Source: Sulfolobales archaeon (GTDB taxonomy: Archaea > Thermoproteota > Thermoprotei_A > Sulfolobales > NBVN01). From it: DNA of 64,000 nt. The notes under the pieces were generated by a model. It worked only from the letters and a program-made list of their open reading frames with translations. It was not told where the DNA came from and did no database searches. The stretch lies in contig JAWBTQ010000001.1 in NCBI GenBank assembly GCA_038841535.1, positions 32,001 to 96,000 of the forward strand, written 5' to 3'. Within the stretch, counting starts at the first letter, position 1, and the number at the start of each line of letters is the position of its first letter. Below, one piece after another: positions 1 through 64,000 of this stretch. The position numbers and the translations under genes were made by a program.

Positions 1-161
1 ACGAGCTTTCAATGAATTCAGTTGAGTTACATGGGGGTTTGTAAAAGTCCACGTATTTACTTAAGTCTTTGAGAGGTTCCAGTGAAGTCCTGGTCAACGC
101 GTTTCATGCCGCACCTAGAACTTCGCTAGCTAAACCTTATGATAGTATGTGGTAACAAGTA

Positions 162-1646
162 GTGTTCGCGTCCCCGCTTTACTCCCGTAAACAGCTAATG
201 TGCTTATTATTAGCAAGTACTAAGATGAAGAGGGTACGCTTAGTGACCACTAAGGGTATTACACTTGGTGTTGAGGGACTAAGTGAGCTCATCGGAGTAG
301 TCGAAAGTCCTTATGTCTTGCTTGTTGCCGGCAACCCCGGTGCCGGGAAGACAACGCTTGCTTCCACGATTTGCTATAAAAACGCTCTATCCGGTAAAAG
401 GTGTCTCTATATAACATTCTATGAACAGAAAGAGAAGTTATTTAAGTACATGTCGAACCTAGGTCTGGACCTCGCAGATGCGGAATCCAAAGGGTTACTG
501 AGGTTTACTAGGCTTTCGATCCCATCAAGTATCGATGCTTTCATTGAGGTCTTTACTTCGTTGTTGTCGGAGGAGCGATACGATGTTATAGTGATCGACT
601 CGATTAATCCACTACTCGAGAGTTTTGGACCTCAAAGCGGTAGGGCCTGGCTCACTAACTTCTTCTACAACATAGCGCAAACTATTCAAGGATTTCTGAT
701 ACTAGTAAGCGAGCTTCCTCACGGTTCTGAGACGACGGCGTCTGGGGTACTCGAATTTATAACTGATGCCATCGTGGTGTTGAAGCAGAAAATCGAGGAT
801 AGGTTCTTAGTTAGATTTATGGAGATCAGGAAAGCCAGGGGGTCAAGTATATCTCTAGCAGAAGTACCGTTCTCGATTAATGCGGGTGAGGGTATCCGTG
901 TCTGGGTCCCTCCGGTACTAAGTGAGGTATCTCCAGAAAGAGAGCCAGTAGAGCTAGTGTGCGACCTTTTAAGGAAAGCGTGGGGGAACATTAGGAAAGG
1001 GCAAGTTATCAACATATTCTATCCCCCGGACTGTAGACACCCTGCCATGGCTTTCCCAATACTTCTACCAGCTCTGATCTCTAGGCTCAAAACGTTAGTC
1101 ATTAGCTACAGGTATTCACCGCAAACCCTCGAGGACACCCTTCTCGCATCCCTTATTAGTCGTGGAGTGAGTACAGACAATATAAGAAACTTACTTAGAA
1201 AGTATGTTAAAGTAGTAAGCATTAATCCGTTTAGCTATAGCACTAGCCAGCTCGCTATCAAGGAGATGGAATTAATAAACAGTGAGAGTCCTGATGTAGT
1301 AATATTTCATGGACCTGAGATAGCGAGAGCAGCATCTGATTTAAATACGTACGTGAGAGAACTGTTCAACGAGACTAATTACTTAAAGAATAGGGGCATA
1401 CTCGTCGCGAGGTTAATAAGCTACATAGATGAAACTACCTACAGATTAGAGTCGAGCATGGCTGATATCGTTATGAAGCTTGACTACGAAGTTTTGAACG
1501 GTAAGCCGGTGCTGACTGTATACCTTTGGAGTAAGGGCGGGGACCCACACATCGTATCGTTAAACGAGCTAGAGAAGTGCGTTCTAGAGGCTTACGCCAC
1601 CATTAAAGTAGCAGATAACTCCTCGCAGAGCCCCGGAAGAGCTTAG
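162..1646 (+). CDS. KaiC/RAD55-like RecA-superfamily ATPase with two domains, the second degenerate; true start probably 226 or 244
   Basis: Walker A GNPGAGKT, Walker B VIVIDS and KaiC-type IRKARG motif in domain 1. Domain 2 lacks an intact Walker A. Confidence 0.8.
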   Translation: MFASPLYSRKQLMCLLLASTKMKRVRLVTTKGITLGVEGLSELIGVVESPYVLLVAGNPGAGKTTLASTICYKNALSGKRCLYITFYEQKEKLFKYMSNLGLDLADAESKGLLRFTRLSIPSSIDAFIEVFTSLLSEERYDVIVIDSINPLLESFGPQSGRAWLTNFFYNIAQTIQGFLILVSELPHGSETTASGVLEFITDAIVVLKQKIEDRFLVRFMEIRKARGSSISLAEVPFSINAGEGIRVWVPPVLSEVSPEREPVELVCDLLRKAWGNIRKGQVINIFYPPDCRHPAMAFPILLPALISRLKTLVISYRYSPQTLEDTLLASLISRGVSTDNIRNLLRKYVKVVSINPFSYSTSQLAIKEMELINSESPDVVIFHGPEIARAASDLNTYVRELFNETNYLKNRGILVARLISYIDETTYRLESSMADIVMKLDYEVLNGKPVLTVYLWSKGGDPHIVSLNELEKCVLEAYATIKVADNSSQSPGRA

Positions 1647-1748
1647 TACGAAAGTTGAGCTCATACTTTCTCTAACTGTGACTCAGACCTTCGGAGGAGG
1701 GTAGAGCTTGAGCTTAACTCCTTATTACAGTGCTTTACTAGTAAGTTT

Positions 1749-2393
1749 TTGATATCGGGGTTGAATGAGGGCATTGAGGCACCTAACTGCGCTAGATGTA
1801 GACTTAAGTCCTGCTACAAGAACCCTGAGACACCTAAACCGAGTTTTTGTCCTATGATACGTTATCGGGGTCTAGTTGAGCGTAGTATGAGTATGTATAG
1901 TGATGAAGTGAGGAGAGTCCATAGAGCTGCTTCTCTAGTAGAAAGAGAGGGCTACTGTGTTTGGCCACGGCTCCGCGAGGTCGTGGAGTTTGCCCGCAAG
2001 CTTGACGTAGAGAGGCTCGGGGTGGCGTTCTGTATCGGGTTAAGTAGTGAAGCCGAGTACGTTGTTAACTACCTCGAGAGTAGAGGATTCAAGGTATACT
2101 CAGTTTGCTGTAAATGCGGTGGTGTGGACAAGACGTGGATGGAGTTGAGGGAAGAAGATAAGCTAACTCCCGGGTCACACGAGTCCATGTGTAACCCAGT
2201 AGTTCAAGCAGAAATTCTAAACTTTGTAGGTACAGAGCTGAACATAGTCCTAGGGCTTTGCGTAGGTCACGACACGCTGTTCATAAAGTACTCAAAAGCA
2301 CCAGTAACATACCTAGCAGTTAAGGATATAGTAACAGGACACAATCCCCTAGCAGTCATTTACGTTAGCAACTACTTTAAGTTGAGGCTGTAA
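1749..2393 (+). CDS. DUF1847-family Cys-rich metal-binding protein
   Basis: Motifs AFCIGL, VCCKCG, MCNPVVQAEILN, GLCVGHD and KDxVTGHNPLA. Confidence 0.8.
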   Translation: MISGLNEGIEAPNCARCRLKSCYKNPETPKPSFCPMIRYRGLVERSMSMYSDEVRRVHRAASLVEREGYCVWPRLREVVEFARKLDVERLGVAFCIGLSSEAEYVVNYLESRGFKVYSVCCKCGGVDKTWMELREEDKLTPGSHESMCNPVVQAEILNFVGTELNIVLGLCVGHDTLFIKYSKAPVTYLAVKDIVTGHNPLAVIYVSNYFKLRL

Positions 2394-2652
2394 GGGTGGG
2401 AACTCGCTATACAGCACCATAGACCACTATCTCTTTTAAAAATCCTGCCGTAGTGTGAAGTAGTCTAGAAGTCCGAGTAAAGTTATCTAGAGCAATGTCA
2501 CTTAAATTCTACATGTAAAGAATGTATGAGCACGAATTACAGACTACAGACTTCGAAATCAAAGCTTACTTTATAACTGCGTCACACTAAAACGGTCTAT
2601 AGAGGTTTAACTTGTCTCTACTTTTCGTGATTCGCTGAAGTTTTAAGTAGAG

Positions 2653-3612
2653 CTAGTTGTGGAAGTCCCTGATGATAAAATCTTCGTTTCCGTAAGTAAC
2701 TATGCGGATTTCTCCCTCTTTTCTCAGCTTTTCTATTAATGCCAGCGGGTTCTCAACGGTTCTCTCTAAAGCTTTAACTGCGTAACTAAGTCTTAATGGA
2801 TGTACTGAGACAAGGTTTAACAGCCACATCTCAGGGTCTCCGTAAACTCTGTACCCGGAGGGCTCTGGGAGATTTAGTAGTTCCACCCTATCCTCACCGA
2901 GTGTTTTAGTAAATATCTCATATGCCTCTACTATCTTATTCAGTTGTGGAGGTCTAGCGTAATCCTCGGCGGGAGGTCTCACTGGTACCGCTATGTAGGC
3001 CTTTACAGGGTTGATCTTCTTAATGTAACTCGAGACTTGCTCTAGCTCTTCCGCGTTCGTGTTAAATCCCTCTATGAGCATAGTCTCAGTCACAAGCCTC
3101 CCCTTAAAGCTCTTCGCGAACTCCTCTATTCCAGCCAGAACGTTCTCTAGCTTTAAATTAGGATGCGGCCTGTTCACTACTCTCCAGGTTCTACAGAGTA
3201 CACTGTCAATCTTGATTGACACCAAGTCCGCATAAGCTATATCCACTCTGGCTTCCTCTAGATGGAGCAGGGACGAGTTCGTAATTACTGCTACAGGCTT
3301 ACTAGTTACTTCCTTTATTCCACCGATAATCTCCCCAATACGCATATCGAGCAGTGGCTCTCCGTCCGGAACGAAGGTAACGTAGTCTACTTCATTAGTG
3401 AATCTATCGATAAACGTGCGTACTTCGTTAACGACGTGCCTTACCTCGAAGAAGGGTCTTCTCTCTATAGTTAGGTCTGTAGTCCTCCCCAGCTGGCAGT
3501 ATATACAGGAATAGCTGCAGGTCTTATAGGGAACGTTGTTTACTCCTAAGCTAATGCCTAATCTCCTAGAGCGGACAGGTCCAAAGACATACTTTAATCT
3601 CCGGAAATTCAC
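2653..3612 (-). CDS. Radical SAM Fe-S oxidoreductase
   Basis: FGPVRSRRLGISLGVN followed by CSYSCIYC (CxxxCxxC) and GEP. Confidence 0.85.
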   Translation of the reverse strand: MNFRRLKYVFGPVRSRRLGISLGVNNVPYKTCSYSCIYCQLGRTTDLTIERRPFFEVRHVVNEVRTFIDRFTNEVDYVTFVPDGEPLLDMRIGEIIGGIKEVTSKPVAVITNSSLLHLEEARVDIAYADLVSIKIDSVLCRTWRVVNRPHPNLKLENVLAGIEEFAKSFKGRLVTETMLIEGFNTNAEELEQVSSYIKKINPVKAYIAVPVRPPAEDYARPPQLNKIVEAYEIFTKTLGEDRVELLNLPEPSGYRVYGDPEMWLLNLVSVHPLRLSYAVKALERTVENPLALIEKLRKEGEIRIVTYGNEDFIIRDFHN

Positions 3613-4014
3613 GAAGAATTCTCACCCGATACTTACATGTACTCTAGGACCAGTTCTACTAAACATGCTACAGATTTATCCGCAAGCTCCTCGGCGTATT
3701 TCCCAGCACTTATCAACCTGAGAGTCCTGTATGCGGTGTGAGCACGTAATACGCTTGAGGCTGGTCCTAAAGGTCTCTCAGTAAGCATCCTGAGGCTCTC
3801 CCAATTAATCTATTTTAGCTATTATACTTAAGCAACAATCTCGGTTCCACTCTGGTAGGCAAGTCGTTAAAGCTATACGTGCTCAAGCGGTGTTCTTAAC
3901 TCCTTTAGACGCATTGAGTCTCTAAAGTTTACGGAATCGCGCATAGATGTTTTACTTCAAAGAGCTACCAAGGGCTGTCGGCATTATGAAGTTACTGAGG
4001 GTTGAGTAAAGTCT

Positions 4015-5058
4015 CTACTTTCCTTTATACCCCATAAGCTTCTTTTCCCAAGTTCTCCACGCTCTATAGAGCTCGTCTTCAACGTATACGTCGCCGAGTT
4101 TTTCTATGAACCCGTTCTCTCTATTCACTACAACTAGGCTCTCAGATCTATCTCCTACGTAGCCTATTACACTAGCTTCTATACCAGCTTTTTTCAATAT
4201 TTCAACTGCTTCTTCAGCTGCTTGAGGCGGGACTGTAGCTATGAGTGTCCCAGAACTTATGAGCTTCATCGGATCGAGCCTCAGGGCCGACACTATAGCC
4301 AGAGTTTCTTCCCCTACACTCACTTTCTCCTCTTGAACGTACAGGGTCTTACCAGATGCGTAAGCTATCTCAGCAAGCCCACCGAGTAATCCACCTTCAG
4401 TTGGATCGTGCATTGAGGTAACTAGTCCGGCTTCAGCAAGAAGTAGAGCTTCTCTAACAACACTCACTCTCCTAATGAACTCGATACCTCGCTGAATAAC
4501 GCTTCTAGGAACACCTAAATCTAGGAGGACCTCTCGAAAGTCTGAAGATAGTATGGCAGTACCTTCGATAGCAGCTGTCTTAGTCATGATTATAGCGTCA
4601 CCTACTCTAGCGCCTCCAGTAGTTACGTATCTACCCTTCTCAGCTATTCCTATAGCAGTCATCGATATCAGGGGTCTAGAGAGGCCTGGTGTAACCTCTG
4701 AGTGCCCTCCGATAATAGCTACACCGACTTCCTTAGCTGCTTTGTCTATCTGGCTAGTTATCTCGTCTACTAACTCCTCAGTAGTATTCTCAGGCAAGTA
4801 GAGAACAGAGAGAAGCCATCGAGGCTTTACTCCCCTTACCGCGATATCATTGCAGGAAATATGAACAGCTAGCCAGCCAAGGAACTCAACAGCTCCTGTA
4901 ATAGGGTCTACGTGTGTTACTAAAACCCGCCCACCACCGATGTCAACGATAGCGGCGTCTTCACCAATTGAGGGACCGACGAGGACGGAAGGATCCCTAA
5001 CACCGACTCTACTAATAACGTACTTCAACAGCATCCTAGGCGGTAGTTTTCCAGCCAC
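4015..5058 (-). CDS. AIR synthase-related (PurM/HypE-like) protein
   Basis: GEDAA, NDIAVRG, GGHSE and MHDPTEGG motifs. Confidence 0.85.
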   Translation of the reverse strand: MAGKLPPRMLLKYVISRVGVRDPSVLVGPSIGEDAAIVDIGGGRVLVTHVDPITGAVEFLGWLAVHISCNDIAVRGVKPRWLLSVLYLPENTTEELVDEITSQIDKAAKEVGVAIIGGHSEVTPGLSRPLISMTAIGIAEKGRYVTTGGARVGDAIIMTKTAAIEGTAILSSDFREVLLDLGVPRSVIQRGIEFIRRVSVVREALLLAEAGLVTSMHDPTEGGLLGGLAEIAYASGKTLYVQEEKVSVGEETLAIVSALRLDPMKLISSGTLIATVPPQAAEEAVEILKKAGIEASVIGYVGDRSESLVVVNRENGFIEKLGDVYVEDELYRAWRTWEKKLMGYKGK

Positions 5059-5185
5059 ACTTAAACACCGAGTAAGGACGGTGTTATAAGAAAAAGAGCT
5101 CGCTGAACTGTACCAGAATAAGAAAAAGAGTACTTAAATCAACCGCTACCGCACATATCGATTAACAAGAGTCCGGGCCTCTCGC

Positions 5186-5487
5186 AACTGTTTGTGTTTC
5201 TTATCGGTTCATATCGGTTGGTGCTATTCCTCCTACGATTAATGCGTAAACCTCTTTTCCGCGGTCTAGCGGAAACGTTCATAAGTATCTCTACATAGGT
5301 TAGTGAGTGGAGACTCCCCGATGAGGGGTTGAGAGCTCCCTAGGGGCTCTCCCCGAGATACTCAAGATGCGGGGCGCCCGTGGTCGCCCTAAACCCCCTA
5401 AGCCCTATGAAGACCCGAGCGGAGTGCGGGGGAACCAGGATAATGCAATGAATTCAACCAATATAAACTAACATAAGAGCTGAACCC
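5186..5487 (+). mobile_element. Non-autonomous TnpB mini-element, copy A (left end, promoter, leader hairpin, tnpB 3' end/omegaRNA scaffold, right end)
   Basis: Colinear similarity to 28249..28529 (AACTGTTT..TTCATATC; GAAACGTTYATAAG; GATGAGGGGTYGAGAGC; GGCTCTCCCCGAGATACTCAAGATG..GACCCGAGCGGA..GAGCTGAACCC). The 3' part reads RYSRCG, like crenarchaeal TnpB tails. Confidence 0.7.
5272..5285 (+). promoter_or_regulatory. BRE/TATA-like promoter of mini-element A
   Basis: GAAACGTTCATAAG, homologous to GAAACGTTTATAAG at 28294 and GAAACTCTTGTAAG at 9803. Confidence 0.5.
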
Positions 5488-5551
5488 CAAAGAGCTACCT
5501 TAGCTGATACCCGACGCTACTTGATGTCTCAAAGAGCTACGCATACTCAGC

Positions 5552-6754
5552 TTAAACTACCTGCTTCAGTGTTGAGTCCACCTCATCAGAGAACTCTTCT
5601 TGGTACGTAATTATCGCTCTATCTCCAGGGTTTAAAGTCATTCCTCTCGCTAGTGGGTAGGCAATCCAGGCATCACCCGACCTAACTGCTAGCACACTCC
5701 CGCCGTACTTCCTTAAGTGCTGACCCAGCTCGGTTATGTTCAGCTGCTTTGTGATTGTGACAGTTCTAACCCTCTCCCCCAGGCTCTCGAATACATTGCT
5801 GAAGAGCTCTCTATAGTCCTTGGGGAACTCTTCTTGAAGGCTCGGTATGCTGCCTATGGTAGTACTGGCGTCAGCTATGTCCTCGAGTTCCTTTAAGAGA
5901 GTAGCTAACCCTATAAAGGTATCTGGGTCTATAGAGCCAGCAGTATTCTTTAGTAAGTCCATGGTCTCCATATGCTTCCAGTCTATGTATATCTCAAGAT
6001 CGTTTATCTCCTCCTTTAGCTCTGGAGTGTGCTCTACTAGTACGTAGTGAGCTAGGTCTAGCATCAGAACAGTACAGTCCTTAATGTTCACTAAGCTCTT
6101 AACTACGTCCTCTAGCTCTCTAACACCGATGATCTCCAACCTGTACTCTACACCGTAGTCGTTAAGTAGGTGTAGAACGTTCTCTTTAAATCCCCTTAAG
6201 TACATCAAGGAGCCTTTTTTAATCACCTCGGTTTGCTTAGGCATGAACCTGTACTCACCGCCTTCAATTACTGCTAGGACGTCCACTGGGTACTTATCCG
6301 TTAAGTCTAGTACTTTAAAGTCTTCCTTAGCCGGTAGCCTAGCAACGACTTCTCCGTCTGCGTAGTGTATAACCTGGTTGTAGCTAATCCCGGGAGACCT
6401 ACCGACTAAGAGTGTATAGACTATGTCTTTCACCGAGTCCGAGATCGTGTCTACCGAAGAACCGTAGTAAAACGAGAGTAAGCTAGCGTACCCTCCTTTC
6501 CTAGACTTCCCGAAAGCCATTGCGTTGTGCATCACGAAGTGACCTACGCTCTCGCTGACGAGTCTGTCGAGGTCGAGTATCTTCATAGCTAGTTCGTAGT
6601 CTCTCGCGAAGTAGGCATAGAAGGCTAGATCTATAGCTATGTTCGTCATCTTCCAGATACCTTCGAGTACGTTTCTAACCGTGTCAGGTCTGTACCTGAC
6701 GACAGGAGGACTCCGGTGGAATCTTCTGTGTACTTCGGGAGTGAGTCTGGACAA
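5552..6754 (-). CDS. PhoU-domain / TrkA-C (RCK_C) regulatory protein
   Basis: Two PhoU-like helical repeats (xxDLAxY ... xxISD/DIADA), each followed by a TrkA-C-like segment. Confidence 0.7.
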   Translation of the reverse strand: MSRLTPEVHRRFHRSPPVVRYRPDTVRNVLEGIWKMTNIAIDLAFYAYFARDYELAMKILDLDRLVSESVGHFVMHNAMAFGKSRKGGYASLLSFYYGSSVDTISDSVKDIVYTLLVGRSPGISYNQVIHYADGEVVARLPAKEDFKVLDLTDKYPVDVLAVIEGGEYRFMPKQTEVIKKGSLMYLRGFKENVLHLLNDYGVEYRLEIIGVRELEDVVKSLVNIKDCTVLMLDLAHYVLVEHTPELKEEINDLEIYIDWKHMETMDLLKNTAGSIDPDTFIGLATLLKELEDIADASTTIGSIPSLQEEFPKDYRELFSNVFESLGERVRTVTITKQLNITELGQHLRKYGGSVLAVRSGDAWIAYPLARGMTLNPGDRAIITYQEEFSDEVDSTLKQVV

Positions 6755-6863
6755 TACACCATCCTCATTAATAACTAGTGTTACAGGTTTTAAACGTAGT
6801 GAGTGAGCTTATTTAACTATTCACTTACTCGATAGAAGGAGTAGGTGGAGGAAAATTGCCAGG

Positions 6864-8000
6864 TTGAGAGAATTCATAGTATCTCTGGTTACGCTGGCGC
6901 TCATCGAGGTTTTCGCCGGGCTATCACTAAAGTTCAATGTCGAGCTACTTGTCGCATACTCTGTCGTACTGATCCTAATACCGGGGCTCATGGACTTAAG
7001 GGGGGATGTTTACGGTGCTATAGGTTACCGCTTCACTAAAGGGCTTCACTTAGGCCTCACTCAACCGAAGTTACTGAATAGGTTCAACTTAATTAACGCT
7101 TCGACAGGCTACGTAAACTCGATTGTAGTGACGTTCCTCCTGTGCTTAATCGGTGTGGGGCTATCTCTAGTGAGTAAGTTGAGCATGCCGGACTTCCTAT
7201 CCCTAATCTTCATAGCCTCATTCTCAACTGTCTCAGTATTCGTTGTACTGACACCAGTTATACTGGCTGTAATCGCCTACATGTTTAAGCTCGGTCACGA
7301 CCCCTCACCCTTCGTGGCAACGGTTGTTACAGGTATCGGAGACGTTATGACTCCTGTAGTCTTGATAGGTGTTGCCTACATGCACGAGCTGTTCCCCTAC
7401 TTCCTCAAAGCTCTATTCGTACTGGCCTCCCTAGGTTTGACGGTAGCACTAACAGCATACATGGTTAGAGTCGGAGAGTTAAAGAACCTCATCGAGAACC
7501 TCGTTTCGTCGACACTAGCGTCTACTGGGAGTAGTCTCGGAGGCTTCTACCTAGCTCTGTCGGTGGGTTTCATCGCCGAGAACCCGGAGATTCTGGGAGT
7601 AATACCAGCCTTTAACGCAGTAATAGGGGCCGCAATGGGCTACCTCAGCAACTCCCTTAACGTAGACTTACACATAGGTACAGACAGATATAGGAATACT
7701 TACTACAGAAACTCTGTTGCGGGACTTATGGCGACACACGCATCAGTACTAACGGCGTTAGCTGCTGTCACTATCTTCTCCAAAAGCGCTCTATCGAGGG
7801 CTCTAACCATCGCCCTCGGTGTAGCTCTATCCTGCTTAATACTGTATTTGGTATCAACTCTAATAACGTACTTACTGACAGTGGTATCGTTCCACCACGG
7901 CTGGGACCCTGATAACTTAGTCTTTCCAGTAATGACTACGTTTGTAGACCTCATGGGGCCTGTAATACTCACTGTTATAGCCATCCACCTACTGCCCTGA
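6864..8000 (+). CDS. MgtE/SLC41-type magnesium transporter (integral membrane part)
   Basis: Duplicated motifs PGLMDLRGD/PAFNAVIG and GHDPS/GWDPDN..PVMTTFVDL; multiple TM segments. Confidence 0.8.
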   Translation: MREFIVSLVTLALIEVFAGLSLKFNVELLVAYSVVLILIPGLMDLRGDVYGAIGYRFTKGLHLGLTQPKLLNRFNLINASTGYVNSIVVTFLLCLIGVGLSLVSKLSMPDFLSLIFIASFSTVSVFVVLTPVILAVIAYMFKLGHDPSPFVATVVTGIGDVMTPVVLIGVAYMHELFPYFLKALFVLASLGLTVALTAYMVRVGELKNLIENLVSSTLASTGSSLGGFYLALSVGFIAENPEILGVIPAFNAVIGAAMGYLSNSLNVDLHIGTDRYRNTYYRNSVAGLMATHASVLTALAAVTIFSKSALSRALTIALGVALSCLILYLVSTLITYLLTVVSFHHGWDPDNLVFPVMTTFVDLMGPVILTVIAIHLLP

Positions 8001-8253
8001 AGCTGAGGCAGGTTACTAAGATCACTTGATCTCTTCAACTAGAACTATAGAGAGTATGTACTTAAGGAGCTTCCTAGATCAAAGGACACTCGATCTATTA
8101 TGTGTATTCCTCTCTAAACCAACTATACAAAAAGTTGCTGAACGTGCTTTCCGCAATATCTTTCCACAATAATAGGTTAGTCGTTAAAGCAAAGGATGTA
8201 TGAGGTGCTATGTAATCTGTGGGCAGGGATTTAGTAGAGAAGAGAACTTGGGT

Positions 8254-8327
8254 TTACTCGAAGTTCGCCTTGAGAACTCTAATAACGTTTTCGTATGCTA
8301 CTTTTCTAAGGTCCCCTTCTGAGAACC
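8254..8327 (-). pseudogene. C-terminal remnant of a membrane dipeptidase (M19)-like gene at the tnpB insertion site
   Basis: Immediately after the element end it reads (G)FSEGDLRKVAYENVIRVLKANFE*, resembling M19 C-termini. Confidence 0.45.
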
Positions 8328-8455
8328 GTTTCCAGCCCCAAGTTTTTGTAGGTTTTTCTAGGACGGGTTGTGCCTCAGCCCTGCGGTTCACTGTGGCTAC
8401 TAGCCACTCTACGCGGGGGTCATGGGCACCGTTCGAGCCCAACGGCACGGGGCTC
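8326..8455 (-). ncRNA. Putative omegaRNA/reRNA scaffold overlapping the tnpB 3' end
   Basis: This segment is conserved in a separate copy at 9864..9991, and both copies end at GGAAACGG. Confidence 0.6.
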
Positions 8456-9463
8456 ACATCCAGTTTTAGGGCTATGTTCCATGCTCCTATTACGTCTCTG
8501 TCGTGTGTGAATCCGCATTTGCCGCATTTTACGGGTCTGGGGCTCCAGCCTCTCCTCTGGGCATTGCCCGTCATTGGAGACAGGCTGGAGCCGTACAGGA
8601 CACTTCCTGGATGTGTTCCTCGGATCTACGAACTCTACTCTTACACCGTGTTCTACTGCTTTCTCTACTAACTGCTTCTGGATCCCTCTGATGACTGATT
8701 GTTTGAGTCTATGGGCATCTAGTGGTCTTAATCTTAATCCATTCTTCTCCAGTGCTCTATCCTGGAACCTCTTGGGAAGCTTCTCCAGAACAACAACAGC
8801 TCTTTCCTCCTTAGCTACCTTAACCAGGAAAGATGCAACCTTGCTCCTCAAGTCTCTTTTGGCATGCTCCTCTCGTAGCTTCCTCAAAGCTATCCTGAGA
8901 GACCTCGTGTTGTTTCCGTACCTCTCCTGGATAGCTCTTCTCCTGTAGGCATAGCCTAGAACTATTTTGCTGTGGTTGGTTACTATTGTTATTGCTTTGT
9001 TGCCGGGGAGTATGAAGAGAGTTACGTTGTTCTCGTTAATATCCACACCGATAACCTTGCTGTACTTCTCCCCTTGCTCAGCACTCCTGGAGAACACTAC
9101 GTAGAGCTTGAGCTTCCCATTCTCAAGCTTCCACCTACAAGAGCTTCTGAGAACCCACCCAGTGTTGTAGTACATGTAGAACTGCTTGTGGAGAAGCAAA
9201 GGTATGTTCACCCACCTCACGTGGGTTTCTACCGAGACTCCCTGGAGAGCAAGCTTCCACATCTGGTTATCGCAACCGACATTCCACTGCTTAACCTCCG
9301 GCTTGTCCGTGAAAGCAAGACCCTTCTTCAGCTTGAGGAAGGACTTCAGCCTAGCAGATGCATCACGTACTGCTTCGATTTCTGTTAACATAATAGCCCT
9401 GGTCCATGCCTTCCCAACCAACTCTAGTTCGAGAGAAGCCTCTAGGAAAGGTTTGTGGAAGCG
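8326..9463 (-). mobile_element. tnpB: tnpB (RNA-guided endonuclease, IS607/IS605 superfamily), 5'-truncated and frameshifted
   Basis: RuvC motifs GVDINEN, VLEKL and DRDVIGAWNI. The Zn finger TSRKCPV[C]..CGKCG is split by a frameshift at about 8593 between ORFs 8420..9421 and 8254..8574. Confidence 0.9.
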
Positions 9464-9759
9464 TTAGTGGGTGGTCGAGAGAGTAAATAGAGTTGAGAGG
9501 GTGTCTACAAAGCATAAATGAGTTGAAGTTTTCTACTCACTCAAACTCAAGCCTAGGTACTTCTTAAACAGCGTTTTAAGGATTCTGTATACTTCTTCGC
9601 ATCCCCGCCCAGCGTTCTGCGCTTCGAGAGCATGCCGCTTAGGCGAATAGTCTCGACCCTAGCTTCCTCGAAGAGCTGAAAAAGCTTGTACGTCAGAGAA
9701 GCCTCTCTAGACTCTGCTCTTTGAGGAGCTCTTTAGCAATTCCGGGCAGCCTTGAGTAG

Positions 9760-9991
9760 CTACTTCGGGTTTCATATCTTTTCGTATTGGTTGATGTGGA
9801 TTGAAACTCTTGTAAGTATCTCTATACGTAGTGATATGTGGAAGTAACTTGATGAAGAGTCGAGAGCCCCGTGCCGTTGGCTCGAAGAGTGCCACGACCT
9901 CCTCGTGAAGTGGCTGGTAGCCACCGTGAACCGCGGGCAAGAGGTACAACCCGTCCTAGAAAAACCTACAAAAACCTGGGGCGGGAAACGG
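9760..9991 (+). mobile_element. Non-autonomous TnpB mini-element, copy B (same leader as A and C, scaffold matching the adjacent tnpB)
   Basis: TTCGGGTTTCATATC (9764), GAAACTCTTGTAAGTATCTCTA (9803) and GATGAAGAGTCGAGAGCC (9851), followed by an inverted near-copy of 8326..8455. Confidence 0.75.
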
Positions 9992-10150
9992 GGATTCCAT
10001 AGTACTCAAGGACCTAGGAGTAGTTAGATGTATTAAGGTGAGGTGTGGCAGTAGGACTCATATCGGGGGCAGCTAAGAGCGAAGATACTCTTCAACCCAG
10101 ATGAAGATAAACAGTATATCCCGTACTGTATGAGGTCTCCGAGGAGGCTT
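9992..10150 (+). pseudogene. Degenerate N-terminal fragment of another TnpB-like gene
   Basis: Broken frames read DSIVLKDLGVVRCIKVR..THIG and RAKILFNPDEDKQYI..YEVSEE, resembling the TnpB WED region. Recognised from memory only. Confidence 0.4.
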
Positions 10151-10249
10151 CTACGACAGATGTAGCTGGGAGAGATGGGCCGACGACACTTAGAGTGAGA
10201 TAAGCTGATGGAAACAGTCTTTGCTAAATCAAAAATATTTTTATATTTT

Positions 10250-11071
10250 TTATACTATTTCCAATAACTCATACGTCAATTCAGATGTCTTAGTTTCCAT
10301 CATGAAGTATACGCATAGTGTATACTCCTTATAATGAGACACCCATATATCTGCCTTAGTTATATTAGCAAAGTGTGGATTATTGGGGTTAGGTGTAAAC
10401 ACAAACTTATCGACGTTTAAGGTAGTGCTTCCGTATGATATTGAAGCTGATGATACATGAGTTAATGTACCTATTTCTGGAGGTGTATAAGGCCATAGTA
10501 TCATTGCAGCCAAGAATTGATGGGGGATGACGAAGAAGTTCATAAATAAGCCTACAGTCTCTGCTACGACGTATTCTGCCATATATGGAGGTATTTCTTT
10601 TCCATTGAACATTACCCTAGGCGTAATTCCAGTCTGTTTTGGAAGCCATATAATGACTGTTGTGTTACCGCTTTCTTCTTCAATTATAAATTCTATCCTC
10701 GTGTATTCCACTCCTCCTACTACTTCAACTCCCTTATTATGGTAATAGAAGATCTCTATCTTTAATTCATTGTCAACGCGGTCGTAATCCTTTAACCTCC
10801 ACTTCATATAACGTACTAAGTTTATGAATTCCTCAAAGGCCTCAATATACTTCTCTTCAGGTGGTGGTGTAGTTGTGTAGGGGGTATACGTAGTAGAAGT
10901 AAGTGGAGTAGTCATCGGTGTTGTTGCATGTGGAGAGGTAGGAGTTGTGTAGGGGGTATACGTAGTAGAAGTAGCTGGACCTCCAGGCTGTAAAGCTGAC
11001 ATTAAGCCATAGATTACAGCAACAGATACTATAGTTACTACAGCCACAACCAAAAATAAAGGTATTTTCAA
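10250..11071 (-). CDS. Membrane-anchored surface protein with Thr/Pro-rich linker; AT-rich, likely acquired
   Basis: N-terminal TM/signal segment, T/P-rich stalk and visibly AT-rich sequence with AT-rich flanks. Confidence 0.75.
   Translation of the reverse strand: MKIPLFLVVAVVTIVSVAVIYGLMSALQPGGPATSTTYTPYTTPTSPHATTPMTTPLTSTTYTPYTTTPPPEEKYIEAFEEFINLVRYMKWRLKDYDRVDNELKIEIFYYHNKGVEVVGGVEYTRIEFIIEEESGNTTVIIWLPKQTGITPRVMFNGKEIPPYMAEYVVAETVGLFMNFFVIPHQFLAAMILWPYTPPEIGTLTHVSSASISYGSTTLNVDKFVFTPNPNNPHFANITKADIWVSHYKEYTLCVYFMMETKTSELTYELLEIV
10871..10973. repeat. 31-bp exact direct repeat (10871-10901 and 10943-10973) encoding TSTTYTPYTT
   Basis: AGTTGTGTAGGGGGTATACGTAGTAGAAGTA occurs twice. Confidence 0.9.
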
Positions 11072-11194
11072 TATTACACCAAATATGATGTATAGTTGTT
11101 GTTTATAAATCTTTTAAGCTAAAAAACACTAAAAATGAGCATTTCATCATAAATAAATTACATGTACCACGTCAGGAACTATTTAAAGTGGACA

Positions 11195-11520
11195 TTATAT
11201 CTTCTTCGTAGAACTTCTTTAGAAGCTCTCCCTATTCCTCATCAACACTACATCGCTATATTCCTGTAGTCAACGTTTTGCGGATAGGCTTGGTACGCTC
11301 CCACACTAAGCTCTCACTCCTGTTTCTCCAGAATGAACTCGCTTAAGGGCATCTTTTGCTACTTCAATATCTATTCGTCTCCTAACACTTCTCTAAAGGC
11401 TCCCTTAGTATTGAAAAGCTCTCATAATCGTCTCCGAGGGATCCCTAGAGATCCCTAGCTCTACCTAGCTTCTCTAGTAAGCAGAGGAGTAGCTTCTCCC
11501 TATTCTCCTACGAGACCTTC
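11195..11520 (-). pseudogene. Decayed 3' fragment of an Lhr-family ATP-dependent helicase
   Basis: Frame-broken peptides AFREVL..DIEVAKDALKRVHSGE..VPSLSA..LQEYSDVVLM..LLKKFYE resemble the archaeal Lhr C-terminus. Confidence 0.55.
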
Positions 11521-11654
11521 CACGGGTTTAGGCTCTCGAACTACACCGACCGTTATCATACCTATGAAGAGTTACTGCTCTACATAAAACATCTCATGGT
11601 TGCGAGGGAAACCGTGAAACGATGGCTTTATGAGTAATCAGCCCCCATGGGGTG

Positions 11655-11732
11655 TGGCGGGCCCGCCGGGATTTGAACCCGGGACCACCGGCTTAGAAGG
11701 CCGGCACCCTATCCTGGCTGGGCCACGGGCCC
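11655..11732 (-). tRNA. tRNA-Arg (TCT), CCA encoded, no intron
   Basis: GGGCCCG acceptor stem, anticodon arm CCGGC-CTTCTAA-GCCGG, GGTTCAAATCC T arm and a GCCA end. Confidence 0.95.
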
Positions 11733-11772
11733 ATTACTCCTCTTAAGCTTTACTGTCGGGCTTTAAATCTCT

Positions 11773-12834
11773 TTATGTCCGGGCTCTAGGCATCATCTTT
11801 ACTGTCGTAGGTGTGCTTAACTCGTTGCCGTGCTCTACGTTCACTCCAAGCATGTTCTTTACTAGCCACATGTTTGTGTACGCATGAAGTGTTAGCTTAG
11901 AGATCCCGATAGTGCTCGGTCCTTCGGCTAGAGCTAGGTAGGGTATGATAATATCGGCCATGTGTCTATCGTAGGCCATTCCGGTTGAGAGGTCCTCGAG
12001 GAGTTTAGATGCGGCCTCTCTACCGACTGCTTCAGCCGGCTTCCCTCTCTCACCTAGAGAGTCACCACCCAAGATGCTGTTCTCAGCTGTAGCCCACAGA
12101 ACTACTCCAGAACCCGGACCTAAGTGAGGGTCTCTCTCTGGGTCGTACCACTCTACCTCTATGTTTACGCTAGATCTAATGCCGGACTTGGAGAGCTCTT
12201 CTTCAGCTGCTCTTGCTTGTCTCTCAGCAACGTGCTTAGGCAGCTTAACGCAGTGTGAAACTCCACCTATACTGAGGACCCTACCGGACTTTACCCTGTT
12301 TACGGGTTTGAAGGACTTCGGGGGCTTATCAACTCTGACTCTAACTAACCCACCTCCCCTAGGGTAGTGCCCCCTCCTCACTAACTCGACTACGAAGTCG
12401 TAGCCTACTCCCTTGAGGTGAGGTCTTACTACGTACCTAAAGTAGTCGATCGGTGGTGACCACGGTACATCAGTACCTCCTCTTACCTCTATGGAGGTCG
12501 GGGAGTCCGCAAAGGCGACTATAGGTAGTAGGGTCTGCAGTACTAGAGTAACAGAGCCGGCAGTTCCTACATCGAAAGTGTAGCTACCCCCACGTATGGT
12601 GCCCGGCTTAAACACTACCTCAGTAGACCCTACTGAAGCCCCCTCTACCGTAGCACTACATATCTTTGCTGCCGCCAGTATGCCGGTTAAGTGCTGCCTC
12701 TTAAGCCCGGGTTCGGGCCTCTTAGCTCTTATGTTTACGACTCTTATGTCTACACCAGTTATTGCCGATAGAGCTACGGCAGTTCTAAGTATCTGGCCAC
12801 CACCTTCACCAAAAGAACCGTCTATAACGAGCAA
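11773..12834 (-). CDS. rtcA: RNA 3'-terminal phosphate cyclase
   Basis: IDGSFGEGGGQILR, RRGHYPRGGG and LTLHAYTN (catalytic His). Confidence 0.95.
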   Translation of the reverse strand: MLVIDGSFGEGGGQILRTAVALSAITGVDIRVVNIRAKRPEPGLKRQHLTGILAAAKICSATVEGASVGSTEVVFKPGTIRGGSYTFDVGTAGSVTLVLQTLLPIVAFADSPTSIEVRGGTDVPWSPPIDYFRYVVRPHLKGVGYDFVVELVRRGHYPRGGGLVRVRVDKPPKSFKPVNRVKSGRVLSIGGVSHCVKLPKHVAERQARAAEEELSKSGIRSSVNIEVEWYDPERDPHLGPGSGVVLWATAENSILGGDSLGERGKPAEAVGREAASKLLEDLSTGMAYDRHMADIIIPYLALAEGPSTIGISKLTLHAYTNMWLVKNMLGVNVEHGNELSTPTTVKMMPRART

Positions 12835-12843
12835 TAGCGACCC

Positions 12844-13377
12844 CTAGTCCGAACCTAGAACCTCCTTCATCCTCCTAACTCCGTCTATTTCGTCAATGAA
12901 CCTAGCTACTGAAGACGGTACGTAAGACCTCCAGCTCTCGTCACCAGTAACCATGAGCCTCCTGATCTTAGTAGACGAGTACCTCCCCCTCTCGTAGGGA
13001 GGCGGTATGAGCACGTCATAGCCAGCCTCTCTAAAAAGCCTAACTACTAGCGGGTTTCTAGCTACTCCATACTTAAACTTAGGTACGTATAGCTGAACGT
13101 AAGAAGGCCACACAAAGTTCATCAGTATATCGGGAACTGGTATGATGTAGACCCTACTCAAGTCCAACCCGAACTCAGCTACCGCGAGTTTAAGCATCAA
13201 AACCCTCTCACCAGCAGTAAACGGATTAACAACGGTATGAGACTCTTGAGCCGTACCAACAGCAACGATGAGCTCGTCAACCCTATCTAGAGCCCACTTA
13301 ATTACCTCAACATGACCTAGGTGGACGGGTTGAAACCTACCCGGATAGACTGCTCTAATTACGTCACTCCAGACCAC
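12844..13377 (-). CDS. nadM: Nicotinamide-nucleotide adenylyltransferase
   Basis: GRFQPVHLGH, NPFTAGER and SSTKIR. Confidence 0.9.
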   Translation of the reverse strand: MVWSDVIRAVYPGRFQPVHLGHVEVIKWALDRVDELIVAVGTAQESHTVVNPFTAGERVLMLKLAVAEFGLDLSRVYIIPVPDILMNFVWPSYVQLYVPKFKYGVARNPLVVRLFREAGYDVLIPPPYERGRYSSTKIRRLMVTGDESWRSYVPSSVARFIDEIDGVRRMKEVLGSD

Positions 13378-14500
13378 TTACCCCTCCAAACCACATTACT
13401 CAAAAAGCATATAAACCAAGACAATACTACTCCAACCTTCTCCCTGGGGCAGGAATCCTCTATAAAGCGGGAGGTTTAAGGCTCAGCTAAGGCATCAAGC
13501 TGTTGGCTTATCGTTTTTGAAAGCTTATTTTCCCTCCCAATGGACATCTTTGTTGTGGTTACCGGGATGTCCAGACCTTCCTCTTACTTACTGAGTGAGT
13601 AGAGTAGGGATGATGTAATATACTGTTAGACTCTCACTACCGCTCAAGATTTGTGAGTTCGTAGTTAAAGCTTACGCTAAGAAGGTCTCTGGAGTCGGGC
13701 TACCTATAGTCTTTAGGCTTAAGTCCAAGACTTAAACTTAAGGGCTGCCTCAACTAGGAGTAGAATTAATAGAGAGATTCTTCTGCTAATAGACATCGAG
13801 ACCTTTAGTGATGGAACTCTAATCAATGGAGTTCGAGCCTCGAGTAGGGGTCACACAGTTTAGGCTCTGTAGAGCCTCTTAATCGGCGGGATCTTTTACA
13901 CTAGTATCCGCTACTATTCGAGTTCTCGGTTAGCGCTATGCCCGTATCGAAGGAGGAGATCACTGCACTAATACCTGCATTGAAAAAGAAGCAACCGGGT
14001 GGTTTTGAGTGAGCTCAAGAATGGAGGCTGCAATAACATACTAGTAGTCGACGGCACCTAACGGATAGGATGGTAGAGATGGCTGGGATCGCGAGTGGCG
14101 ACATTGCCTACGAAGACTGTAGAGGAAAGGCTGGCGCTATCGATACGGGCCTTAAGTGCACTAAAGTACCCTAAGAGAGCTTGAGTCGAATGGAAAACAT
14201 TTAATAAAGAGAAATCGTTCTAGCGACTGCACTCTTTCGCCGTAGTTCGTGGCTACCTCCGGGTTCTGAGAGTCAAAATACTGGGTGTGACAAAATCGTA
14301 GAGTATGTAACCCTCGATTAATTCAAGGTCTTTAAGAGATTGTTCTCCAATCGAGTTGAGGGCTTCATGCAATCTCAAGTTTAAGTCTATTTCCATTTTT
14401 ACCTCTTTACTCTCTACTATTTGATAGCTGATCTAGGAGGTCTCGAGTAAGTTGTTTAAATGGATGCTAGTCAGCATAGTATAGCAGTTGGGGTGAGAGT

Positions 14501-14692
14501 GTGAGCTCCAGTATTGATAGATCTAGAGAGGCTTTTAGAGCTGTATACCTCACTAGGGGGAGGTTTAGGACGACTAGGAGAGACCTGCGTAGCTCACTAA
14601 AGTTAGCGAGCTTAGCGAGAGAGCTTAGTAGTACGTACTTAGAGGTGGTTGAGTGGTGTGGGTGGCGGAGAGTAGTAGCACTGAGAGCTTAG
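14501..14692 (+). CDS. Small basic protein overlapping the nucleotidyltransferase gene
   Basis: 63-aa ORF with GGGGTGA upstream; overlaps the next CDS. Confidence 0.5.
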   Translation: MSSSIDRSREAFRAVYLTRGRFRTTRRDLRSSLKLASLARELSSTYLEVVEWCGWRRVVALRA

Positions 14693-15297
14693 AGGACTTA
14701 GTGGAGGACCTTTATAGCACGTTTAAGAGTCGTATCTTACCTAGACTTCTCGAGATCCACGAGGAGACTAAGAGGTACCTCTACTTCGTATCTTGGTTAA
14801 ACAGAGAGCTTGAAGAGAGGGGTTTAGGCAGAATCGTGGTAACTGGTGGATTCGCTATTGAGGTGTATACGGGGAGAGTCTACAGAACCATGGATGTAGA
14901 CATAGTCGTTGAGGATTCGAGAGCAGCTAGAGTCATCGAAATGTTTCTCACAAAATTCTCGGAGAAAATTGGTCGGGGCTACCTACCTAGGTACGAAGTC
15001 CTGCAATTAAAGTCTATAGATGTAGTTTCCTCAGTATACGGAAAGGAAGCACTGCCGACAAAGCTACTTGTAGAAAACCTTTACGTTTACATAGAGCCTG
15101 TTGAGGAGCTCATAGTTACTTATCTAGCTGGCTGGAAGTACTGGAGTGCGACAGAAGATCGAGATAAAGCACTCTGGCTCTACATTACGTGGAAGGACAG
15201 AGTGGACTTAAACTACCTCAAGAAGAGGTCCAAAGAGGAAGGAGTATTAGACTACTTAGAACTACTGGAGACGATCGTGAAAGACCAATACGCATGA
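14653..15297 (+). CDS. Pol-beta-superfamily nucleotidyltransferase (DUF6036/AbiEii-like)
   Basis: VTGGFA..Y..YRTMDVD signature. Confidence 0.7.
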   Translation: MVWVAESSSTESLEDLVEDLYSTFKSRILPRLLEIHEETKRYLYFVSWLNRELEERGLGRIVVTGGFAIEVYTGRVYRTMDVDIVVEDSRAARVIEMFLTKFSEKIGRGYLPRYEVLQLKSIDVVSSVYGKEALPTKLLVENLYVYIEPVEELIVTYLAGWKYWSATEDRDKALWLYITWKDRVDLNYLKKRSKEEGVLDYLELLETIVKDQYA

Positions 15298-15337
15298 AAA
15301 TATCGGCACCAAGCCGTTACACTCGTGGGGCTTGGCT

Positions 15338-15440
15338 CCGACGTGTGCTCATATATGTGCTCATATGAGTTGTTGCTACTACCTCATTTCCCCACTCTCC
15401 AACCATTCCCTGTTCTCGTCATGCTTTAGAAGGCCGGTTT
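15338..15440 (-). mobile_element. Degenerate right-end/omegaRNA remnant of a TnpB element
   Basis: Tandem ATATGAGCACA repeats ending near CGG, preceded by GACGAGAAC..GGGAAATGAGG, resembling the copy A/C tail. Confidence 0.35.
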
Positions 15441-15525
15441 GATGTTCTTAAAGCCGTGGGAGTCAGAACTTTCGAGAGAGTGCTCAACAGAGTTAGGCAG
15501 TATGACTTCGTGTTGAGCTCGACCC

Positions 15526-16089
15526 CTAGCTATCTCGTGTGTAGCAGTCTTGCCTTAAGTAGAGCTCCAGGTACGACTCTGTTATTAACTCGTTTGCCGA
15601 GATCCCCAATGAACTGAGTGTCTCCCTGACTTTAGCTAGAAAGCTCTCTGCCGATGGAGGGTTTACTTCCTCAAATTCCAAAAACCTCCCGAGGCACTCC
15701 ACCTCGTCTAGTGAGACCTTGAGGTCGGCACTACTGAAGTAGGTCCTCTTCTTCCTTATGATTACGCCACTAAATCCGGCTAGCTTCAGGACCTCCAGGA
15801 CTCTGTCGTCAGGTAAAGGCACCTCAAGCTCGTCCCGCGCTTTAACTTTCTCGAACGCTATTACTCCCTTGTACGTCAGTCTATGTTCGACAGTAGAGCC
15901 GGTGATTACCTTCCTAAACCTAAGAACGGTGCCATGCTTATATCCCGGACAACCCCTTAGGTCGAAGTAGTGATCTTCCTCTAGCACATCTCCCTCCTTC
16001 GTGAAGCCGAGCGAAGTTAGTTTACTGACTATACTCTCAAAGTCGACCTCATCGATCCTTACTTTAACCTCGTACTCAGCACTCCGCAC
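15526..16089 (-). CDS. cyaB: CYTH / class IV adenylate cyclase-like triphosphate tunnel enzyme
   Basis: EYEVK, DHYF, LTYKG, KKRT and LGRFLEFE. Confidence 0.85.
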   Translation of the reverse strand: MRSAEYEVKVRIDEVDFESIVSKLTSLGFTKEGDVLEEDHYFDLRGCPGYKHGTVLRFRKVITGSTVEHRLTYKGVIAFEKVKARDELEVPLPDDRVLEVLKLAGFSGVIIRKKRTYFSSADLKVSLDEVECLGRFLEFEEVNPPSAESFLAKVRETLSSLGISANELITESYLELYLRQDCYTRDS

Positions 16090-16220
16090 GGTACTAACCC
16101 CTAGATAGCTAGGTGTTCCGAAGTTAAGAGCTGAGATGTTTACATGCGTAGTTTGTAGACACCAAACTTATTCTAGCTTGAGCTAATCTCTGTGGCTAAC
16201 TTAACATCTAGTGATGCGGA

Positions 16221-17255
16221 ATGCTGCGAAGCTATACTAAGCTACTAGAGGACGTAGAGAGGAAGGTAGCTGAGGCAGTAAACGGGGGAGTCAGAGCTAT
16301 CGCCTCAAAGTTCGGCTATTTAGAATACATGATTGTGAGGTATCACGAGATACTCGGAGATTGGAGTGAGGTTGTTGAGTTACTGAGAGCATTCGAGAAA
16401 CCCCTCGTTAAGGCGATTAGAGTCAATACACTAAGGTTTAAATCAGTTGCGGAAGTAGTGGAAAGACTTGAAAAACTCGGGTACGAGTTCTCTAAGATAC
16501 CTTGGGATAGGCATTCCTATACCGTTGTTAGAGCTGGCAGGGTTTCTCTAGGAGCTACACACGAGTTCCTCCTGGGAGGCTATTACCCGTACAGAGGCCT
16601 TGCCTCCCTCATTCCACCACTTGCTCTAGAACCGCGGGAGCTGGATAGAGTCCTAGATAGTGCGGCAGCACCGGGAGGTAAGACAACGCACCTAGCCCAG
16701 CTAATGGGGAACAGCGGCCTCATACTGGCAACTGACGTCAGTAGAGAGAGGTTTAGAGCTCTCCGGACTAACCTAGAGAGAATGGGAGTAGAGAACGTAG
16801 TGGCTATAAGGATAGACAGCAGAAGGATTCCCGAGATCTTCGGGGAGTACTTCACTAAGTCCCTACTAGATGCTCCCTGTACTGGTGAAGGCATTATCCA
16901 GCTCGACCCATCTAGAAAGACTAAGACTTCCTTCGAAGACCTCGTTAGAGCCCACAAAAAACAGGTAGAGCTACTTACAGCAACTGTACACTCGACAGCC
17001 CCCGGTGGTAGGGTGGTGTACTCTACCTGCTCGATAGCTCCTGAGGAGAACGAGTTCACTATAGCAGAAGTCCTTGAGAGCTTGGGTGGCGTGAGAATAG
17101 TGAGTCCTTCAATCAGTTTAGACCTCGAGCCCGGGGTTACCGAGTACTTTGGGATTAGACTATCAGACCAACTCAAGTTGTGTGGTAGAACTTACCCACA
17201 CAAGCAGGGTTTCGAGGGGTTCTTCGTATGCGTACTCGAAAAAGAGAGGAAATGA
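16221..17255 (+). CDS. RsmB/NOP2/NSUN-family RNA m5C methyltransferase
   Basis: AAAPGGKT, LLDAPCTG and YSTCS..PEENE. Confidence 0.9.
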   Translation: MLRSYTKLLEDVERKVAEAVNGGVRAIASKFGYLEYMIVRYHEILGDWSEVVELLRAFEKPLVKAIRVNTLRFKSVAEVVERLEKLGYEFSKIPWDRHSYTVVRAGRVSLGATHEFLLGGYYPYRGLASLIPPLALEPRELDRVLDSAAAPGGKTTHLAQLMGNSGLILATDVSRERFRALRTNLERMGVENVVAIRIDSRRIPEIFGEYFTKSLLDAPCTGEGIIQLDPSRKTKTSFEDLVRAHKKQVELLTATVHSTAPGGRVVYSTCSIAPEENEFTIAEVLESLGGVRIVSPSISLDLEPGVTEYFGIRLSDQLKLCGRTYPHKQGFEGFFVCVLEKERK

Positions 17256-17824
17256 AGTGCTGGCTTGGGGGAGACGAAGTATTAAAGCACATCAGCAGGC
17301 TGTACGGATCAGAGGCTACTGGAGCTATAAGAGGCTACACGCCATTGTACTGCTTTGGGTCGTTTACCGAGGTCTACTTAGTTAAAGACCAGTTAGTGGA
17401 GGTAGTTGAAGCGGTACTTAGGAGTGGTAGGATACCCTACTTCGCGGGAATGTACGGAGGAAGGTTAAGACCTACTAAACCTGGGTTCATCCCCTCACAC
17501 ATGCTCGTAGAGAGAGTATACGAGTTCCTTGGGCACCCGGTTAGAGCAGTAAAGGCTCTAGAGCAGGGTATTAAAGTAGCTCTCTACGGTAGGGACCTCC
17601 TTGCCGAGTCAGTAGCACTGTGTTTCGAGCCTGTAGAGTTTGGTGAGGTAATCTCGGTTGTCGGACCAGATGGATACGTGTACGCTGTAGGTCTCTCAAA
17701 AGTCTCGAGTTGCGAGGAAGTAGCTATGCTTAGAAAAAAAGATGTTGTAGTACGTACGGTATTTGATTTAGGCTGGTACCTAAGGGGTGGAACGACCCCG
17801 AGGGAACCAAAGTACAAGCTGTAG
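17252..17824 (+). CDS. NIP7-like PUA-domain protein
   Basis: ATGA overlap with the methyltransferase stop; LYGRD..DLGWYLRGG. Confidence 0.75.
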   Translation: MKCWLGGDEVLKHISRLYGSEATGAIRGYTPLYCFGSFTEVYLVKDQLVEVVEAVLRSGRIPYFAGMYGGRLRPTKPGFIPSHMLVERVYEFLGHPVRAVKALEQGIKVALYGRDLLAESVALCFEPVEFGEVISVVGPDGYVYAVGLSKVSSCEEVAMLRKKDVVVRTVFDLGWYLRGGTTPREPKYKL

Positions 17825-17886
17825 CTGTCTCACTTCGTTTAAAGAATTTGAATCCGTACTAGTGCAGCAGGATAGCTACCTCTAGA

Positions 17887-18564
17887 CTATGCCTCTAGTA
17901 GCTCTCTCATAACTCTTGCTAGTAAAGTTCTCGGTAGTATCACGGGTTTCCCGGTAGCCCTAGCTACAGCTTTCTTAACCTCAGTAGTGAACCCTATGCA
18001 GTCCAGTACTACCAGATCACATTCTCCTAGTCTTTCTGAAGTTCTCACTATGTCTTCTACGGTGCTGGTATAGGGTGACGCGCTCGCAACCATTACTTCC
18101 GGAGTTACCGAACTCCACTTTCTCCTAGTTAGCTCTACTTGTGCTGGACTCGGAATTACAACACCTAGCTTACTAACTTTAAGCGACTCCACCACCTTTA
18201 GCAGTAAGTCGGAGGGTTCTATAAGTACCTTCCTCGACTTAAGCTCTGGGAATTCACCAGTACATAGGAGCCCTATCACGTCTACCTGCTGCTCTAGTTT
18301 ATCTATGCAGCTCTGCATTCGCTCGATTATTCTCTCTCTCGATACCTTAACCTCGGTGCCGTCCCGGAGCCTAGTGACTAGTAGGTATTCACCCTCCCTA
18401 GGGGCTAGTGCTGCTATTTCTTCCCTACTCAGTCCGTCTAGTGCTCCACACTCAACAATCTCTACACTTACATCACCTAGAACTCTAACGACTTCTGTTA
18501 CTACGTCCACTCTAGGCGACTGACCTATAGTGACTAAACCAACTCTCCTCGTAGACTTCACCAC
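17887..18564 (-). CDS. AroM-family protein
   Basis: TIGQSPRVD, LVTRLRDG, LLCTGEF and LDCIGF. Confidence 0.85.
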   Translation of the reverse strand: MVKSTRRVGLVTIGQSPRVDVVTEVVRVLGDVSVEIVECGALDGLSREEIAALAPREGEYLLVTRLRDGTEVKVSRERIIERMQSCIDKLEQQVDVIGLLCTGEFPELKSRKVLIEPSDLLLKVVESLKVSKLGVVIPSPAQVELTRRKWSSVTPEVMVASASPYTSTVEDIVRTSERLGECDLVVLDCIGFTTEVKKAVARATGKPVILPRTLLARVMRELLEA

Positions 18565-19631
18565 AGCTTCTTACCTATTACACTCTCGACTTGCTTCAAC
18601 AGCTCTGGGTCTTTAACGCCCGCACCTAGCGGCACGAAGCCCTTCGGTATCGCTATGACTAGAGTTTCGTCACCCTCCCTAATTTCTGCTGAAGTCAGGG
18701 GTAGAGAGGTCTTAATGCTCAACGTAACTATGAGATCAGGAAAAGTAGCTAGTCTCATGCCATTGGAGTCTTCTAGAGTCATATACTCGTTCCAAAAAGT
18801 TATCTCGTAACGCTTTGAAGCCCCCCTCACTACTACTCTCCCGATATCGTAACCACCGCGCGTCTCCAGGACTACTGTCTCTACAACACCCCTATCGACT
18901 ACTTCCCCACTACCGAGGTACTTTATAACGTCTAAGGCTACTGCCTCCGCATCACCGTAGTGCTTCTGCATTATCTTCCCCACCTCGATAGCCTTACTTA
19001 GCCCTCCCACAGCTGCGTTCTCTTTAACGTACTCGGGGCTAACCGGGTTACGTGCTACAGCAACCATACCGCCCGCCTGAACAGAGGCTTCTCTAACTAA
19101 CCTATCAACTCTAGCTAAAGACCCGCAAGCGACCAGCTCAACGTACGTTCCAGCCTCCTTGCTCCCACCGACAGCTGCTTGAATAGATACATAACCTCTA
19201 ACTCTATGTAAACCCATGGACCCCATAACACCCGTTGGGTGAGCTCTGCCGTCAGCAGGTGCGTCCACTACGGGAACCTCGAGGGCTGCTGCGGGAACCC
19301 AGCCGTTAGCTGTTGAAGCACCCCCGTTCTCAGAGGATATAAAGCCCCCTATCTGTATTCGCGCATAGTCCCTCAAGAGCTCCGCGGACTTAACCATGTG
19401 AGTAGGTCTAACATACCTCTCTCTAGCCGCTGGAGCTCCAACTAGTGAGGCAGTAACTACGAAGCTATCCCTAGGTATATCACTTACATCAACTACGTAG
19501 AGGTCTCCAAGCTCTACGGCTAGCCTAGCAGCAGCTAACCCGGTCTTTAAGTCTCCCCCACCGCCTCCACCGAAAAATGAGCCCCCTAGTATTGCTGCTT
19601 CAGCTATCTTCTCATCTAACTTGATCCTCAC
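18558..19631 (-). CDS. DUF917-family protein
   Basis: GGGGGG, ENGG..NGW, DGRAHP, FWNEY and TFPDLI. Confidence 0.8.
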   Translation of the reverse strand: MRIKLDEKIAEAAILGGSFFGGGGGGDLKTGLAAARLAVELGDLYVVDVSDIPRDSFVVTASLVGAPAARERYVRPTHMVKSAELLRDYARIQIGGFISSENGGASTANGWVPAAALEVPVVDAPADGRAHPTGVMGSMGLHRVRGYVSIQAAVGGSKEAGTYVELVACGSLARVDRLVREASVQAGGMVAVARNPVSPEYVKENAAVGGLSKAIEVGKIMQKHYGDAEAVALDVIKYLGSGEVVDRGVVETVVLETRGGYDIGRVVVRGASKRYEITFWNEYMTLEDSNGMRLATFPDLIVTLSIKTSLPLTSAEIREGDETLVIAIPKGFVPLGAGVKDPELLKQVESVIGKKLW

Positions 19632-20305
19632 CTAGCACCACCTATAGCTCCCTGCCTTAAAATACTCAGAGTTATAGCACCAGCAGCTACAACTGGGTCA
19701 ACCACCCTAACTCCAGAAACGGTCTCCGCAATTTTAGCGAAGCCTATAGTAGAGTACCCAGTACAGGCTAGTACGACAACGTCAACACCCTTCCCAGCAA
19801 GCCTCTTCAGAGCAATTAGAGCTGCCTCCCTACCCCTGTCAGTCAATAAGTCTAGAGTAGTTCTCACACCCTCAGGTTTCTCCTCAGCTACAAGGTGAAT
19901 CCCCAGGACCCTCCTCACTACCTCAGGTGTTTCTTCAGTAAGGTTCAGAACACCAACTCTCTCACCGCACGCTAATGCTACTGAAGCAGCCGCAGATCCC
20001 GCACCTACAACTGGGATCTTTAACTGCTTTCTAGCTTCACTAACTGCCGGGTCGGCTGCGCAGCTCACAACTACTGCCTCAGCTCCCTCCTTCTCTAGTT
20101 CTCTAGCTACCCTCAGTATCTTCGGCTTAGCCACCTCCTCGGACTCTCGGTCGTATATACCCATCGGCTGGTTCTCAATGCACTTACTGACTACTTTCAG
20201 CTCGGGGAATGCTGACTCTATGATCCTACCGTGCTGATTCAGTGCCTCGTCGTCTTTTAGCGTGATGACCCTAATTAGCCCGACGACATGTCTCATGGAT
20301 TCCAC
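19628..20305 (-). CDS. Asp/Glu/hydantoin racemase family protein
   Basis: Two catalytic-type Cys residues in SCAADP and LACTG. Confidence 0.85.
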   Translation of the reverse strand: MESMRHVVGLIRVITLKDDEALNQHGRIIESAFPELKVVSKCIENQPMGIYDRESEEVAKPKILRVARELEKEGAEAVVVSCAADPAVSEARKQLKIPVVGAGSAAASVALACGERVGVLNLTEETPEVVRRVLGIHLVAEEKPEGVRTTLDLLTDRGREAALIALKRLAGKGVDVVVLACTGYSTIGFAKIAETVSGVRVVDPVVAAGAITLSILRQGAIGGAR

Positions 20306-21264
20306 TACTTGGGTATGCCTCTTCTGAGTAAGTCAGCTATAGGTCCGTGAATCCTCATTATAGTCTCCCACTCCTCAGGATCGTAGAATCTTGCTCTACC
20401 CATGGTGAAGTCCTTAGCTACCTCGACCACGAACCTAGTTGCCTGCTCTAGCGCCACGAAGTTCGTGGGTCCGGTCCCTGAACCAGGCAGAGCCATTCGC
20501 GCCGTTATGGCTACGCCTACCACTGGTGCCTTAGTGTATAGCCAGGGCTGCATCATGCTGTTTATGTGGTAAACGGGTGTCGAGTAGGGGAGTATGTCCT
20601 GCATAGTTATCGGGACCACCACCGGTGGCTCACCGGTGACTCTAACGTAGATGTCCGTTAGGTCCGGGCTCACTCTGAGTACCCAGCCTTCCTTGACTGT
20701 GGGAGTTATAGCGAAACCCGTGTGCTTGATTACCCAATTCGCCTTAGTGGCATCGACGGAGAGAACAGCGTCCATATCCTCTCTAACCTCCCTCTTGAGC
20801 AGTGTAAAGATGTCTACTGGAGAGTCCATCATCGGGACCGGCTTATGAGGTCTAGTCGGTGCGTTTGGGCATATATGAGTAGTTATTACTACATCCCCGG
20901 GAACTTCGTCACCGCGAGCCCTCATCTCGGCAAGCTTGTACGCAGTGGCGAGAGCGACTATGGCTCCATCGGCATCTGAGACCATACCTATGTAGGTCGG
21001 TCTAGCACCGATCCCCCCCAGCCTGCCGACAACACCTAAAGTAGGAGACGTACCCCCAGAGCTCTTACCCGCTCTGCCCGGGATAGTTATGGTTACGAAG
21101 TCCGTAGAACCTCTATCTCCGCGCACGGTCTCTACTTCGATCCCTATATCTGTAAAGCCTCTACCGACGAAGAACTTCTTAACTGACTCACCGCTAACCT
21201 TAGGATCGTCTAAAAGGTCTATTAATTCCAGTACGTGTTTTAATGTAGACATGTATATCCACAA
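20305..21264 (-). CDS. DUF1177-family protein
   Basis: GRLGGIGARP, VSDADGA, THICP and HINS..QP. Confidence 0.8.
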   Translation of the reverse strand: MWIYMSTLKHVLELIDLLDDPKVSGESVKKFFVGRGFTDIGIEVETVRGDRGSTDFVTITIPGRAGKSSGGTSPTLGVVGRLGGIGARPTYIGMVSDADGAIVALATAYKLAEMRARGDEVPGDVVITTHICPNAPTRPHKPVPMMDSPVDIFTLLKREVREDMDAVLSVDATKANWVIKHTGFAITPTVKEGWVLRVSPDLTDIYVRVTGEPPVVVPITMQDILPYSTPVYHINSMMQPWLYTKAPVVGVAITARMALPGSGTGPTNFVALEQATRFVVEVAKDFTMGRARFYDPEEWETIMRIHGPIADLLRRGIPK

Positions 21265-21440
21265 CTAGAACTACACCACACTCTTTTTAAGTCTTACCTG
21301 TTAAACCTGTGTTTAATGGAGTAGCTTTAAAATTTGGTGGGAAAACTCTCGTAGAGTACATGCCTACACATTATTTAGAAATGTGAAGCATCCTGCGTGC
21401 TTATATATGTGATTAAACACCTTGGTATGGTGGTATAGTA

Positions 21441-23060
21441 TTGACAACATCATCTGAATACCACCCCAAGTTATATGAGCCCATAGTCTTGGTCATTGGG
21501 CTCATCTTGGCACTATTTGGTGCTATAATCGGTATGGAGCTAATCTGCAGGGTTGGGATCAATCCTAACACGTCCATAATTGGTGCCCTCATAGCTATAG
21601 CGTTTTCGGCCATTCCTGTCCAGATAGCTAGAACAATGCGCAATGTACACAGGGTTAACCTCATGCAGACGGTAATCTCTGGTGCTACCTTTCAAGCCGG
21701 GAACGTGTTCTTGCTGACGATAGCGGTACCGTACCTACTCGGGCTTACTGAAGGAACGTATTTCGCCGGTGTAGTTATAGGTGTCGTAATCGCTGGATTT
21801 ATAGATATACTGCTTTCCTACTGGATCTTCGACTCCCCATTTTATCCAGCAAGAAATCCATGGCCTCCTGGAATAGCAACAGCTGAAGCCATTAAAGCTG
21901 CTCTAGGTAGGGGTAAGAGAGCTCTAATTCTGCTGTACGGCATGATCTTCGGGGGTGCCCTCACTTACCTGGGCTACCCAGGCGATGTAGTAGGTATAAC
22001 GCTCATAACGCAGATAATAGCTATAACGTCCTTCGGTATAGGACTGATACTGAGAGCCTACGGTCCGACACTCGTTGGCATAGACTTCTATAAGATATAC
22101 GCGCCTCAAGGCATTATGGTCGGTGCTGGAATCGCGGCACTAATACAGTTCGTTCTACTCTACACCAGGGTTAGGAGAAAGCATAGTTCTCAGTCGGCTC
22201 AGAGCTCTGAGTCAAGTCTCCCACCGACAGTAGTCGGTGCTAGTGAGGCTCTGAGGAAGTTAGGTTTAGCACTAGGTCTCTTCATAGCCGGTGCTCTAGT
22301 TGCTGGTTTAATAACGGGAATAAACGGGATGATAAGTCCGGGAATGTTCCTCCTGTGGGTAGTCTACTTCGGCTTCCAGGCTTGGTTTACTACTCTAATC
22401 TGCGCGCTCTCAGGGATGTACGCTGGCTGGTTCCCTGCTTTCGCTACCGCACTAGCCGCACTAGTCATAAGCCTCGTCTTCGGATTTCCACCACTTGCCG
22501 CGGGTATAGGTGTAGCCTACGTCGCTGCTACAGGACCTGGAATGGCCGACCTATCCTATGACCTAAAGACCGGGTGGATCCTCAGAGGCGAGGGAAGAGA
22601 CCCTAACTTCGAGAGAATAGGGAGGAAGTGGCAGTTCTACGCCAAAGTGCTCTCTCTAGCAGTCTCCTTAATAATGATCGCAGTGTTCTATAGAGCCTAC
22701 TTCGCGGGTCTCAACCTTTTCCCACCGGCAGCTAAGACCCTAGCTGCTACAGCTAAGGCAGCAGCAGACCCTGAATTAGCGAGGTGGTTACTCATGTGGG
22801 CACCAGCAGGCTTCGTACTACAGATACTCGGAGGGCCAGAGAGGCAGATAGGGATACTGCTGGCTACGGGACTCATGATATCTAACCCGCCCGCAGGCAT
22901 AGCAGTATTAGTTACGGTAGCGGCTAGGCTCGCACTACTGAAGGCCCTAGGAGCAGAGAGGCTTAGAGACATATTCTATGTAGGCGGAGCTGGGGCGGTC
23001 GGAGGCTCCGCAATAGTGTCTTTCATAGTATACACACTAAGGGCCTACTTGAAGATTTAG
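21441..23060 (+). CDS. OPT/YSL-family oligopeptide transporter
   Basis: NTSIIGA, NLMQT..SGAT, WPPGIATAE and DLKTG; many TM segments. Confidence 0.85.
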   Translation: MTTSSEYHPKLYEPIVLVIGLILALFGAIIGMELICRVGINPNTSIIGALIAIAFSAIPVQIARTMRNVHRVNLMQTVISGATFQAGNVFLLTIAVPYLLGLTEGTYFAGVVIGVVIAGFIDILLSYWIFDSPFYPARNPWPPGIATAEAIKAALGRGKRALILLYGMIFGGALTYLGYPGDVVGITLITQIIAITSFGIGLILRAYGPTLVGIDFYKIYAPQGIMVGAGIAALIQFVLLYTRVRRKHSSQSAQSSESSLPPTVVGASEALRKLGLALGLFIAGALVAGLITGINGMISPGMFLLWVVYFGFQAWFTTLICALSGMYAGWFPAFATALAALVISLVFGFPPLAAGIGVAYVAATGPGMADLSYDLKTGWILRGEGRDPNFERIGRKWQFYAKVLSLAVSLIMIAVFYRAYFAGLNLFPPAAKTLAATAKAAADPELARWLLMWAPAGFVLQILGGPERQIGILLATGLMISNPPAGIAVLVTVAARLALLKALGAERLRDIFYVGGAGAVGGSAIVSFIVYTLRAYLKI

Positions 23061-23189
23061 ATATAGCATTAGCCGTATCTCAACCTAAGCTCATTAAAGC
23101 TAAAATGTTTTTCAGTACTCTATTGTTTAGCTAAGTGTTAGTGAGTCGTCTTTCATTATGCTTGGCCCTGGTATTGCCCCACTCTATAT

Positions 23190-23440
23190 AGGGAGTTGAT
23201 GGAGTATCGATGCTTATCCCTCGAGATTCTAGACTCTAATACGTAGACATCGTGAGATTGCCTCAACTCCTAGGGGTGTACTATGGTTGGTACTAACACT
23301 ATGGAAGACGATCTCCGCGAGTATTGAGAGAGAATAAGTTGGAGATTGAAGAAACACTCAATGATTATCGATAAACTCACTGCTGCTGATTCTGCTATTA
23401 GAGTATGCTACAGTGTATCTGCTGGGAGGGGGTGAGTGCA
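23190..23440 (+). pseudogene. Possible decayed Lrp/AsnC-type regulator fragment
   Basis: Broken peptides LEILDSN..EIA..GV..RLKK; weak resemblance only. Confidence 0.2.
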
Positions 23441-23470
23441 CACGACTTTTGATGTTGAGAAGTGCGTAGC

Positions 23471-25054
23471 TTAGTGAAGTGTTTTCCTGAGTACCACTCC
23501 CACTCTTTGCTTGCAGTCGATCGCGCCGTCTTCAACAACTACTCTTCCGTTGATAATTACGTGTTTTATGCCTTTCGGGTACCTATGGGGGTCTACGTAT
23601 GTAGCAGTATCTTCAATAGCGTAGTAGTCAAATATTACTATGTCCGCCTTCAGTCCCGGCCTGATGAGGCCTCTATCCCAAACGCCTAGCTTCCTAGCGG
23701 GTAGTGATGTCATCTTTCTAACAGCTTCGGGGAGTGAAAGCGATCTCCTTTCTCTCACATACCTAGCGATGATCCTAGGGAAGGTCCCGTAGCTTCTCGG
23801 GTGCGGCTTACCGACACCTAACCTCGTTACACTGCCGTCGCTACCTATAGCCACTAGGGGGTGGGATATTACCTCATCTACTTCCTCGGGATTCATAGTG
23901 AACCCGACGATCCTAGTTGCTAGGTTGTCATTGATCAGTAGCCTAACTACGGCCTCTACAGGGTCTATCCCAAGTTCCTGAGCCACTCTCGATACTCGCA
24001 TTCCCTCAAGCTTCTCGTTGCTGGGTGAGCGAGCTATCTGCACGTCTTCCCAGTTTATTTCAGTAGTGAATTCTTTTCTAAGCTTCTCGACTACGTCTGA
24101 GTTCCTAAGCTTCTTCAGAATCTCTTCCCTGCTTCCTGACCTGTACTCGGGTGGGAGCAGAGCGAGAAGCCCCATGGAGTATGCCTCGTAGGGATAGGCA
24201 TCCGCGCTTACATCATACCCTCTACTAGCGTAGTCTGAGATAAGTGATAGAGCTCTGCTGGTTTTACCCCAGCTTGCTCTCCCACTCGCCTTCAAGTGGG
24301 ATATCTGAACTCCGGCCCCGGACTCAAGCCCCACTTCGATGGACTCCAGTACTGAGTCAACAAGTCCTAAACCCTGGTTCCTCATATGCGTTGCGTAAAA
24401 CCCACCGTACCTAGCTACGACTTTAGCAAGCTCCACTACCTCCTTATTATCGGCAAACATGCTTGGCACATACCTGAGACCACTGCTCATACCGAAAGCC
24501 CCAGCCTCCATAGCCTCCCTAACTAAGTCTTTCATAACCACGAGATCCCTATCCGACGGTCTAATGTCTTCGTAGCCTAACACGGCCGCTCTAACAGTTC
24601 CGTTTCCGACTAGAGTAGCTATGTTTATAGATGGCCTAAGATTTTCAAGAGAGCTTAGGTATTCACCGAAGCTGGACCACGTAACAGCTACATCAGGCCG
24701 AACGGACTTCATCATGCTTTCATACTCACGCCTGTTGATATCTGTCAGTGGTGCTGGTGAGCTACCACAGTTACCGACAACTACTGTGGTAACACCCTGG
24801 AGCACGTAGTTATCAGCTGTCGGCAACTCAAAGATCGATATGTCGCTGTGATTATGTATATCTATAAACCCAGGAGCCACAAACAAGCCACTAGCATCAA
24901 TAACCTTCTCAGCACTCAAACCCGAAAGGTCTCCTATAGACCTAATCGAGTCTCCCACTACACCCACATCGGCCTTAAACAGAGGAGAGCCTGAACCATC
25001 GATAACGATCCCGTTCTTTATAATGAGGTCGAACCCTGACACGCTAAGCACCAC
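23471..25054 (-). CDS. N-acyl-D-amino-acid deacylase (D-aminoacylase) family amidohydrolase
   Basis: PGFIDIHNHSD, GNCG, THMR, SHLK, GSDG and PHPRSYGTFPR. Confidence 0.9.
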   Translation of the reverse strand: MVLSVSGFDLIIKNGIVIDGSGSPLFKADVGVVGDSIRSIGDLSGLSAEKVIDASGLFVAPGFIDIHNHSDISIFELPTADNYVLQGVTTVVVGNCGSSPAPLTDINRREYESMMKSVRPDVAVTWSSFGEYLSSLENLRPSINIATLVGNGTVRAAVLGYEDIRPSDRDLVVMKDLVREAMEAGAFGMSSGLRYVPSMFADNKEVVELAKVVARYGGFYATHMRNQGLGLVDSVLESIEVGLESGAGVQISHLKASGRASWGKTSRALSLISDYASRGYDVSADAYPYEAYSMGLLALLPPEYRSGSREEILKKLRNSDVVEKLRKEFTTEINWEDVQIARSPSNEKLEGMRVSRVAQELGIDPVEAVVRLLINDNLATRIVGFTMNPEEVDEVISHPLVAIGSDGSVTRLGVGKPHPRSYGTFPRIIARYVRERRSLSLPEAVRKMTSLPARKLGVWDRGLIRPGLKADIVIFDYYAIEDTATYVDPHRYPKGIKHVIINGRVVVEDGAIDCKQRVGVVLRKTLH

Positions 25055-25110
25055 TACGACAATGCGGGTCTGCTAAAAAGCCCAATGCATAAAGTAAGTC
25101 CTGGTTACTG

Positions 25111-25214
25111 AGGGGTTTAGTTCTTATATCAGTTCGTATGAGTCGGCACATCGCCTCACCCGTTTACCGCCTTTACGAAGATTTCTCACTCCACTAGCCA
25201 CAGGGTTCGGAAAG
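25111..25214 (-). mobile_element. Degenerate omegaRNA/right-end remnant related to copies A and C
   Basis: Minus strand CCGAACCC..GTGAGAAATC..GGCGGTAAACGGG..GATATAAGAACTAAACCCC parallels the A/C tail ending GCTGAACCC. Confidence 0.4.
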
Positions 25215-25237
25215 AGGCTTGTTATATATGTTGTCTA

Positions 25238-26242
25238 GTGGGGATTGCTTGGGTTTGTGTGTTGTTGGAGGACTTAGCTGAGAGCGTCGCATACTACTCT
25301 ATTGTAGTAGTAATTTCCTCTGCTCTTTACTCGTACTTCCTGGCTCGAGCGCGCAGAGTTCTGGAAGAAGATTTTCCCTCAGTTTTCCTCAGGTTTACTC
25401 TCGCGCTAGCCGTGTACATCACTATTCATTCTTCTCTCAGCCTGCTATTGATGTATAGTAACTTCCTCTATGGATGTATGCCCGACGTAGTGCTGTACAC
25501 TGTAGCTATTCTAGCTCTAGCTCTAGTCGCTGGTGTGCTATTGGGGTCTAGAGCTGTATGTAGTGCGCTAAGCGTACTCGGTTCCGGCGTTATGAGGAAG
25601 GTACTTAGAGTCCTTAGTGAAGGTGAGGTAGAGGGCTACAAGTTCTGGCTATGCTCTCGATGCCCTATTGGTGTCTTCACATCCTTCACGGATAACAGGT
25701 TCTACGTACACACTAAACTAGTAGAGGTTCTTAATAGAGAAGAGCTAAAGAGCGCTTTGCTCCGTGAGACTTTTCACAGTGAAGATAGGTTTCTCAGCGT
25801 AATGGACGCTGTGAGTACTCTATCATGGTGCTTAGCAGTACTCCTGTTCGCCCTGCTATCTGCCTGCATTCCAGGACTCCACGCTAGTGCTTACTTAAAT
25901 GCAGCCGCAACAACAATTATAGCCAGTACGGTTGGATGGATACGGGAGCACGCAGCAGACCTCCGATACGCCGAGTCGTCGAGTCCGGAGCACCTGCTCA
26001 GCGCTGCAGCAAAAGTATATAGAGTAACACTAGAAGAAGCTCGAAGAGTGGTGGAGAAAGGTATCGAGAGGGCCGAGGTGATTTACACCATTAACACGCT
26101 CTGCCTCAAAGTATCTATTCGCAGAACTCTTGGAGAGTACTTTGCGAACCTCGTAATACCCAGCCTAGTACTTCACATACGCAGAGACCCACCACCGACG
26201 ATGAGGGCGGTAGCTATATGCGGAGTACGTAAATACCTATAA
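25238..26242 (+). CDS. M48/HtpX-like membrane protein with degenerate zinc motif
   Basis: LNREELKSALLRETFH (HExxH changed to RExxH) and REHAAD; several TM segments. Confidence 0.6.
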   Translation: MGIAWVCVLLEDLAESVAYYSIVVVISSALYSYFLARARRVLEEDFPSVFLRFTLALAVYITIHSSLSLLLMYSNFLYGCMPDVVLYTVAILALALVAGVLLGSRAVCSALSVLGSGVMRKVLRVLSEGEVEGYKFWLCSRCPIGVFTSFTDNRFYVHTKLVEVLNREELKSALLRETFHSEDRFLSVMDAVSTLSWCLAVLLFALLSACIPGLHASAYLNAAATTIIASTVGWIREHAADLRYAESSSPEHLLSAAAKVYRVTLEEARRVVEKGIERAEVIYTINTLCLKVSIRRTLGEYFANLVIPSLVLHIRRDPPPTMRAVAICGVRKYL

Positions 26243-26410
26243 GATGAAACGAGTATTAGAAATAGCTGCTAATTAGGGGCTCGCGCTTGAGAAAATTGAA
26301 AGGCTGTGACGCCAGCTGGTACTTACCTCTGTACTTAAGCTCTCAGCTAATTCCAGAGCACTTACCTGCCGCAGACACTACTAGAGGTTTAGGTCTAGAC
26401 TTCGGTGCCG

Positions 26411-27004
26411 TCATGTCGATATTTCTAGCTTCTTCATTATGTACCTAGATCTAGCTCTAGCAAAACTCTTTACTGACTCGGTGAGGTTATTCCCCAAAGT
26501 ATCTATCGTTACTATTAACGGTCCCAGCTCCTTGACTCTGAGAACCCAGAGCGCTTCAGGTATGCCCAGGTCTAGCCACCCGACACCTACGACTTCCTCA
26601 ACTGCCTCTGCTCCCAGAGCCCCGCAGCCCCCCGGAAAAATAGCGTAGACTGCTTTAAACTTCCTGCACGCCTCAGTTGTTCGGTTTCCCATGCCTCCCT
26701 TACCTATTACCAATCTAACACCCGTTCTCTCTATGAACTCGTACTCGTAGTACTCCATCCTCATGCTCGTAGTAGGCCCTATAGACCTGCAGATCCACTT
26801 ACTCCCCGACTTCACCATGACCGGGCCTGCGTGGAATATAGCTAGACCCCTGAGGTCGAATGGTAGAGGTACTCCATCGACTAAGAACCTAGCGTGAACA
26901 GCGTCTCTAGCTGTCACTAATGTGCCAGTTACGTAGACTACCTCCCCTGCCTTAAGTGATGCAACTTCCTCTTCCGAGATAGGTAAGTAGATTACCCTAC
27001 CCAA
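26411..27004 (-). CDS. Class I fumarate hydratase / L-tartrate dehydratase beta subunit
   Basis: TARDAVH, GPTTSMRME and IGKGGM. Confidence 0.9.
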   Translation of the reverse strand: MGRVIYLPISEEEVASLKAGEVVYVTGTLVTARDAVHARFLVDGVPLPFDLRGLAIFHAGPVMVKSGSKWICRSIGPTTSMRMEYYEYEFIERTGVRLVIGKGGMGNRTTEACRKFKAVYAIFPGGCGALGAEAVEEVVGVGWLDLGIPEALWVLRVKELGPLIVTIDTLGNNLTESVKSFARARSRYIMKKLEIST

Positions 27005-27911
27005 GAGTCACACCTCCGTGGCTCAGTACCCTATGGGTAAGGTCAGAAAATATCCTTAGATGTCCGCGCCTAAGGGCCCAGCACGAAGTGCTTACTCCAA
27101 CAGCAAGTGTTGCTGGATGCCTGCCAGCGTACTCTACGTGAACTGCTAGCACGGTCTTCCTACCACCCAGTCCTTGGGGGCCTATGCCGAGCTCGTTGAG
27201 CAACCTTTCGAGTTCTTCCTCTAGCTCAGCCATTCTGGGGCTAGAGCTTCTAAAACCCACAGGCCTCAGTAGAGCTCTCTTAGATAGTGAGGCAGCCACT
27301 TCAGCTGTAGGGCCTATGCCTACACCAATTACTAGCGGAGGGCATGCGTGAATGCCGTACTCTACAACGGTATCTACTACGTACTCTATTAAGCCCTCAA
27401 GACCTTGCGCTGGGTCGAGTACCCTAGCAGAGCCTGGCCTACTCGAACCACCACCCGCCATATACAGGTACACGTCAGCATAATCTCCGGGAACTAGAGT
27501 AGTCTCAACCCAAGGAATTCTAGGCCCTAGATTGTTGCCAGTATTTCTCCCAGTAGCTGGATCCACCACGTTAGGTCTTAAGAACCCCTCTACAGTAGTT
27601 TCAGTAACAGCCTCCTCGATTACCTTAAGTAGCTCTAGAGGGAAGGGAAACGAATTACCAAGCTCGACAAAGAACTCTAGCACACCAGTATCTTGGCATA
27701 GAGGTATAGACCTAGATATAGCTAGCTCAAGGTTCCTGAAGACTGCTTGGTAGACGAGCTTCGCGTGTTCCCCGACCTCGACATCGGAAGCCCTCCTCAA
27801 GGCCTCTATGACGTCATCCGGGAGCCTCGTAGAGACGGTGAATATGAATTTTTTGAGCGCTTCTTTAAGCCTGCCTTGGACCTCTATACTGGCAGTAGCC
27901 AGCAAGACCAC
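26997..27911 (-). CDS. Class I fumarate hydratase / L-tartrate dehydratase alpha subunit
   Basis: PLCQDTG, ACPP and SCWALR Fe-S ligands. Confidence 0.9.
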   Translation of the reverse strand: MVLLATASIEVQGRLKEALKKFIFTVSTRLPDDVIEALRRASDVEVGEHAKLVYQAVFRNLELAISRSIPLCQDTGVLEFFVELGNSFPFPLELLKVIEEAVTETTVEGFLRPNVVDPATGRNTGNNLGPRIPWVETTLVPGDYADVYLYMAGGGSSRPGSARVLDPAQGLEGLIEYVVDTVVEYGIHACPPLVIGVGIGPTAEVAASLSKRALLRPVGFRSSSPRMAELEEELERLLNELGIGPQGLGGRKTVLAVHVEYAGRHPATLAVGVSTSCWALRRGHLRIFSDLTHRVLSHGGVTLG

Positions 27912-28248
27912 CTAGCATAGCCTTATACTTGAAGAAAAATGCGTTAATCTCTTAAGAAATGGATAGACAAGTTTTAGCGCAAGCTTCTTCAATAAACACT
28001 GAGCTTTGTTGGCGATCAAACAGACTAAGGCATTCACTATGAACTACTCACGCTGTCTTGCGAGCTCTTTGAACCTATCTACGGAATGCGTGGAGAGTGA
28101 TATAGCTGGAAACAATTGGACTAGTCTCTCGAAATTATCGCAGCCTACCTCCATATCGTAGCCCTAGTGAATACAGATATGCCCGTAAAGCCACGAGAGT
28201 GGCAATAACCATACTCGCTAAAAAGGGTTCCCTTCCGCAGCCTTGTTT

Positions 28249-28529
28249 AACTGTTTCGGTTTTCATATCTGCTCATGTCTGTCGATATTGATCGAAACGT
28301 TTATAAGCACCTCATGGTGATATGCGTGGATGTACATAGATGAGGGGTCGAGAGCCACTCGATGATCTAGATGATGGCTCTCCCCGAGATACTCAAGATG
28401 TGGGGTGCTAGGGGTCACCCCGAACGCCCCCGAGCCCGATGAGAACCCGAGCGGAATGCGGGGGAAAGAGGACAAGGCAACGAAGTCAACCGATATAAAC
28501 CAAAATAAACCAAAACGAGAGCTGAACCC
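28249..28529 (+). mobile_element. Non-autonomous TnpB mini-element, copy C
   Basis: Homologous to 5186..5487; promoter GAAACGTTTATAAG at 28294-28307; tail translates RYSRCGVLGVTPNAPEPDENPSGMRG. Confidence 0.75.
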
Positions 28530-28885
28530 AGTCGGTTCGGTTACCTAGAGGGTCTCCTGTTTACGTTCATGCTTACAGCCATTGCTGTAATGATCGCCGC
28601 CGCAATTGAATTGATGCTTGAGAATAGTAAAGATATAGTTGTTCAGGTAGAAAGAGGAAGCGGAGAGGAACGTTACCGCGATCGTTAATGGTTCTCCGGA
28701 TGCTCCAAATAAATTGCTCGAGACTTTAGATAAAGAGAACCTACTTGACTTAGTAGTGTAACTAGTGGGTTAGACTCCACTAGGAAATAGAGCTATCAGA
28801 ACGACTCTAAAAAGTGTGATTAGGTACTACACCACCCCCTACTCTCCACCGCTATGGTAACCGCCCGATGTTTCTACATATATAG

Positions 28886-29062
28886 TTACAGATTTGGGTA
28901 CTCGTACCTAGAGTCGAACTCCTGTAATAACCTCTCTAGAGCGAGTTCGACTACCTCCTCAGAACTAGGTCTTCTGCCCAGCATGCTCTCTAGTATGGCG
29001 GAAGCTCTCTCAAGCATGAACTCTATCCTATTCGTAAACCTCACTTCGACCACTTTATACAC
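28886..29062 (-). CDS. 58-aa ribbon-helix-helix-like protein, missing from the ORF track
   Basis: GTG-start ORF MYKVVEVRFTNRIEFMLERASAILESMLGRRPSSEEVVELALERLLQEFDSRYEYPNL, with TTATATA about 28 nt upstream. Confidence 0.6.
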   Translation of the reverse strand: MYKVVEVRFTNRIEFMLERASAILESMLGRRPSSEEVVELALERLLQEFDSRYEYPNL

Positions 29063-29555
29063 CTCAATATAAATACTTTATAGACTGTTTATATAAGTTA
29101 ATTCTCGAGGCTCTACTATGAGTTTCGTCACTAAACTACTAAGTGCTTCACTAATAGCTTAGTAGAATCTTAATGCTAGCTGCCGAGATAGTTACCGTGC
29201 CATGCTAAGTATGCAGTGAGTTTTATGATAGCTTTATACGAAGATGTGTTTACGTACATGAACGAACTCCAGTTTCCTAGCCCACGATTTGCTCTATCAA
29301 GCCAAATAGTTTCAGTTCAATGTGGCCAGCTGCCCGCAGAGACATGGAGCCATTTGCACTCAACCCGTCGATGCCGGGTATAAACACTACTATCTTGAAA
29401 TCTAGGTGCAGAAAGGTATGCTCAGCAGAAATTCTCTCCCTTTACTTCAAGATTCCTGCTGGCGTTAGTAATACACCCCAGTAAGTTAGGTTGGTTCCTT
29501 CAAGTCTTGGTCTAAGCTTATTTTGGCGCGACCATTTGTTTTAAGGCTGTAGCTG

Positions 29556-30929
29556 TTGCCAAATGAAGAAAGCGCTCTCGATAGCTACAGGTCTATGGTT
29601 GTCTACGGATCGTTCTATAGGACCCTCCTGATTCTAGCGCTTCCTATGATAGTATTTGAGGCAGTGAACGTATCTTATAACTTAGTGGACGCGTATTGGC
29701 TGGGATTCTGGGGAGGGGCTGCGTTTACCGTCCCCAGGCTCACCAGGCCTACCTACATGTTCTTCGAGGCCGTGTTCATGGGTTTAGGAACGGCTAACCT
29801 CGCGATGATGTCTCAGTACGTTGGTGGGAGGAGGTATGAAGAAGCTGCTAAAACTTTCTCGCAGTTTCTGACTGCGAACTTAGTCCTAGGATTACTTCTT
29901 ACCTTAGTATACATTGAGGTAAACGACTTTCTGATAAAGTACGTTGTCCGGGTTCCTTCTGAACTAGCTGAACCAACCCTAACCTACGCAAACATTATAG
30001 CTTTAGACATACTTCTCTATGGGTTTGACTCAGCTTTCACGAACGCTTTTCAGTCTATAGGAAACACTAGGGTCCCGGCTATGGCTGGAATAGTTTCTGC
30101 TTCACTGAACTTCATCTTAGACCCTGTGCTCATACTGGGTCTAGGTGGGCTACCGAGCTTAGGACCTGCTGGTGCTGCTATCGCTACAGTAGTCACGAGA
30201 TTAATTAAGGTTGCTTCACTAGCCTACATCTTTGTGAAGAAGCTTCCTGAAGTAGGTATTAGGCTTACTAAGAGCTTTAGTAGGTTTTGGTTTGTTAGAG
30301 TTATTACTGTGGGAGGGCCGATGTCCTTGAGGCAGGCATTAAACAGTATTGGAATAATGTTTCAGCACTCGATAGTCAACTCATTCGGTATCGTAGCAAC
30401 ACAGACTTACACGATAGGTTTTCTATTCATGGACATAGCTGAAGCCGTAGTAAGGGGGTCTACAACTCCGATAGCCGTTATGGTAGGTCAGAGCCTAGGT
30501 GCTGGAAACCTAAGTCGCTCTAGAGAAGTAGGTATAAAGTCGTGTTTAACTCTCGGAAGCATAACAGCAACAGTATCCTCGGTCTTGTTCTTAGTTAGGA
30601 GAGAGCTAGCTATGGTCTTCACGAGCGATTCAGTAGTCATTGGAGAGTCCATGTACTTCCTCAGCATGTTCCTACCGACGCTGCCTTTTCTAACCCTACT
30701 CTTCATAGGTATAGCGGTAGGTCGAGGTTCGGGAAGCACGGTGGTGCCTCTGATTATCACACTAGTGAGGATGTGGGGCATGAGGATCACTTTAGCGTAC
30801 ATTCTATCGACTATCTTGGGTATGGGTACTAGCGGGCTGTGGATCTCTTTATCTTTAGGAAACATTGTGGCAGGAATAGCTTCAGCAACATGGATAGCCG
30901 TTGGTAAGTGGTGCAGGCCCATAGTATAG
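29556..30929 (+). CDS. MATE-family efflux transporter
   Basis: LALPM..YNLVD, SQYVG, NFILDP and GQSLGA; about 12 TM segments. Confidence 0.9.
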   Translation: MPNEESALDSYRSMVVYGSFYRTLLILALPMIVFEAVNVSYNLVDAYWLGFWGGAAFTVPRLTRPTYMFFEAVFMGLGTANLAMMSQYVGGRRYEEAAKTFSQFLTANLVLGLLLTLVYIEVNDFLIKYVVRVPSELAEPTLTYANIIALDILLYGFDSAFTNAFQSIGNTRVPAMAGIVSASLNFILDPVLILGLGGLPSLGPAGAAIATVVTRLIKVASLAYIFVKKLPEVGIRLTKSFSRFWFVRVITVGGPMSLRQALNSIGIMFQHSIVNSFGIVATQTYTIGFLFMDIAEAVVRGSTTPIAVMVGQSLGAGNLSRSREVGIKSCLTLGSITATVSSVLFLVRRELAMVFTSDSVVIGESMYFLSMFLPTLPFLTLLFIGIAVGRGSGSTVVPLIITLVRMWGMRITLAYILSTILGMGTSGLWISLSLGNIVAGIASATWIAVGKWCRPIV

Positions 30930-31033
30930 ACAAGCGCTAAAGCACTAGCTCGCAGATATCGAGAGAGAACTACTGAAACCCGAGGGTTTCCTTCTTAGCT
31001 TAAGTTCGGGGGAAACTAACCTTATTTAGCTCT

Positions 31034-31873
31034 ATGTTGCAGCATGTTCGCGGGTGTTGTGGGTTGGTTGCTGTCTCACCGGAGGGCTTTTGGTCTGGTC
31101 CTATAACTAAAACTGGAAAGTCGGCATTAGTGCCTAGAGGCCCCTGGGTTTACGGGTTCACAGGTTTAGGTATTAGCTATAAATCAGACCCTAGTTCTTT
31201 AGCCGATATAGTACCCAGACCTCTCAGAGTGTCTGATGGGTCAGTATTCGCTTACGTAACTGAGATAGTTACCTGGAGTCCGAATGTTGGAGAGCTTTCT
31301 ACTGAAGCGCCAGATCAGCTGTACTACCACGAAGGAGCGTTTTTCGTTAGGGTTGAGTATGATGGCAGAATATATACCTACTGCCCGTTTATGTGGGTTG
31401 ACTCAGACATCTCACTTTTGAGAGGCCTACTAGTCGGCTGGCCTAAGAAGCTGGCTAGAGTTGCTCTCACCAAGATCCACCCGATGGTTCCAGGTCTTGA
31501 CAGGCCTAGGAAGGGCTTAAAGCTTGGTGGCTACGTTGCTAGAGCTGGCTCAACTCTATATAGAGTAAGAGTTGAGATAGAGGACGATAGAGAAGACAAG
31601 TTCTTACCACTACTCACAGAGCACCCGTTCATCCTATTCAGATACTTTGCGGGAGTGTCAAAGACTCTAACAACAGTTAACGAGCTGGTAGAGCTTATTG
31701 GAGAAGTCGATGTGAGAGCGTGGCGTGGAAAAGGTGAGATAGAGGTAGTTGGAGGAGTTAACGACGAGCTTCAGAGTCTCAAGCCTATATCGGAAGCTGT
31801 AGGACACTACTTCAACATGGCACTTAAGCTGAAGAGCGTGAAGGCTGTAGGTAAAGCAGAAGGATTCGGCTAG
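31034..31873 (+). CDS. Acetoacetate decarboxylase-family protein
   Basis: MWVDSD..RGLLVGWPKK (Schiff-base Lys region). Confidence 0.8.
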   Translation: MLQHVRGCCGLVAVSPEGFWSGPITKTGKSALVPRGPWVYGFTGLGISYKSDPSSLADIVPRPLRVSDGSVFAYVTEIVTWSPNVGELSTEAPDQLYYHEGAFFVRVEYDGRIYTYCPFMWVDSDISLLRGLLVGWPKKLARVALTKIHPMVPGLDRPRKGLKLGGYVARAGSTLYRVRVEIEDDREDKFLPLLTEHPFILFRYFAGVSKTLTTVNELVELIGEVDVRAWRGKGEIEVVGGVNDELQSLKPISEAVGHYFNMALKLKSVKAVGKAEGFG

Positions 31874-31985
31874 ACCAACCTGATGTAGATAACGTTTTTC
31901 TTAGCTTACTTATCTATTCAGAGCATGGTAGTGAGCATTTATAGTAACTCACGGATTTACACTCTTGTCGAGAGAAGTGGAGGAT

Positions 31986-32340
31986 GAGTGATGTAGACTG
32001 ACAAACCATGGCAAACAGTCCCTCACTCGGCCTAACCTGGAGACTTATAGAACCTGAAGCTATCGGGTAAACTAGCTTTCAATAGCGAAAGTAGAGCTTC
32101 CTAGCTGTTTCGCTACGCAAGGTTTGTTGAGGTTACTGGCAACATCTTCCAGTCGGCGATGAGTTTAGTAATGTCGTCGACTTCGGGTGGTGATGCGGAC
32201 CTAACCCGGAGCGACTCGGGGGATTGATGAGGTCCTGTGCCGTTAGACTCAGAGGGATACTCGTGACTCCTGCGTGGAGCGGCTTGTAGCTACGATGAGC
32301 CACGGAATGGAAGCTCGATTTGCTCCGGGGGCCTACAAAT
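31986..32340. ncRNA. Candidate multi-hairpin structured RNA of unknown family
   Basis: Consecutive stems: GAGTGA..GACTG/CAGTC..TCACTC, TAGCGAAA/TTTCGCTA, AGTCGGCGAT/GTCGTCGACT, TTCGGGT/ACCCGGA and GGAGC/GCTCC. Repeated GATGA/GATG motifs. Confidence 0.35.
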
Positions 32341-32470
32341 CCTTAGGGCTTGAAGCGAAGTAAGGAGATTAAGACAATGGTGTGAAACACGAGTTTAGAG
32401 GCATCTTTTACTAAGAAGCGGGGTGTGATGGCTGAGTCCTAGAAATATTAGCTCCTAACACGTTCTTTGC

Positions 32471-32527
32471 TTGGATGATGCGAACGACGGGCGGCCTGAT
32501 GTTGATGAACCACTGTAGCGCTGACAA
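32471..32527 (+). ncRNA. C/D-box sRNA predicted to guide 16S rRNA Cm1402 (E. coli numbering) and a site near 1236
   Basis: Box C ATGATGC, D' CTGA, C' TGATGA, D CTGA. D' guide CGACGGGCGG is complementary to CCGCCCGUCG. Confidence 0.85.
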
Positions 32528-32827
32528 ACCCATCGCTTTCTATCGCCTGGACTCAAACACAGCTCAGACATTGACACCCGCTACCTGCTCTTTAGGGCTT
32601 GCCCATGAGTCAACCTCTTAGCGTGTTCTCTGAGGTCTTAACTCAACACTCCTTAGTCATGCTTTCAGTAATTATTTATGGACTCTTGCGGAATTTGGGT
32701 ATCTGTAATGTAACTCCAGATCCTTCAAATACTTATCGTGTTGCTCTCTAATGAGGAGTTTGCGGTATCTGGTTCAGGTAGTCATGTCTGGGTACTTATT
32801 TTAGTTTACTTAAAACCAGTCTGGGTG

Positions 32828-34675
32828 ATGGACGTAGGGACTTACACTAAAGAACCGAGATTTATTCTCGCAACAGATGTAGGAAGTACTACTACTAAAG
32901 CGAGGTTCTTCGGTAAGATAGACGGTGAGTGGAGGTTTTTAGCCAGTGGTGAGGCACCAACGACTGTCGAGAAGCCTGTAGAAGACGTTACTAAGGGTGT
33001 TAGAAACGCAGTAAGAGAAGTCGAAGAGCTGACGGGGCACAAGATACTCGACGACTCGTCCGAGGAGCTCAAGTTCGTCATGCCCCATAGGGGAGGTAAA
33101 GTAGGTATAGACGTCTACGTATCGACCAGTAGTGCCGGTGGAGGTCTCCAGATGCTTGTGGCCGGCGTTGTCAAGAGCATTACTGCTGAGAGCGCCCAGA
33201 GAGCTGCTCTAGGTGCTGGAGCCATAGTGATGGACGTTCTATCGGTAGACGATGGTAGGGAGGTGCACGAGAAAATAAATACACTGAGGTTTCTAAGGCC
33301 TGACATGATCCTTCTAGCTGGAGGAACTGATGGTGGTGATAAAACCCACGTACTAGAGATGAGTGAGGTAATAGCAGTAGCCAAGCCTCGGCCGAGGTTC
33401 GGGGCTACGTTTAGGCTCCCAGTGGTCTACGCTGGGAATAGGGACGCTAGAGAGGATGTGAAGAGGATACTGCCAGACGACTTCTTCGACGTTAGAATCG
33501 TGGACAACATAAGACCTCAGATAGAGGTGGAGAAAGTTGAGCCTGCGAGAAACGCTATCCTGGAGCTATTCATGGAGCACGTGATGGCCCACGCGCCAGG
33601 ATACGAGAAGTTAATGAAGCTTGTTTCTACAGACATCATGCCGACGCCGGCTGCTGAGGGCCTCATGATAAGAACCTTCGCCGAGATGAAGGAAGTCAAC
33701 GCTATCGGGGTAGGTATGGGCGGTGCTACGACGAACGTGTATTCGGTCTTCGACGGGAGATTTCTGAGAACCGTTAGCGCTAACCTCGGGATGAGCTACA
33801 GCATAGGGAACGTACTGAAGGAGGCAGGCTTAGAGAGCGTTAAGAGGTGGATACCGCTCGACTTAACGGACGACGAGATAATGGGTATAGTCTACAACAA
33901 AATGATTAGACCTACAACAATACCTATGTCTCTAGAGGACCTTGTAGTCGAGCACGCTGTAGCCCGTGAAAGCATAAGGATGGCCTTCAACCATCACAAG
34001 TACTTGGCTAGAGAGCTCAAGGGAGTTAAGAAGGAGAGAACTATATCTGATATATTCGAGGAAGTTAAAGCCGAGGAGACGTATATAGACATGAGGAGGG
34101 TAGACTACATCATAGGGACGGGGGGCCTCCTCTCTCGAGCTCCCAGGAGGGCTCAATCCATGATCATACTAGCAGACGCCTTTCAGCCGATAGGCTTTAC
34201 GTACATAATGCAGGACAGCGTATTCATGATACCCCACCTAGGGGTGCTCTCAAGGATATATAGAGAGATAGCCCTCGAGATATTCGAGAAAGAATGCCTT
34301 GTACCGCTTGGCACTCTAGTTGCAGCTGCAGGTATTGGGACTCCTGGGGAAAAAGTTGCCGATATCACTGTAGAGTACTCTGAGCAAGAGAAAGACCAGA
34401 TAGAGCTAGCGTTTGGAAGTATAGTGAGGATGCCTATACCCCAGTACAAAGAGGTAGTTATAGCCGTAGAGCCGACTAAGAGGTTCGACTTCGGGCAAGG
34501 ATTTGGCAAGAGAGTTAGGAAGAAAGTACGCGGTGGAGTTGTGGGAGTGGTATTTGATGGAAGGGGTAGACCGCTTTATATACCGCAAGACTCAAGAGAA
34601 AGGAGAAAGCTGCTTGTCTCGTGGTTTAAAGCCCTTGAGCTATACCCGGAAGATTTCGTTGTGAAACTAGGCTAG
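32828..34675 (+). CDS. Glutamate mutase L (GlmL/MutL-type reactivase)-like actin-fold ATPase
   Basis: ATDVGSTTTKA, SSAGGGLQM, LAGGTDGG, MPTP, GGATT and RTVSANLGMSYS. ATG at 32828 is in frame with ORF 32738..34675. Confidence 0.8.
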   Translation: MDVGTYTKEPRFILATDVGSTTTKARFFGKIDGEWRFLASGEAPTTVEKPVEDVTKGVRNAVREVEELTGHKILDDSSEELKFVMPHRGGKVGIDVYVSTSSAGGGLQMLVAGVVKSITAESAQRAALGAGAIVMDVLSVDDGREVHEKINTLRFLRPDMILLAGGTDGGDKTHVLEMSEVIAVAKPRPRFGATFRLPVVYAGNRDAREDVKRILPDDFFDVRIVDNIRPQIEVEKVEPARNAILELFMEHVMAHAPGYEKLMKLVSTDIMPTPAAEGLMIRTFAEMKEVNAIGVGMGGATTNVYSVFDGRFLRTVSANLGMSYSIGNVLKEAGLESVKRWIPLDLTDDEIMGIVYNKMIRPTTIPMSLEDLVVEHAVARESIRMAFNHHKYLARELKGVKKERTISDIFEEVKAEETYIDMRRVDYIIGTGGLLSRAPRRAQSMIILADAFQPIGFTYIMQDSVFMIPHLGVLSRIYREIALEIFEKECLVPLGTLVAAAGIGTPGEKVADITVEYSEQEKDQIELAFGSIVRMPIPQYKEVVIAVEPTKRFDFGQGFGKRVRKKVRGGVVGVVFDGRGRPLYIPQDSRERRKLLVSWFKALELYPEDFVVKLG

Positions 34676-34684
34676 GTGGTTTAA

Positions 34685-35818
34685 GTGAGTGAGGAAAGCT
34701 TTGCGTATACCCCCGGTCTGGCGGTTACACCCCTCACCTACATAACTCGGGAGAGAAGTCTGCCGATTAGGGGAGAAACTCTGGTAGGTCAGGGAAGTAA
34801 AGTAAACTTCGATACGATCGTCAGTAGGTGCTATCTAGAGGGGCCCCCGTACATAGTCAAGGTAGCAGAGCTTCTAGGAGTAGAACCTGAGGAAGTAGTC
34901 AAGTACCTAAGAGTTAGGGTGGGAGATAGCGTTTCTAAGGGTACTAATCTAGCCAGCTACACCGCCTTCCTGGGTCTTTTGAAGAAAGCTGTTGAGTCAC
35001 CGATCGAAGGTGTTGTTGAGAGCTTTAGTGAGATTACTGGACACCTCACTATAAGGGCTCCTCCACGCGTAATAGAGTTGCGAGCATACATCCGTGGAAC
35101 AGTTCTGAAAGTAGTCCCAGGGGAATCCGTCACAGTCGGAACACCAGCCGCATTTATTCAAGGGATCATAGGGTTCGGTGGCGAGAGATATGGAGTAATA
35201 GAGCTAGTATCGTCTAGCAACCAGGACGTATTGGGTCCAGACCAGATAGGCGAACACCACGCTGGTAAGATCATAGTGGGAGGGTCTCTCATAACTTATG
35301 AAGCCCTCGAGAAAGCCAGAAAAGTCGGAGTTGCTGGTATAGTAATTGGTGGAGCTAAAATCACGGACTTGGAGAGGGTCTTAGGCTATAGAATTGGAGT
35401 AGCTATTACTGGAAGGGAGAGCGTCGGGTTCACGATAGTTCTTACGGAGGGCTTTGGAAAGCTACCTATGTCTAAGAGAGCGTTTGATATATTTAAAGAA
35501 AATGAGGGAAGGGAGGCTGCGATCAACGGTGCTACTCAGGTTAGAGCCGGTGTAATAAGACCAGAGGTAATAATTCCCAGAGACGATGAGAGCTTTGCGG
35601 GAATTCTGGAGCCCTTGGGCGAGGGTAAGATGAGAGTTGGAAGCACTGTTAGAATCATAAGGTACCCGCACTTTGGTGAAATAGGGACTGTAGTCGAGCT
35701 CCCCGTGGAGCTACATAAGATCGAGACCGAATCCCCAGTGAGGGTAGTTAGAGTACGCCTCCAAGACGGAAGAGAAGTGCTGATCCCTAGAGCTAATGTA
35801 GAGATAATCAGTGAGTAA
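34685..35818 (+). CDS. Conserved hypothetical protein co-transcribed with the GlmL-like gene (barrel-sandwich-like repeats, C-terminal KOW/SH3-like domain)
   Basis: AYTPGL, AITGRE..LTEGFG, NGATQVRAGVIRPE and IPRANVE; starts 9 bp after the upstream stop. Confidence 0.7.
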   Translation: MSEESFAYTPGLAVTPLTYITRERSLPIRGETLVGQGSKVNFDTIVSRCYLEGPPYIVKVAELLGVEPEEVVKYLRVRVGDSVSKGTNLASYTAFLGLLKKAVESPIEGVVESFSEITGHLTIRAPPRVIELRAYIRGTVLKVVPGESVTVGTPAAFIQGIIGFGGERYGVIELVSSSNQDVLGPDQIGEHHAGKIIVGGSLITYEALEKARKVGVAGIVIGGAKITDLERVLGYRIGVAITGRESVGFTIVLTEGFGKLPMSKRAFDIFKENEGREAAINGATQVRAGVIRPEVIIPRDDESFAGILEPLGEGKMRVGSTVRIIRYPHFGEIGTVVELPVELHKIETESPVRVVRVRLQDGREVLIPRANVEIISE

Positions 35819-36164
35819 GCAACTTCCTCAGTTCCTCAGCAGCCTTCTTTATGGACTTCCTGTCTTTGGCGCTGACTTCGATCGTGCCCCCATCGACCAT
35901 TTCTACGATAAGTACTTCCTCCTTAGTGGCTAGTGTGACACCCAGCATTACCAGTGTGAGTACTGTATGTAGGAAGTCTTGCGTGTATATAGAGACTGCG
36001 GCCATAGCTATAACGAGAACGACGAGAATCCTACTGTACTTTCTCATAGTACCTACTCTACGTACAGAAGGCATAGGTACTCTGTCCATCCCCGTTGAGC
36101 CGATTAGGACTAAGTCCCCACCTTCAATATCTACTCGCAGTACCCTAACTCTCCTCACAGACAT
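35808..36164 (-). CDS. Small membrane protein
   Basis: Two adjacent hydrophobic segments; directly downstream of the amidohydrolase. Confidence 0.6.
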   Translation of the reverse strand: MSVRRVRVLRVDIEGGDLVLIGSTGMDRVPMPSVRRVGTMRKYSRILVVLVIAMAAVSIYTQDFLHTVLTLVMLGVTLATKEEVLIVEMVDGGTIEVSAKDRKSIKKAAEELRKLLTH

Positions 36165-36169
36165 TTAAA

Positions 36170-37414
36170 TCATCTTTTGAGGATTACGGACCCCTCTTTC
36201 ATAACGAAGACTACCTTCCTGAGAGCCTCTATTTCTGCTTCGGGATCTCCCAGTACACCCACTAAGTCTGCTACCATGCCCTTCTCGACTACGCCTATAT
36301 TGCTTAAGCCTAAGCACTCAGCAGCGTTTCTAGTTGATGCTATAAGCGCATCAACAGGCTTCATGCCGTACTTGACCATAGCTATAGGCTCATCTGCGTT
36401 ACTACCGAAAGCCCTAAGCGGAGGGCCGTAGTAGTCTGTTCCAGTAGCGATCTTTACTCCAGCTTTATACGCTGCCCTAAAGCTCTGGGGCATGTACTCC
36501 ACGCACTCTCCCTGCTTCTTCAGCCTCCATTCAGGGATCCCTGGAGGAGGGTTCTCCAGAGTCTTCTTATAGACCTCGACAAGGCACAGTGTTGGCACGT
36601 AGTAAACTCCTTTCTCTATCATGAGCTCTACGGACTCCTCATCTAGGAAGTAGCCGTGCTCTACTGAGTCAACACCTCCCAAGACAGCTATCTTAACGCC
36701 TTCAGCTCCCTGCGCGTGTGAAGCAACCTTCTTACCCACTCTGCGCGCTTCTTCAACAACAGCTCTAACTTCTTCAACGCTCATCTGCGGGTGCTTAGGA
36801 TCATCTTTTTCAGACCCTACTCCACCCGACGTCATGACCTTAATGAAGTCAGCTCCATCCCTTAGCACAATCCTAGCAGCCTTCTTACACTCCCAAGGGT
36901 TATCGCACAATAGGGCTGAAGCCCTCTTAATAACGTCTTCAAGTGGCATGTAGTGCGTGTCGCAGTGACCTCCGGTCTGACATATAGGTCTCCCAGAAGC
37001 CACGATTCGGGGACCTAGAACAGACCCTTCAGCAGTAGCTCTCTTTAGAGATAGAGCTATAGTCCCACCGCAGTCTCTTAGAGTAGTGAAACCGGATAGT
37101 AGAGCCTTCTGAGCATCCTGTGCTGCCCTAAGTACTCTCAGGTCTTGAGGAACTACCGCAACTTCCGCTGGATTATAGGTTCTCAAGCCTGTGAAGTGTA
37201 CATGAGCATCTATCAGCCCGGGCAGTAGGGTAACACCCCTCAGCTCTATCGCAGTAGACTGCTTCCCGATGTCAATCGAACCCGTGGTTGCCACATCAAC
37301 TATATACTTTCCCTCTACGACAACTGCTGGTTTACTCAGAAAGTTTCCCTTACCATCGAATAACCTATCCGGCAATAAGACGTACCTCTCACGATTATTC
37401 AAGTCTAACACCAC
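36170..37414 (-). CDS. Amidohydrolase family protein (Xaa-Pro dipeptidase-like)
   Basis: PGLIDAHVH, GADFIK, SHA, VEHG and GTD. Confidence 0.9.
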   Translation of the reverse strand: MVLDLNNRERYVLLPDRLFDGKGNFLSKPAVVVEGKYIVDVATTGSIDIGKQSTAIELRGVTLLPGLIDAHVHFTGLRTYNPAEVAVVPQDLRVLRAAQDAQKALLSGFTTLRDCGGTIALSLKRATAEGSVLGPRIVASGRPICQTGGHCDTHYMPLEDVIKRASALLCDNPWECKKAARIVLRDGADFIKVMTSGGVGSEKDDPKHPQMSVEEVRAVVEEARRVGKKVASHAQGAEGVKIAVLGGVDSVEHGYFLDEESVELMIEKGVYYVPTLCLVEVYKKTLENPPPGIPEWRLKKQGECVEYMPQSFRAAYKAGVKIATGTDYYGPPLRAFGSNADEPIAMVKYGMKPVDALIASTRNAAECLGLSNIGVVEKGMVADLVGVLGDPEAEIEALRKVVFVMKEGSVILKR

Positions 37415-37481
37415 TACTAGTACCTCTCCTTAGCTATATATGGTCGACCACTGTGCTAAAAGTTAAGTAAATATATTGAGG

Positions 37482-38567
37482 CTACTTCTCTTTACAAGTA
37501 ATTCTATCCGACGAAGCTTTCCTCAGTCTATTCATTACTGCTAAACCGATCCCTCTTTCATCTACACTCTCCGAGAAGGCTATAGAGACCTTCCCGCACT
37601 TATCCAGACTTCGCAGGATACTAAACAAGTTCTTAGCTACTTCAAATAGGTTTTCCCTCGAACCAAGTGTGAAGTAAGTTAAGGCATCCCCGAACCTACT
37701 CCTGACTTCCCTGACAGTCTCTCTAGATGCGATGAGTGCTGGGGACTCATTGAGAGAGTGCTTAAGCTGCTCTACTAGGAACTCTAAGTAGGAGGTGGTG
37801 TCGCATGAACCTCTCTCTACTAGCACTAGCTTCTTGTTGGGAGCGTAGTGTCTGTACTTCATTCCCGGAGAAGGAGGTTTTTCCTCGTAACTCGATAGCC
37901 CTCGGGCGTAGGCTGGCAGACTAAACCTAACCTCGAAGATCTTCTCTAGCTCTTCCGGACCTAGAGGTCCGGGTCTCAGGATCTGGGGTTTAGGCGATAC
38001 TAGATCTACTACTGTTGACTCGACGCCGAAGAAAGTTTCACCAGCGTCTAAGATCATGTCTACCTCGTTACCTAGGTCTTCATCGACGTGCTCAGCTCTA
38101 GTAGGTGAGGGTCTTCCAGCAATGTTGGCCGATGGTGCTGCTAGGGGCTTACCCACAGCCTCGATAAGCTTTAGTGCTACAGGATGTGCTGGGGACCTAA
38201 CCGCGACGGTGTCTAGACCCCCACTAACAACTGCTGGTAGAGTTTGCTTCCTCTTGACTACGACGGTCAGAGGACCCGGCCAAGCGATCGAGAGAGCCCT
38301 TACAACTCTATCGGGTACTTCTACTGCTACTTGATGAAGCATGTCGAGAGAGCTTACGTGGACTATTAGAGGGTTGTCTAGAGGCCTCCTCTTAACTTTA
38401 AAAACCTTAAGTACCGCCTCGGAGTTGAAGGCGTCAGCCCCGATGCCGTACACGGTTTCGGTTGGAAACGCTACTAGACCTCCACTCTTTAGCACTTCAG
38501 CTGCCTCTCTTATCACCTCCTCGCTTGGTCTTAGAGGTTCTACTCTAACTATCTTAGCTCTTGGCAT
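37482..38567 (-). CDS. sua5: Threonylcarbamoyl-AMP synthase
   Basis: FPTETVYG, KRRPLDNPLIVH, APSAN, SPGMKYRHYAP and MNRLRKA. Confidence 0.95.
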   Translation of the reverse strand: MPRAKIVRVEPLRPSEEVIREAAEVLKSGGLVAFPTETVYGIGADAFNSEAVLKVFKVKRRPLDNPLIVHVSSLDMLHQVAVEVPDRVVRALSIAWPGPLTVVVKRKQTLPAVVSGGLDTVAVRSPAHPVALKLIEAVGKPLAAPSANIAGRPSPTRAEHVDEDLGNEVDMILDAGETFFGVESTVVDLVSPKPQILRPGPLGPEELEKIFEVRFSLPAYARGLSSYEEKPPSPGMKYRHYAPNKKLVLVERGSCDTTSYLEFLVEQLKHSLNESPALIASRETVREVRSRFGDALTYFTLGSRENLFEVAKNLFSILRSLDKCGKVSIAFSESVDERGIGLAVMNRLRKASSDRITCKEK

Positions 38568-38668
38568 ACCATACAGACTCAGTCATTGGAGGTTTTAAGC
38601 GAGTTCGATAAGAAAAGCTTGGACGAAATGGAAAACCATTGAATTAAATGAAGAGAGGCATCCTATCT

Positions 38669-38723
38669 GACTCGTGATGAGCCGGACTCCACTGAGGACT
38701 TAGAGGGACTTTCTCCCGAGGTC
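38669..38723 (+). ncRNA. C/D-box sRNA, targets uncertain
   Basis: Box C GTGATGA, 11-nt guide, D' CTGA, degenerate C', guide GGGACTTTCTC, D CCGA and a short GAC/GTC terminal stem. Confidence 0.65.
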
Positions 38724-38786
38724 TACGTTGATGTTAGCTGATTTATCTCTATATCGGTTATTTAACTCACTTTCCTAAGCCGTTAC

Positions 38787-39771
38787 GTGGTAGTTAGTAT
38801 GAGAGTGAAGATCAAACCTCCTAAGATCAAGCATGGAGCTAGGATACTCCTTGTAGCACCATCAAGCTACCCAGAGTATCCAGATATGAACCTCAGCATG
38901 GGTATTGAGACGCTGAGGAAATACGGGTTTAGCCTAGTCTTAGGAGATAGCGTTAAGTACGCTATGAGGCGGTGGTACCTCGCCGCACCTGAGGAAGTTA
39001 AGGTGATGGACCTCGCTGAGGGTTTTAGGATGGAGGATGTAGATGCTGTATGGTGTGTTAGAGGAGGTGCTGGAAGCGTAAGGCTTCTAGACTCGATAGA
39101 CTACGATCTTATCGCTAGTAGTCCTAAGCCACTTATCGGGTTTAGCGATATAACGGTCCTACAGAACGCACTATACTCAAAGACAGGGCTCGCGAGCATA
39201 CACGGTGAGATGGTCGCAACAATACCTAAACTTGGTGACGAGATAGGTGCTGTAAGGCACGAGAGGAACCTGGAGATGGTCTTGAGAATACTTCAGGAGG
39301 AGGTACTCGAGTTAAGGCCTCCCGAAGATGGACCTTTCCCCAAGACCATAAACTCTGGAAAGGCCTCTGGAGAAGTTGTTGGAGGCAACTTAATTCACAC
39401 TAATTCAGGGAACACCATACGGAGTCAATATCGAGGGGAGAATAGTTTTCCTAGAGGATATTAGAGAGGATGCGTGGAGGATGGACAACTATCTCACGTC
39501 ACTAGCTTTGGGAGACCACCTCCAGAGAGCTTCTGGAGTAGTGTTTGGCGAGTTTCCCGAGCCCGAAGTGAAGACACCCTCACCTAGCATTGAAGAAGTT
39601 ATCACCGATAGAGCTAAAAGATACATCAAGACCCCGTCCTTCCTCAACTTCCCCTGCTGCCACGGTGGGGATGAGCATGGACATTACGTCTACCCACTTG
39701 CTATCGGTTCTACAGTCACCATCGATGCTGACGAGGGCTTGGTGTACATGGATGAACCCGCTGTTGAGTAG
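38787..39771 (+). pseudogene. S66 LD-carboxypeptidase (MccF-like), frameshifted at about 39393
   Basis: RGGAG, GFSDIT and GGNL in the first frame; FTLIQGTPY..FLEDI..CHG continues in the shifted frame into ORF 39481..39771. Confidence 0.8.
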
Positions 39772-39855
39772 GAAACTGGGTTAGTAGTCTCTATGAGTCA
39801 GTAAAGCAAGTTAAGTGGTAGATAGGCTCTCATGGTCTAATAGTTTTTGATGTCA

Positions 39856-41400
39856 CTACCTTACTCTAGAGCTAAAAGCAACTCTAGGTGTCTTACACTT
39901 TGTGTAGTAAGCTACTTCGCTGTTATGTGTGCTCGAATTGGTCACAGGCTGGAAAGAGCTCTTTACTTCAGTGCTCGCGGTCTCTACTTCTATTTTTAGC
40001 TTTATTTTGACTTCGCCACGTAGGTACTTAACTAAGTTCCTGAGTGCCTCTAGCCAGGCTCTCGATAAGTTCCGTATGTTGCCGACGTCAGAGAGGTAAT
40101 ACGCTAGTGTGCCGAGTGTTGCGTAGAGCAGTGGAGTTATTTGAATCATGTAGAAGCTGTACTGACTCTTATTACCGATGAGCCAGAGGAAGACGTACAT
40201 CAACCAAGTTATCCACGTGTAAGCCCAAAGTTTGCCTTCACCTGGTAACTTCCTCACGTGTGGTATGATGTAGATACTAAGTAAGGCTGTAGCTACATAG
40301 AGTACTGGGTTCCCTGAAGCCACTAAGTCTGCTACGAAACCTACCCCCATCTCATACTTGTAGTGAAGTATGAACGAGTTTGATCCCAGCAACCAATCCC
40401 AGGGTGAAGCAGAGGGAGGTCCCTTGCCGGGCTCTATCTTAGTAGCCGTATGCCACCTGACAGCACCTTCAACTGCTTCAGACCACCACCGAAAGAAGCT
40501 CCCCTTGAAAGTAATTAGCGGAACCGACAACACTATGAATACCGCTAGTGGAAAATATACTAGTAGTAGAATCGCTAGAGCTGGTGACGTCTTCTTAGAG
40601 TAATTGGAGTAGAGAGCTGGAACAGCAAAGGCCCCACTGAACTTAGTTGTAAAAGCTAGTGAGAGAAAAGTCGAGGACTTGAAGACCTTACCATATATCG
40701 AGAAGAAGAATGCTAAGAACGTAAAGAGGGCTAGAGGTGCGTCAAGCATGGCGACAAGCGTCATAGACCTAAAGGTCCTATCTAGTGTCGTCACGACAGG
40801 CACTACTAGCGACAGGACACCTCCCCAAAACCCTCTGAGAATGGTTCTAAGGAGAACGTATTGAGCCAGCAGTAACCCAGCTCCCGAGGCGATTGATGGC
40901 AGCCTCCAGCACAGTGGTCTATCTCCACACGCTACCATAGCTAAAGCTACGAAGTACTTACCTAGTGGTGGGTGCTCTAGGTTCATGTAGTTCAGTATGT
41001 TTCCGGCATTAGGGTAGCAATACCCGACACCATAGCCCTTAACGTACTGATGAGAGACTATAGATAGAAGAGCTTCTTCGGGTACGTCGACGCAGATAGC
41101 GTAGAGAGGGTTATCACCACTACCGTAGTACTCTGAAGACTTGATGATCCTCCCCCCTAGTCTCTCAACTTCCTCACCCATTTTCTGAGCCATGCTTACG
41201 TAATCACTCCTCCCAACTACTACTAGCTCTAGTGTCACTCTATGCCCCAGATTAGAGGCTCTAGGGTAGACACCGAAGACTTTGTTGAGATAGTTTCTAG
41301 CAGAACTAACGTACCATATCTCGTCCGATATGTAGTCCTCTATGGATAGAGCGTAACTTACCTGGTAATACCCGTAAGCGATTACGACAGCAACGAGCAC
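39856..41400 (-). CDS. GT-C / PMT-like (GT39) protein mannosyltransferase
   Basis: SDEIWYV, NLEHPPLGK, WRLPS and TKFSG; many TM segments. Confidence 0.8.
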   Translation of the reverse strand: MLVAVVIAYGYYQVSYALSIEDYISDEIWYVSSARNYLNKVFGVYPRASNLGHRVTLELVVVGRSDYVSMAQKMGEEVERLGGRIIKSSEYYGSGDNPLYAICVDVPEEALLSIVSHQYVKGYGVGYCYPNAGNILNYMNLEHPPLGKYFVALAMVACGDRPLCWRLPSIASGAGLLLAQYVLLRTILRGFWGGVLSLVVPVVTTLDRTFRSMTLVAMLDAPLALFTFLAFFFSIYGKVFKSSTFLSLAFTTKFSGAFAVPALYSNYSKKTSPALAILLLVYFPLAVFIVLSVPLITFKGSFFRWWSEAVEGAVRWHTATKIEPGKGPPSASPWDWLLGSNSFILHYKYEMGVGFVADLVASGNPVLYVATALLSIYIIPHVRKLPGEGKLWAYTWITWLMYVFLWLIGNKSQYSFYMIQITPLLYATLGTLAYYLSDVGNIRNLSRAWLEALRNLVKYLRGEVKIKLKIEVETASTEVKSSFQPVTNSSTHNSEVAYYTKCKTPRVAFSSRVR

Positions 41401-41519
41401 TAAGACCTCTACTACAGTATACCTTAACAGGGCCTACCACCCTAGGTTTTTATCCACCCACTAATACCATCACTGGAGTTTATTAGTTACTAGAGAAGCC
41501 TAAGTCGTGCTTACAACTG

Positions 41520-41552
41520 AAAACCTCGCTTGTCAGGGCAGGGGGAGGTCAG
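41520..41552 (+). mobile_element. IS605-type right-end hairpin remnant
   Basis: AACCTCGC..CAGGGCAGGGGGAGGTCAG resembles crenarchaeal IS605 right ends, from memory. Confidence 0.4.
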
Positions 41553-41606
41553 AGTTGAAGCCACCGCTCTTTAGGACTGAATGGAGTAGGGTGGGGCTCT
41601 CTGGAG

Positions 41607-42173
41607 TCACGGTTGCGGGGGACTGAAGACGCTGCTAAGTACAGTTTGAGGGAGTCTATCTCTATTAACTTCAGTAACCATGAAGTACAGGGTTCTGAAG
41701 GACTTCGATGCGAAGAGCTTCTTCACTTCTTCAGCTAGCCTTGCGTGTACTACGGCTATCGCTGGCTTAGGTCCGTATAGCGTACTCCATATCTTTTCTC
41801 TTAGCTCCACTACCTTGAGCTCCATAGGGCCTACTTCATCTATGGCAACGAAGTCGCACTCTCGCTCTGCGTACTCCAGAGACCTCACTCCAACTAAAAC
41901 TGCGTCATCTGCTTTAACGCAGTACTTTCCTACAGATATACTACTCAGACCACTCATTTCCCCGCACACGTACGAGAGAACCCCCTCTAGTGGGAGCCCG
42001 ATAGAGACTATCTTAAAGCCTTTCCTCACTCTGCCAACCCTTATCTCAGGGCAGTAAAACCCGCATACTTTATAACCTCTAGTCCTCAAACCTTCTACAA
42101 CCTTCATGAACACCGTCGACTTCCCCACTCCAGGTCTACCAGTGATCAACACCTTTACAGTAAGTTCCTCCAT
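41607..42173 (-). CDS. THEP1-type nucleoside-triphosphatase
   Basis: ITGRPGVGKST, GFYCPEIR, VGKY and IDEVGPMEL. Confidence 0.9.
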   Translation of the reverse strand: MEELTVKVLITGRPGVGKSTVFMKVVEGLRTRGYKVCGFYCPEIRVGRVRKGFKIVSIGLPLEGVLSYVCGEMSGLSSISVGKYCVKADDAVLVGVRSLEYAERECDFVAIDEVGPMELKVVELREKIWSTLYGPKPAIAVVHARLAEEVKKLFASKSFRTLYFMVTEVNRDRLPQTVLSSVFSPPQP

Positions 42174-42290
42174 CTAGATCCAGCCACAAAACCTCTACCG
42201 ACTATAATTAAAACAGCAGCTAGAACTAAATAGCAAACATAAAGCAAGTTTTTTAAGTACTGTCAAGCAGAGTCACGTGGTGTACTAAAG

Positions 42291-42971
42291 ATACGGAAGG
42301 TAGTAGTTAAAGTAACTGGTAAGGTGTTTGATAATGAGAACGGTGCTAACGTTCTAGCAGGTCTTTCTAGCCTTATTAGTAGTAAGGCAGATGAAGGATA
42401 TAGATTTGCTGTAGTAGTTGGTGGAGGAAGGAGAGCAAGAGATTACATCGAGCTAGGGAGAAGGCTCGGGTTAAGCGAGGGGCAGCTAGATGCTGTAGGT
42501 ATCGAAGTTAGTAGAGTAAATGCAGCACTACTAGCTTTTGCCCTAGGTCCAAGAGCCTACCTACCCATACCTAGAAGCATAGACGAGTTCCTGAGGGCGT
42601 GGACTTCCGGTAAAGTCGTTGTCCTTGGAGGTCTGCAGCCTGGGCAGTCTACTAATGCCGTAGCAGCAATTGTAGCAGAAATGACCAACGCAGATCTCAT
42701 ACTGAACGCTACCGATGTCGATGGCATATACGACTCTAACCCAAAGATGAACCCTCAAGCTAGGCTCTTAAAAGAAGTACACATTGGGGAACTAGAGGAA
42801 ATGCTCTCAGATAAGGAGCTAGCGGGATACTACGAGCTATTTGACCGCGTAGGGCTAAACATAGTAAAGAGAAGCAAGATCCCGCTAGTCTTTCTTAGCA
42901 TATACAACACTGAAAACATACGGAGAGCTGTCAATGGAGAAGAATTCGTCGGAACTAGAATAGTATATTAA
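42291..42971 (+). CDS. pyrH: UMP kinase; probable non-canonical start upstream of the tracked ORF 42324
   Basis: In-frame KVVVKVTGKVF, VVGGG, PGQSTNAVA and TDVDGIY. Confidence 0.9.
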   Translation: MRKVVVKVTGKVFDNENGANVLAGLSSLISSKADEGYRFAVVVGGGRRARDYIELGRRLGLSEGQLDAVGIEVSRVNAALLAFALGPRAYLPIPRSIDEFLRAWTSGKVVVLGGLQPGQSTNAVAAIVAEMTNADLILNATDVDGIYDSNPKMNPQARLLKEVHIGELEEMLSDKELAGYYELFDRVGLNIVKRSKIPLVFLSIYNTENIRRAVNGEEFVGTRIVY

Positions 42972-43118
42972 CAACACTTGAGTTAAAACGAAAACATACG
43001 AAAGGACACTAGTATCTAGATCGTTATGCATGAAACCCAACTCGTAGAATGAGTCTCACTTAGAGACTACAAGAATGTCCACTTAAGTGAAAAAGACCTT
43101 TTATCTAAGCTTTCTTGA

Positions 43119-43673
43119 CTAACCGTAACCTAGAGTAAGGTATATAGCATTAGCTAATATACGGAAAGTGTTCTCTGGATGAGCTCTAAATGTCGGGTCT
43201 ATCCCAATTAAAACGACTATGGAACCTGTACTGCTAGTTCCGTGAACTATAACCGGCATACTTGCGGCACCGCTTTCCTTCCAGCGACTCCACATGCCAG
43301 AGACGAAGAATTCGCCTGTAAATATACGAGCGGATACCTTTACACCTACACCAACTCGTGTAAACCAAACAGGTCCATAGACGACGGCGTAGTCGTTCTC
43401 CGGGTATTGCGCTGTAATCGGATCTGCCGTCGAGATCTCGATCTTTATGATTCCATTGTCATCTGATAAACCGGTCATATAGCTAACATCTAGTAACCCG
43501 TATCTAGTAGCCAGGTCTACTCCTGAACGGCAAACACCTATGTAGTTACCACCTCTATTGAAGAACTCTCTGAGAGTAGCCCTACCTGTGTCTGTGAGAA
43601 CTCCCCATAGAAGGGACCAGCTTGAATGTATGAAAATCGAATACTGGAAGCGCGCTCTTAGGAATAAGACGAC
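43119..43673 (-). pseudogene. 5'-truncated fragment with a class I glutamine-amidotransferase-like domain (as at the C-terminus of M14-family peptidases)
   Basis: Frame stays open upstream of 43478 with no start codon: LREFFNRGGNYIGVC..DPTFRAHP..LANAIY. Confidence 0.55.
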
Positions 43674-43761
43674 CTAATAACCTAACTTAAATTATACCAT
43701 TAATAGCATTTTCCGAAGTCCCTCTCGAGATTTTAGTAGGTGAGGTGCGGCCTTCAATGAG

Positions 43762-43846
43762 TGCGGGGGGTGGGATTTGAACCCACGCAGGCCTACGCCA
43801 TCGGGGCCTAAGCCCGACCCCTTCGACCTGGCTCGGGCACCCCCGC
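43762..43846 (-). tRNA. tRNA-Leu (TAG), long variable arm, CCA not encoded
   Basis: GCGGGGG acceptor stem, anticodon arm TCGGG-CTTAGGC-CCCGA and GGTTCAAATCC. Confidence 0.95.
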
Positions 43847-43985
43847 CCACAGAAACCTACAATAAAAGCGTAATAAGCTTTAGTTTAATGAAGTTGTTTC
43901 TATGTCTTATTCGCACCAAGTTGATGGGGTAGGCGTTTAGTTATGTCTATATACGTGCGTGTGTTTTACTCCTTGGTAAACTAGT

Positions 43986-44879
43986 TTGGTAAGTGAGTGG
44001 AGTAGGCTAGTTAGGGAGTCGCTGAAGCTAGACTTGGACAAGGATGTAGTTTTAGAGCTCGTTAGGAGAGTTATTGATGGGAGAAAGTACGTTATCGTCA
44101 GCTCTGTTGGGCTCTTTAAGAGTGTTGGCAGGTACTTTACTCACTTATTGAACTCTCTAACCGGCGTGAATGCTTTCTATTTAGAACCACACGAGTTGAC
44201 GTACTACGTCGCACCGTACGATGAGGGTAGAGAGACTGACGTGCTAGTCGTGACTACTCCAGAAGGTGTTAACGATCTCTACATACTGCTCGACCAGCTG
44301 ACTCTTACGGGACACAGAGTAGCACTCATCACTGAGCCTCTACCGGAGGCTGTTAAGCATAGGTTCGACTGGGTGGAGAGAGCTGAGGTAGCCTGGAACC
44401 GAATGGGCTTACTTAAGCTACTCTGCTTACTGGCCTACACCGCGTCAAGCCTGGGTAGAAAGGAGATACAGGTGAGAACTAGGAAGATTAAGGAAGAGTG
44501 CCTATCTCTCGCCGAGGTTGCCGACGACTTGGTGGAGAGGTACGATAGAGAGCTAAAGTCTATTAGAGAAGCTCTTTCAGAGCCCTACTTGATTACGTAC
44601 ACGCCTACTCTTGAGCCCGCTGCCGAACTGGCTTCACTAGTACTCAGTAAGAGTATTGCTGTCACTGTTGGAATCCCCATTTCCCACCTCTATGTAGGCA
44701 AGTTCTCCAGTAAGGTACTAGCTTTCACGAGTGACGTTGAGGTATACACCATTAGGTACTACTTCAATAAGATAGTCGAGAAGGGTGGTACGATAAACGA
44801 GGTTAGACTGAGAACAGACCCCCTCACAGCACCTCTATACGCACTACTCCTGCTCTACTACACAGCATCGGGGAGATAG
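43986..44879 (+). CDS. Hypothetical protein, possibly a degenerate SIS-domain fold
   Basis: 297-aa ORF with alpha/beta pattern; 1 bp from the next gene. Confidence 0.55.
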   Translation: MVSEWSRLVRESLKLDLDKDVVLELVRRVIDGRKYVIVSSVGLFKSVGRYFTHLLNSLTGVNAFYLEPHELTYYVAPYDEGRETDVLVVTTPEGVNDLYILLDQLTLTGHRVALITEPLPEAVKHRFDWVERAEVAWNRMGLLKLLCLLAYTASSLGRKEIQVRTRKIKEECLSLAEVADDLVERYDRELKSIREALSEPYLITYTPTLEPAAELASLVLSKSIAVTVGIPISHLYVGKFSSKVLAFTSDVEVYTIRYYFNKIVEKGGTINEVRLRTDPLTAPLYALLLLYYTASGR

Positions 44880-44880
44880 G

Positions 44881-45588
44881 ATGAAGCTAGCTCTCCTAAC
44901 AGGCTCGACAGGTGTTTTAGGGAGAAAGCTCGTTCCCTATCTAGCAAAGAGCTATAGGCTGGTACTCCACTATAGAAGCTCTGAAGAAGTCTTCAGCGCG
45001 CTCCTATGCGATCCAGTAGTCAGAAACTCGCTGGCTAAAGCAATAAAGTGGGACTTTAGTGAGGAGAGTGTGGGAGGGTTTATAGATGAAGTCGTTGAGG
45101 TAGGTATACCCAGCTTAGTAATCCTCTCCGCATCACACTTCGATTCAACACCTCTAAGTAGAGTAAGTGAGGAACTATTTGATTACCTAGTTAGAGTAAA
45201 CCTAGTAGCACCTACATACATAGCTCTAAAATTGGGAATGATGATGGAGGAGGGGCTCATAGTTTTTCTAACAGACATGATAGCAACGTCTGGTCACGAA
45301 GTATATGTCGGTTTAAAGCCCTCACTACCTTACGTAGCATCTAGAGGCAGTCTTCACCATGTGGTTAGGTACTTATCTAAGGAGCTAGCACCTAGAGTTA
45401 GAGTAGTCGGGATCGCTGTAGGCTGGGTAGATAATCCTAGAGCAAGCAGAGAGCTGAGAGAGTTAGCCATTAAGTCCATTCCTACTAAGACTTTCGTAAA
45501 CCCTGAAGAGGTTTACCGACTTATAGAGCTCGCAGCAGGTTCTCCAAGTCTTAATGGGGTGTTCCTAACGATAAGTGGGGGAATATAA
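44881..45588 (+). CDS. SDR-family oxidoreductase
   Basis: TGSTGVLG, VNL and YVASR. Confidence 0.8.
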   Translation: MKLALLTGSTGVLGRKLVPYLAKSYRLVLHYRSSEEVFSALLCDPVVRNSLAKAIKWDFSEESVGGFIDEVVEVGIPSLVILSASHFDSTPLSRVSEELFDYLVRVNLVAPTYIALKLGMMMEEGLIVFLTDMIATSGHEVYVGLKPSLPYVASRGSLHHVVRYLSKELAPRVRVVGIAVGWVDNPRASRELRELAIKSIPTKTFVNPEEVYRLIELAAGSPSLNGVFLTISGGI

Positions 45589-45593
45589 ATTAA

Positions 45594-45648
45594 GGTTCAG
45601 CCGCGGGTTCAGATATCACCACTCAACCCTTGTAAGACTCATCACGTC
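45594..45648 (-). ncRNA. C/D-box sRNA predicted to target a tRNA, probably tRNA-Thr(UGU) at U34 and G51
   Basis: GTGATGA-GTCTTACAAGGG-TTGA-GTGGTGATA-TCTGAACCCGCGG-CTGA. Confidence 0.75.
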
Positions 45649-45805
45649 ACTACCTACTCTCTAAGTCCACACACTGAGTTGCTGTAGGCTTTATAACATA
45701 GTGAAGCCATTTCGAACCAGTCGGTGTGGGATTAGAGCTCCCCACTTAAGGACCTGCGATATTAAGGTTATTTCAGTCAGCAGAACAAGATATGGGATTG
45801 AGCTA

Positions 45806-47026
45806 GTGGAAGATGTAGTTACTGAAGTGATTAGGAAGGCCCTGGGTGAGAGTAAGGTCTTTAGGAATAGAGAAGCTCTCGCAAGCGATTATGTGCCTGA
45901 CAAGCTCCCACATAGAGAGGAATACATTAAGAGGATCGCTGAGTTACTATCGCCTGCCCTAAGAGGTGAGAAGCCTAGCAACATACTCATATACGGTCTC
46001 ACCGGGACCGGTAAGACGGCCGTCGTAAAGTACGTTATGAAGCGCTTCGAAGAGCATGCTGAGAAAGTAGGTATAGAGCTGTTTAAGTTTTCTTACGTAA
46101 ACTGCCGCAATGAAGACACTAATTACAGGGTTTTATTTAAGATAGGTTCGGATCTCGGTGTTAAGATCCCGTTCACAGGTCTATCAGTAGCCGAGCTTCA
46201 CAATAGGCTACGCGACTACGTAGACTCTAGAAAGCTTTCTGTAACTATCGTTCTAGACGAAATAGACTTTCTTGTAAAGAAGGTGGGTGACGACCTTCTG
46301 TATAGACTAACTAGAATCAACGACGAGCTTACGCGAAGTAAGGTCAGTATAGTAGGTGTAACCAACGACGTCAAATTTGTGGAGACTCTAGATCCCCGCG
46401 TTAGATCAAGCCTTGGAGAAGTTGAGGTAGTTTTTCCACCTTATGACGCGCTCCAGCTCGCAGACATACTGAGAGAGAGGGCAGCATTAGCGTTTAAGGA
46501 AGGCGTGCTCGAGGAGGGTGTTATAGAGTACTGCGCGTCTGCGGCAGCTAGAGAGCATGGAGATGCCAGAAGAGCTCTAGATCTCCTGAGGTTTGCTGGT
46601 GAAATCGCGGAGCGCGAGGGAGTAGCTAGGGTGAGCATAGCGCACGCTAGAAAAGCTCGTGAAGAGCTAGAGGTAAACGCAGCCACGGAAGTCGTTCGAA
46701 CTCTACCCTATCACAGCAAGCTGGTGCTCCTGTCTCTAGCAGTCATGAAAGGCTTTGCGGAAAGCACTGGCAGTCTCTACCTTGCATACAGGAGGGTATG
46801 TGAGGCTCTCGGAGTAGAGCCCTTAACTCAGAGGAGAGTTAGCGACATAATTAACGAGCTTGATATGCTCGGAGTTCTAACTTCTAAAGTAGTCAATAAG
46901 GGTCGCTACGGCAAGACTAAGGAGGTGAGCTTGGGGGTAGACCCCGCTACAGTACTGAAAGTACTTAGCTCAGACAGTAGGATTGGTGAGTATGTTAAGT
47001 CAGTTAAGATTAGTGGGAATAGATGA
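45806..47026 (+). CDS. cdc6: Cdc6/Orc1 replication initiator
   Basis: YVPDKLPHRE, GLTGTGKT, LDEID, GDARRALD and a winged-helix C-terminus. GTG at 45806 is in frame with ORF 45701. Confidence 0.95.
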   Translation: MEDVVTEVIRKALGESKVFRNREALASDYVPDKLPHREEYIKRIAELLSPALRGEKPSNILIYGLTGTGKTAVVKYVMKRFEEHAEKVGIELFKFSYVNCRNEDTNYRVLFKIGSDLGVKIPFTGLSVAELHNRLRDYVDSRKLSVTIVLDEIDFLVKKVGDDLLYRLTRINDELTRSKVSIVGVTNDVKFVETLDPRVRSSLGEVEVVFPPYDALQLADILRERAALAFKEGVLEEGVIEYCASAAAREHGDARRALDLLRFAGEIAEREGVARVSIAHARKAREELEVNAATEVVRTLPYHSKLVLLSLAVMKGFAESTGSLYLAYRRVCEALGVEPLTQRRVSDIINELDMLGVLTSKVVNKGRYGKTKEVSLGVDPATVLKVLSSDSRIGEYVKSVKISGNR

Positions 47027-47579
47027 CGGGTTTTTCCCACCCGACTACAAAGAGCTGAAGCTAAGGACTATCTTGGTAGGAACTCTATATAGAGGCAGGA
47101 AACCAGTTGACGTCAAGTTAAGAACTATAACAGTAGATGGTACTGACGGCACTGAGAAAGCTGTTGAAATACTCGGTAGCTTGGGAGAGTCTGACGCTGT
47201 TTTTCTAGACGGTGTTACTGTAGCTGGGTTCAACGTAGTAGACCCGGAGGCCCTCCTTAAGCTCAGTAAGTCTGTAGTGGTAATCTACAAGTTTGAACCT
47301 GACATAGATAGAATAGAGAGAGCGCTCAAACACCACTTCAGTGACTGGAGGTTTAGGTACGACATAATACTTAGAGCCTACTCGAGGTCCAGCCTCGTGA
47401 GAACTAAATGGAAAACTATGAGGATAGCTGTATTCGGGGATACAGGTATGGGAGTCGACAGGCTAGTCTCCTACACTCAGCTCGTTTCATCTATTCCAGA
47501 ACCCCTTAGAGCGTCAGACATTATAGCATCAGCTATATCTAGAAACCCGGCTTTGCTGAGTAAGATATCTAGTGAATAA
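46983..47579 (+). CDS. DUF99 family (endonuclease V-like) protein
   Basis: GIDDG, VDGTDGT, DGVTVAGFNVVD and IPEPLR. Confidence 0.85.
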   Translation: MVSMLSQLRLVGIDDGFFPPDYKELKLRTILVGTLYRGRKPVDVKLRTITVDGTDGTEKAVEILGSLGESDAVFLDGVTVAGFNVVDPEALLKLSKSVVVIYKFEPDIDRIERALKHHFSDWRFRYDIILRAYSRSSLVRTKWKTMRIAVFGDTGMGVDRLVSYTQLVSSIPEPLRASDIIASAISRNPALLSKISSE

Positions 47580-47657
47580 GTAAGTTCCTAGTTCCACTGA
47601 GGTTCAGCAACCTATACTACCAGCTACCATCAGGTAAGGTACTTTAAGTAGTTTCAA

Positions 47658-48248
47658 TTACAAAATTTCCTCAGTCGAGAACTCCTCAGTAATCTCTCTT
47701 AACGCACCTATCTCATCCAGTTTCCTGTAGATGTTTTGTACAGCTAAAACTACTTCCTCCTCACTCTTAGCTCCAGTTATGACCATCTTACCACTACTGA
47801 ATATTAAGAGAACAACTCGTGGATTACTCATCTTGTGTATTAGCCCGGGAAACTGCTCTGGTTCATACATTACGTTATCTAAGTACTCTGCCGCTATCTC
47901 TAAGTTAACCTCGGTGTTTAAGTTGGCTGAAGCTACAACGTTTTGTATCTGTATCCTCGGCTTCCCAGTTACGAGAATCCCGTGCTTGTAGAATAGCCTA
48001 AGTATCCTCTTAAACCCCTTAATGAGCATCTCAGTCTTTTTAGCACCAGTAATCACCATCTTACCCGTTCCAAAGACTAGGGCGGTGAGCTTGGGGTTAT
48101 CGAGTCTTAAAACAAGCCCCGGAAACTCTTCCGGGTCGTACTCGACGTTAGGTATGGATCTAGCTATAGCTCCTAAGTCGAGTCCTTGCTCCAGCGTAAC
48201 TGTAGCAACAATGTTCTCAATCTTAATTAGAGGAGTAACTCTACTCAC
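47658..48248 (-). CDS. tbp: TATA-box-binding protein
   Basis: Two repeats of NxVA..YxPEx[13 protein letters not shown]. Confidence 0.97.
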
Positions 48249-48394
48249 ATTACACCCTATGTAGGAGACTAATAAGGCTTATAAAGTTTATAAACCCGAG
48301 GTACGTCCCGCAGTAGCTAACATCAAGATTAGGGACCAGATGATGCCGCGGATTTACCGCTTCTCTACTCACCATCTCGTTATAAGCTATCTAA

Positions 48395-49177
48395 ATGAAA
48401 CTTGTTGGAGTGAGAGAGCTGGAGCTAGTGCCTGGGCTAGAGATAGTGGGTGAGCTCCCAGTAGCTTACTCTAGAAGGCATAGAACACTTATTCTTGCTG
48501 ACGTCCACATAGGGTTCGAGGAAGAGGTGCTATCGAGAGGTGGGTTCATACCCCGCTTTCAGCTCAAGAACACTATCAGGATATTGGAGGACGCTTTCAA
48601 TAGAGTGAGTGCTGAGAGAGTAGTGTTCGCTGGAGACCTAAAGCACTTGTTTGATGCGCTAGGTCGGTTGGAGAGAGTGGAGCTAATGGAGCTACTGACG
48701 TACGTCAAGAAGCACGTAGGTAGTGTGGTAGTCGTGCGCGGTAATCACGACAACTTCTTACCAGCAATGAGGAAGTGGATAGAGTTCGATATGGTAGATA
48801 GCTACTCTTTGCCACCGTACCTGATACTACACGGACACAAACCTCTAAGGGAGGAGCTACACTATCAGCAATGGGAGTACTTAATCATAGGGCACGAACA
48901 CCCTAGCATAGCGCTCAGGGACCCTATCGGCATAGTCGGAAAGTTCTCGTGCTTCCTCGTTGGAGCCATGCCCGCCATAAAGAAGAACATAGTCATACTG
49001 CCGGCCGTTGGAGCATACCAGACAGGGTCTAAAGTAACTCTAATGCGTGAGACGTATCTCTCACCAGTAGTTAAGGAACATGTAGACGTTGAAACCATCA
49101 AGCCTATAGTCGTTGGTACTGATATAGGAGTCCTTGAGTTTCCAACCCTCAGAGAACTTTATGACATAATAATATAG
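48395..49177 (+). CDS. Calcineurin-like metallophosphoesterase
   Basis: ADVHIG, GDLKH, RGNHD, HGH and GHEHP. Confidence 0.9.
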   Translation: MKLVGVRELELVPGLEIVGELPVAYSRRHRTLILADVHIGFEEEVLSRGGFIPRFQLKNTIRILEDAFNRVSAERVVFAGDLKHLFDALGRLERVELMELLTYVKKHVGSVVVVRGNHDNFLPAMRKWIEFDMVDSYSLPPYLILHGHKPLREELHYQQWEYLIIGHEHPSIALRDPIGIVGKFSCFLVGAMPAIKKNIVILPAVGAYQTGSKVTLMRETYLSPVVKEHVDVETIKPIVVGTDIGVLEFPTLRELYDIII

Positions 49178-49261
49178 AAACCACTTCTCTATCCAACATA
49201 TACTCCTCAAAACTCGCTACACTTCGCTAGATAAAGCAGGAGAGTTTAAGCAGCTGTTTCG

Positions 49262-49386
49262 AGTGGGATTCCAGGTATCGCGGTGGTTTATGCTGGTTGC
49301 TTTATCTCCTCGTTTCCGCTTCACCAGTACAGGTCTTGTAACCGCATGACCACTGGTGGCTTTCAGTGTGACCTACCTGGAGCACT
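49262..49386. other. Intergenic nested-stem structure (possible ncRNA or TnpB-element remnant)
   Basis: TCCAGGTA/TACCTGGA encloses GCGGT/ACCGC, CTGGT/ACCAG and CACTG/CAGTG. Confidence 0.35.
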
Positions 49387-49699
49387 AAACGCTTTAGGTA
49401 CGCAGGACAAGTAGATTATATTATCAACCAATACAAAACCTAAGGAGGCTAAACGAGGCTGAAGTAGTTCAAGCCTCGTACCACAGCTAATCAACTACAT
49501 TACTATAGGGAGGGGGGATGTTTTCAATTGCTGAAAAATTATCGAATGTAGGAGTAGCTAGTGCGAGTCAGTGTGAACTAGTGTCTTCACCTATCTAAGG
49601 CTGCCCACTTCATCATCTATGTTGCAGTTGGTTTTGTTACTATTAAATTTATTTTTATACCGTATTTACTAAATTAGTGTGAATAAGACGGTGTCGTGA

Positions 49700-50662
49700 A
49701 TGTCGTCTGCTTTACTTAGTGTAAGCGATGTGAGGATATACTACTACACGCTTACCGGGATAGTTAGAGCTGTTGATGGTGTAAGCTTTCAGTTAGCGGA
49801 AGGAGAGGTTCTAGGCATCGCTGGAGAGTCGGGTTGCGGGAAGTCTACACTAGGCTACGGTCTTCTGGGACTAATCCCACCTCCAGGTAGGATCGTGCGT
49901 GGGTCTATTGTTTTAGATGGTATAGACATTGCCAAGCTCAAGCCAGCTGAATTGAGAAAGGTGAGGTGGGCTAAGGTCAGTATGGTCTTTCAGGGAGCTA
50001 TGAACGCTCTAAACCCTGTATACACGGTAGGTCATCAGCTAGCTGAGCCACTAGTCCTCCACAAAGGCTTGAGCGTGAAGGAATCCCTAGATGTAGCTTC
50101 TGAAATGGTTAAAAGAGTCGGTCTAACACCAGAAGTCCTCAAGAGATACCCTCACGAGTTAAGTGGAGGTATGAAGCAGAGAGTTATGATAGCTATGGCT
50201 CTCCTTCTAAAGCCCAGGTTAGTTATTGCCGATGAGCCTACTACGGCCCTCGATGTAGTGATTCAAGCACAAATAATGAATCTATTTAAAGAGATCAGGC
50301 AGGCGGAGAGAAACGCTATGATCTTCATAACCCACGACCTCAGCTTAATTGCTGAGATAGCAGATAAGACGGGTGTTATGTACGCTGGAAAGATGGTCGA
50401 AATAGGGTCTTCTGAGTCAGTCTTTGGCAACCCACTTCACCCGTATACCCAGGGACTTCTTAGGAGCATTCCAAGGCTGAAGGGGAAGGAGAAGATCACT
50501 TGGATTCCCGGGGTTCCTCCAGACCTCAGAATGCCTCCTCCTGGTTGTAGGTTCCACCCGAGGTGCCCGTACGCAATGGACGTCTGCAGGTCTGAAGAAC
50601 CCCCAGAAATAGAAGTAGAGAAAGGACGCACAGTTTCTTGCTGGCTCTACGCAAAGAGGTGA
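49700..50662 (+). CDS. oppD: Oligopeptide/dipeptide ABC transporter ATP-binding subunit (OppD/DppD)
   Basis: GESGCGKS, LSGGMKQR, DEPTTALD, HPYT and the C-terminal CRFHPRC..C..C. Confidence 0.9.
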   Translation: MSSALLSVSDVRIYYYTLTGIVRAVDGVSFQLAEGEVLGIAGESGCGKSTLGYGLLGLIPPPGRIVRGSIVLDGIDIAKLKPAELRKVRWAKVSMVFQGAMNALNPVYTVGHQLAEPLVLHKGLSVKESLDVASEMVKRVGLTPEVLKRYPHELSGGMKQRVMIAMALLLKPRLVIADEPTTALDVVIQAQIMNLFKEIRQAERNAMIFITHDLSLIAEIADKTGVMYAGKMVEIGSSESVFGNPLHPYTQGLLRSIPRLKGKEKITWIPGVPPDLRMPPPGCRFHPRCPYAMDVCRSEEPPEIEVEKGRTVSCWLYAKR

Positions 50663-51720
50663 TGAGCTGTGAGCTCCAAGCTTATATTAGAGAAAGCGTA
50701 TAAGTACTTCCCGTTAAGGAGGTCTCTAGTCGAAATATTAACGCTGAGGAAGCCTAGATACGTTAGAGCTGTGGACGGGATAAGCTTCGCAGTCGATGAA
50801 GGAGAGATTTACTGCCTGGCTGGTGAGTCTGGCTGTGGAAAGACGACTACTGGGAGGCTCGTAGTCAGGTTAATAGACTTTACTGGAGGTAGAGCTCTCT
50901 ACATGCCGAGGAAGGAGCTACTCTCTGAGATACCCTCGACATTCTTAGTTGACGGCAAGTACGTGGACTTAACGGAGAAGCTACCGAGATACGTAGATAA
51001 GCTATTGAGAAGAGACATCCAGATAATATTCCAGGACCCGTACGGGTCCCTTAACCCCAGGATGAGGATTTACGACATCTTAAAGGAGCCTTTAGACATA
51101 CATGGAGTGGGATCTACTGAAGACGAAAGAAGAGAATTAGTCTTTAAGGCCTTAGAAGAAGTAAAGATGACGCCTCCGGAGGAGTTCGCCGAGAGATATC
51201 CCCACATGTTATCCGGTGGTCAGAGGCAGAGAATAGCTATAGCGAGAGCTCTAATACTCAACCCGTCTCTCGTAGTAGCTGATGAACCCGTGAGCATGTT
51301 GGACGTTTCCATAAGAGCTGAGATACTCCAACTTATGCTGGACTTGAAGGCTATGAGAAACCTTACGTACGTATTCATTACTCACGACCTAGCAGTAGCT
51401 GCTTACATCTGCGACAAGTTAGCCATAATGTACTTAGGTGCCATAGTCGAAAAAGGCTCTATATCCAGTATAGTTAACAACCCACTCCACCCGTACTCTA
51501 AGGCGTTGATAGCGGCAGTCCCAGAGCCCGACCCTAGAAATAGGTTCAAAATTAGGGAGGTTCCGATAAAGGGAGAAATACCTAGTGCCGCCAACATACC
51601 TCCTGGTTGTAGGTTCCACCCGAGGTGCCCGTACGCAATGGACGTCTGCAGGTCTGAAGAACCCCCAGAAATAGAAGTAGAGAAAGGACGCACAGTTTCT
51701 TGCTGGCTCTACGCAAAGAG
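50537..51720. repeat. 122-bp exact direct repeat (50537-50658 and 51599-51720) at the 3' ends of oppD and oppF
   Basis: Identical CCTCCTGGTTGTAGG...CTACGCAAAGAG in both genes. Confidence 0.95.
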
Positions 51721-51724
51721 ATAA
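50669..51724 (+). CDS. oppF: Oligopeptide/dipeptide ABC transporter ATP-binding subunit (OppF/DppF)
   Basis: GESGCGKT, FQDPY, LSGGQRQR and DEPVSMLD. Confidence 0.9.
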   Translation: MSSKLILEKAYKYFPLRRSLVEILTLRKPRYVRAVDGISFAVDEGEIYCLAGESGCGKTTTGRLVVRLIDFTGGRALYMPRKELLSEIPSTFLVDGKYVDLTEKLPRYVDKLLRRDIQIIFQDPYGSLNPRMRIYDILKEPLDIHGVGSTEDERRELVFKALEEVKMTPPEEFAERYPHMLSGGQRQRIAIARALILNPSLVVADEPVSMLDVSIRAEILQLMLDLKAMRNLTYVFITHDLAVAAYICDKLAIMYLGAIVEKGSISSIVNNPLHPYSKALIAAVPEPDPRNRFKIREVPIKGEIPSAANIPPGCRFHPRCPYAMDVCRSEEPPEIEVEKGRTVSCWLYAKR

Positions 51725-51793
51725 TTCGTACAGTTTATATAAGGTTTTCTTAGTCAACTTATTAAAACTTATATACTGTAGTCTAACACATAT

Positions 51794-52858
51794 GTGGTAA
51801 CTCCATTGGAAGCCGGTATTAGAGGGTGGGGGGTATACATACCGAGGTTTCGGCTGAGTGCGCACGATGTAGCCATCCTTTGGGGCTATGATAGTAGATT
51901 ACCTAAGGCTTTAGGTATGATCGAGAAGGCTGTTGCGGAAGAAGACGAAGATTCTGTTACTATGGGTTGGTACGCCGCTAAAGTAGCTATACGGCGAGCT
52001 GGAGTAAGTAGTGAAGAAATAGATGCGGTGTTCTTCGGTACTGAATCCAAGCCTTACGCTGTAAAGCCTTCCGCAACGATAGTGGCTGATGCTTTAGGGG
52101 TAAAAAAGAGGAAGCTCGCAACAGACTTAGAGTTTGCGTGTAGGGCTGCCGGCGAAGGGATAAGGATCTCTATAGGACTTGTAAAGAGTGGCCTTGCGCA
52201 AAACACTCTAGTCATAGGCTCAGATACGGCTCAAGCTAACCCGGGAGACTTATTAGACTTCACTGCGTCATCTGGAGCTGTAGCATACGTAATAGGTTCA
52301 TCTACTAGTTCAGTAGCTACAATAGAAGCTAGCGTAACCTATGTTACGGACACTCCAGATTTCTGGAGGAGGGACAGATCTCCGTACCCAGAGCACGCAG
52401 AGATATTCACAGGAGAACCAGCGTACTTCCACCACATAGTTAGTGCGGTCAAGCTCTTACTCGAGGAAACAGGTCTAAAGGTCACCGACTTCGACTACGC
52501 TGTATTCCATCAACCCAACGGCAGGTTCCCCCTTCAAGTAGCTAGACAACTCGGGATCCCGCAGGAGAAGGTCGCACCTGGACTTGTCACTCCGTACATA
52601 GGTAATACTTATAACGCCTCCGCCCTCATAGGGTTAGCTAAAGTTCTCGAGGAAGCGCGCCCAGGTAGCAGGGTTCTCGTAGCTACCTTCGGGAGTGGTG
52701 CTGGAAGTGATGCTTTCAGTATAGTCGTTAATGAAGCCGTACTCGAGGCAGTAAATAAAGGTCCGAGAGTCACTGATATGATGAATTCGAGGATCCAGAT
52801 ATCCTACGGGGAGTACAGTAAGTTTAGAGGTCTTCTCTTAAGGAACGTAGGTGATTGA
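51794..52858 (+). CDS. Hydroxymethylglutaryl-CoA synthase (archaeal type)
   Basis: ESKPYAVKP, DLEFACRA, FHQPN and GNTY. Confidence 0.93.
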   Translation: MVTPLEAGIRGWGVYIPRFRLSAHDVAILWGYDSRLPKALGMIEKAVAEEDEDSVTMGWYAAKVAIRRAGVSSEEIDAVFFGTESKPYAVKPSATIVADALGVKKRKLATDLEFACRAAGEGIRISIGLVKSGLAQNTLVIGSDTAQANPGDLLDFTASSGAVAYVIGSSTSSVATIEASVTYVTDTPDFWRRDRSPYPEHAEIFTGEPAYFHHIVSAVKLLLEETGLKVTDFDYAVFHQPNGRFPLQVARQLGIPQEKVAPGLVTPYIGNTYNASALIGLAKVLEEARPGSRVLVATFGSGAGSDAFSIVVNEAVLEAVNKGPRVTDMMNSRIQISYGEYSKFRGLLLRNVGD

Positions 52859-53945
52859 CGTGAGGGCTCATATTGTTGGAGGTTCGGTTGTCAAGGTAGA
52901 TAGGCACTTCGAGCTAGGCTATAGAGACTTAGCCTATAAAGTGGCTCGAGACTGCCTCGAGTGTTCTGACGTAGATTACGTAATAGTTTCATCAGCCCTC
53001 CCAGAGCTATCCGCACACCAAGTAGACTTAGGTACTCACATAGTTCAGTGGATCGGTAGAAAGGTTCCTGTAGCTAGAGTAGAGTCTGGTGAATCGTCCG
53101 GTCTAGCTGCTGTAGAGCTTGCTGCATCACTAGTGGCTTCCGGTGCGTACAGGCGGGTCATGGTCATAGGGGCCGAGAAAGTCACTGAGTACCCAACGTA
53201 TATAGCTAATTACTTCTACTCTTTAACCCTAGACTACGAATATGAAGTCCTAAGGGGTGTTTCCCCACCCGTTTACGCCGCTCTAGCCATGAAGGAACTC
53301 ATTAAGTCTGGTGTCCGGAGAGACTGCTTTAGCAACTGGGCGATCAGAATGCATGAAAACGCCATATCAGTACCTCACGCAATGCTTAAATTCAAAATAA
53401 CGTACGAGTCCTTTAAGGATGCTCAGGTTCTATCGGATCCGCTAACACTCTACGACAGCTTTGCTTTTGGTGATGGAGCTGCCGCTATAGTAGTATCATC
53501 TACACCGGATAGGAACGGTTCTTCTGTTGAATTAGTCTTAAGTAAGACTGAAGTCGGTCTACCGGCATACGCTAGAGACAGTATATCAGACTTTATAGCG
53601 TCCACAAAGCTCCTAAAGGAGGTTTCCGAAAGGTTTAAGCTAGACTTAAGGAAAACGGCTGTCGAGCTTCACGATAGCTACACGACATACCCTATAGCTA
53701 TCCTCAGAAGTCTTGGGTACGTAGACGATAGGTGTGATCTTACTGAGTTTGAGTTCTTGAATACGAGTGGTGGACTAAAGGCTAGAGGTCACCCAATAGG
53801 TGCTACTGGTATATACCAAGCTTACGAAGTCTTCAAGGTTCTAACAGATGGCTTAGGTGGTAAGAGAGCCCTATCCGAGTACGGCTTAGTTCACTCAATG
53901 AGCGGTCCCGATAACTTGTCTCGAGTGCTTGTTCTAAAGAGGTGA
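52851..53945 (+). CDS. Thiolase-family protein of the HMGS/DUF35 operon, lacking the canonical Cys nucleophile
   Basis: GAEK, GDGAAA, ELHDSY and GHPIGATG; VESGESSG in place of VExACASG. Confidence 0.85.
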   Translation: MIDVRAHIVGGSVVKVDRHFELGYRDLAYKVARDCLECSDVDYVIVSSALPELSAHQVDLGTHIVQWIGRKVPVARVESGESSGLAAVELAASLVASGAYRRVMVIGAEKVTEYPTYIANYFYSLTLDYEYEVLRGVSPPVYAALAMKELIKSGVRRDCFSNWAIRMHENAISVPHAMLKFKITYESFKDAQVLSDPLTLYDSFAFGDGAAAIVVSSTPDRNGSSVELVLSKTEVGLPAYARDSISDFIASTKLLKEVSERFKLDLRKTAVELHDSYTTYPIAILRSLGYVDDRCDLTEFEFLNTSGGLKARGHPIGATGIYQAYEVFKVLTDGLGGKRALSEYGLVHSMSGPDNLSRVLVLKR

Positions 53946-54355
53946 TGTTCTTGAAGCTATCTGTTCCCCAGTTTTGGAGAGTCAAAGAGAACCAGTATAA
54001 GCTAGTCATAACGGTTTGTAGCGAGTGCGGTAAAAAGACTATATTTAAGAGGCCTGTATGCCCTCACTGCGGATCTGGTAAGGTCGAGTATGTTGAATCT
54101 TCAGGAATGGGGGTACTAGAGAGCTTTACTAAAGTCTACTACAAGACGAACTCCAGTGAAGATAGGCTGCCTGAATTAGTTGGAGCAGTTAGATTGAGTG
54201 AGGGCGTAAGATTGATTGGTGAGATCGTTGGAGTAAGGGAAGATGAGCTTAGGGAGAACGCGAAGGTCGAGGCTGTCTTGAGGAGGTATTTGTCGGACGA
54301 CCCATACGGGGTTATATACTATGGTATAAAGTTTAAACCTGTTTTAACTCACTAA
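53942..54355 (+). CDS. DUF35 Zn-ribbon/OB-fold scaffold protein
   Basis: CSECG..CPHCG and YGIKFKP; position in the operon. Confidence 0.88.
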   Translation: MMFLKLSVPQFWRVKENQYKLVITVCSECGKKTIFKRPVCPHCGSGKVEYVESSGMGVLESFTKVYYKTNSSEDRLPELVGAVRLSEGVRLIGEIVGVREDELRENAKVEAVLRRYLSDDPYGVIYYGIKFKPVLTH

Positions 54356-54417
54356 ACACTGCTATAAAGTACTAAAAAAGCTTATTTTTTGCTATATACT
54401 ATACCCACGGTGTTCAT

Positions 54418-55629
54418 GTGGACTACACTAGGTTCATAGCTAAAGCATCTGAGGTTTTCAAAGCTTCCGAAATCCGCGAGCTACTCAAAGTTGTCGAAGC
54501 CCGCAAAGTCATCAGCTTTGCGGGGGGTTATCCAGACCCTCAAACTTTTCCACGGGAGTCTCTAGCTAAGATAGCCTATGAGGTCGTACTAAACTATGGA
54601 GATAAAGCTCTTCAGTATTCTCCAACTAAGGGAGTTACTGCCTTTAGGGAGACCTTAGTTAGGTACTTAAGGAGCAGTGAAGTGAAAGTAGCAAGCGAAG
54701 ATGACGTCATAATTACGACCGGTTCTCAGCAGGGGTTAGACCTAGTATCTAGGACCCTCATAGACCCGGGCGACTACATTGTTACGGAGAATCCGACGTA
54801 CTTAGCAGCACTAACTGCCTTTAGGACAGCTAAACCCAACATCATCGGGGTACCTATAGACGGTAGTGGAATGAAGACCGAGGTACTCGAGGAAAGACTT
54901 AAGGAACTAATGTCCTCTGGAAAAAGAGTTAAATTCGTGTACACGATCCCTATAGCACATAACCCAGCAGGAACCACTATGAGTCCCGAGAGAAAGAAGT
55001 ACCTCCTTGAGTTAGCATCTCAGTACGACTTCATCGTTATTGAGGACGACCCGTACTCTTTCTTTGTATACGATGAAGCTGATGTAACTAGGTTGAAGAC
55101 TCTAGACCAAGAAGGGAGAGTTATCTACATGAGTACTCTAAGCAAGATACTGTCTCCTGGTCTTAGAATCGGGTGGATACTGGGTCCCCGCCAACTCGTT
55201 GACGTGTTCGAGAGAGCTAAGCAGAGCATGGACCTACACACATCGACCCTATCTCAGTATATAGCTAAGGAAGCATTAGAGAGAGGTGTCGTTGGTGAAA
55301 CCATAGACAAAGCTAAGAGAGTGTACCGAGTAAAGCGTGATGCAATGCTGAGCGCGTTATCAGAGAACATGGTAGAAGACTCTTGGTGGGCTAAACCTGT
55401 AGGCGGACTCTTCCTAATGGTGTGGCTGCCACCTGGGATAGACACTAAGGCGATGCTTCCCGAGGCAGTGAACGAAGGTGTAGTGTATGTGCCTGGAGCG
55501 TCGTTCTTTGTTGACGAGAGCGGTAAGAACACTATGAGGCTAAACTTTAGCTACCCGAGCGTTGACGAAATAAAAACTGGAGTAGAGATCCTGGGAAGAT
55601 TAGTTAAGAAAAAGATGGGGAAAGCATAG
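54418..55629 (+). CDS. Class I PLP-dependent aminotransferase (LysN/ARO8-like)
   Basis: SFAGGYP, GSQQGLD, NPAG, EDDPY and STLSKILSPGLRIGW. Confidence 0.9.
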   Translation: MDYTRFIAKASEVFKASEIRELLKVVEARKVISFAGGYPDPQTFPRESLAKIAYEVVLNYGDKALQYSPTKGVTAFRETLVRYLRSSEVKVASEDDVIITTGSQQGLDLVSRTLIDPGDYIVTENPTYLAALTAFRTAKPNIIGVPIDGSGMKTEVLEERLKELMSSGKRVKFVYTIPIAHNPAGTTMSPERKKYLLELASQYDFIVIEDDPYSFFVYDEADVTRLKTLDQEGRVIYMSTLSKILSPGLRIGWILGPRQLVDVFERAKQSMDLHTSTLSQYIAKEALERGVVGETIDKAKRVYRVKRDAMLSALSENMVEDSWWAKPVGGLFLMVWLPPGIDTKAMLPEAVNEGVVYVPGASFFVDESGKNTMRLNFSYPSVDEIKTGVEILGRLVKKKMGKA

Positions 55630-55780
55630 ATTTTTGTTAATACCTGCTTTCCTCGACTTAACGTTTCTCGAGTTACTACTGAAGTAACACATGTGTTACT
55701 TTACTTCAACCTGAAGAATTTATTGAAGAATTGCTACATATAAGAAGCCCGACCTTGAGCTCAAATTACGTTTACTCGAG

Positions 55781-56674
55781 TTATACATTACTGGCTTCGT
55801 CAGGTGCTACGTAAGCTACGTGTGTTGAGTACTTAACAAGCTCAGCTACAGCTCTAAGGTTATCCACTATTTTGAACAAGTTCCCGATCTCGTGGCTTAC
55901 TCTCCGGGCTATCCCCAGCGCTTCAGCTATGTTGAGCTTAGCTTTCGACAATACCATTACCCTCTTTAGATTGCTTCCTAGGGGCGCGAGGTATTCGGGA
56001 ACTGAGGGTGATAAGTAGAGAGAGTCTACACATTTCCCCACAGCTACACTGTTTACGTACGGGTCTAGGGACGTTATGTAGACTATGTCAAATTCTCCTC
56101 CCACTATATCGCGTAAGTGAGCTCTTACTCCAAGCCTAGAAATTCTTCGTAAACCAGACTCACTAGAGCAAATAGCCTCCGTTCTAATCTCGTCTTTAAC
56201 TAGCTTAACGAGTATTAGTGCTTCATAGCCGCAGCCAGCTACTAGTATCGAAGACCCGGATAGACTTGATAGGGCTGTGGGTAGGTGAGCTAATAGTGAT
56301 ACATGTAGACCCATCGAACCAGTGATAGACTGAGGCACCGGCTCCAGGCAGCTTAAGTCAACACTGGCTTGGTCTGCCATAATACCATTTTTTACTAGAG
56401 CTAACTTGGTAAAGCACTTTGGAGATATTACGGCATTTTCTCCGACTACTAGGTTGGCTACTCTATAGCCTAAGTCTATAACTCTAACTAATCCTGCTGA
56501 TCCAATAATCTTTCCGTAGGTATAAGGAGTGTAACCTCTAACAGCAGCAACATCAAGAGGTGTTAGAGCTGCTGAGAGGACTTTGACTAGAGCTTCATCC
56601 TCTCTAGTGGGTGGTGGAGGTAGCTCAGAGTACCTCAAGTCACCAACTAGAACTACGGCACCCACACTCCTCAT
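55781..56674 (-). CDS. Degenerate MDR/alcohol dehydrogenase-like protein without Zn ligands
   Basis: GroES-like N-terminus; CxxD and GHE motifs replaced by TPLD and GSAG. Confidence 0.55.
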   Translation of the reverse strand: MRSVGAVVLVGDLRYSELPPPPTREDEALVKVLSAALTPLDVAAVRGYTPYTYGKIIGSAGLVRVIDLGYRVANLVVGENAVISPKCFTKLALVKNGIMADQASVDLSCLEPVPQSITGSMGLHVSLLAHLPTALSSLSGSSILVAGCGYEALILVKLVKDEIRTEAICSSESGLRRISRLGVRAHLRDIVGGEFDIVYITSLDPYVNSVAVGKCVDSLYLSPSVPEYLAPLGSNLKRVMVLSKAKLNIAEALGIARRVSHEIGNLFKIVDNLRAVAELVKYSTHVAYVAPDEASNV

Positions 56675-56731
56675 ACTTTATCTCTAGTATAGGTTAATTA
56701 ACCTAGCTAAAAATGTAGACTGGGTGGTGAA

Positions 56732-57295
56732 TTGTTTGAGGAGTTCACTAGCAGATTCTACTACTTACTACACCCAAGGCCCACACTAGTCATAGGAACT
56801 CTGTGTCCAAACGGCCGCACCAACTTCATGCCCGCTAGCTGGAATACTCCAGTTAGCGAGGAACCCCCCACTGTAGCAGTAGCTGTAGATTCTAGTGCGT
56901 ACACTAGGGATTGCCTCGACTTCTGCGGTGAAGCAAGCCTCAACATCCTCGGCCTAGATGATGTCCAACTACTCTACGACCTGGGTTCCGTGTCTGGTAG
57001 AGATATCGATAAGGTCTCAAGGTTCAGGCTGGAGCTGTTAGAGAGCTTAACGATCAGGCCTCCAGGGCTCCTACGATCTCTAGCAGTACTAGAGTCTAAA
57101 GTAGTAGGTAGGTACCTTATCGGTGAATCAGTTCTTTACGTATTCGAAGTCAAGAAAGTCAGAGTCCGCAGCGGTGTCGCAGACAAATTCGGGTTTATAA
57201 TATCAGACAAGACAAACCTACCACTTCACGCTAGCGGACGCTATTTCTACGGAGTTGGTTCAAGAAAGCTAGCTACGAGGAAGGCGTCTCCTTGA
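56732..57295 (+). CDS. Flavin reductase-like protein
   Basis: LLHPRP, MPASW..PVSEEPP and GSVSGRDIDK. Confidence 0.85.
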   Translation: MFEEFTSRFYYLLHPRPTLVIGTLCPNGRTNFMPASWNTPVSEEPPTVAVAVDSSAYTRDCLDFCGEASLNILGLDDVQLLYDLGSVSGRDIDKVSRFRLELLESLTIRPPGLLRSLAVLESKVVGRYLIGESVLYVFEVKKVRVRSGVADKFGFIISDKTNLPLHASGRYFYGVGSRKLATRKASP

Positions 57296-57651
57296 GTAAA
57301 AAGCTGATGCTCTCGAGTGGTAAGATCTTCGGAAATTACTCACTACTTGAAAAGTACCTCGAGGTCTGCCAAGAAAAGAAGGTTGAGTCCCTGCCGAATT
57401 CATCCGACATAGAGTTCGTAAAGTATATCGCTAGCAGAGGACCTGCCTCCCTAGATAGGTTCCTTGAGGAGCTAGTTAGGAGGTTCAAACAGAGAGTTGA
57501 TCCAGCCTGCTCCGTCAGAGCTTCTAAAGAAGTGCTGAGTATGGAGCTGACCGAAGACCACGCATCCCAATTAGTGGCAACGCAACTAGCTGGCTGGACT
57601 CTCGAGATAGCGGAAGCCTTAGGAGTAATCAAGCTCAAGAAGCTATCATGA
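57292..57651 (+). CDS. Hypothetical protein
   Basis: 119-aa ORF overlapping the upstream stop codon. Confidence 0.6.
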   Translation: MSKKLMLSSGKIFGNYSLLEKYLEVCQEKKVESLPNSSDIEFVKYIASRGPASLDRFLEELVRRFKQRVDPACSVRASKEVLSMELTEDHASQLVATQLAGWTLEIAEALGVIKLKKLS

Positions 57652-57753
57652 CTTAGACAAAAGACTCCGCCAGCTGGCCTTATCGCAACAGCCGATAGGC
57701 TTTAGGTATTCATCCTATGATTAGAAGGCTTGACTCCATAGGTTTCTACGCTA

Positions 57754-58806
57754 CTACTTTAACTTTAGTACTGCTGACCCCCTAACTTTAGCCATTTTTA
57801 AGTCTCTGAGAGCTCTATTAACTTCCTCAAGAGCGTAAACCTGAACCTCTGTTTTCAAGCCGTATTTTGATGCTATACTCAGTAGCTCTGCGACGTCACT
57901 CCGTGTAACGTTAGCAACGCTTCTAACCGTCTTCTCGAGCCATAAATGACTGGTGTAGTCTAAGGTAATTGGTGTCTGCTTTCGGATCACGTTCATCACT
58001 AAAATACCTCCTCTGTCTAGAAGCTCTAGAGCTCTCACCGTTATCTCCCCGACCGGTGTAAAGTCTATGGCTCTATCGAGTCTCCTGGGTGGCGCGTCAC
58101 TAGGGAGTCCAGCCCAGTCCGCTCCCAGCTTCTCCGCCAGCTCTCTGTGCTCTAAGCTTCTACTGAATGCGTATACCTCTACACTGGGAAAGAGCTTCTT
58201 AACTACTTGCAGTATGATGTGTGCACTAGCACCGAAACCGAAAAGGCCGAGCCTCAACCCATCCTTGAGATTTGCGAGCTTAAGGGCTCTATAGCCAACC
58301 GCGCCAGCACAGAGTAGAGGCGCTATATTAACATGATCCGCACTGCTAGGGATTCTGTAAACGAAGTCTGCGTAAGCTATTGCGTACTCAGCGTAGCCTC
58401 CGTTGTGGTGGCACCCAGTTGCCATAAATTCGGTACAGAGGTTTTCTGACCCAATAGAGCAATAGCTACATCTCCCGCAAGTCTTTCCAACCCAAGCTAC
58501 GCCCACGGTTTCACCTATTACTGGGTAATTAATCCCAGCTTCAGGACCTACTTCGACTACTCTCCCCACTATCTGGTGCCCGGGGACTACTGGAATTCTG
58601 CATTGAACTCTTCCCTCAATTATGTCTATGTCCGTATAGCACACACCACAAGCTAGAACCTCTAGCATGACTTGCCCGGGACCTGGGGTGGGGTCTGGGT
58701 AGTCCTCGATAGCTAGTGGATCCTCACACCACGGTAGTTCTGGATACCTCCGAGGTAACCCATCAACTCTTATTTCTACAGCTTCACGTAGTACAGCAGC
58801 CTTCAA
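57754..58806 (-). CDS. Zinc-dependent alcohol dehydrogenase family protein
   Basis: CGVCYTD, GHQ, CGRCSYC..NLC, LLCAG and GFGASAH. Confidence 0.9.
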   Translation of the reverse strand: MKAAVLREAVEIRVDGLPRRYPELPWCEDPLAIEDYPDPTPGPGQVMLEVLACGVCYTDIDIIEGRVQCRIPVVPGHQIVGRVVEVGPEAGINYPVIGETVGVAWVGKTCGRCSYCSIGSENLCTEFMATGCHHNGGYAEYAIAYADFVYRIPSSADHVNIAPLLCAGAVGYRALKLANLKDGLRLGLFGFGASAHIILQVVKKLFPSVEVYAFSRSLEHRELAEKLGADWAGLPSDAPPRRLDRAIDFTPVGEITVRALELLDRGGILVMNVIRKQTPITLDYTSHLWLEKTVRSVANVTRSDVAELLSIASKYGLKTEVQVYALEEVNRALRDLKMAKVRGSAVLKLK

Positions 58807-58936
58807 CTAGATCCCCTGAATTCTGAAGCGACAGTGCTTAAAGTTAAGTCACTAGTCTGTTACTTCTGCTTTAAGTAACCTGCTGCCTCGCTATTAGAGC
58901 ATTAATTTGAGGATTTAAGGTTCCGCGCTAACAAAC

Positions 58937-59899
58937 TTGGAGACCGCGATGAGGTGTAGCTTGAAGACTCCACCATCTCTTCTTGTGAGAGGTATTGGAA
59001 TGGTGTTAGAGTGCTTAGATGTGGGTGTGAGTCTTACAAACCCAATTGACGATATTAAAACCTTCTTAACCGACCTAGTTAGCGAGTACGTAAGCATTGG
59101 TAGGGTGAGGATAGAGTTCACCGAGAACGAACCTATAGGAACGAGCTACGTGATCTTTAAGTACCATGTATTCGATAAAGAAGGCTTCATTACATCTTGT
59201 AGAGCGGTAGTAAGGAGGAGAGTGCTTGAAGAAGTGTTATGTACGTTCGACGCATCTAGACTAGCTAGTGTTCGGGGGAGCGCTTTTCGCGAGACCGGAG
59301 ATCCTAGGCTACCTCCAGCTGATAGATACAGCACCAGCGGTCTAGCCCCAGGTCAGTTCTACATAGATCACTTCATTATCTACAGGGTCCTAGGTACTCC
59401 GAATGTAGACGTAAACTCCTGGAGACTCAGAGTTCTAGGTATGGTGAAAAATGCATTAGAACTATCTTTAAGCGATATAGAGAGGCTACCTATGGTATCT
59501 CTAGTTAGAGACTTTCACTGCGTTACGGGCTGGTCGGTCAAGTCAGTTAAGTGGGAGGGAGTCAAGCTGAAGATAATAGCCGACAAAGCAGTACCGAGCG
59601 AGAAAGCCAGGTGGGTGTTCATCACGGGTCTAGACGGGTACTCGTCTATAGTTCCCTTAGAAGATTTCGCTTCGGAAGATGCACTACTGGTTCTCAAGAT
59701 AAATGATAGACCACTCACAATAGAGCAGGGATTTCCAGCCAGGATCTTCATCCCGCATTTATACGGCTGGAAGAGCGTGAAGTGGGTTTATCGAATAGAG
59801 TTTATTGATAAGTACATGGACGGGTACTGGGAAGCTCTAGGTTACCACGAGAGGGGTAACGTACTCCTAGAGGAGAGATTCAAAAAGACTCTACTTTAG
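58937..59899 (+). CDS. Sulfite oxidase-like molybdopterin oxidoreductase with an extra N-terminal domain
   Basis: PGQ, DFHCVTGWS, GFPAR, YGWKSVKW and GYWEALGYH. Confidence 0.85.
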   Translation: METAMRCSLKTPPSLLVRGIGMVLECLDVGVSLTNPIDDIKTFLTDLVSEYVSIGRVRIEFTENEPIGTSYVIFKYHVFDKEGFITSCRAVVRRRVLEEVLCTFDASRLASVRGSAFRETGDPRLPPADRYSTSGLAPGQFYIDHFIIYRVLGTPNVDVNSWRLRVLGMVKNALELSLSDIERLPMVSLVRDFHCVTGWSVKSVKWEGVKLKIIADKAVPSEKARWVFITGLDGYSSIVPLEDFASEDALLVLKINDRPLTIEQGFPARIFIPHLYGWKSVKWVYRIEFIDKYMDGYWEALGYHERGNVLLEERFKKTLL

Positions 59900-60491
59900 A
59901 GTCTCCATCGGACTTGCGTGACAGCCTAGACCCTCCAGTGGATATGCAACTGCGGTGCCTCTTTAAGCTATATCGCATCTTATTGTACTTGGTCTTAGCT
60001 CTCCATGACCTCTCTTGGATAGCGTAGCTAGCGGTACCAAGAGCTATAGCTAGCGACACTGCTATCACAGCATGTGTTGAGTAGCTCATGAAGAGCGCGA
60101 ATGATGAACTACCGAGTACCGCGTACGGCAAGTACCCTCGCTTCCATGACAGCACATACAAGGCGAACACTAATACTAGTGAGACCGCTACAGCGTGCCC
60201 GTAATCTAAGCGCAACTCAGTTAGCTGGAAGAAGGCATGTGAGAGAGCAACTGAAGCAGAAACTGATATAGCGACTCTGTGAAGGAATAGCCCTATGACG
60301 AATGATACTGCGGATATAGGAATAGCTACAATGATGTAGCCGATCCCTAGTTGCGTACATAGAGTAGAGCCCGCTATGAGTAACGCAGTGACAGTGAGTG
60401 ATATAGCAGAAACCACTCTTCTAGCACTGTACCCGTAAACTGCTACTAAGGCACTGAGAAACGCTAGTAGGTATGTGGCTACCGTGTTCAA
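59880..60491 (-). CDS. Hypothetical multi-pass membrane protein
   Basis: Hydrophobic 203-aa ORF directly downstream of htpX. Confidence 0.65.
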   Translation of the reverse strand: MNTVATYLLAFLSALVAVYGYSARRVVSAISLTVTALLIAGSTLCTQLGIGYIIVAIPISAVSFVIGLFLHRVAISVSASVALSHAFFQLTELRLDYGHAVAVSLVLVFALYVLSWKRGYLPYAVLGSSSFALFMSYSTHAVIAVSLAIALGTASYAIQERSWRAKTKYNKMRYSLKRHRSCISTGGSRLSRKSDGDSKVESF

Positions 60492-60496
60492 ACACC

Positions 60497-61651
60497 CTAA
60501 GCCTTTATCTCTCGCCCAAGCAGTGTTTCAAGAAACGCTATTCTCTTCCATATGGGTGGGTGAGTTGATAGAAGTTCCTCTAGCCCGATAAATGGCTCAG
60601 TAAAAGCGTAGATGAATAGAGTCTTAAGCCTACTGTTTGCTACAGTCGACTTGCCAAAGCGCTTATAGAATCCGTCTAGGGACCGCAGAGCCCCGATCAT
60701 GGCGTATGGAGACGTTACTTTAGCTCCATGCGCATCAGCATAGAACTCCCTCAACCTCGATAGAGCTAGCACGGCAAACTGAATTAGTATACTCAGGGCC
60801 ATTATGACTCCCCCTACAGCAACCAATAGAAGCCCCGAGCTACCGTTACGCCTTCTGCTGCCGTCTGCGTACCTACCTGAGTAGAGTCCAATAAAGAGAA
60901 GTAACCTGCCCATGTAGTATATAGCCGTGGGAAGAATCCCGAAGACCATCATTACTGAGTTGTCTCTATGCCTATGGTGGCCAAGCTCGTGGCCTATAAC
61001 AGCCTTTAGCTCCTCATCGCTTCTGAGAGTTCTAAGTAAGCCATCAGTAATAGCAACAAACCTTCCAGCTATAGGGGAAGAATACGCAAATGCGTTTGGC
61101 ACTGTCATGGACGACTTCATCGCCTTAGGAGGTTTCATACCGGCTTTTCTAGCTACCTCATTAACCAGCTTCTGGAGCTCGGGGTCGTACCTGCAGCCGT
61201 AGAATACGTTAACTAGATATGGAGAGAAAAGCCATGTAACCACTGAAGGTACAACCGCAAATAAGAACGCTATTGATGCTAGACTAACCGTCAGCTCCTC
61301 ACCCAAGAGGTAAGACACTAGTCCGATTATTAGAACTACACCACCAATTACAGCAGCCGCCGTAGATATCATTGAAGCTCTTAAAGCATCTATGTCTGCG
61401 GGAACTCTTTTTTCTATAAACCTACCCAGGATTACACCAGAGAGAACTAGTGTCACTATGGCTATGACGTACCCTAAGACGTCTACGAGCCACCACAACC
61501 ACATGAACCTAAAGATACCGATAGGAGCTATGAACCCTGGTGCGAAGTAGTGAAGGAGTAACTGGATGGCGAGTAGTGTCACGACCGCTATAGAGAGCAG
61601 AGATAGAGCCAGTAGGACCTTAGCCTTCACCGAGATCACCACTCCAAACAT
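60497..61651 (-). CDS. htpX: Zinc metalloprotease HtpX (M48)
   Basis: PNAFAY, HELGH, SRLREFYAD and STHPP. Confidence 0.9.
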   Translation of the reverse strand: MFGVVISVKAKVLLALSLLSIAVVTLLAIQLLLHYFAPGFIAPIGIFRFMWLWWLVDVLGYVIAIVTLVLSGVILGRFIEKRVPADIDALRASMISTAAAVIGGVVLIIGLVSYLLGEELTVSLASIAFLFAVVPSVVTWLFSPYLVNVFYGCRYDPELQKLVNEVARKAGMKPPKAMKSSMTVPNAFAYSSPIAGRFVAITDGLLRTLRSDEELKAVIGHELGHHRHRDNSVMMVFGILPTAIYYMGRLLLFIGLYSGRYADGSRRRNGSSGLLLVAVGGVIMALSILIQFAVLALSRLREFYADAHGAKVTSPYAMIGALRSLDGFYKRFGKSTVANSRLKTLFIYAFTEPFIGLEELLSTHPPIWKRIAFLETLLGREIKA

Positions 61652-62352
61652 CTTCCTTTATTTTCACTTAAAAATCTTCCTTGAGCCCTAACGACACTCT
61701 CAAGCGCTTCCCTGGGAGATGGGGCCGCAACAACCCTACTGCCAACAATTTCCACATCAGCTCCGTAGCATAGAGCCTCACCTGGTTCTGCTCCAGCCGC
61801 GAAAATCCCTGGTGAGAGAATGACGTACCTGTTTCTAAAGGTCTCTCTTAAGTCACGGATAATCGTGGTCTTGCTTGCCGGAACAATCAACCCGTCCGGG
61901 TCTACTTGAGGTATCATCTTCTTGATATCTGGGTACTTACTGTCGATCATAAAGGAAGCCGGGTGGTCGAACGTTATCTGAAGAAGTAGCTCGACCCCTA
62001 CGCTTTCACACTTCCTTGACACTCTATCTAACACTCCTTCATACCCCATGAAGGCGTTAACTACGACCCCGTTAAACCCGGTGTCTCTTACTAGCTCTAC
62101 GGTGTACTCGATTATTTGAGCTATGTCTCCAAGCTTTAAGTCGGCAATGAAGTACGTGCTCGGCGATGAGTCTATGAGGTTCTTAAGAGTCTTCAATCCC
62201 TTACTTAATATAAACGGCGTTCCTATCTTAAAGCCTGCGACGATGTTCTTCGTGCTAGACACGAGTTCTGCTGCAAAGCCTAAGTCTAGTTTAGGGTTGT
62301 CTATGGCTATCATCAACCTACTTTGAGCTCTACTGACGGCTTCTCTTATCAA
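61636..62352 (-). CDS. pyrF: OMP decarboxylase-like protein (divergent)
   Basis: IAID, GFKIG, DLKLGDI and SPG; phosphate-binding motifs altered. Confidence 0.7.
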   Translation of the reverse strand: MIREAVSRAQSRLMIAIDNPKLDLGFAAELVSSTKNIVAGFKIGTPFILSKGLKTLKNLIDSSPSTYFIADLKLGDIAQIIEYTVELVRDTGFNGVVVNAFMGYEGVLDRVSRKCESVGVELLLQITFDHPASFMIDSKYPDIKKMIPQVDPDGLIVPASKTTIIRDLRETFRNRYVILSPGIFAAGAEPGEALCYGADVEIVGSRVVAAPSPREALESVVRAQGRFLSENKGRCLEW

Positions 62353-62760
62353 TTCTCAGCACCAAACTCTAGATTCGTATACGGCATTAAAACTACTCAG
62401 TATACTTATTTTTAAGTTGCACTAGCATTCGTCCGCAAAGACGTATATTGAGAGATCTTTATCACTAAACTAAAGGCTGCCCTTGGTATTTAATTTTGCC
62501 GGTATAAAGCTTCAGCACTATCTACTTCTCAGCTATCTCCTTAGAGTTGCTCACCGCAATTGCTCTACCGAGCTAGCTTGAGTTCCCGCAACCCTACACT
62601 CCAGCCCACCGAGTTGCGGGAATAGATCGAGTAAGGTATGAATACCTCAAAAGAATGAGACTAACTCGAGAACACCTAGTAAGAAAAACTGAAGATCGTA
62701 AAGATTTTATAAAGTATCCCACTAATCACGAGTCTGGAGTAAGATGTAGGTGGGACTTCC

Positions 62761-64000
62761 TTGTATGACTTAGTGGTGTTGGGTGGTGGTCCGGCAGGCT
62801 ACTTGGCTGCTGCTAGAGCTAGCTCCCAAGGGCTTCGGGTTGCTCTAGTCGAGAAAAGATTACTCGGTGGTGAATGTACAAACTGGGGCTGTATACCTAC
62901 TAAGACTCTAATAGAAGTATCTGAGAGCTATTACAGGATGAAGCTTATGCAGCAAGCAGGTTTTTCTTTTGATGTCAAGTCAATAGCGTGGGATCAGCTC
63001 GCAGATTATATATCTAGAGCGGCTTGGCGATCTCGGGAGGGTATCAAGACACTTCTCAGCGATGTCGAGATAATTGAGGGTTTTGGTAGACTTGCTAGTC
63101 CCAGGAAGGTTAGAGTAGAAGTTGGTGGATCTACTAGAGACCTAGAGTCTAAGTATATTCTAGTAGCTACTGGTTCGGACCCCAAAGACCTTCCATCCGC
63201 CAGAGTAGACGGTGAATACGTAATTACGAATAGAGAGTTCTTCGAGTTAAAGAGGCTCCCGGATTCTATAACCGTGATCGGTGCTGGAGCCATCGGAGTA
63301 GAGATAGCTACGGCGCTAGCTATGTTGGGTAAGGAGGTCTACTTAGTTGAGCTGCTTGAAAGACCTCTCTACTTTACTGACCCGGACGTCTCAGCTGTAG
63401 TCGAGAGGAATCTCAGGAGGCTAGGCATTAAAATGTTTTTTAGAGCTATCACTAAGAGTGTCGACAGAGTGAATGGAGCTACTACTACGACTATTTCTCT
63501 AGGTGACGGGTCGGCGAAGGTCTTGAAGTCCGAGAAGGTGCTGGTGGCCGTAGGGAGAAAACCTAACGTAGAAAACATAGGGCTTGAGGATGTGGGAGTG
63601 GAGTACGATACTAAATCCGGTATAAAGGTAGATGAGAGTATGGTCACAAGCGTGTCAAGCATCCTGGCGGCTGGTGATGTGACTGGACCTCCTCAACTAG
63701 CTCACAAAGCCTTGAGGGAAGCTGTAATTGCTTCAGACTTCATTGTGGGGTACAGGAATTCGTTACCGAGGACTCCAATCCCCCAGGTCGTGTTTTCCCA
63801 TCCACAGGTAGCTCTTGTAGGACTAACAGAGCAGGACGCTGTAGTAGCAGGTGTAAGCTACAAAGTCTTCAAATTCCCCTATGTAGCCCTTGGGAGAAAT
63901 ACTACCGCGCTAGTTAAGAGTAGTGAGGGCTTTGCTAAGGTTCTAGTAGCTAACGATGGTAGAATACTAGGTGCTCAAATAGTGGGCAACGAAGCATCGG
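62761..64000 (+). CDS. lpdA: Dihydrolipoamide dehydrogenase family flavoprotein, partial (runs off the window)
   Basis: TTG start MYDLVVLGGGPAG, GGECTNWGCIPTK, ATGS, GAGAIG and AAGD..LAHKA. Confidence 0.88.
   Translation, partial: MYDLVVLGGGPAGYLAAARASSQGLRVALVEKRLLGGECTNWGCIPTKTLIEVSESYYRMKLMQQAGFSFDVKSIAWDQLADYISRAAWRSREGIKTLLSDVEIIEGFGRLASPRKVRVEVGGSTRDLESKYILVATGSDPKDLPSARVDGEYVITNREFFELKRLPDSITVIGAGAIGVEIATALAMLGKEVYLVELLERPLYFTDPDVSAVVERNLRRLGIKMFFRAITKSVDRVNGATTTTISLGDGSAKVLKSEKVLVAVGRKPNVENIGLEDVGVEYDTKSGIKVDESMVTSVSSILAAGDVTGPPQLAHKALREAVIASDFIVGYRNSLPRTPIPQVVFSHPQVALVGLTEQDAVVAGVSYKVFKFPYVALGRNTTALVKSSEGFAKVLVANDGRILGAQIVGNEAS

What the first reader, a model, noticed from the sequence alone, without database searches (positions are those of the whole stretch)
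5186..28529. Family of protein-less TnpB mini-elements that look like stand-alone guide-RNA cassettes
Seen: three dispersed 230-300 bp units (5186-5487, 9760-9991, 28249-28529) share one architecture. Each has a left-end motif (..GGTT(TT)CATATC), a GAAAC-TATA-like promoter, an SD/start-like GTGA..GTGGA and a GATGA-RRR-GT(C/T)GAGAGC leader. Each then jumps directly to the last about 130 nt of a tnpB gene and ends sharply against unrelated flanking DNA. Established: TnpB of IS200/IS605 and IS607 elements uses an omegaRNA made from the tnpB 3' end and right end, with the flank as guide. Inference: these units lost nearly the whole ORF but kept the promoter and scaffold, so they could express guides in trans for TnpB proteins encoded elsewhere, like a dispersed guide array.
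Basis: partly seen in the sequence, partly recalled or inferred. Interest (0 to 1): 0.85.

Follow-up and report, generated by a model that had tools for sequence, protein, structure and literature searches.

The report
Protein-less TnpB mini-transposons keeping guide-RNA scaffold
The three units are real members of a large family of gene-less miniature transposons that kept the promoter end and the guide-RNA-coding end of a TnpB element, a kind of element already described elsewhere, here unusually abundant in a small hot-spring archaeal genome.

Summary
The three units sit at the stated coordinates; only the left ends reach 10 nt further out. They are not isolated. The 1.56-Mb genome holds 56-57 copies of the U1/U3 scaffold. 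Of the 48 well-kept copies, 39 are protein-less minis, 7 are linked to tnpB coding sequence, and only one of those genes is intact.

Alignment with the full-length 1.5-kb element shows internal-deletion derivatives. They keep the left end, the 5' UTR, the first codons of tnpB (a hairpin) and the last ~131 nt up to the right end.

U2 is a one-off chimera. It joins that left half to the scaffold of a second, IS607-like TnpB family, which has its own minis.

The scaffold is the best-conserved module and keeps a predicted fold. Guides are simply the right flanks and have no second target. Transcription is not shown.

Palindrome-associated mini-elements (PATEs) that carry omegaRNAs needing TnpB in trans are already in print. 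Verdict: a new, very abundant member of a known kind. The "dispersed guide array" reading is not supported.

The parts
5176..5488 (+). U1: family-a long mini-element (313 bp). Left end with GGCCT pentamer 5176-5180 and core AACTG from 5186. Carries a 42-nt left-end segment also present in the full-length element. GAAAC 5272-5276 and TTCATAAG 5278-5285. tnpB-5' hairpin 5320-5357. Deletion junction 5357|5358. Scaffold and right end 5358-5488.
   Evidence: The left half is 182/183 identical to C10:14490-14672, while the right halves are only 99/131 identical.
9748..9991 (+). U2: chimeric mini-element (244 bp). Family-a left half (AGCCT 9748-9752, hairpin arm ..GAGAGCC to 9868) joined at a GAGCC microhomology (9864-9868) to the family-b scaffold and right end (9864-9991, ending GCGGGAAACGG). 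It lacks the AGATGT motif that opens both scaffolds.
   Evidence: the only place covering both halves in the 5 genomes searched; the G002 copies that reach into the leader are ordinary family-b minis.
28239..28529 (+). U3: family-a long mini-element (291 bp). AGCCT 28239-28243. Left-end hairpin to GAAAC 28294-28298. TTTATAAG 28300-28307. tnpB-5' hairpin 28339-28388. Junction 28388|28389. Scaffold and right end 28389-28529, with a 10-nt insertion near the end.
   Evidence: The left half is 96% identical to copies on C5 and C3. Contigs of other copies diverge exactly before 28239 (table 7).
8326..9421 (-). Frameshifted, N-terminally truncated tnpB of family b (IS607-like), with its own scaffold and right end at 8326-8455. 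It is a degenerate full-length copy next to U2, on the opposite strand.
   Evidence: Zn-ribbon region split over two frames; 74-81% identity to the intact C18 TnpB.

Best explanation
U1 and U3 are non-autonomous, protein-less internal-deletion derivatives (PATE/MITE-like) of a 1.5-kb TnpB-only insertion sequence, here called family a.

Each mini keeps four modules:
- the left end, with a sub-terminal hairpin;
- the tnpB promoter region and 5' UTR;
- the first ~12-30 codons of tnpB, which fold into a hairpin;
- the last ~131 nt of the element, which is the tnpB 3' end plus the right end, the segment that encodes the omegaRNA scaffold in characterised TnpB elements.

U2 is a dead-end recombinant. 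It joins such a left half to the scaffold of a second, IS607-like element (family b), which has produced its own minis.

Shown: the descent, the architecture, the copy numbers, the conserved foldable scaffold, and the presence of one intact TnpB of each family.

Inferred: the minis are moved by a transposase supplied in trans. The minis that persist are those that still make an omegaRNA whose guide is their own right flank. That lets them borrow TnpB from the few full-length copies, so that an emptied donor site is cut and the mini is copied back. On this reading they are selfish parasites of both the transposase and the nuclease, not a host guide array.
For: Descent:
- The full-length element C19:1270-2766 carries the same left and right ends. 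It contains both junction halves in the tnpB ORF..GCTCTCCCCGAG|GGTAGC.. at the 5' end and ..TACAG|ATACACAAGATGTGGGG.. near the 3' end.
- Full-length copies in sister genome G002 are left end, TnpB only, right end, about 1.49 kb.

Numbers:
- 56 scaffold hits by nhmmer and 57 by covariance model.
- Of the 48 hits at 60 bits or more: 35 long minis, 4 short minis, 7 linked to tnpB coding sequence (1 of them intact), 1 duplicate from a contig overlap and 1 degenerate.
- The same excess is seen in relatives. Scaffold matches: G002 80, G007 56, G003 21, G004 8. Uninterrupted near-full-length tnpB: about 4 in G002, 2 in G003, none in G007 or G004.

Transposon type: no target-site duplication in 36 of 38 minis and no terminal inverted repeats. 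A conserved AGCCT sits at the left boundary.

Constraint on the scaffold:
- Mean pairwise identity is 0.70, against 0.56 for the left end, 0.53 for promoter/UTR and 0.58 for the hairpin, across 35 long minis.
- All junction variants (at least 5 kinds, including the short minis) share the same 3' breakpoint within a few nt.
- The independently formed family-b minis also break just upstream of the shared AGATGTG that opens both scaffolds.
- In the proposed fold, 85.7% of cells pair against 81.4% in shuffles (0/500) and 33-54% when partners are slid (48 copies). With 72 copies from 10 genomes, 87.3% pair against 83.0%, and 20 of 25 pairs change on both sides against 9.8 +/- 1.9 in shuffles (0/500).
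- Codon-position diversity in minis is nearly flat, 0.25/0.27/0.29.

Nuclease available: C19 TnpB is 385 aa without stops and matches Pfam PF07282 and solved TnpB/Cas12f chains.

Against: - No transcript start, end or level could be seen. All runs laid were contigs, and the one RNA library holds only a relative's copies.
- A canonical TATA hexamer is present in only 13 of 35 long minis (crude scan, about 6 rows mis-anchored). The 4 short minis have no promoter region.
- Among the most recent copies the right half differs more than the left: 139/139 against 123/131, and 138/139 against 118/131. That looks like patchy recombination rather than simple purifying selection.
- The fold was derived from the same sequences it is tested on. 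Its strongest covariation (columns 48-69 and 49-68, CG<->GC) is carried by two haplotypes, so by few independent events. Alignment A4 is fitted to the model.
- Scaffold conservation could be inherited from coding parents or be required by the transposase.
- No transposase for family a is identified. There is no Y1 TnpA in this 84%-complete assembly. The only intact candidate is the IS607-type serine recombinase on C18. That recombinase was not found in G007 or G004, which do hold the minis.
- Only one intact family-a TnpB is assembled.
Confidence: 0.6

Rival explanations
1. Passive mini-transposons. The units are mobilised or decaying deletion relics, and their scaffold segment survives for other reasons: it is part of the end the transposase needs, the copies are young, or recombination with full-length copies keeps refreshing it. 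The RNA, if made at all, does nothing.
For: - A canonical TATA is found in only 13 of 35 long minis, and the 4 short minis lack a promoter.
- Recent copies differ more in the scaffold than in the left half, and halves reassort.
- 27 of the 41 mini rows still read through to the ancestral stop region, which is compatible with youth (my count from the translations printed).
- Degenerate and scaffold-truncated copies exist: 8 hits below 60 bits, and C4:54871 and C4:114888.
- No transcription has been shown.
Against: - The family is old and diverse, about 70% pairwise identity, and is spread over several genera. Yet the scaffold stays the most conserved module and keeps pairing.
- Scaffold-deleted derivatives are single, degenerate copies, whereas scaffold-bearing ones number 39.
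- Two element families independently kept the segment starting at AGATGTG.
Confidence: 0.3
2. A dispersed guide array. The minis would be stand-alone guide genes that programme TnpB in trans against other DNA (viruses, plasmids, or host loci for regulation), like a scattered CRISPR array.
For: There are many more scaffolds than nucleases: 39 or more minis against 1 intact tnpB here, and 80 scaffolds against about 4 tnpB genes in G002. A left module has been recombined onto a foreign scaffold once, in U2.
Against: - Each 16-nt putative guide is simply the adjacent flank. Of the 46 guides tested, none has another site preceded by AGCCT in the genome; the extra matches at up to 2 mismatches have unrelated upstream sequence.
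- The 20-mers of U1, U3 and U2 have 0 exact matches in the viral contig collection.
- The flanks are ordinary intergenic DNA between housekeeping genes.
- U2 is a single copy and lacks the scaffold's first motif.
- Not tested: mismatched viral targets, plasmids, or the guides of the other minis against viruses.
Confidence: 0.03
3. A host-useful or regulatory non-coding RNA. The conserved 5' hairpin plus scaffold would be kept because the RNA serves the cell, or modulates transposition by titrating TnpB or the transposase, as was proposed for tnpB-overlapping sotRNAs and a PATE RNA in Halobacterium.
For: The block TCGATGAGGG..GAGAGC..GCTCTCCCCGAG is the best-conserved part of the left half although it no longer codes. 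Overexpressing a PATE-derived RNA changed growth in Halobacterium (passages read).
Against: Copy number varies from 0 to 80 among species of one genus. That is typical of selfish elements, not of a host function. There is no Rfam family match. The positions are not syntenic with the two relatives compared.
Confidence: 0.05

Closest known systems
PATEs (palindrome-associated transposable elements) of Haloquadratum walsbyi and other haloarchaea (PMC3119063, passages read)
   Same: Both are protein-less derivatives of IS605-type/TnpB ('IS1341-type') elements formed by deletion of the core. Neither has terminal inverted repeats or a target duplication. Both outnumber the full-length elements. [quoted passage not shown] The same puzzle applies: copies appear mobile where no intact Y1 transposase is seen.
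   Different: - Here a sub-terminal hairpin is clear only at the left end.
- The ends resemble those of an IS607-like element in the same genome.
- Nearly all copies keep a ~131-nt scaffold, not a 52-bp terminal-only form.
- The host comes from hot-spring metagenomes, not brines.
PATE-like elements carrying omegaRNAs in Geobacillus stearothermophilus (Meers et al., preprint PMC10055086, passages read)
   Same: Minimal elements with conserved left and right ends and no genes. They are said to often encode omegaRNAs that need TnpB from other copies in trans. The homing and retention model is the mechanism proposed here.
   Different: - That work is on bacterial IS200/IS605 elements with a known Y1 TnpA. 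Here the host is archaeal and the transposase is unidentified.
- Here the minis also keep the tnpB promoter region and first codons.
- Copy number relative to genome size is much higher here.
- I read only passages. The supplementary figure that shows those PATEs was not seen.
sotRNAs and the PATE-derived RNA VNG_R0052 of Halobacterium salinarum (PMC4615843, passages read)
   Same: RNAs overlap the 3' end of tnpB. One expressed intergenic RNA consists of fused left and right ends.
   Different: Expression is shown there, not here. The motif there is a UUCA tetraloop related to Rfam HgcC. The present scaffold matches no Rfam family.
IS607-family TnpA(serine recombinase)+TnpB elements and their omegaRNAs (preprint 10.1101/2023.11.20.567912, passages read)
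   Same: Family b here has the defining gene pair: a 210-aa MerR-like HTH plus resolvase-domain TnpA directly followed by TnpB. That paper shows TnpB working equally well with an omegaRNA supplied in trans. It also depicts a gene-less PATE with IStron ends; by the figure legend that PATE belongs to the IS605-family C. difficile IStron, not to an IS607 element.
   Different: There is no group I intron here. Family-b minis fuse the left end and promoter of the recombinase gene directly to the scaffold. Whether the recombinase moves family-a minis is untested.
Classical MITEs
   Same: Short, gene-less, multi-copy, and dependent on a transposase in trans.
   Different: Classical MITEs have terminal inverted repeats and target-site duplications. 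Both were tested here and are absent.

Membership tests
PATE (gene-less IS200/IS605-type derivative) | Too short to encode a transposase or TnpB; no long ORF | tested here: met
   The units are 244-313 bp. The longest readings are M-R-G-stop in U1 and 23 aa in U3 (read). No ORF of 80 aa or more lies within U1 or U3; an 80-aa reverse-strand frame, 9707-9949, overlaps most of U2 and was not examined further.
PATE (gene-less IS200/IS605-type derivative) | Ends shared with a full-length TnpB-bearing element; arises by core deletion | tested here: met
   Alignment with C19:1270-2766 and with G002 full-length copies.
PATE (gene-less IS200/IS605-type derivative) | No terminal inverted repeats and no target-site duplication | tested here: met
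   There are 3-9 matches of 16 between the left-end start and the reverse complement of the right end. No flank repeat in 36 of 38 minis, and a 2-nt repeat in 2.
PATE (gene-less IS200/IS605-type derivative) | Palindromes (hairpins) close to both termini | tested here: inconclusive
   The left end has a conserved imperfect hairpin, GTTTC..GAAAC, with pairs kept in 24-33 of 35 copies. No comparable hairpin was found in the last 50 nt of the right end.
PATE (gene-less IS200/IS605-type derivative) | Mobilised by a Y1 (HUH) TnpA | tested here: not met
   There is no PF01797 match in this genome, which is 83.8% complete. Y1 TnpA is present in 2 of 9 sister species. The one copy examined belongs to a canonical IS605 with different ends. 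Absence from an incomplete assembly is not proof.
IS607 family | Serine-recombinase TnpA (HTH plus resolvase domain) directly upstream of tnpB | tested here: met
   Met for family b only: C18:2053-2682 (210 aa, PF00239 at 3.5e-26) followed by the 423-aa TnpB. Full-length family-a elements carry TnpB alone.
IS607 family | Family-a ends are recognised by the same recombinase | not testable with these tools
   The only lead is sequence likeness. The left-end core GCAACTGTTT and the right-end block AAACCTA..GAGC.G.AAC are shared by families a and b (read). The recombinase was not found in G007 or G004, which hold minis.
omegaRNA (TnpB guide RNA) gene | Lies over the 3' end of tnpB and runs to the right end, with the guide taken from the flank | tested here: met
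   Met by position. The scaffold is the last ~27 codons plus the tail of tnpB, up to the right end. The guide is inferred from position only.
omegaRNA (TnpB guide RNA) gene | Conserved secondary structure supported by covariation | tested here: inconclusive
   Pairing exceeds the shuffled and slid controls. However, the structure came from the same sequences, alignment A4 is model-fitted, and the main covariation is two haplotypes.
omegaRNA (TnpB guide RNA) gene | Transcribed and processed to a discrete RNA | tested here: inconclusive
   One metatranscriptome, kept as contigs, holds contigs that join a leader hairpin to the scaffold (loose ends at 28367 and 28382). These come from other copies or relatives, and contigs cannot show ends or strand.
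omegaRNA (TnpB guide RNA) gene | Bound and used by a cognate TnpB next to a TAM | not testable with these tools
   A cognate intact TnpB exists. AGCCT is a candidate TAM, from left-flank conservation only.
Classical MITE | Terminal inverted repeats and a target-site duplication | tested here: not met

The most novel reading that the evidence does not exclude
The minis are omegaRNA-only hyperparasites, and the genus runs a natural one-nuclease, many-guides system. A portable left module (promoter region plus a conserved 5' hairpin) drives a scaffold that is kept by selection because it recruits TnpB in trans. Left and right modules reassort freely among copies, and once even across two TnpB lineages (U2). 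As a result 10-20 guide cassettes per nuclease gene persist across species. That would be a living intermediate between a transposon-bound guide and an array of guides.
Probability: 0.15. Interest if true: 0.7.

Novelty: new member of a known kind. Interest (0 to 1): 0.4.

Why it matters
Gene-less derivatives of TnpB elements, and the idea that they borrow TnpB through their own omegaRNA, are already described. As far as my four literature searches and the passages I read show, that idea has been stated rather than tested.

This hot-spring archaeal genus offers a clean natural test case:
- Genomes are small (1.2-1.6 Mb).
- Scaffold copies range from none to 80 per species.
- There are only a few nuclease genes, or none assembled intact.
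- Two element families converged on the same architecture.
- Module shuffling between copies is clear.

If the minis are shown to load TnpB in trans, they would demonstrate parasitism of an RNA-guided nuclease by guide-only elements. They would also yield a compact archaeal, probably thermostable, TnpB with a defined scaffold and a candidate TAM (AGCCT). If not, they are ordinary mini-transposons.

Tried and rejected
Empty-site comparison across species. The U3 neighbourhood was found in G002 and G007, but the intergenic DNA between the conserved genes is not alignable. No empty site could be read, so the ends and the TAM rest on multi-copy alignment only.

Laying public runs:
- All four runs were contigs.
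- No contig skips U2 or U3.
- DNA contigs of three studies stop inside the U3 left end (28277).
- The joint 9868->28368 is another paralogous copy, not a rearrangement.
- Depth bins of 660 nt cannot show a small RNA.
- Parts without RNA cover are not evidence.

Guide targets. There was no second TAM-adjacent site in the genome and no exact viral match for three guides. A 16-mer of the scaffold hit 7 viral contigs, but none holds the scaffold by the covariance model, so those hits are chance.

Rfam. Only two tRNAs matched in the window at gathering score. On the units and parents the only hit was at chance level (sR53, E 0.68).

Ribozyme or C/D-box readings of the GATGAG...CGAG and ...CTGA motifs. 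I considered a hammerhead core and a box C/D or k-turn. No hammerhead or C/D family reached E of 1 or better apart from that chance hit. The GA/GA pairs flanking the 5' hairpin are noted but not tested.

Y1 TnpA as the mobilising enzyme. The copy next to a scaffold hit in G003 belongs to a canonical IS605 with unrelated hairpin ends, whose tnpB is interrupted by a family-a mini.

U2-like hybrids elsewhere. G002 places that extend into the U2 leader are plain family-b minis.

Promoter scan. The bacterial sigma-70 scanner was not used, because it does not suit an archaeon. My TATA hexamer count is crude.

One paper search failed on a term with a slash and was not repeated. Supplementary files of the papers were not opened; the PATE figures and tables of PMC10055086 and PMC3119063 may bear on how similar those elements are.

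Full report
**What is there**

The three units are real and align with one another. BLASTN of the units against the window's own genome gave dozens of hits. That genome is 1.56 Mb in 40 contigs and 83.8% complete; the window is C1:32001-96000.

Splitting each unit into a left and a right part showed two things. One left-end type is shared by all three units. There are two right-end types: 'a' in U1 and U3, and 'b' in U2.

A multiple alignment of 29 paired copies with their flanks defines sharp ends. Similarity starts at AGCCT-NNNGY-AACTGTTTCGGG and stops at ..AGAGCTGAACCCC. At the left boundary they are A 28, G 33, C 30, C 37 and T 33 of 41 rows, anchored by a loose motif with a few rows mis-anchored, and the bases further out are random. 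After the right end only a T is enriched (25 of 45).

There are no terminal inverted repeats and no target duplications.

**Copy number and classes**

An nhmmer profile of the 'a' right part finds 56 places, and a covariance model finds 57.

The 48 places scoring 60 bits or more were classified using the distance to a left-end profile, tblastn with the two TnpB proteins, and the alignments:

| Class | Count |
|---|---|
| Long minis (left end 116-182 nt upstream of the scaffold) | 35 |
| Short minis (59-60 nt upstream; left-end hairpin joined directly to the scaffold) | 4 |
| Attached to tnpB coding sequence | 7 |
| Same locus assembled twice (C1 start = C10 end, identical flank) | 1 |
| Degenerate | 1 |

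Only one tnpB of this family is intact: C19:1310-2464, 385 aa. Further fragments lie at contig ends (C9:2-739, C35:3540-4016, C19:22820-23131, C3:2-265), so the true number of full-length copies may be three or four. The remaining eight hits below 60 bits are degraded copies, and two scaffold-truncated single copies exist.

**Origin**

The full-length element C19:1270-2766 has the same left and right ends. The sequence ..GTG GTG AGT TAC TCG GTG AGG GGT GGA GAG C.. encodes ..VVSYSVRGGE.., and GCT CTC CCC GAG encodes ALPE. This N-terminus is conserved in sister species.

The RGGE and ALPE codons pair as a hairpin. The minis keep both arms but carry very different loops, and the hairpin is recovered by single-sequence folding in most long minis.

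The deletion joins ..CCCCGAG to ATAC(T/A)CAAGATGTGGGG, 131 nt before the right end. That point is about 27 codons before the variable C-terminal tail.

At least five junction variants differ in how much 5' coding sequence they keep. All share the 3' breakpoint within a few nucleotides. The same architecture and junction occur in G002, G007, G003, G019 and G038, the last in another family of the order.

**The second family and U2**

U2's right part matches the 3' end and downstream sequence of a different tnpB. That family has one intact element on C18. It consists of a 210-aa MerR-like-HTH plus resolvase-domain TnpA followed by a 423-aa TnpB, which is the IS607 arrangement.

The window itself holds a frameshifted, truncated copy of this family at 8326-9421 on the minus strand.

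Four protein-less copies join the left end of this element, with its TATA box, to the last ~140 nt (C1:128479, C1:223146, C2:51050, C26:1391). More of these exist in G002.

U2 instead carries the family-a left half, joined at a GAGCC microhomology. It therefore lacks the AGATGT that opens both scaffolds. In the five genomes searched it is the only place that holds both halves. I read it as a one-off illegitimate recombinant.

The two families share the left-end core GCAACTGTTT and a right-end block (AAACCTA..GAGC.G.AAC), and both scaffolds start with AGATGTG (read).

**Is the scaffold under constraint?**

For:
- Among 35 long minis the scaffold is the most conserved module. Mean pairwise identity is 0.70, against 0.56 for the left end, 0.53 for promoter/UTR and 0.58 for the hairpin.
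- A fold obtained with RNAalifold pairs 85.7% of cells, against 81.4% in shuffles (0 of 500) and 33-54% when the partners are slid.
- With 72 copies from 10 genomes it pairs 87.3% against 83.0%. Twenty of 25 pairs show a two-sided change, against 9.8 +/- 1.9 in shuffles (0 of 500).
- Codon-position diversity in the minis is almost flat.
- Two element families independently kept exactly the segment from AGATGTG to the right end.

Against:
- The structure comes from the same data, and alignment A4 is model-fitted.
- The strongest covariation is two haplotypes that also exist in coding copies.
- The youngest copies differ more in the scaffold than in the left half.

That last result, together with U1, reveals mosaicism. 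U1 is 182/183 identical to C10:14491 on the left but only 99/131 on the right, while that copy's right half is 127/131 identical to C1:46-176. Left and right modules recombine.

**Promoter and expression**

- U3 has a textbook archaeal TATA (TTTATAAG). U1 and U2 have degenerate ones.
- GAAAC is the 3' arm of the left-end hairpin.
- Only 13 of 35 long minis have a canonical TATA hexamer by a crude scan.
- Public runs that hold the window's DNA are labelled hot-spring metagenomes: 12 DNA rows in 6 studies, of which 6 rows may be the source.
- The single RNA library is kept as contigs and holds mostly a relative (72 of 142 laid pieces at 90-95% likeness). It contains contigs in which a leader hairpin runs into the scaffold, and its depth over the window is very uneven. 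This cannot show a transcript's ends, strand or level. I count it as a weak hint only.

**Guides**

The 16 nt after each right end were searched in the whole genome with up to two mismatches. Apart from the site itself there are only scattered matches without AGCCT in front. The 20-mers after U1, U3 and U2 have no exact match in the viral contig collection. Nothing suggests targets other than the element's own insertion site.

**Transposase**

No Y1 TnpA is found in this assembly. Two of nine sister species have one. The copy examined belongs to a canonical IS605 with different hairpin ends, whose tnpB is itself interrupted by a family-a mini.

The IS607-type recombinase is intact here. Relatives of it are found in 4 of 9 sister species, but not in G007 or G004, which hold 56 and 8 scaffolds. 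All of these are incomplete assemblies. The mobilising enzyme remains unknown.

**Distribution**

Scaffold matches were found in 18 of the 41 genomes searched.
- Within the genus: G002 80, G007 56, G003 21 and G004 8. None was found in G001, G005 (97% complete), G006, G008 or G009.
- Uninterrupted near-full-length tnpB: about four in G002, two in G003, none seen in G007 or G004.

**Comparison with the literature**

- Passages of Dyall-Smith et al. 2011 define PATEs. These are gene-less, repeat-free derivatives of IS605-type/TnpB elements formed by core deletion, and they are more numerous than the parents.
- Passages of Gomes-Filho et al. 2015 show RNAs over tnpB 3' ends and an expressed fused-left/right-end RNA.
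- Passages of the Meers et al. 2023 preprint state that PATEs often encode omegaRNAs that need TnpB from other elements in trans, and give the homing model.
- Passages of the IStron preprint show TnpB working with an omegaRNA supplied in trans, and depict a gene-less PATE with IStron ends (of the IS605-family C. difficile IStron, by its figure legend).
- That TnpB can process its own mRNA into omegaRNA I know only from the abstract line in a search listing.
- That IS607 inserts at GG is recalled, not checked.

**Verdict**

That idea is already in print. The 'guide array' extension has no support.

What is particular here:
- the archaeal hot-spring host;
- the very high ratio of minis to nucleases across several species;
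- retention of the promoter region and a conserved 5' hairpin;
- convergence of two families on the same breakpoint;
- evident shuffling of modules.

I score it as a new member of a known kind, with moderate interest.

Noticed in passing
window 5176-5488 versus G000 C10:14490-14803 and C1:46-315: Mini-elements are mosaics. U1 and the C10 copy are 182/183 identical in the left half but 99/131 in the scaffold. The C10 scaffold is 127/131 identical to that of C1:46-176, whose left half is only 62% like it. Left and right modules recombine near the deletion junction.
   Followed up: partly
window 5320-5357, 28339-28388; all long minis: The block TCGATGAGGG..GAGAGC[variable loop]GCTCTCCCCGAG is the most conserved part of the left half although it no longer codes. 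The main mini lineage has GATGAG where full-length copies have GGTGAG. The stem is flanked by GA on both strands, a possible k-turn-like motif. No function was tested.
   Followed up: partly
G000 C1:128479-128741 (-) and C3:66410-66485 (+): A family-b mini and a family-a left-end remnant each start immediately after what looks like the 3' end of a tRNA gene (GGTTCAAATCC.. / GGTTCGAATCC..). This may be a preferred landing place.
   Followed up: no
L051 = G003:C18:282-2296: A canonical IS605 (Y1 TnpA plus a third TnpB type, with CCTCGCCC-TTTA-GGGCGGGG hairpins at both ends) has its tnpB split by a family-a mini inserted in reverse orientation (about 1022-1300).
   Followed up: partly
G000 C17:10840-10860: The 3' region of that third tnpB type contains GCAGAGCTGAACCC, the same motif that ends family-a elements, about 60 nt before its own hairpin end. 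The motif may be an RNA feature shared among scaffolds rather than only a transposase site.
   Followed up: no
window 28860-29104: A 245-nt block in the long gene-poor stretch after U3 is 86-88% identical in two sister species, more than the neighbouring coding DNA (about 80%). It holds a 58-aa ORF on the minus strand (28886-29062) and has no Rfam match.
   Followed up: partly
window 10250-11071 (-): This 273-aa ORF has no Pfam family. It is the region with the highest summed depth in the RNA library, and many variant contigs are present in all four runs laid.
   Followed up: no
G000 C6:10789-11716: A decayed IS607-type recombinase gene (several stops) and a short TnpB-b-like fragment lie directly upstream of a family-a mini (C6:11443-11716).
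   Followed up: no

Follow-up and report, generated by a model that had tools for sequence, protein, structure and literature searches.

How a short, gene-less element comes to carry the front of one transposon and the tail of another is the question raised by copy B. It lies in a window of 64,000 nucleotides (positions 32001–96000 of contig C1) from a hot-spring metagenome bin of a Sulfolobales archaeon; the genome amounts to 1.56 Mb in 40 contigs and is 84% complete. Copy B joins the 5′ module that it has in common with two other elements of the window, copies A and C, to a tnpB-tail/omegaRNA scaffold of a different type. The scaffold of copies A and C is named here S1 and that of copy B and of the neighbouring tnpB is named S2. 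An earlier note on this DNA had read the arrangement as independent deletions or module swapping converging on one layout, and hence as a sign of selection for RNA expression or of a specific excision mechanism. Judged from the alignments described below, copy B is the front half of a gene-less S1 relic followed by the guide-RNA tail of an unrelated S2 transposon.

Composition of Copy B

Copy B occupies positions 9750–9991, between the gene of an MgtE-like transporter (6864–8000) and a tRNA-Arg gene. Its parts, its 3′ flank and the two S1 mini-elements (minis) with which it was compared are the following:

9750..9868, + strand: S1-type 5′ module of copy B, which aligns with 31 other S1 minis of the genome and whose ortholog in the relative G002 makes up the first half of an S1 mini
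9750 to about 9800, + strand: left end of copy B, starting with CCTTGAGTAGCTACTTCGGGTTTCATATC
9803–9824, + strand: BRE/TATA-like block of copy B, GAAACTCTTGTAAGTATCTCTA
9851–9868, + strand: 5′ arm of the leader hairpin of copy B, GATGAAGAGTCGAGAGCC
9864..9869, no strand: junction microhomology GAGCCC, present both in the arm of the S1 leader hairpin and in the hairpin that opens the S2 scaffold
9864..9991, + strand: S2-type (IS607-family) omegaRNA scaffold and right end of copy B, ending ..GGGAAACGG
9992..10011, + strand: putative guide segment in the flank just 3′ of the right end, placed by the point where homology among S2 copies ends (..GGAAACGG)
5178..5488, + strand: copy A, an S1 mini with a long left end, TATA-like block, leader hairpin, S1 scaffold and right end ..GAGCTGAACCCC
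28241..28530, + strand: copy C, an S1 mini of the main type

The strings on which the sharing of a 5′ module among the three copies had been proposed were all found in place, each of them rare in the window. The TATA-like block of copy B occurs only once (zero matches expected from shuffles) and has GAAACGTTCATAAGTATCTCTA (5272–5293) as its counterpart in copy A, whose leader reads GATGAGGGGTTGAGAGCT. The leader arm of copy B is matched in copy C by GATGAGGGGTCGAGAGCC (28339–28356) with two mismatches, for 0.08 matches expected. The module is longer than first quoted, extending from 9750 to 9868. The right boundary of copy A (..GAACCCC|AAAGAGC) was set by comparison with G002.

The resemblance of the 3′ part to the neighbouring tnpB tail was also borne out. 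BLAST aligns 130 nt at 86% identity with the neighbour, whose scaffold lies at 8332–8455, and a repeat finder delimits an inverted repeat of 100 nt (arms 8326–8425 and 9892–9991) that is 86% complementary. The scaffold of copy B is 81–86% identical to seven other S2 scaffold loci of the genome, including that of the full-length element on contig C18. The junction was placed by a three-way comparison of copy B, the orthologous S1 mini of G002 (..AGAGCCCGTCGAG..) and the S2 consensus (..GTGAGCCCCGTGCC..). The halves are joined where the earlier note saw them joined, with the limits corrected from GAGCCCC to GAGCCC, a hexamer which in each parent makes up the 5′ arm of a hairpin. The left end of copy B is of S1 type and its right end of S2 type; the two do not come from one parent element.

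There is neither a transposase nor a nuclease gene inside copy B. The only ORFs in the region 9707–9949 are of 80 and 50 amino acids, both on the opposite strand, and the longer one has no Pfam match. A search of Rfam over 9750–9991 returned no curated family, the matches of the window at gathering score being two tRNAs only.

The Two Parent Families

A full-length S1 element is present on contig C19. It is a tnpB-only element (403-aa ORF) and carries, from 5′ to 3′, a left end (..GCAGCTGTTTCGGTTTTCATAT..), a spacer of ~130 nt, a TATA-like block (GAAAGATTATAAAC), a hairpin (GGGGTGGAGAGCT...GGCTCTCCCC) that overlaps the tnpB start, the tnpB gene, a scaffold of 128 nt overlapping the 3′ end of tnpB, and the right end that copy A also has. 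The full-length S2 element on contig C18 consists of a left end (..GTGCAACTGTTTCGATGTGTTAGGTTTATAAAGG..), a 210-aa TnpA, an overlapping and intact 423-aa TnpB, and the right end found in copy B. Its TnpA combines HTH_17/MerR and Resolvase domains (a serine recombinase with an N-terminal HTH) and adjoins tnpB, as is characteristic of the IS607 family. When the two TnpB proteins are aligned, 88 of 292 residues (30%) are identical, and BLAST detected no cross-matches between the S1 and S2 scaffolds. The two scaffolds are, on these comparisons, those of different transposon families, as had been supposed, and not variants of one.

The 5′ module was aligned over 32 loci (31 S1 minis and copy B). 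Its conserved blocks are, in order, the boundary G|CCT, the left-end block GCAACTGTTTCGGGTTTCA, a GGAAAC..TTATAAG block, ~25 nt of weakly conserved spacer, GATGAGGGGTCGAGAGC, a variable loop and GGCTCTCCCCGAG, after which the scaffold follows directly. Compared to the C19 element, the S1 minis lack 1046 nt of tnpB, from ..CCCCGAG| to |ATAC(A/T)CAAGATG, with an AG microhomology. This is one inherited deletion junction common to most S1 minis rather than many independent ones. Read against C19, the module of the three copies consists, in this order, of the S1 left end, the promoter region of tnpB and its opening codons. The GGAAAC..TTATAAG block corresponds to the TATA-like block upstream of full-length S1 tnpB, and the promoter/leader interpretation given to the module in the earlier note is reasonable, the promoter itself being putative and recognized by motif resemblance and conservation. 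We take the label BRE/TATA-like to be appropriate from archaeal promoter architecture and from the conservation of the block. The leader hairpin folds in nearly all S1 copies, its apical stems varying yet still pairing.

The S2 minis carry a left end/TATA module of their own and not the S1 module. They consist of the IS607 left end, a TTTATAAA block and some 10 codons from the start of tnpA; the scaffold is attached at CTAGATGTGAGCC, where there is an ACTAG microhomology. GCAACTGTTTCG is found in the S1 left end as well as in the IS607-type left end of C18. No match to a Y1 transposase (PF01797), as in IS200/IS605-type systems with Y1, was found in the genome (84% complete). Shared ends together with the Y1 result hint that a single IS607-type serine TnpA moves both S1 and S2.

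Some variation of the S1 leader hairpin may be recorded here. In the minis (GGGG..GAGAGCC / GGCTCTCCCC; e.g., 28339–28388 and 5320–5357) its apical part varies in length and in sequence. The hairpin, conserved in nearly all minis, extends over the start codon of tnpB in the full-length element and might act in translational control, in RNA stability or in processing.

Census of Scaffold Loci and Recurrence of the Layout

The genome has 46 S1 scaffold loci. The left end, TATA-like block and leader lie directly upstream of the scaffold in 34 of them (main, A, X and Y subtypes). Four loci are of a short form, with GTT(A/G)CTCAAGATG directly after GGAAAC and neither TATA block nor leader, four have tnpB upstream, and the last four are of other kinds or truncated at the edge of a contig. 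In the Y subtype the left end and leader are clearly distinct, and this subtype seems to keep roughly 15–20 more tnpB-like bases, an approximate figure as the assembly has no full-length Y parent. Strong S2 scaffold loci number eight: the full-length C18 element, the remnant in the window, four minis, a locus with unrelated upstream DNA (C10:298), and copy B. The S2 module precedes the scaffold in 15 of 18 S2 loci fetched from three related genomes; two have tnpB upstream and one resembles C10:298.

Copy B is the only hybrid in the genomes searched, to be compared with the 34 S1 minis and four S2 minis that are dispersed in the genome. When 41 genomes were searched with copy B, matches were obtained in 11, and each of them, except copy B itself, covers one half of the query only; a second S1/S2 hybrid was found neither in this genome nor in the 40 others searched. 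Matches in G002 that seemed to reach 16 nt upstream of the junction (query 104–247) were considered as possible hybrids and rejected. They are ordinary S2 minis whose own leader (..GAGGTAGAGTCTAGATGTGGGCC) is merely similar.

A left end, TATA-like block, leader and complete scaffold recur in separate lineages (S1 main, X and Y, the S2 minis and copy B). To this extent the repetition of one layout is real; most S1 minis share a single inherited junction. For the amplified families survivorship is the best explanation: only derivatives with both ends and an expressible omegaRNA would spread. Copy B itself does not testify to convergence or to a specific excision mechanism, as it is a singleton derived from an ordinary S1 mini that is still intact in G002.

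A specific, recurrent excision or module-swapping mechanism, acting at the RNA level or site-specifically, might also join leaders to the 5′ boundaries of scaffolds. It would account for the independent S2 truncations near the scaffold 5′ boundary, which end 11 nt (S2 minis), about 16 nt (C10:298/L014) and 0 nt (copy B) before the first scaffold hairpin, and, in S1, for the main junction and for a short type whose end falls within 1 nt of that junction. Chance and microhomology may not suffice as a full explanation for the clustering of three independent S2 truncations within ~16 nt. The independent truncation events are nevertheless too few for claiming a mechanistic hotspot, and the amplified families are survivors selected for a whole scaffold. 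Microhomology was sought at the junctions and is present but of the ordinary, short kind (2–9 nt: AG, ACTAG, GAGCCC and the 9-nt TACTGCTTC). Bulge-helix-bulge pairing between the junction sites, which the earlier note had suggested looking for, was no better than in shuffled sequences: the S1 sites gave a duplex of −20.6 against a shuffle mean of −21.0 (150 of 300 shuffles at least as good) and the S2 sites one of −20.0 against −23.2 (233 of 300). The junction of copy B, moreover, coincides with a break of synteny relative to G002. Taken together, we consider a dedicated mechanism very improbable.

Ancestral State of the Site and Origin of Copy B

The genome G002, of the same genus, is collinear with the window over 6804–8331 (89% identity) and 9360–9869 (79%). 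Collinearity runs from MgtE via the intergenic DNA into an S1 mini which, in G002, has an S1 scaffold and right end at the site of copy B. Homology to G002 ends at 9869, inside the GAGCCC that forms the copy B junction. The segment preceding copy B is:

9377..9749, no strand: native intergenic DNA from the tnpB remnant to copy B, collinear with G002 (81.5% identity over 9360–9744)

The presence of an S1 mini at the orthologous G002 site and the synteny break at the junction identify copy B as the product of a one-off deletion or rearrangement. As regards a reciprocal product, neither DNA nor protein comparison gave a counterpart in this genome, 84% complete, for what follows the S1 mini in G002 (2.1 kb or more, with six ORFs); such DNA could be present but unassembled. 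The right flank of copy B (9992–11123) has no match in 30 genomes of the family, one of which contains 11124–11480, and none among the matches listed in nine same-genus genomes. Neither a parent S2 locus nor an empty site for the right half of copy B was recovered from the 30 family genomes.

We therefore regard copy B as probably a fossil hybrid of two unrelated TnpB transposon relics joined by illegitimate deletion or rearrangement at GAGCCC. An old, gene-less S1 mini, already at this site in the common ancestor with G002, would have supplied the left part (9750–9868), with its left end, putative TATA-type tnpB promoter and leader, and an IS607-type S2 element the right part (9864–9991), with its omegaRNA scaffold and right end. 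The halves would have been joined in the lineage of this genome by a single illegitimate deletion or rearrangement, or possibly by a few, at the 6-nt GAGCCC, with breakpoints in the leader of the resident S1 mini and at the first hairpin of the S2 element. Lost in the event would be the S1 scaffold together with the DNA found after it in G002, as well as the 5′ part of the S2 element itself. With the parentage of the halves, the junction, the synteny break and the uniqueness of copy B observed directly, the event itself may be envisaged as a microhomology-mediated deletion. With neither a parent S2 locus nor an empty site to compare, a single deletion cannot be distinguished from an insertion followed by a deletion, or from an inversion or translocation. 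Module swapping as proposed in the earlier note did take place, but it happened once and apparently by ordinary illegitimate recombination.

The joint could also have been created by the assembler, the bin contig wrongly connecting an S1 mini to an S2 scaffold. The bin is in 40 contigs and rich in repeats, and G002 synteny stops precisely at the junction. Against this, separately assembled contigs of four runs from four studies run across the junction with over 100 nt to either side of it (9651–9975 in three runs, 9264–9975 in one) and show no differences, and the shared sequence of 6 nt is too short to mislead an assembler. An artefact is thus hardly credible, and the origin by illegitimate recombination is retained.

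Variation between strains was seen to the right of copy B. Contigs in three of the four metagenome runs skip 203 nt (window 10045–10247); they stem from a more divergent and more abundant relative, and the skip is an indel between strains. Two metagenome contigs have loose ends at 9993, which may reflect an empty-site variant. The right flank (9992–11100) is A+T-rich and strain-specific, and contains an ORF of 273 amino acids (10250–11071, minus strand) with a weak, sub-threshold Pfam match only.

The Neighbouring tnpB Remnant

A second S2-type relic lies between the MgtE-like gene and copy B, with the following features:

8332..9376, − strand: S2-type tnpB remnant with omegaRNA scaffold (8332–8455), 5′-truncated and with a frameshift in the zinc-ribbon (TNB) domain
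8254..8331, − strand: 3′ end of a dipeptidase-like host gene; homology to G002, which has the whole gene, stops at 8331
9368..9376, no strand: the 9-nt microhomology TACTGCTTC, where the truncated tnpB meets native intergenic DNA at a second deletion junction

From tnpB codon ~65 on, the remnant matches the intact C18 element at 83% identity, approximately the first 65 codons being missing, and its Pfam Cas12f1-like_TNB domain is divided between two reading frames. Beyond 9376 there is no further homology to C18 tnpB, and G002 becomes clearly homologous from ~9368. The remnant has replaced ~1 kb of the host gene, which its translation suggests to be dipeptidase-like; the last 78 nt are left and are read through in frame with the tnpB tail ORF. 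A sister relationship of the copy B scaffold with this remnant may be considered: the tree has 14 of its 22 inner branches open, and the remnant is nearest by raw identity alone (86%).

Decay, RNA Structure and Possible Function of Copy B

If transcribed, copy B would produce the leader, the S2 omegaRNA and a guide derived from the flank, an RNA that the intact C18 TnpB might use in trans. None of the 14 runs listed for this DNA is recorded as an RNA run. The hybrid could accordingly have been kept as a functional capture, its S1 promoter/leader driving an S2 omegaRNA as an orphan guide-RNA gene for that nuclease. The S2 scaffold consensus, compared over 25 complete copies, has 37 pairs, several of them with compensatory changes. 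The C18 scaffold keeps all 37 and copy B keeps 32, including a stem that is improved in copy B (CACGA/UCGUG). In favour of capture there are also the intact 423-aa S2 TnpB in the genome, the hybrid found unchanged in contigs from four studies, and a layout that mirrors the one of the successful minis.

Several properties of copy B argue against it. It is a singleton. Its 5′ module is 71% identical to the G002 ortholog (92 of 129 positions), less than the adjoining intergenic DNA (81.5%, 321 of 394); the spacer at 8001–8331 reaches 82% and the MgtE gene 91%. Both the left-end core (AGCTACTTCGGG versus CAACTGTTTCGGG in the family) and the TATA-like block depart from the family consensus. The 32 pairs kept are tied for the lowest count among the 25 complete copies, and two 1-nt deletions in stems of the scaffold break pairs. 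In the single-sequence fold the S1-derived GAGUCGA is able to compete with the first scaffold stem. The first 16–18 nt of the putative guide (16-mers starting at 9992–9994) have no other match with 0–1 mismatch in the assembly, leaving its own flank as the only target at that stringency. Capture of a promoter for a function in trans is thus unlikely.

Copy B differs from the majority base at 22 of 131 scaffold columns, within the range of 5–28 for all copies, and single-sequence folds gave z = −2.7 for copy B and z = 0.08 for copy C, neither value being informative by itself. No sign of selection on copy B was seen in the identities to G002, the consensus pairs and the majority bases. It is most likely a drifting relic with little or no function, although a residual one is possible given the 32 of 37 pairs kept and the presence of an intact S2 TnpB.

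A broader proposal is that the minis are guide-RNA genes selected for omegaRNA expression, with interchangeable promoters and scaffolds of which copy B would be a live example, that one serine TnpA moves both families, and that the clustering of breakpoints is tied to the omegaRNA 5′ end. We hold this combination to be unlikely. If true, each mini would be an archaeal TATA promoter and structured leader expressing an omegaRNA for a TnpB made elsewhere. The S1 promoter of copy B would drive an S2 omegaRNA for the C18 TnpB, and the shared GCAACTGTTTCG of the left ends would reflect one IS607-type TnpA for both families. Breakpoints within ~16 nt of the first scaffold hairpin would then result from selection for the omegaRNA 5′ end or from a mechanism tied to it.

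Relation to Known Elements

MITEs and recombinant or nested transposon relics include mosaic remnants that arise by deletion between neighbouring or nested elements. Copy B is likewise a mosaic, and other S1/S2 neighbours are found at C1:222950–223920 and C6:10978–11716. It differs from those nested loci in that its breakpoints leave an apparently complete promoter-to-scaffold unit.

The closest published counterparts of the minis are PATE-like elements, gene-less derivatives of IS200/IS605-type transposons, which in Haloquadratum are described as formed by core deletion at short repeats (PMC3119063), while the PATE-like elements of Geobacillus "often encode omegaRNAs" and are acted on in trans (PMC10055086). 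As far as the available text of both papers goes, the S1 and S2 minis resemble them in having no protein gene, in keeping both transposon ends, and in an omegaRNA scaffold at the right end overlapping the 3′ end of tnpB. They are further alike in their origin by internal deletion at short repeats, in their many copies and, by analogy, in TnpA and TnpB being provided in trans. The minis of this genome keep in addition a putative TATA-type promoter and a conserved leader hairpin, which do not appear in the portions of the PATE descriptions available. Copy B departs from the pattern given there by its single copy and by ends that come from two families. The idea that mobile elements target other mobile elements appears as a remark in the accessible part of the Haloquadratum paper (PMC3119063).

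IS607-family transposons with TnpB and omegaRNA are outlined in the available text of 10.1101/2023.11.20.567912 as a serine-recombinase TnpA followed by tnpB. The C18 S2 element agrees with that outline: an HTH + Resolvase TnpA precedes tnpB, the omegaRNA is at the right end, there are no inverted repeats, and both ends contain GG. Measured against the same partial account, copy B keeps only the right end and scaffold, resides in an archaeal host and has no group I intron.

In line with the published ideas on PATEs, S1 and S2 have both given PATE/MITE-like minis keeping both ends, a putative promoter of their own and the whole omegaRNA, a layout expected for non-autonomous elements dependent on TnpB in trans. 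Two unrelated TnpB families, each with abundant minis carrying a putative promoter and an omegaRNA, lend support to the idea of TnpB acting in trans, and the minis offer a compact natural set of archaeal promoter–omegaRNA units (the promoters being putative) for trials of it. Copy B illustrates how guide-RNA transposon relics decay and recombine in a hot-spring archaeon, where such relics mark several rearrangement breakpoints between same-genus genomes. Taken alone it is a curiosity, and would matter only if expressed and used.

Other Loci in the Window and in the Genome

The S1 and S2 left ends (window 9750–9775 and 28241–28265; 85–115 of locus L033 on C18) share GCAACTGTTT(C/T)G at the same distance of ~9–10 nt from the boundary, and the right ends of both families share AGAGC.G.AA.C. 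Copy A has a twin at C10:14491–14802 that is identical over the first 89 nt and 88% identical overall. In G002 the left flank of this twin is joined directly to the right flank of copy A (..CTACTCAG-TC-AAAGAGC..), a joint that represents an empty site or else a rearrangement in which two minis recombined.

On the same contig as the window, an S2 mini is nested in a decayed S1 tnpB element (C1:222800–223500, the locus extending upstream to C1:223920), with tnpB fragments upstream and an S1 scaffold 68 nt downstream of the S2 right end. At C6:10800–11800 a decayed IS607-type element (a resolvase gene with stop codons and a tnpB fragment) ends where an S1 mini begins (..GGCTACG|CCTCGTGAAACTG..). 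The tnpB sequence at this joint is ..GGCTACGCCTACAGG..; its CCT may be a target or a microhomology.

Repeats of other kinds were also noted. The tRNA-Arg(TCT) gene and ~170 nt downstream of it (window 11485–11733) are repeated at 98% identity at C2:25099–25347. Segments made of a tRNA and 120–200 nt recur in this genome and in other same-genus genomes and may represent integration-site duplications or a tRNA-linked repeat. Finally, a 127-nt direct repeat (window 50537–50663 and 51599–51725) is 98% identical between its two units, which are 1062 nt apart from start to start.
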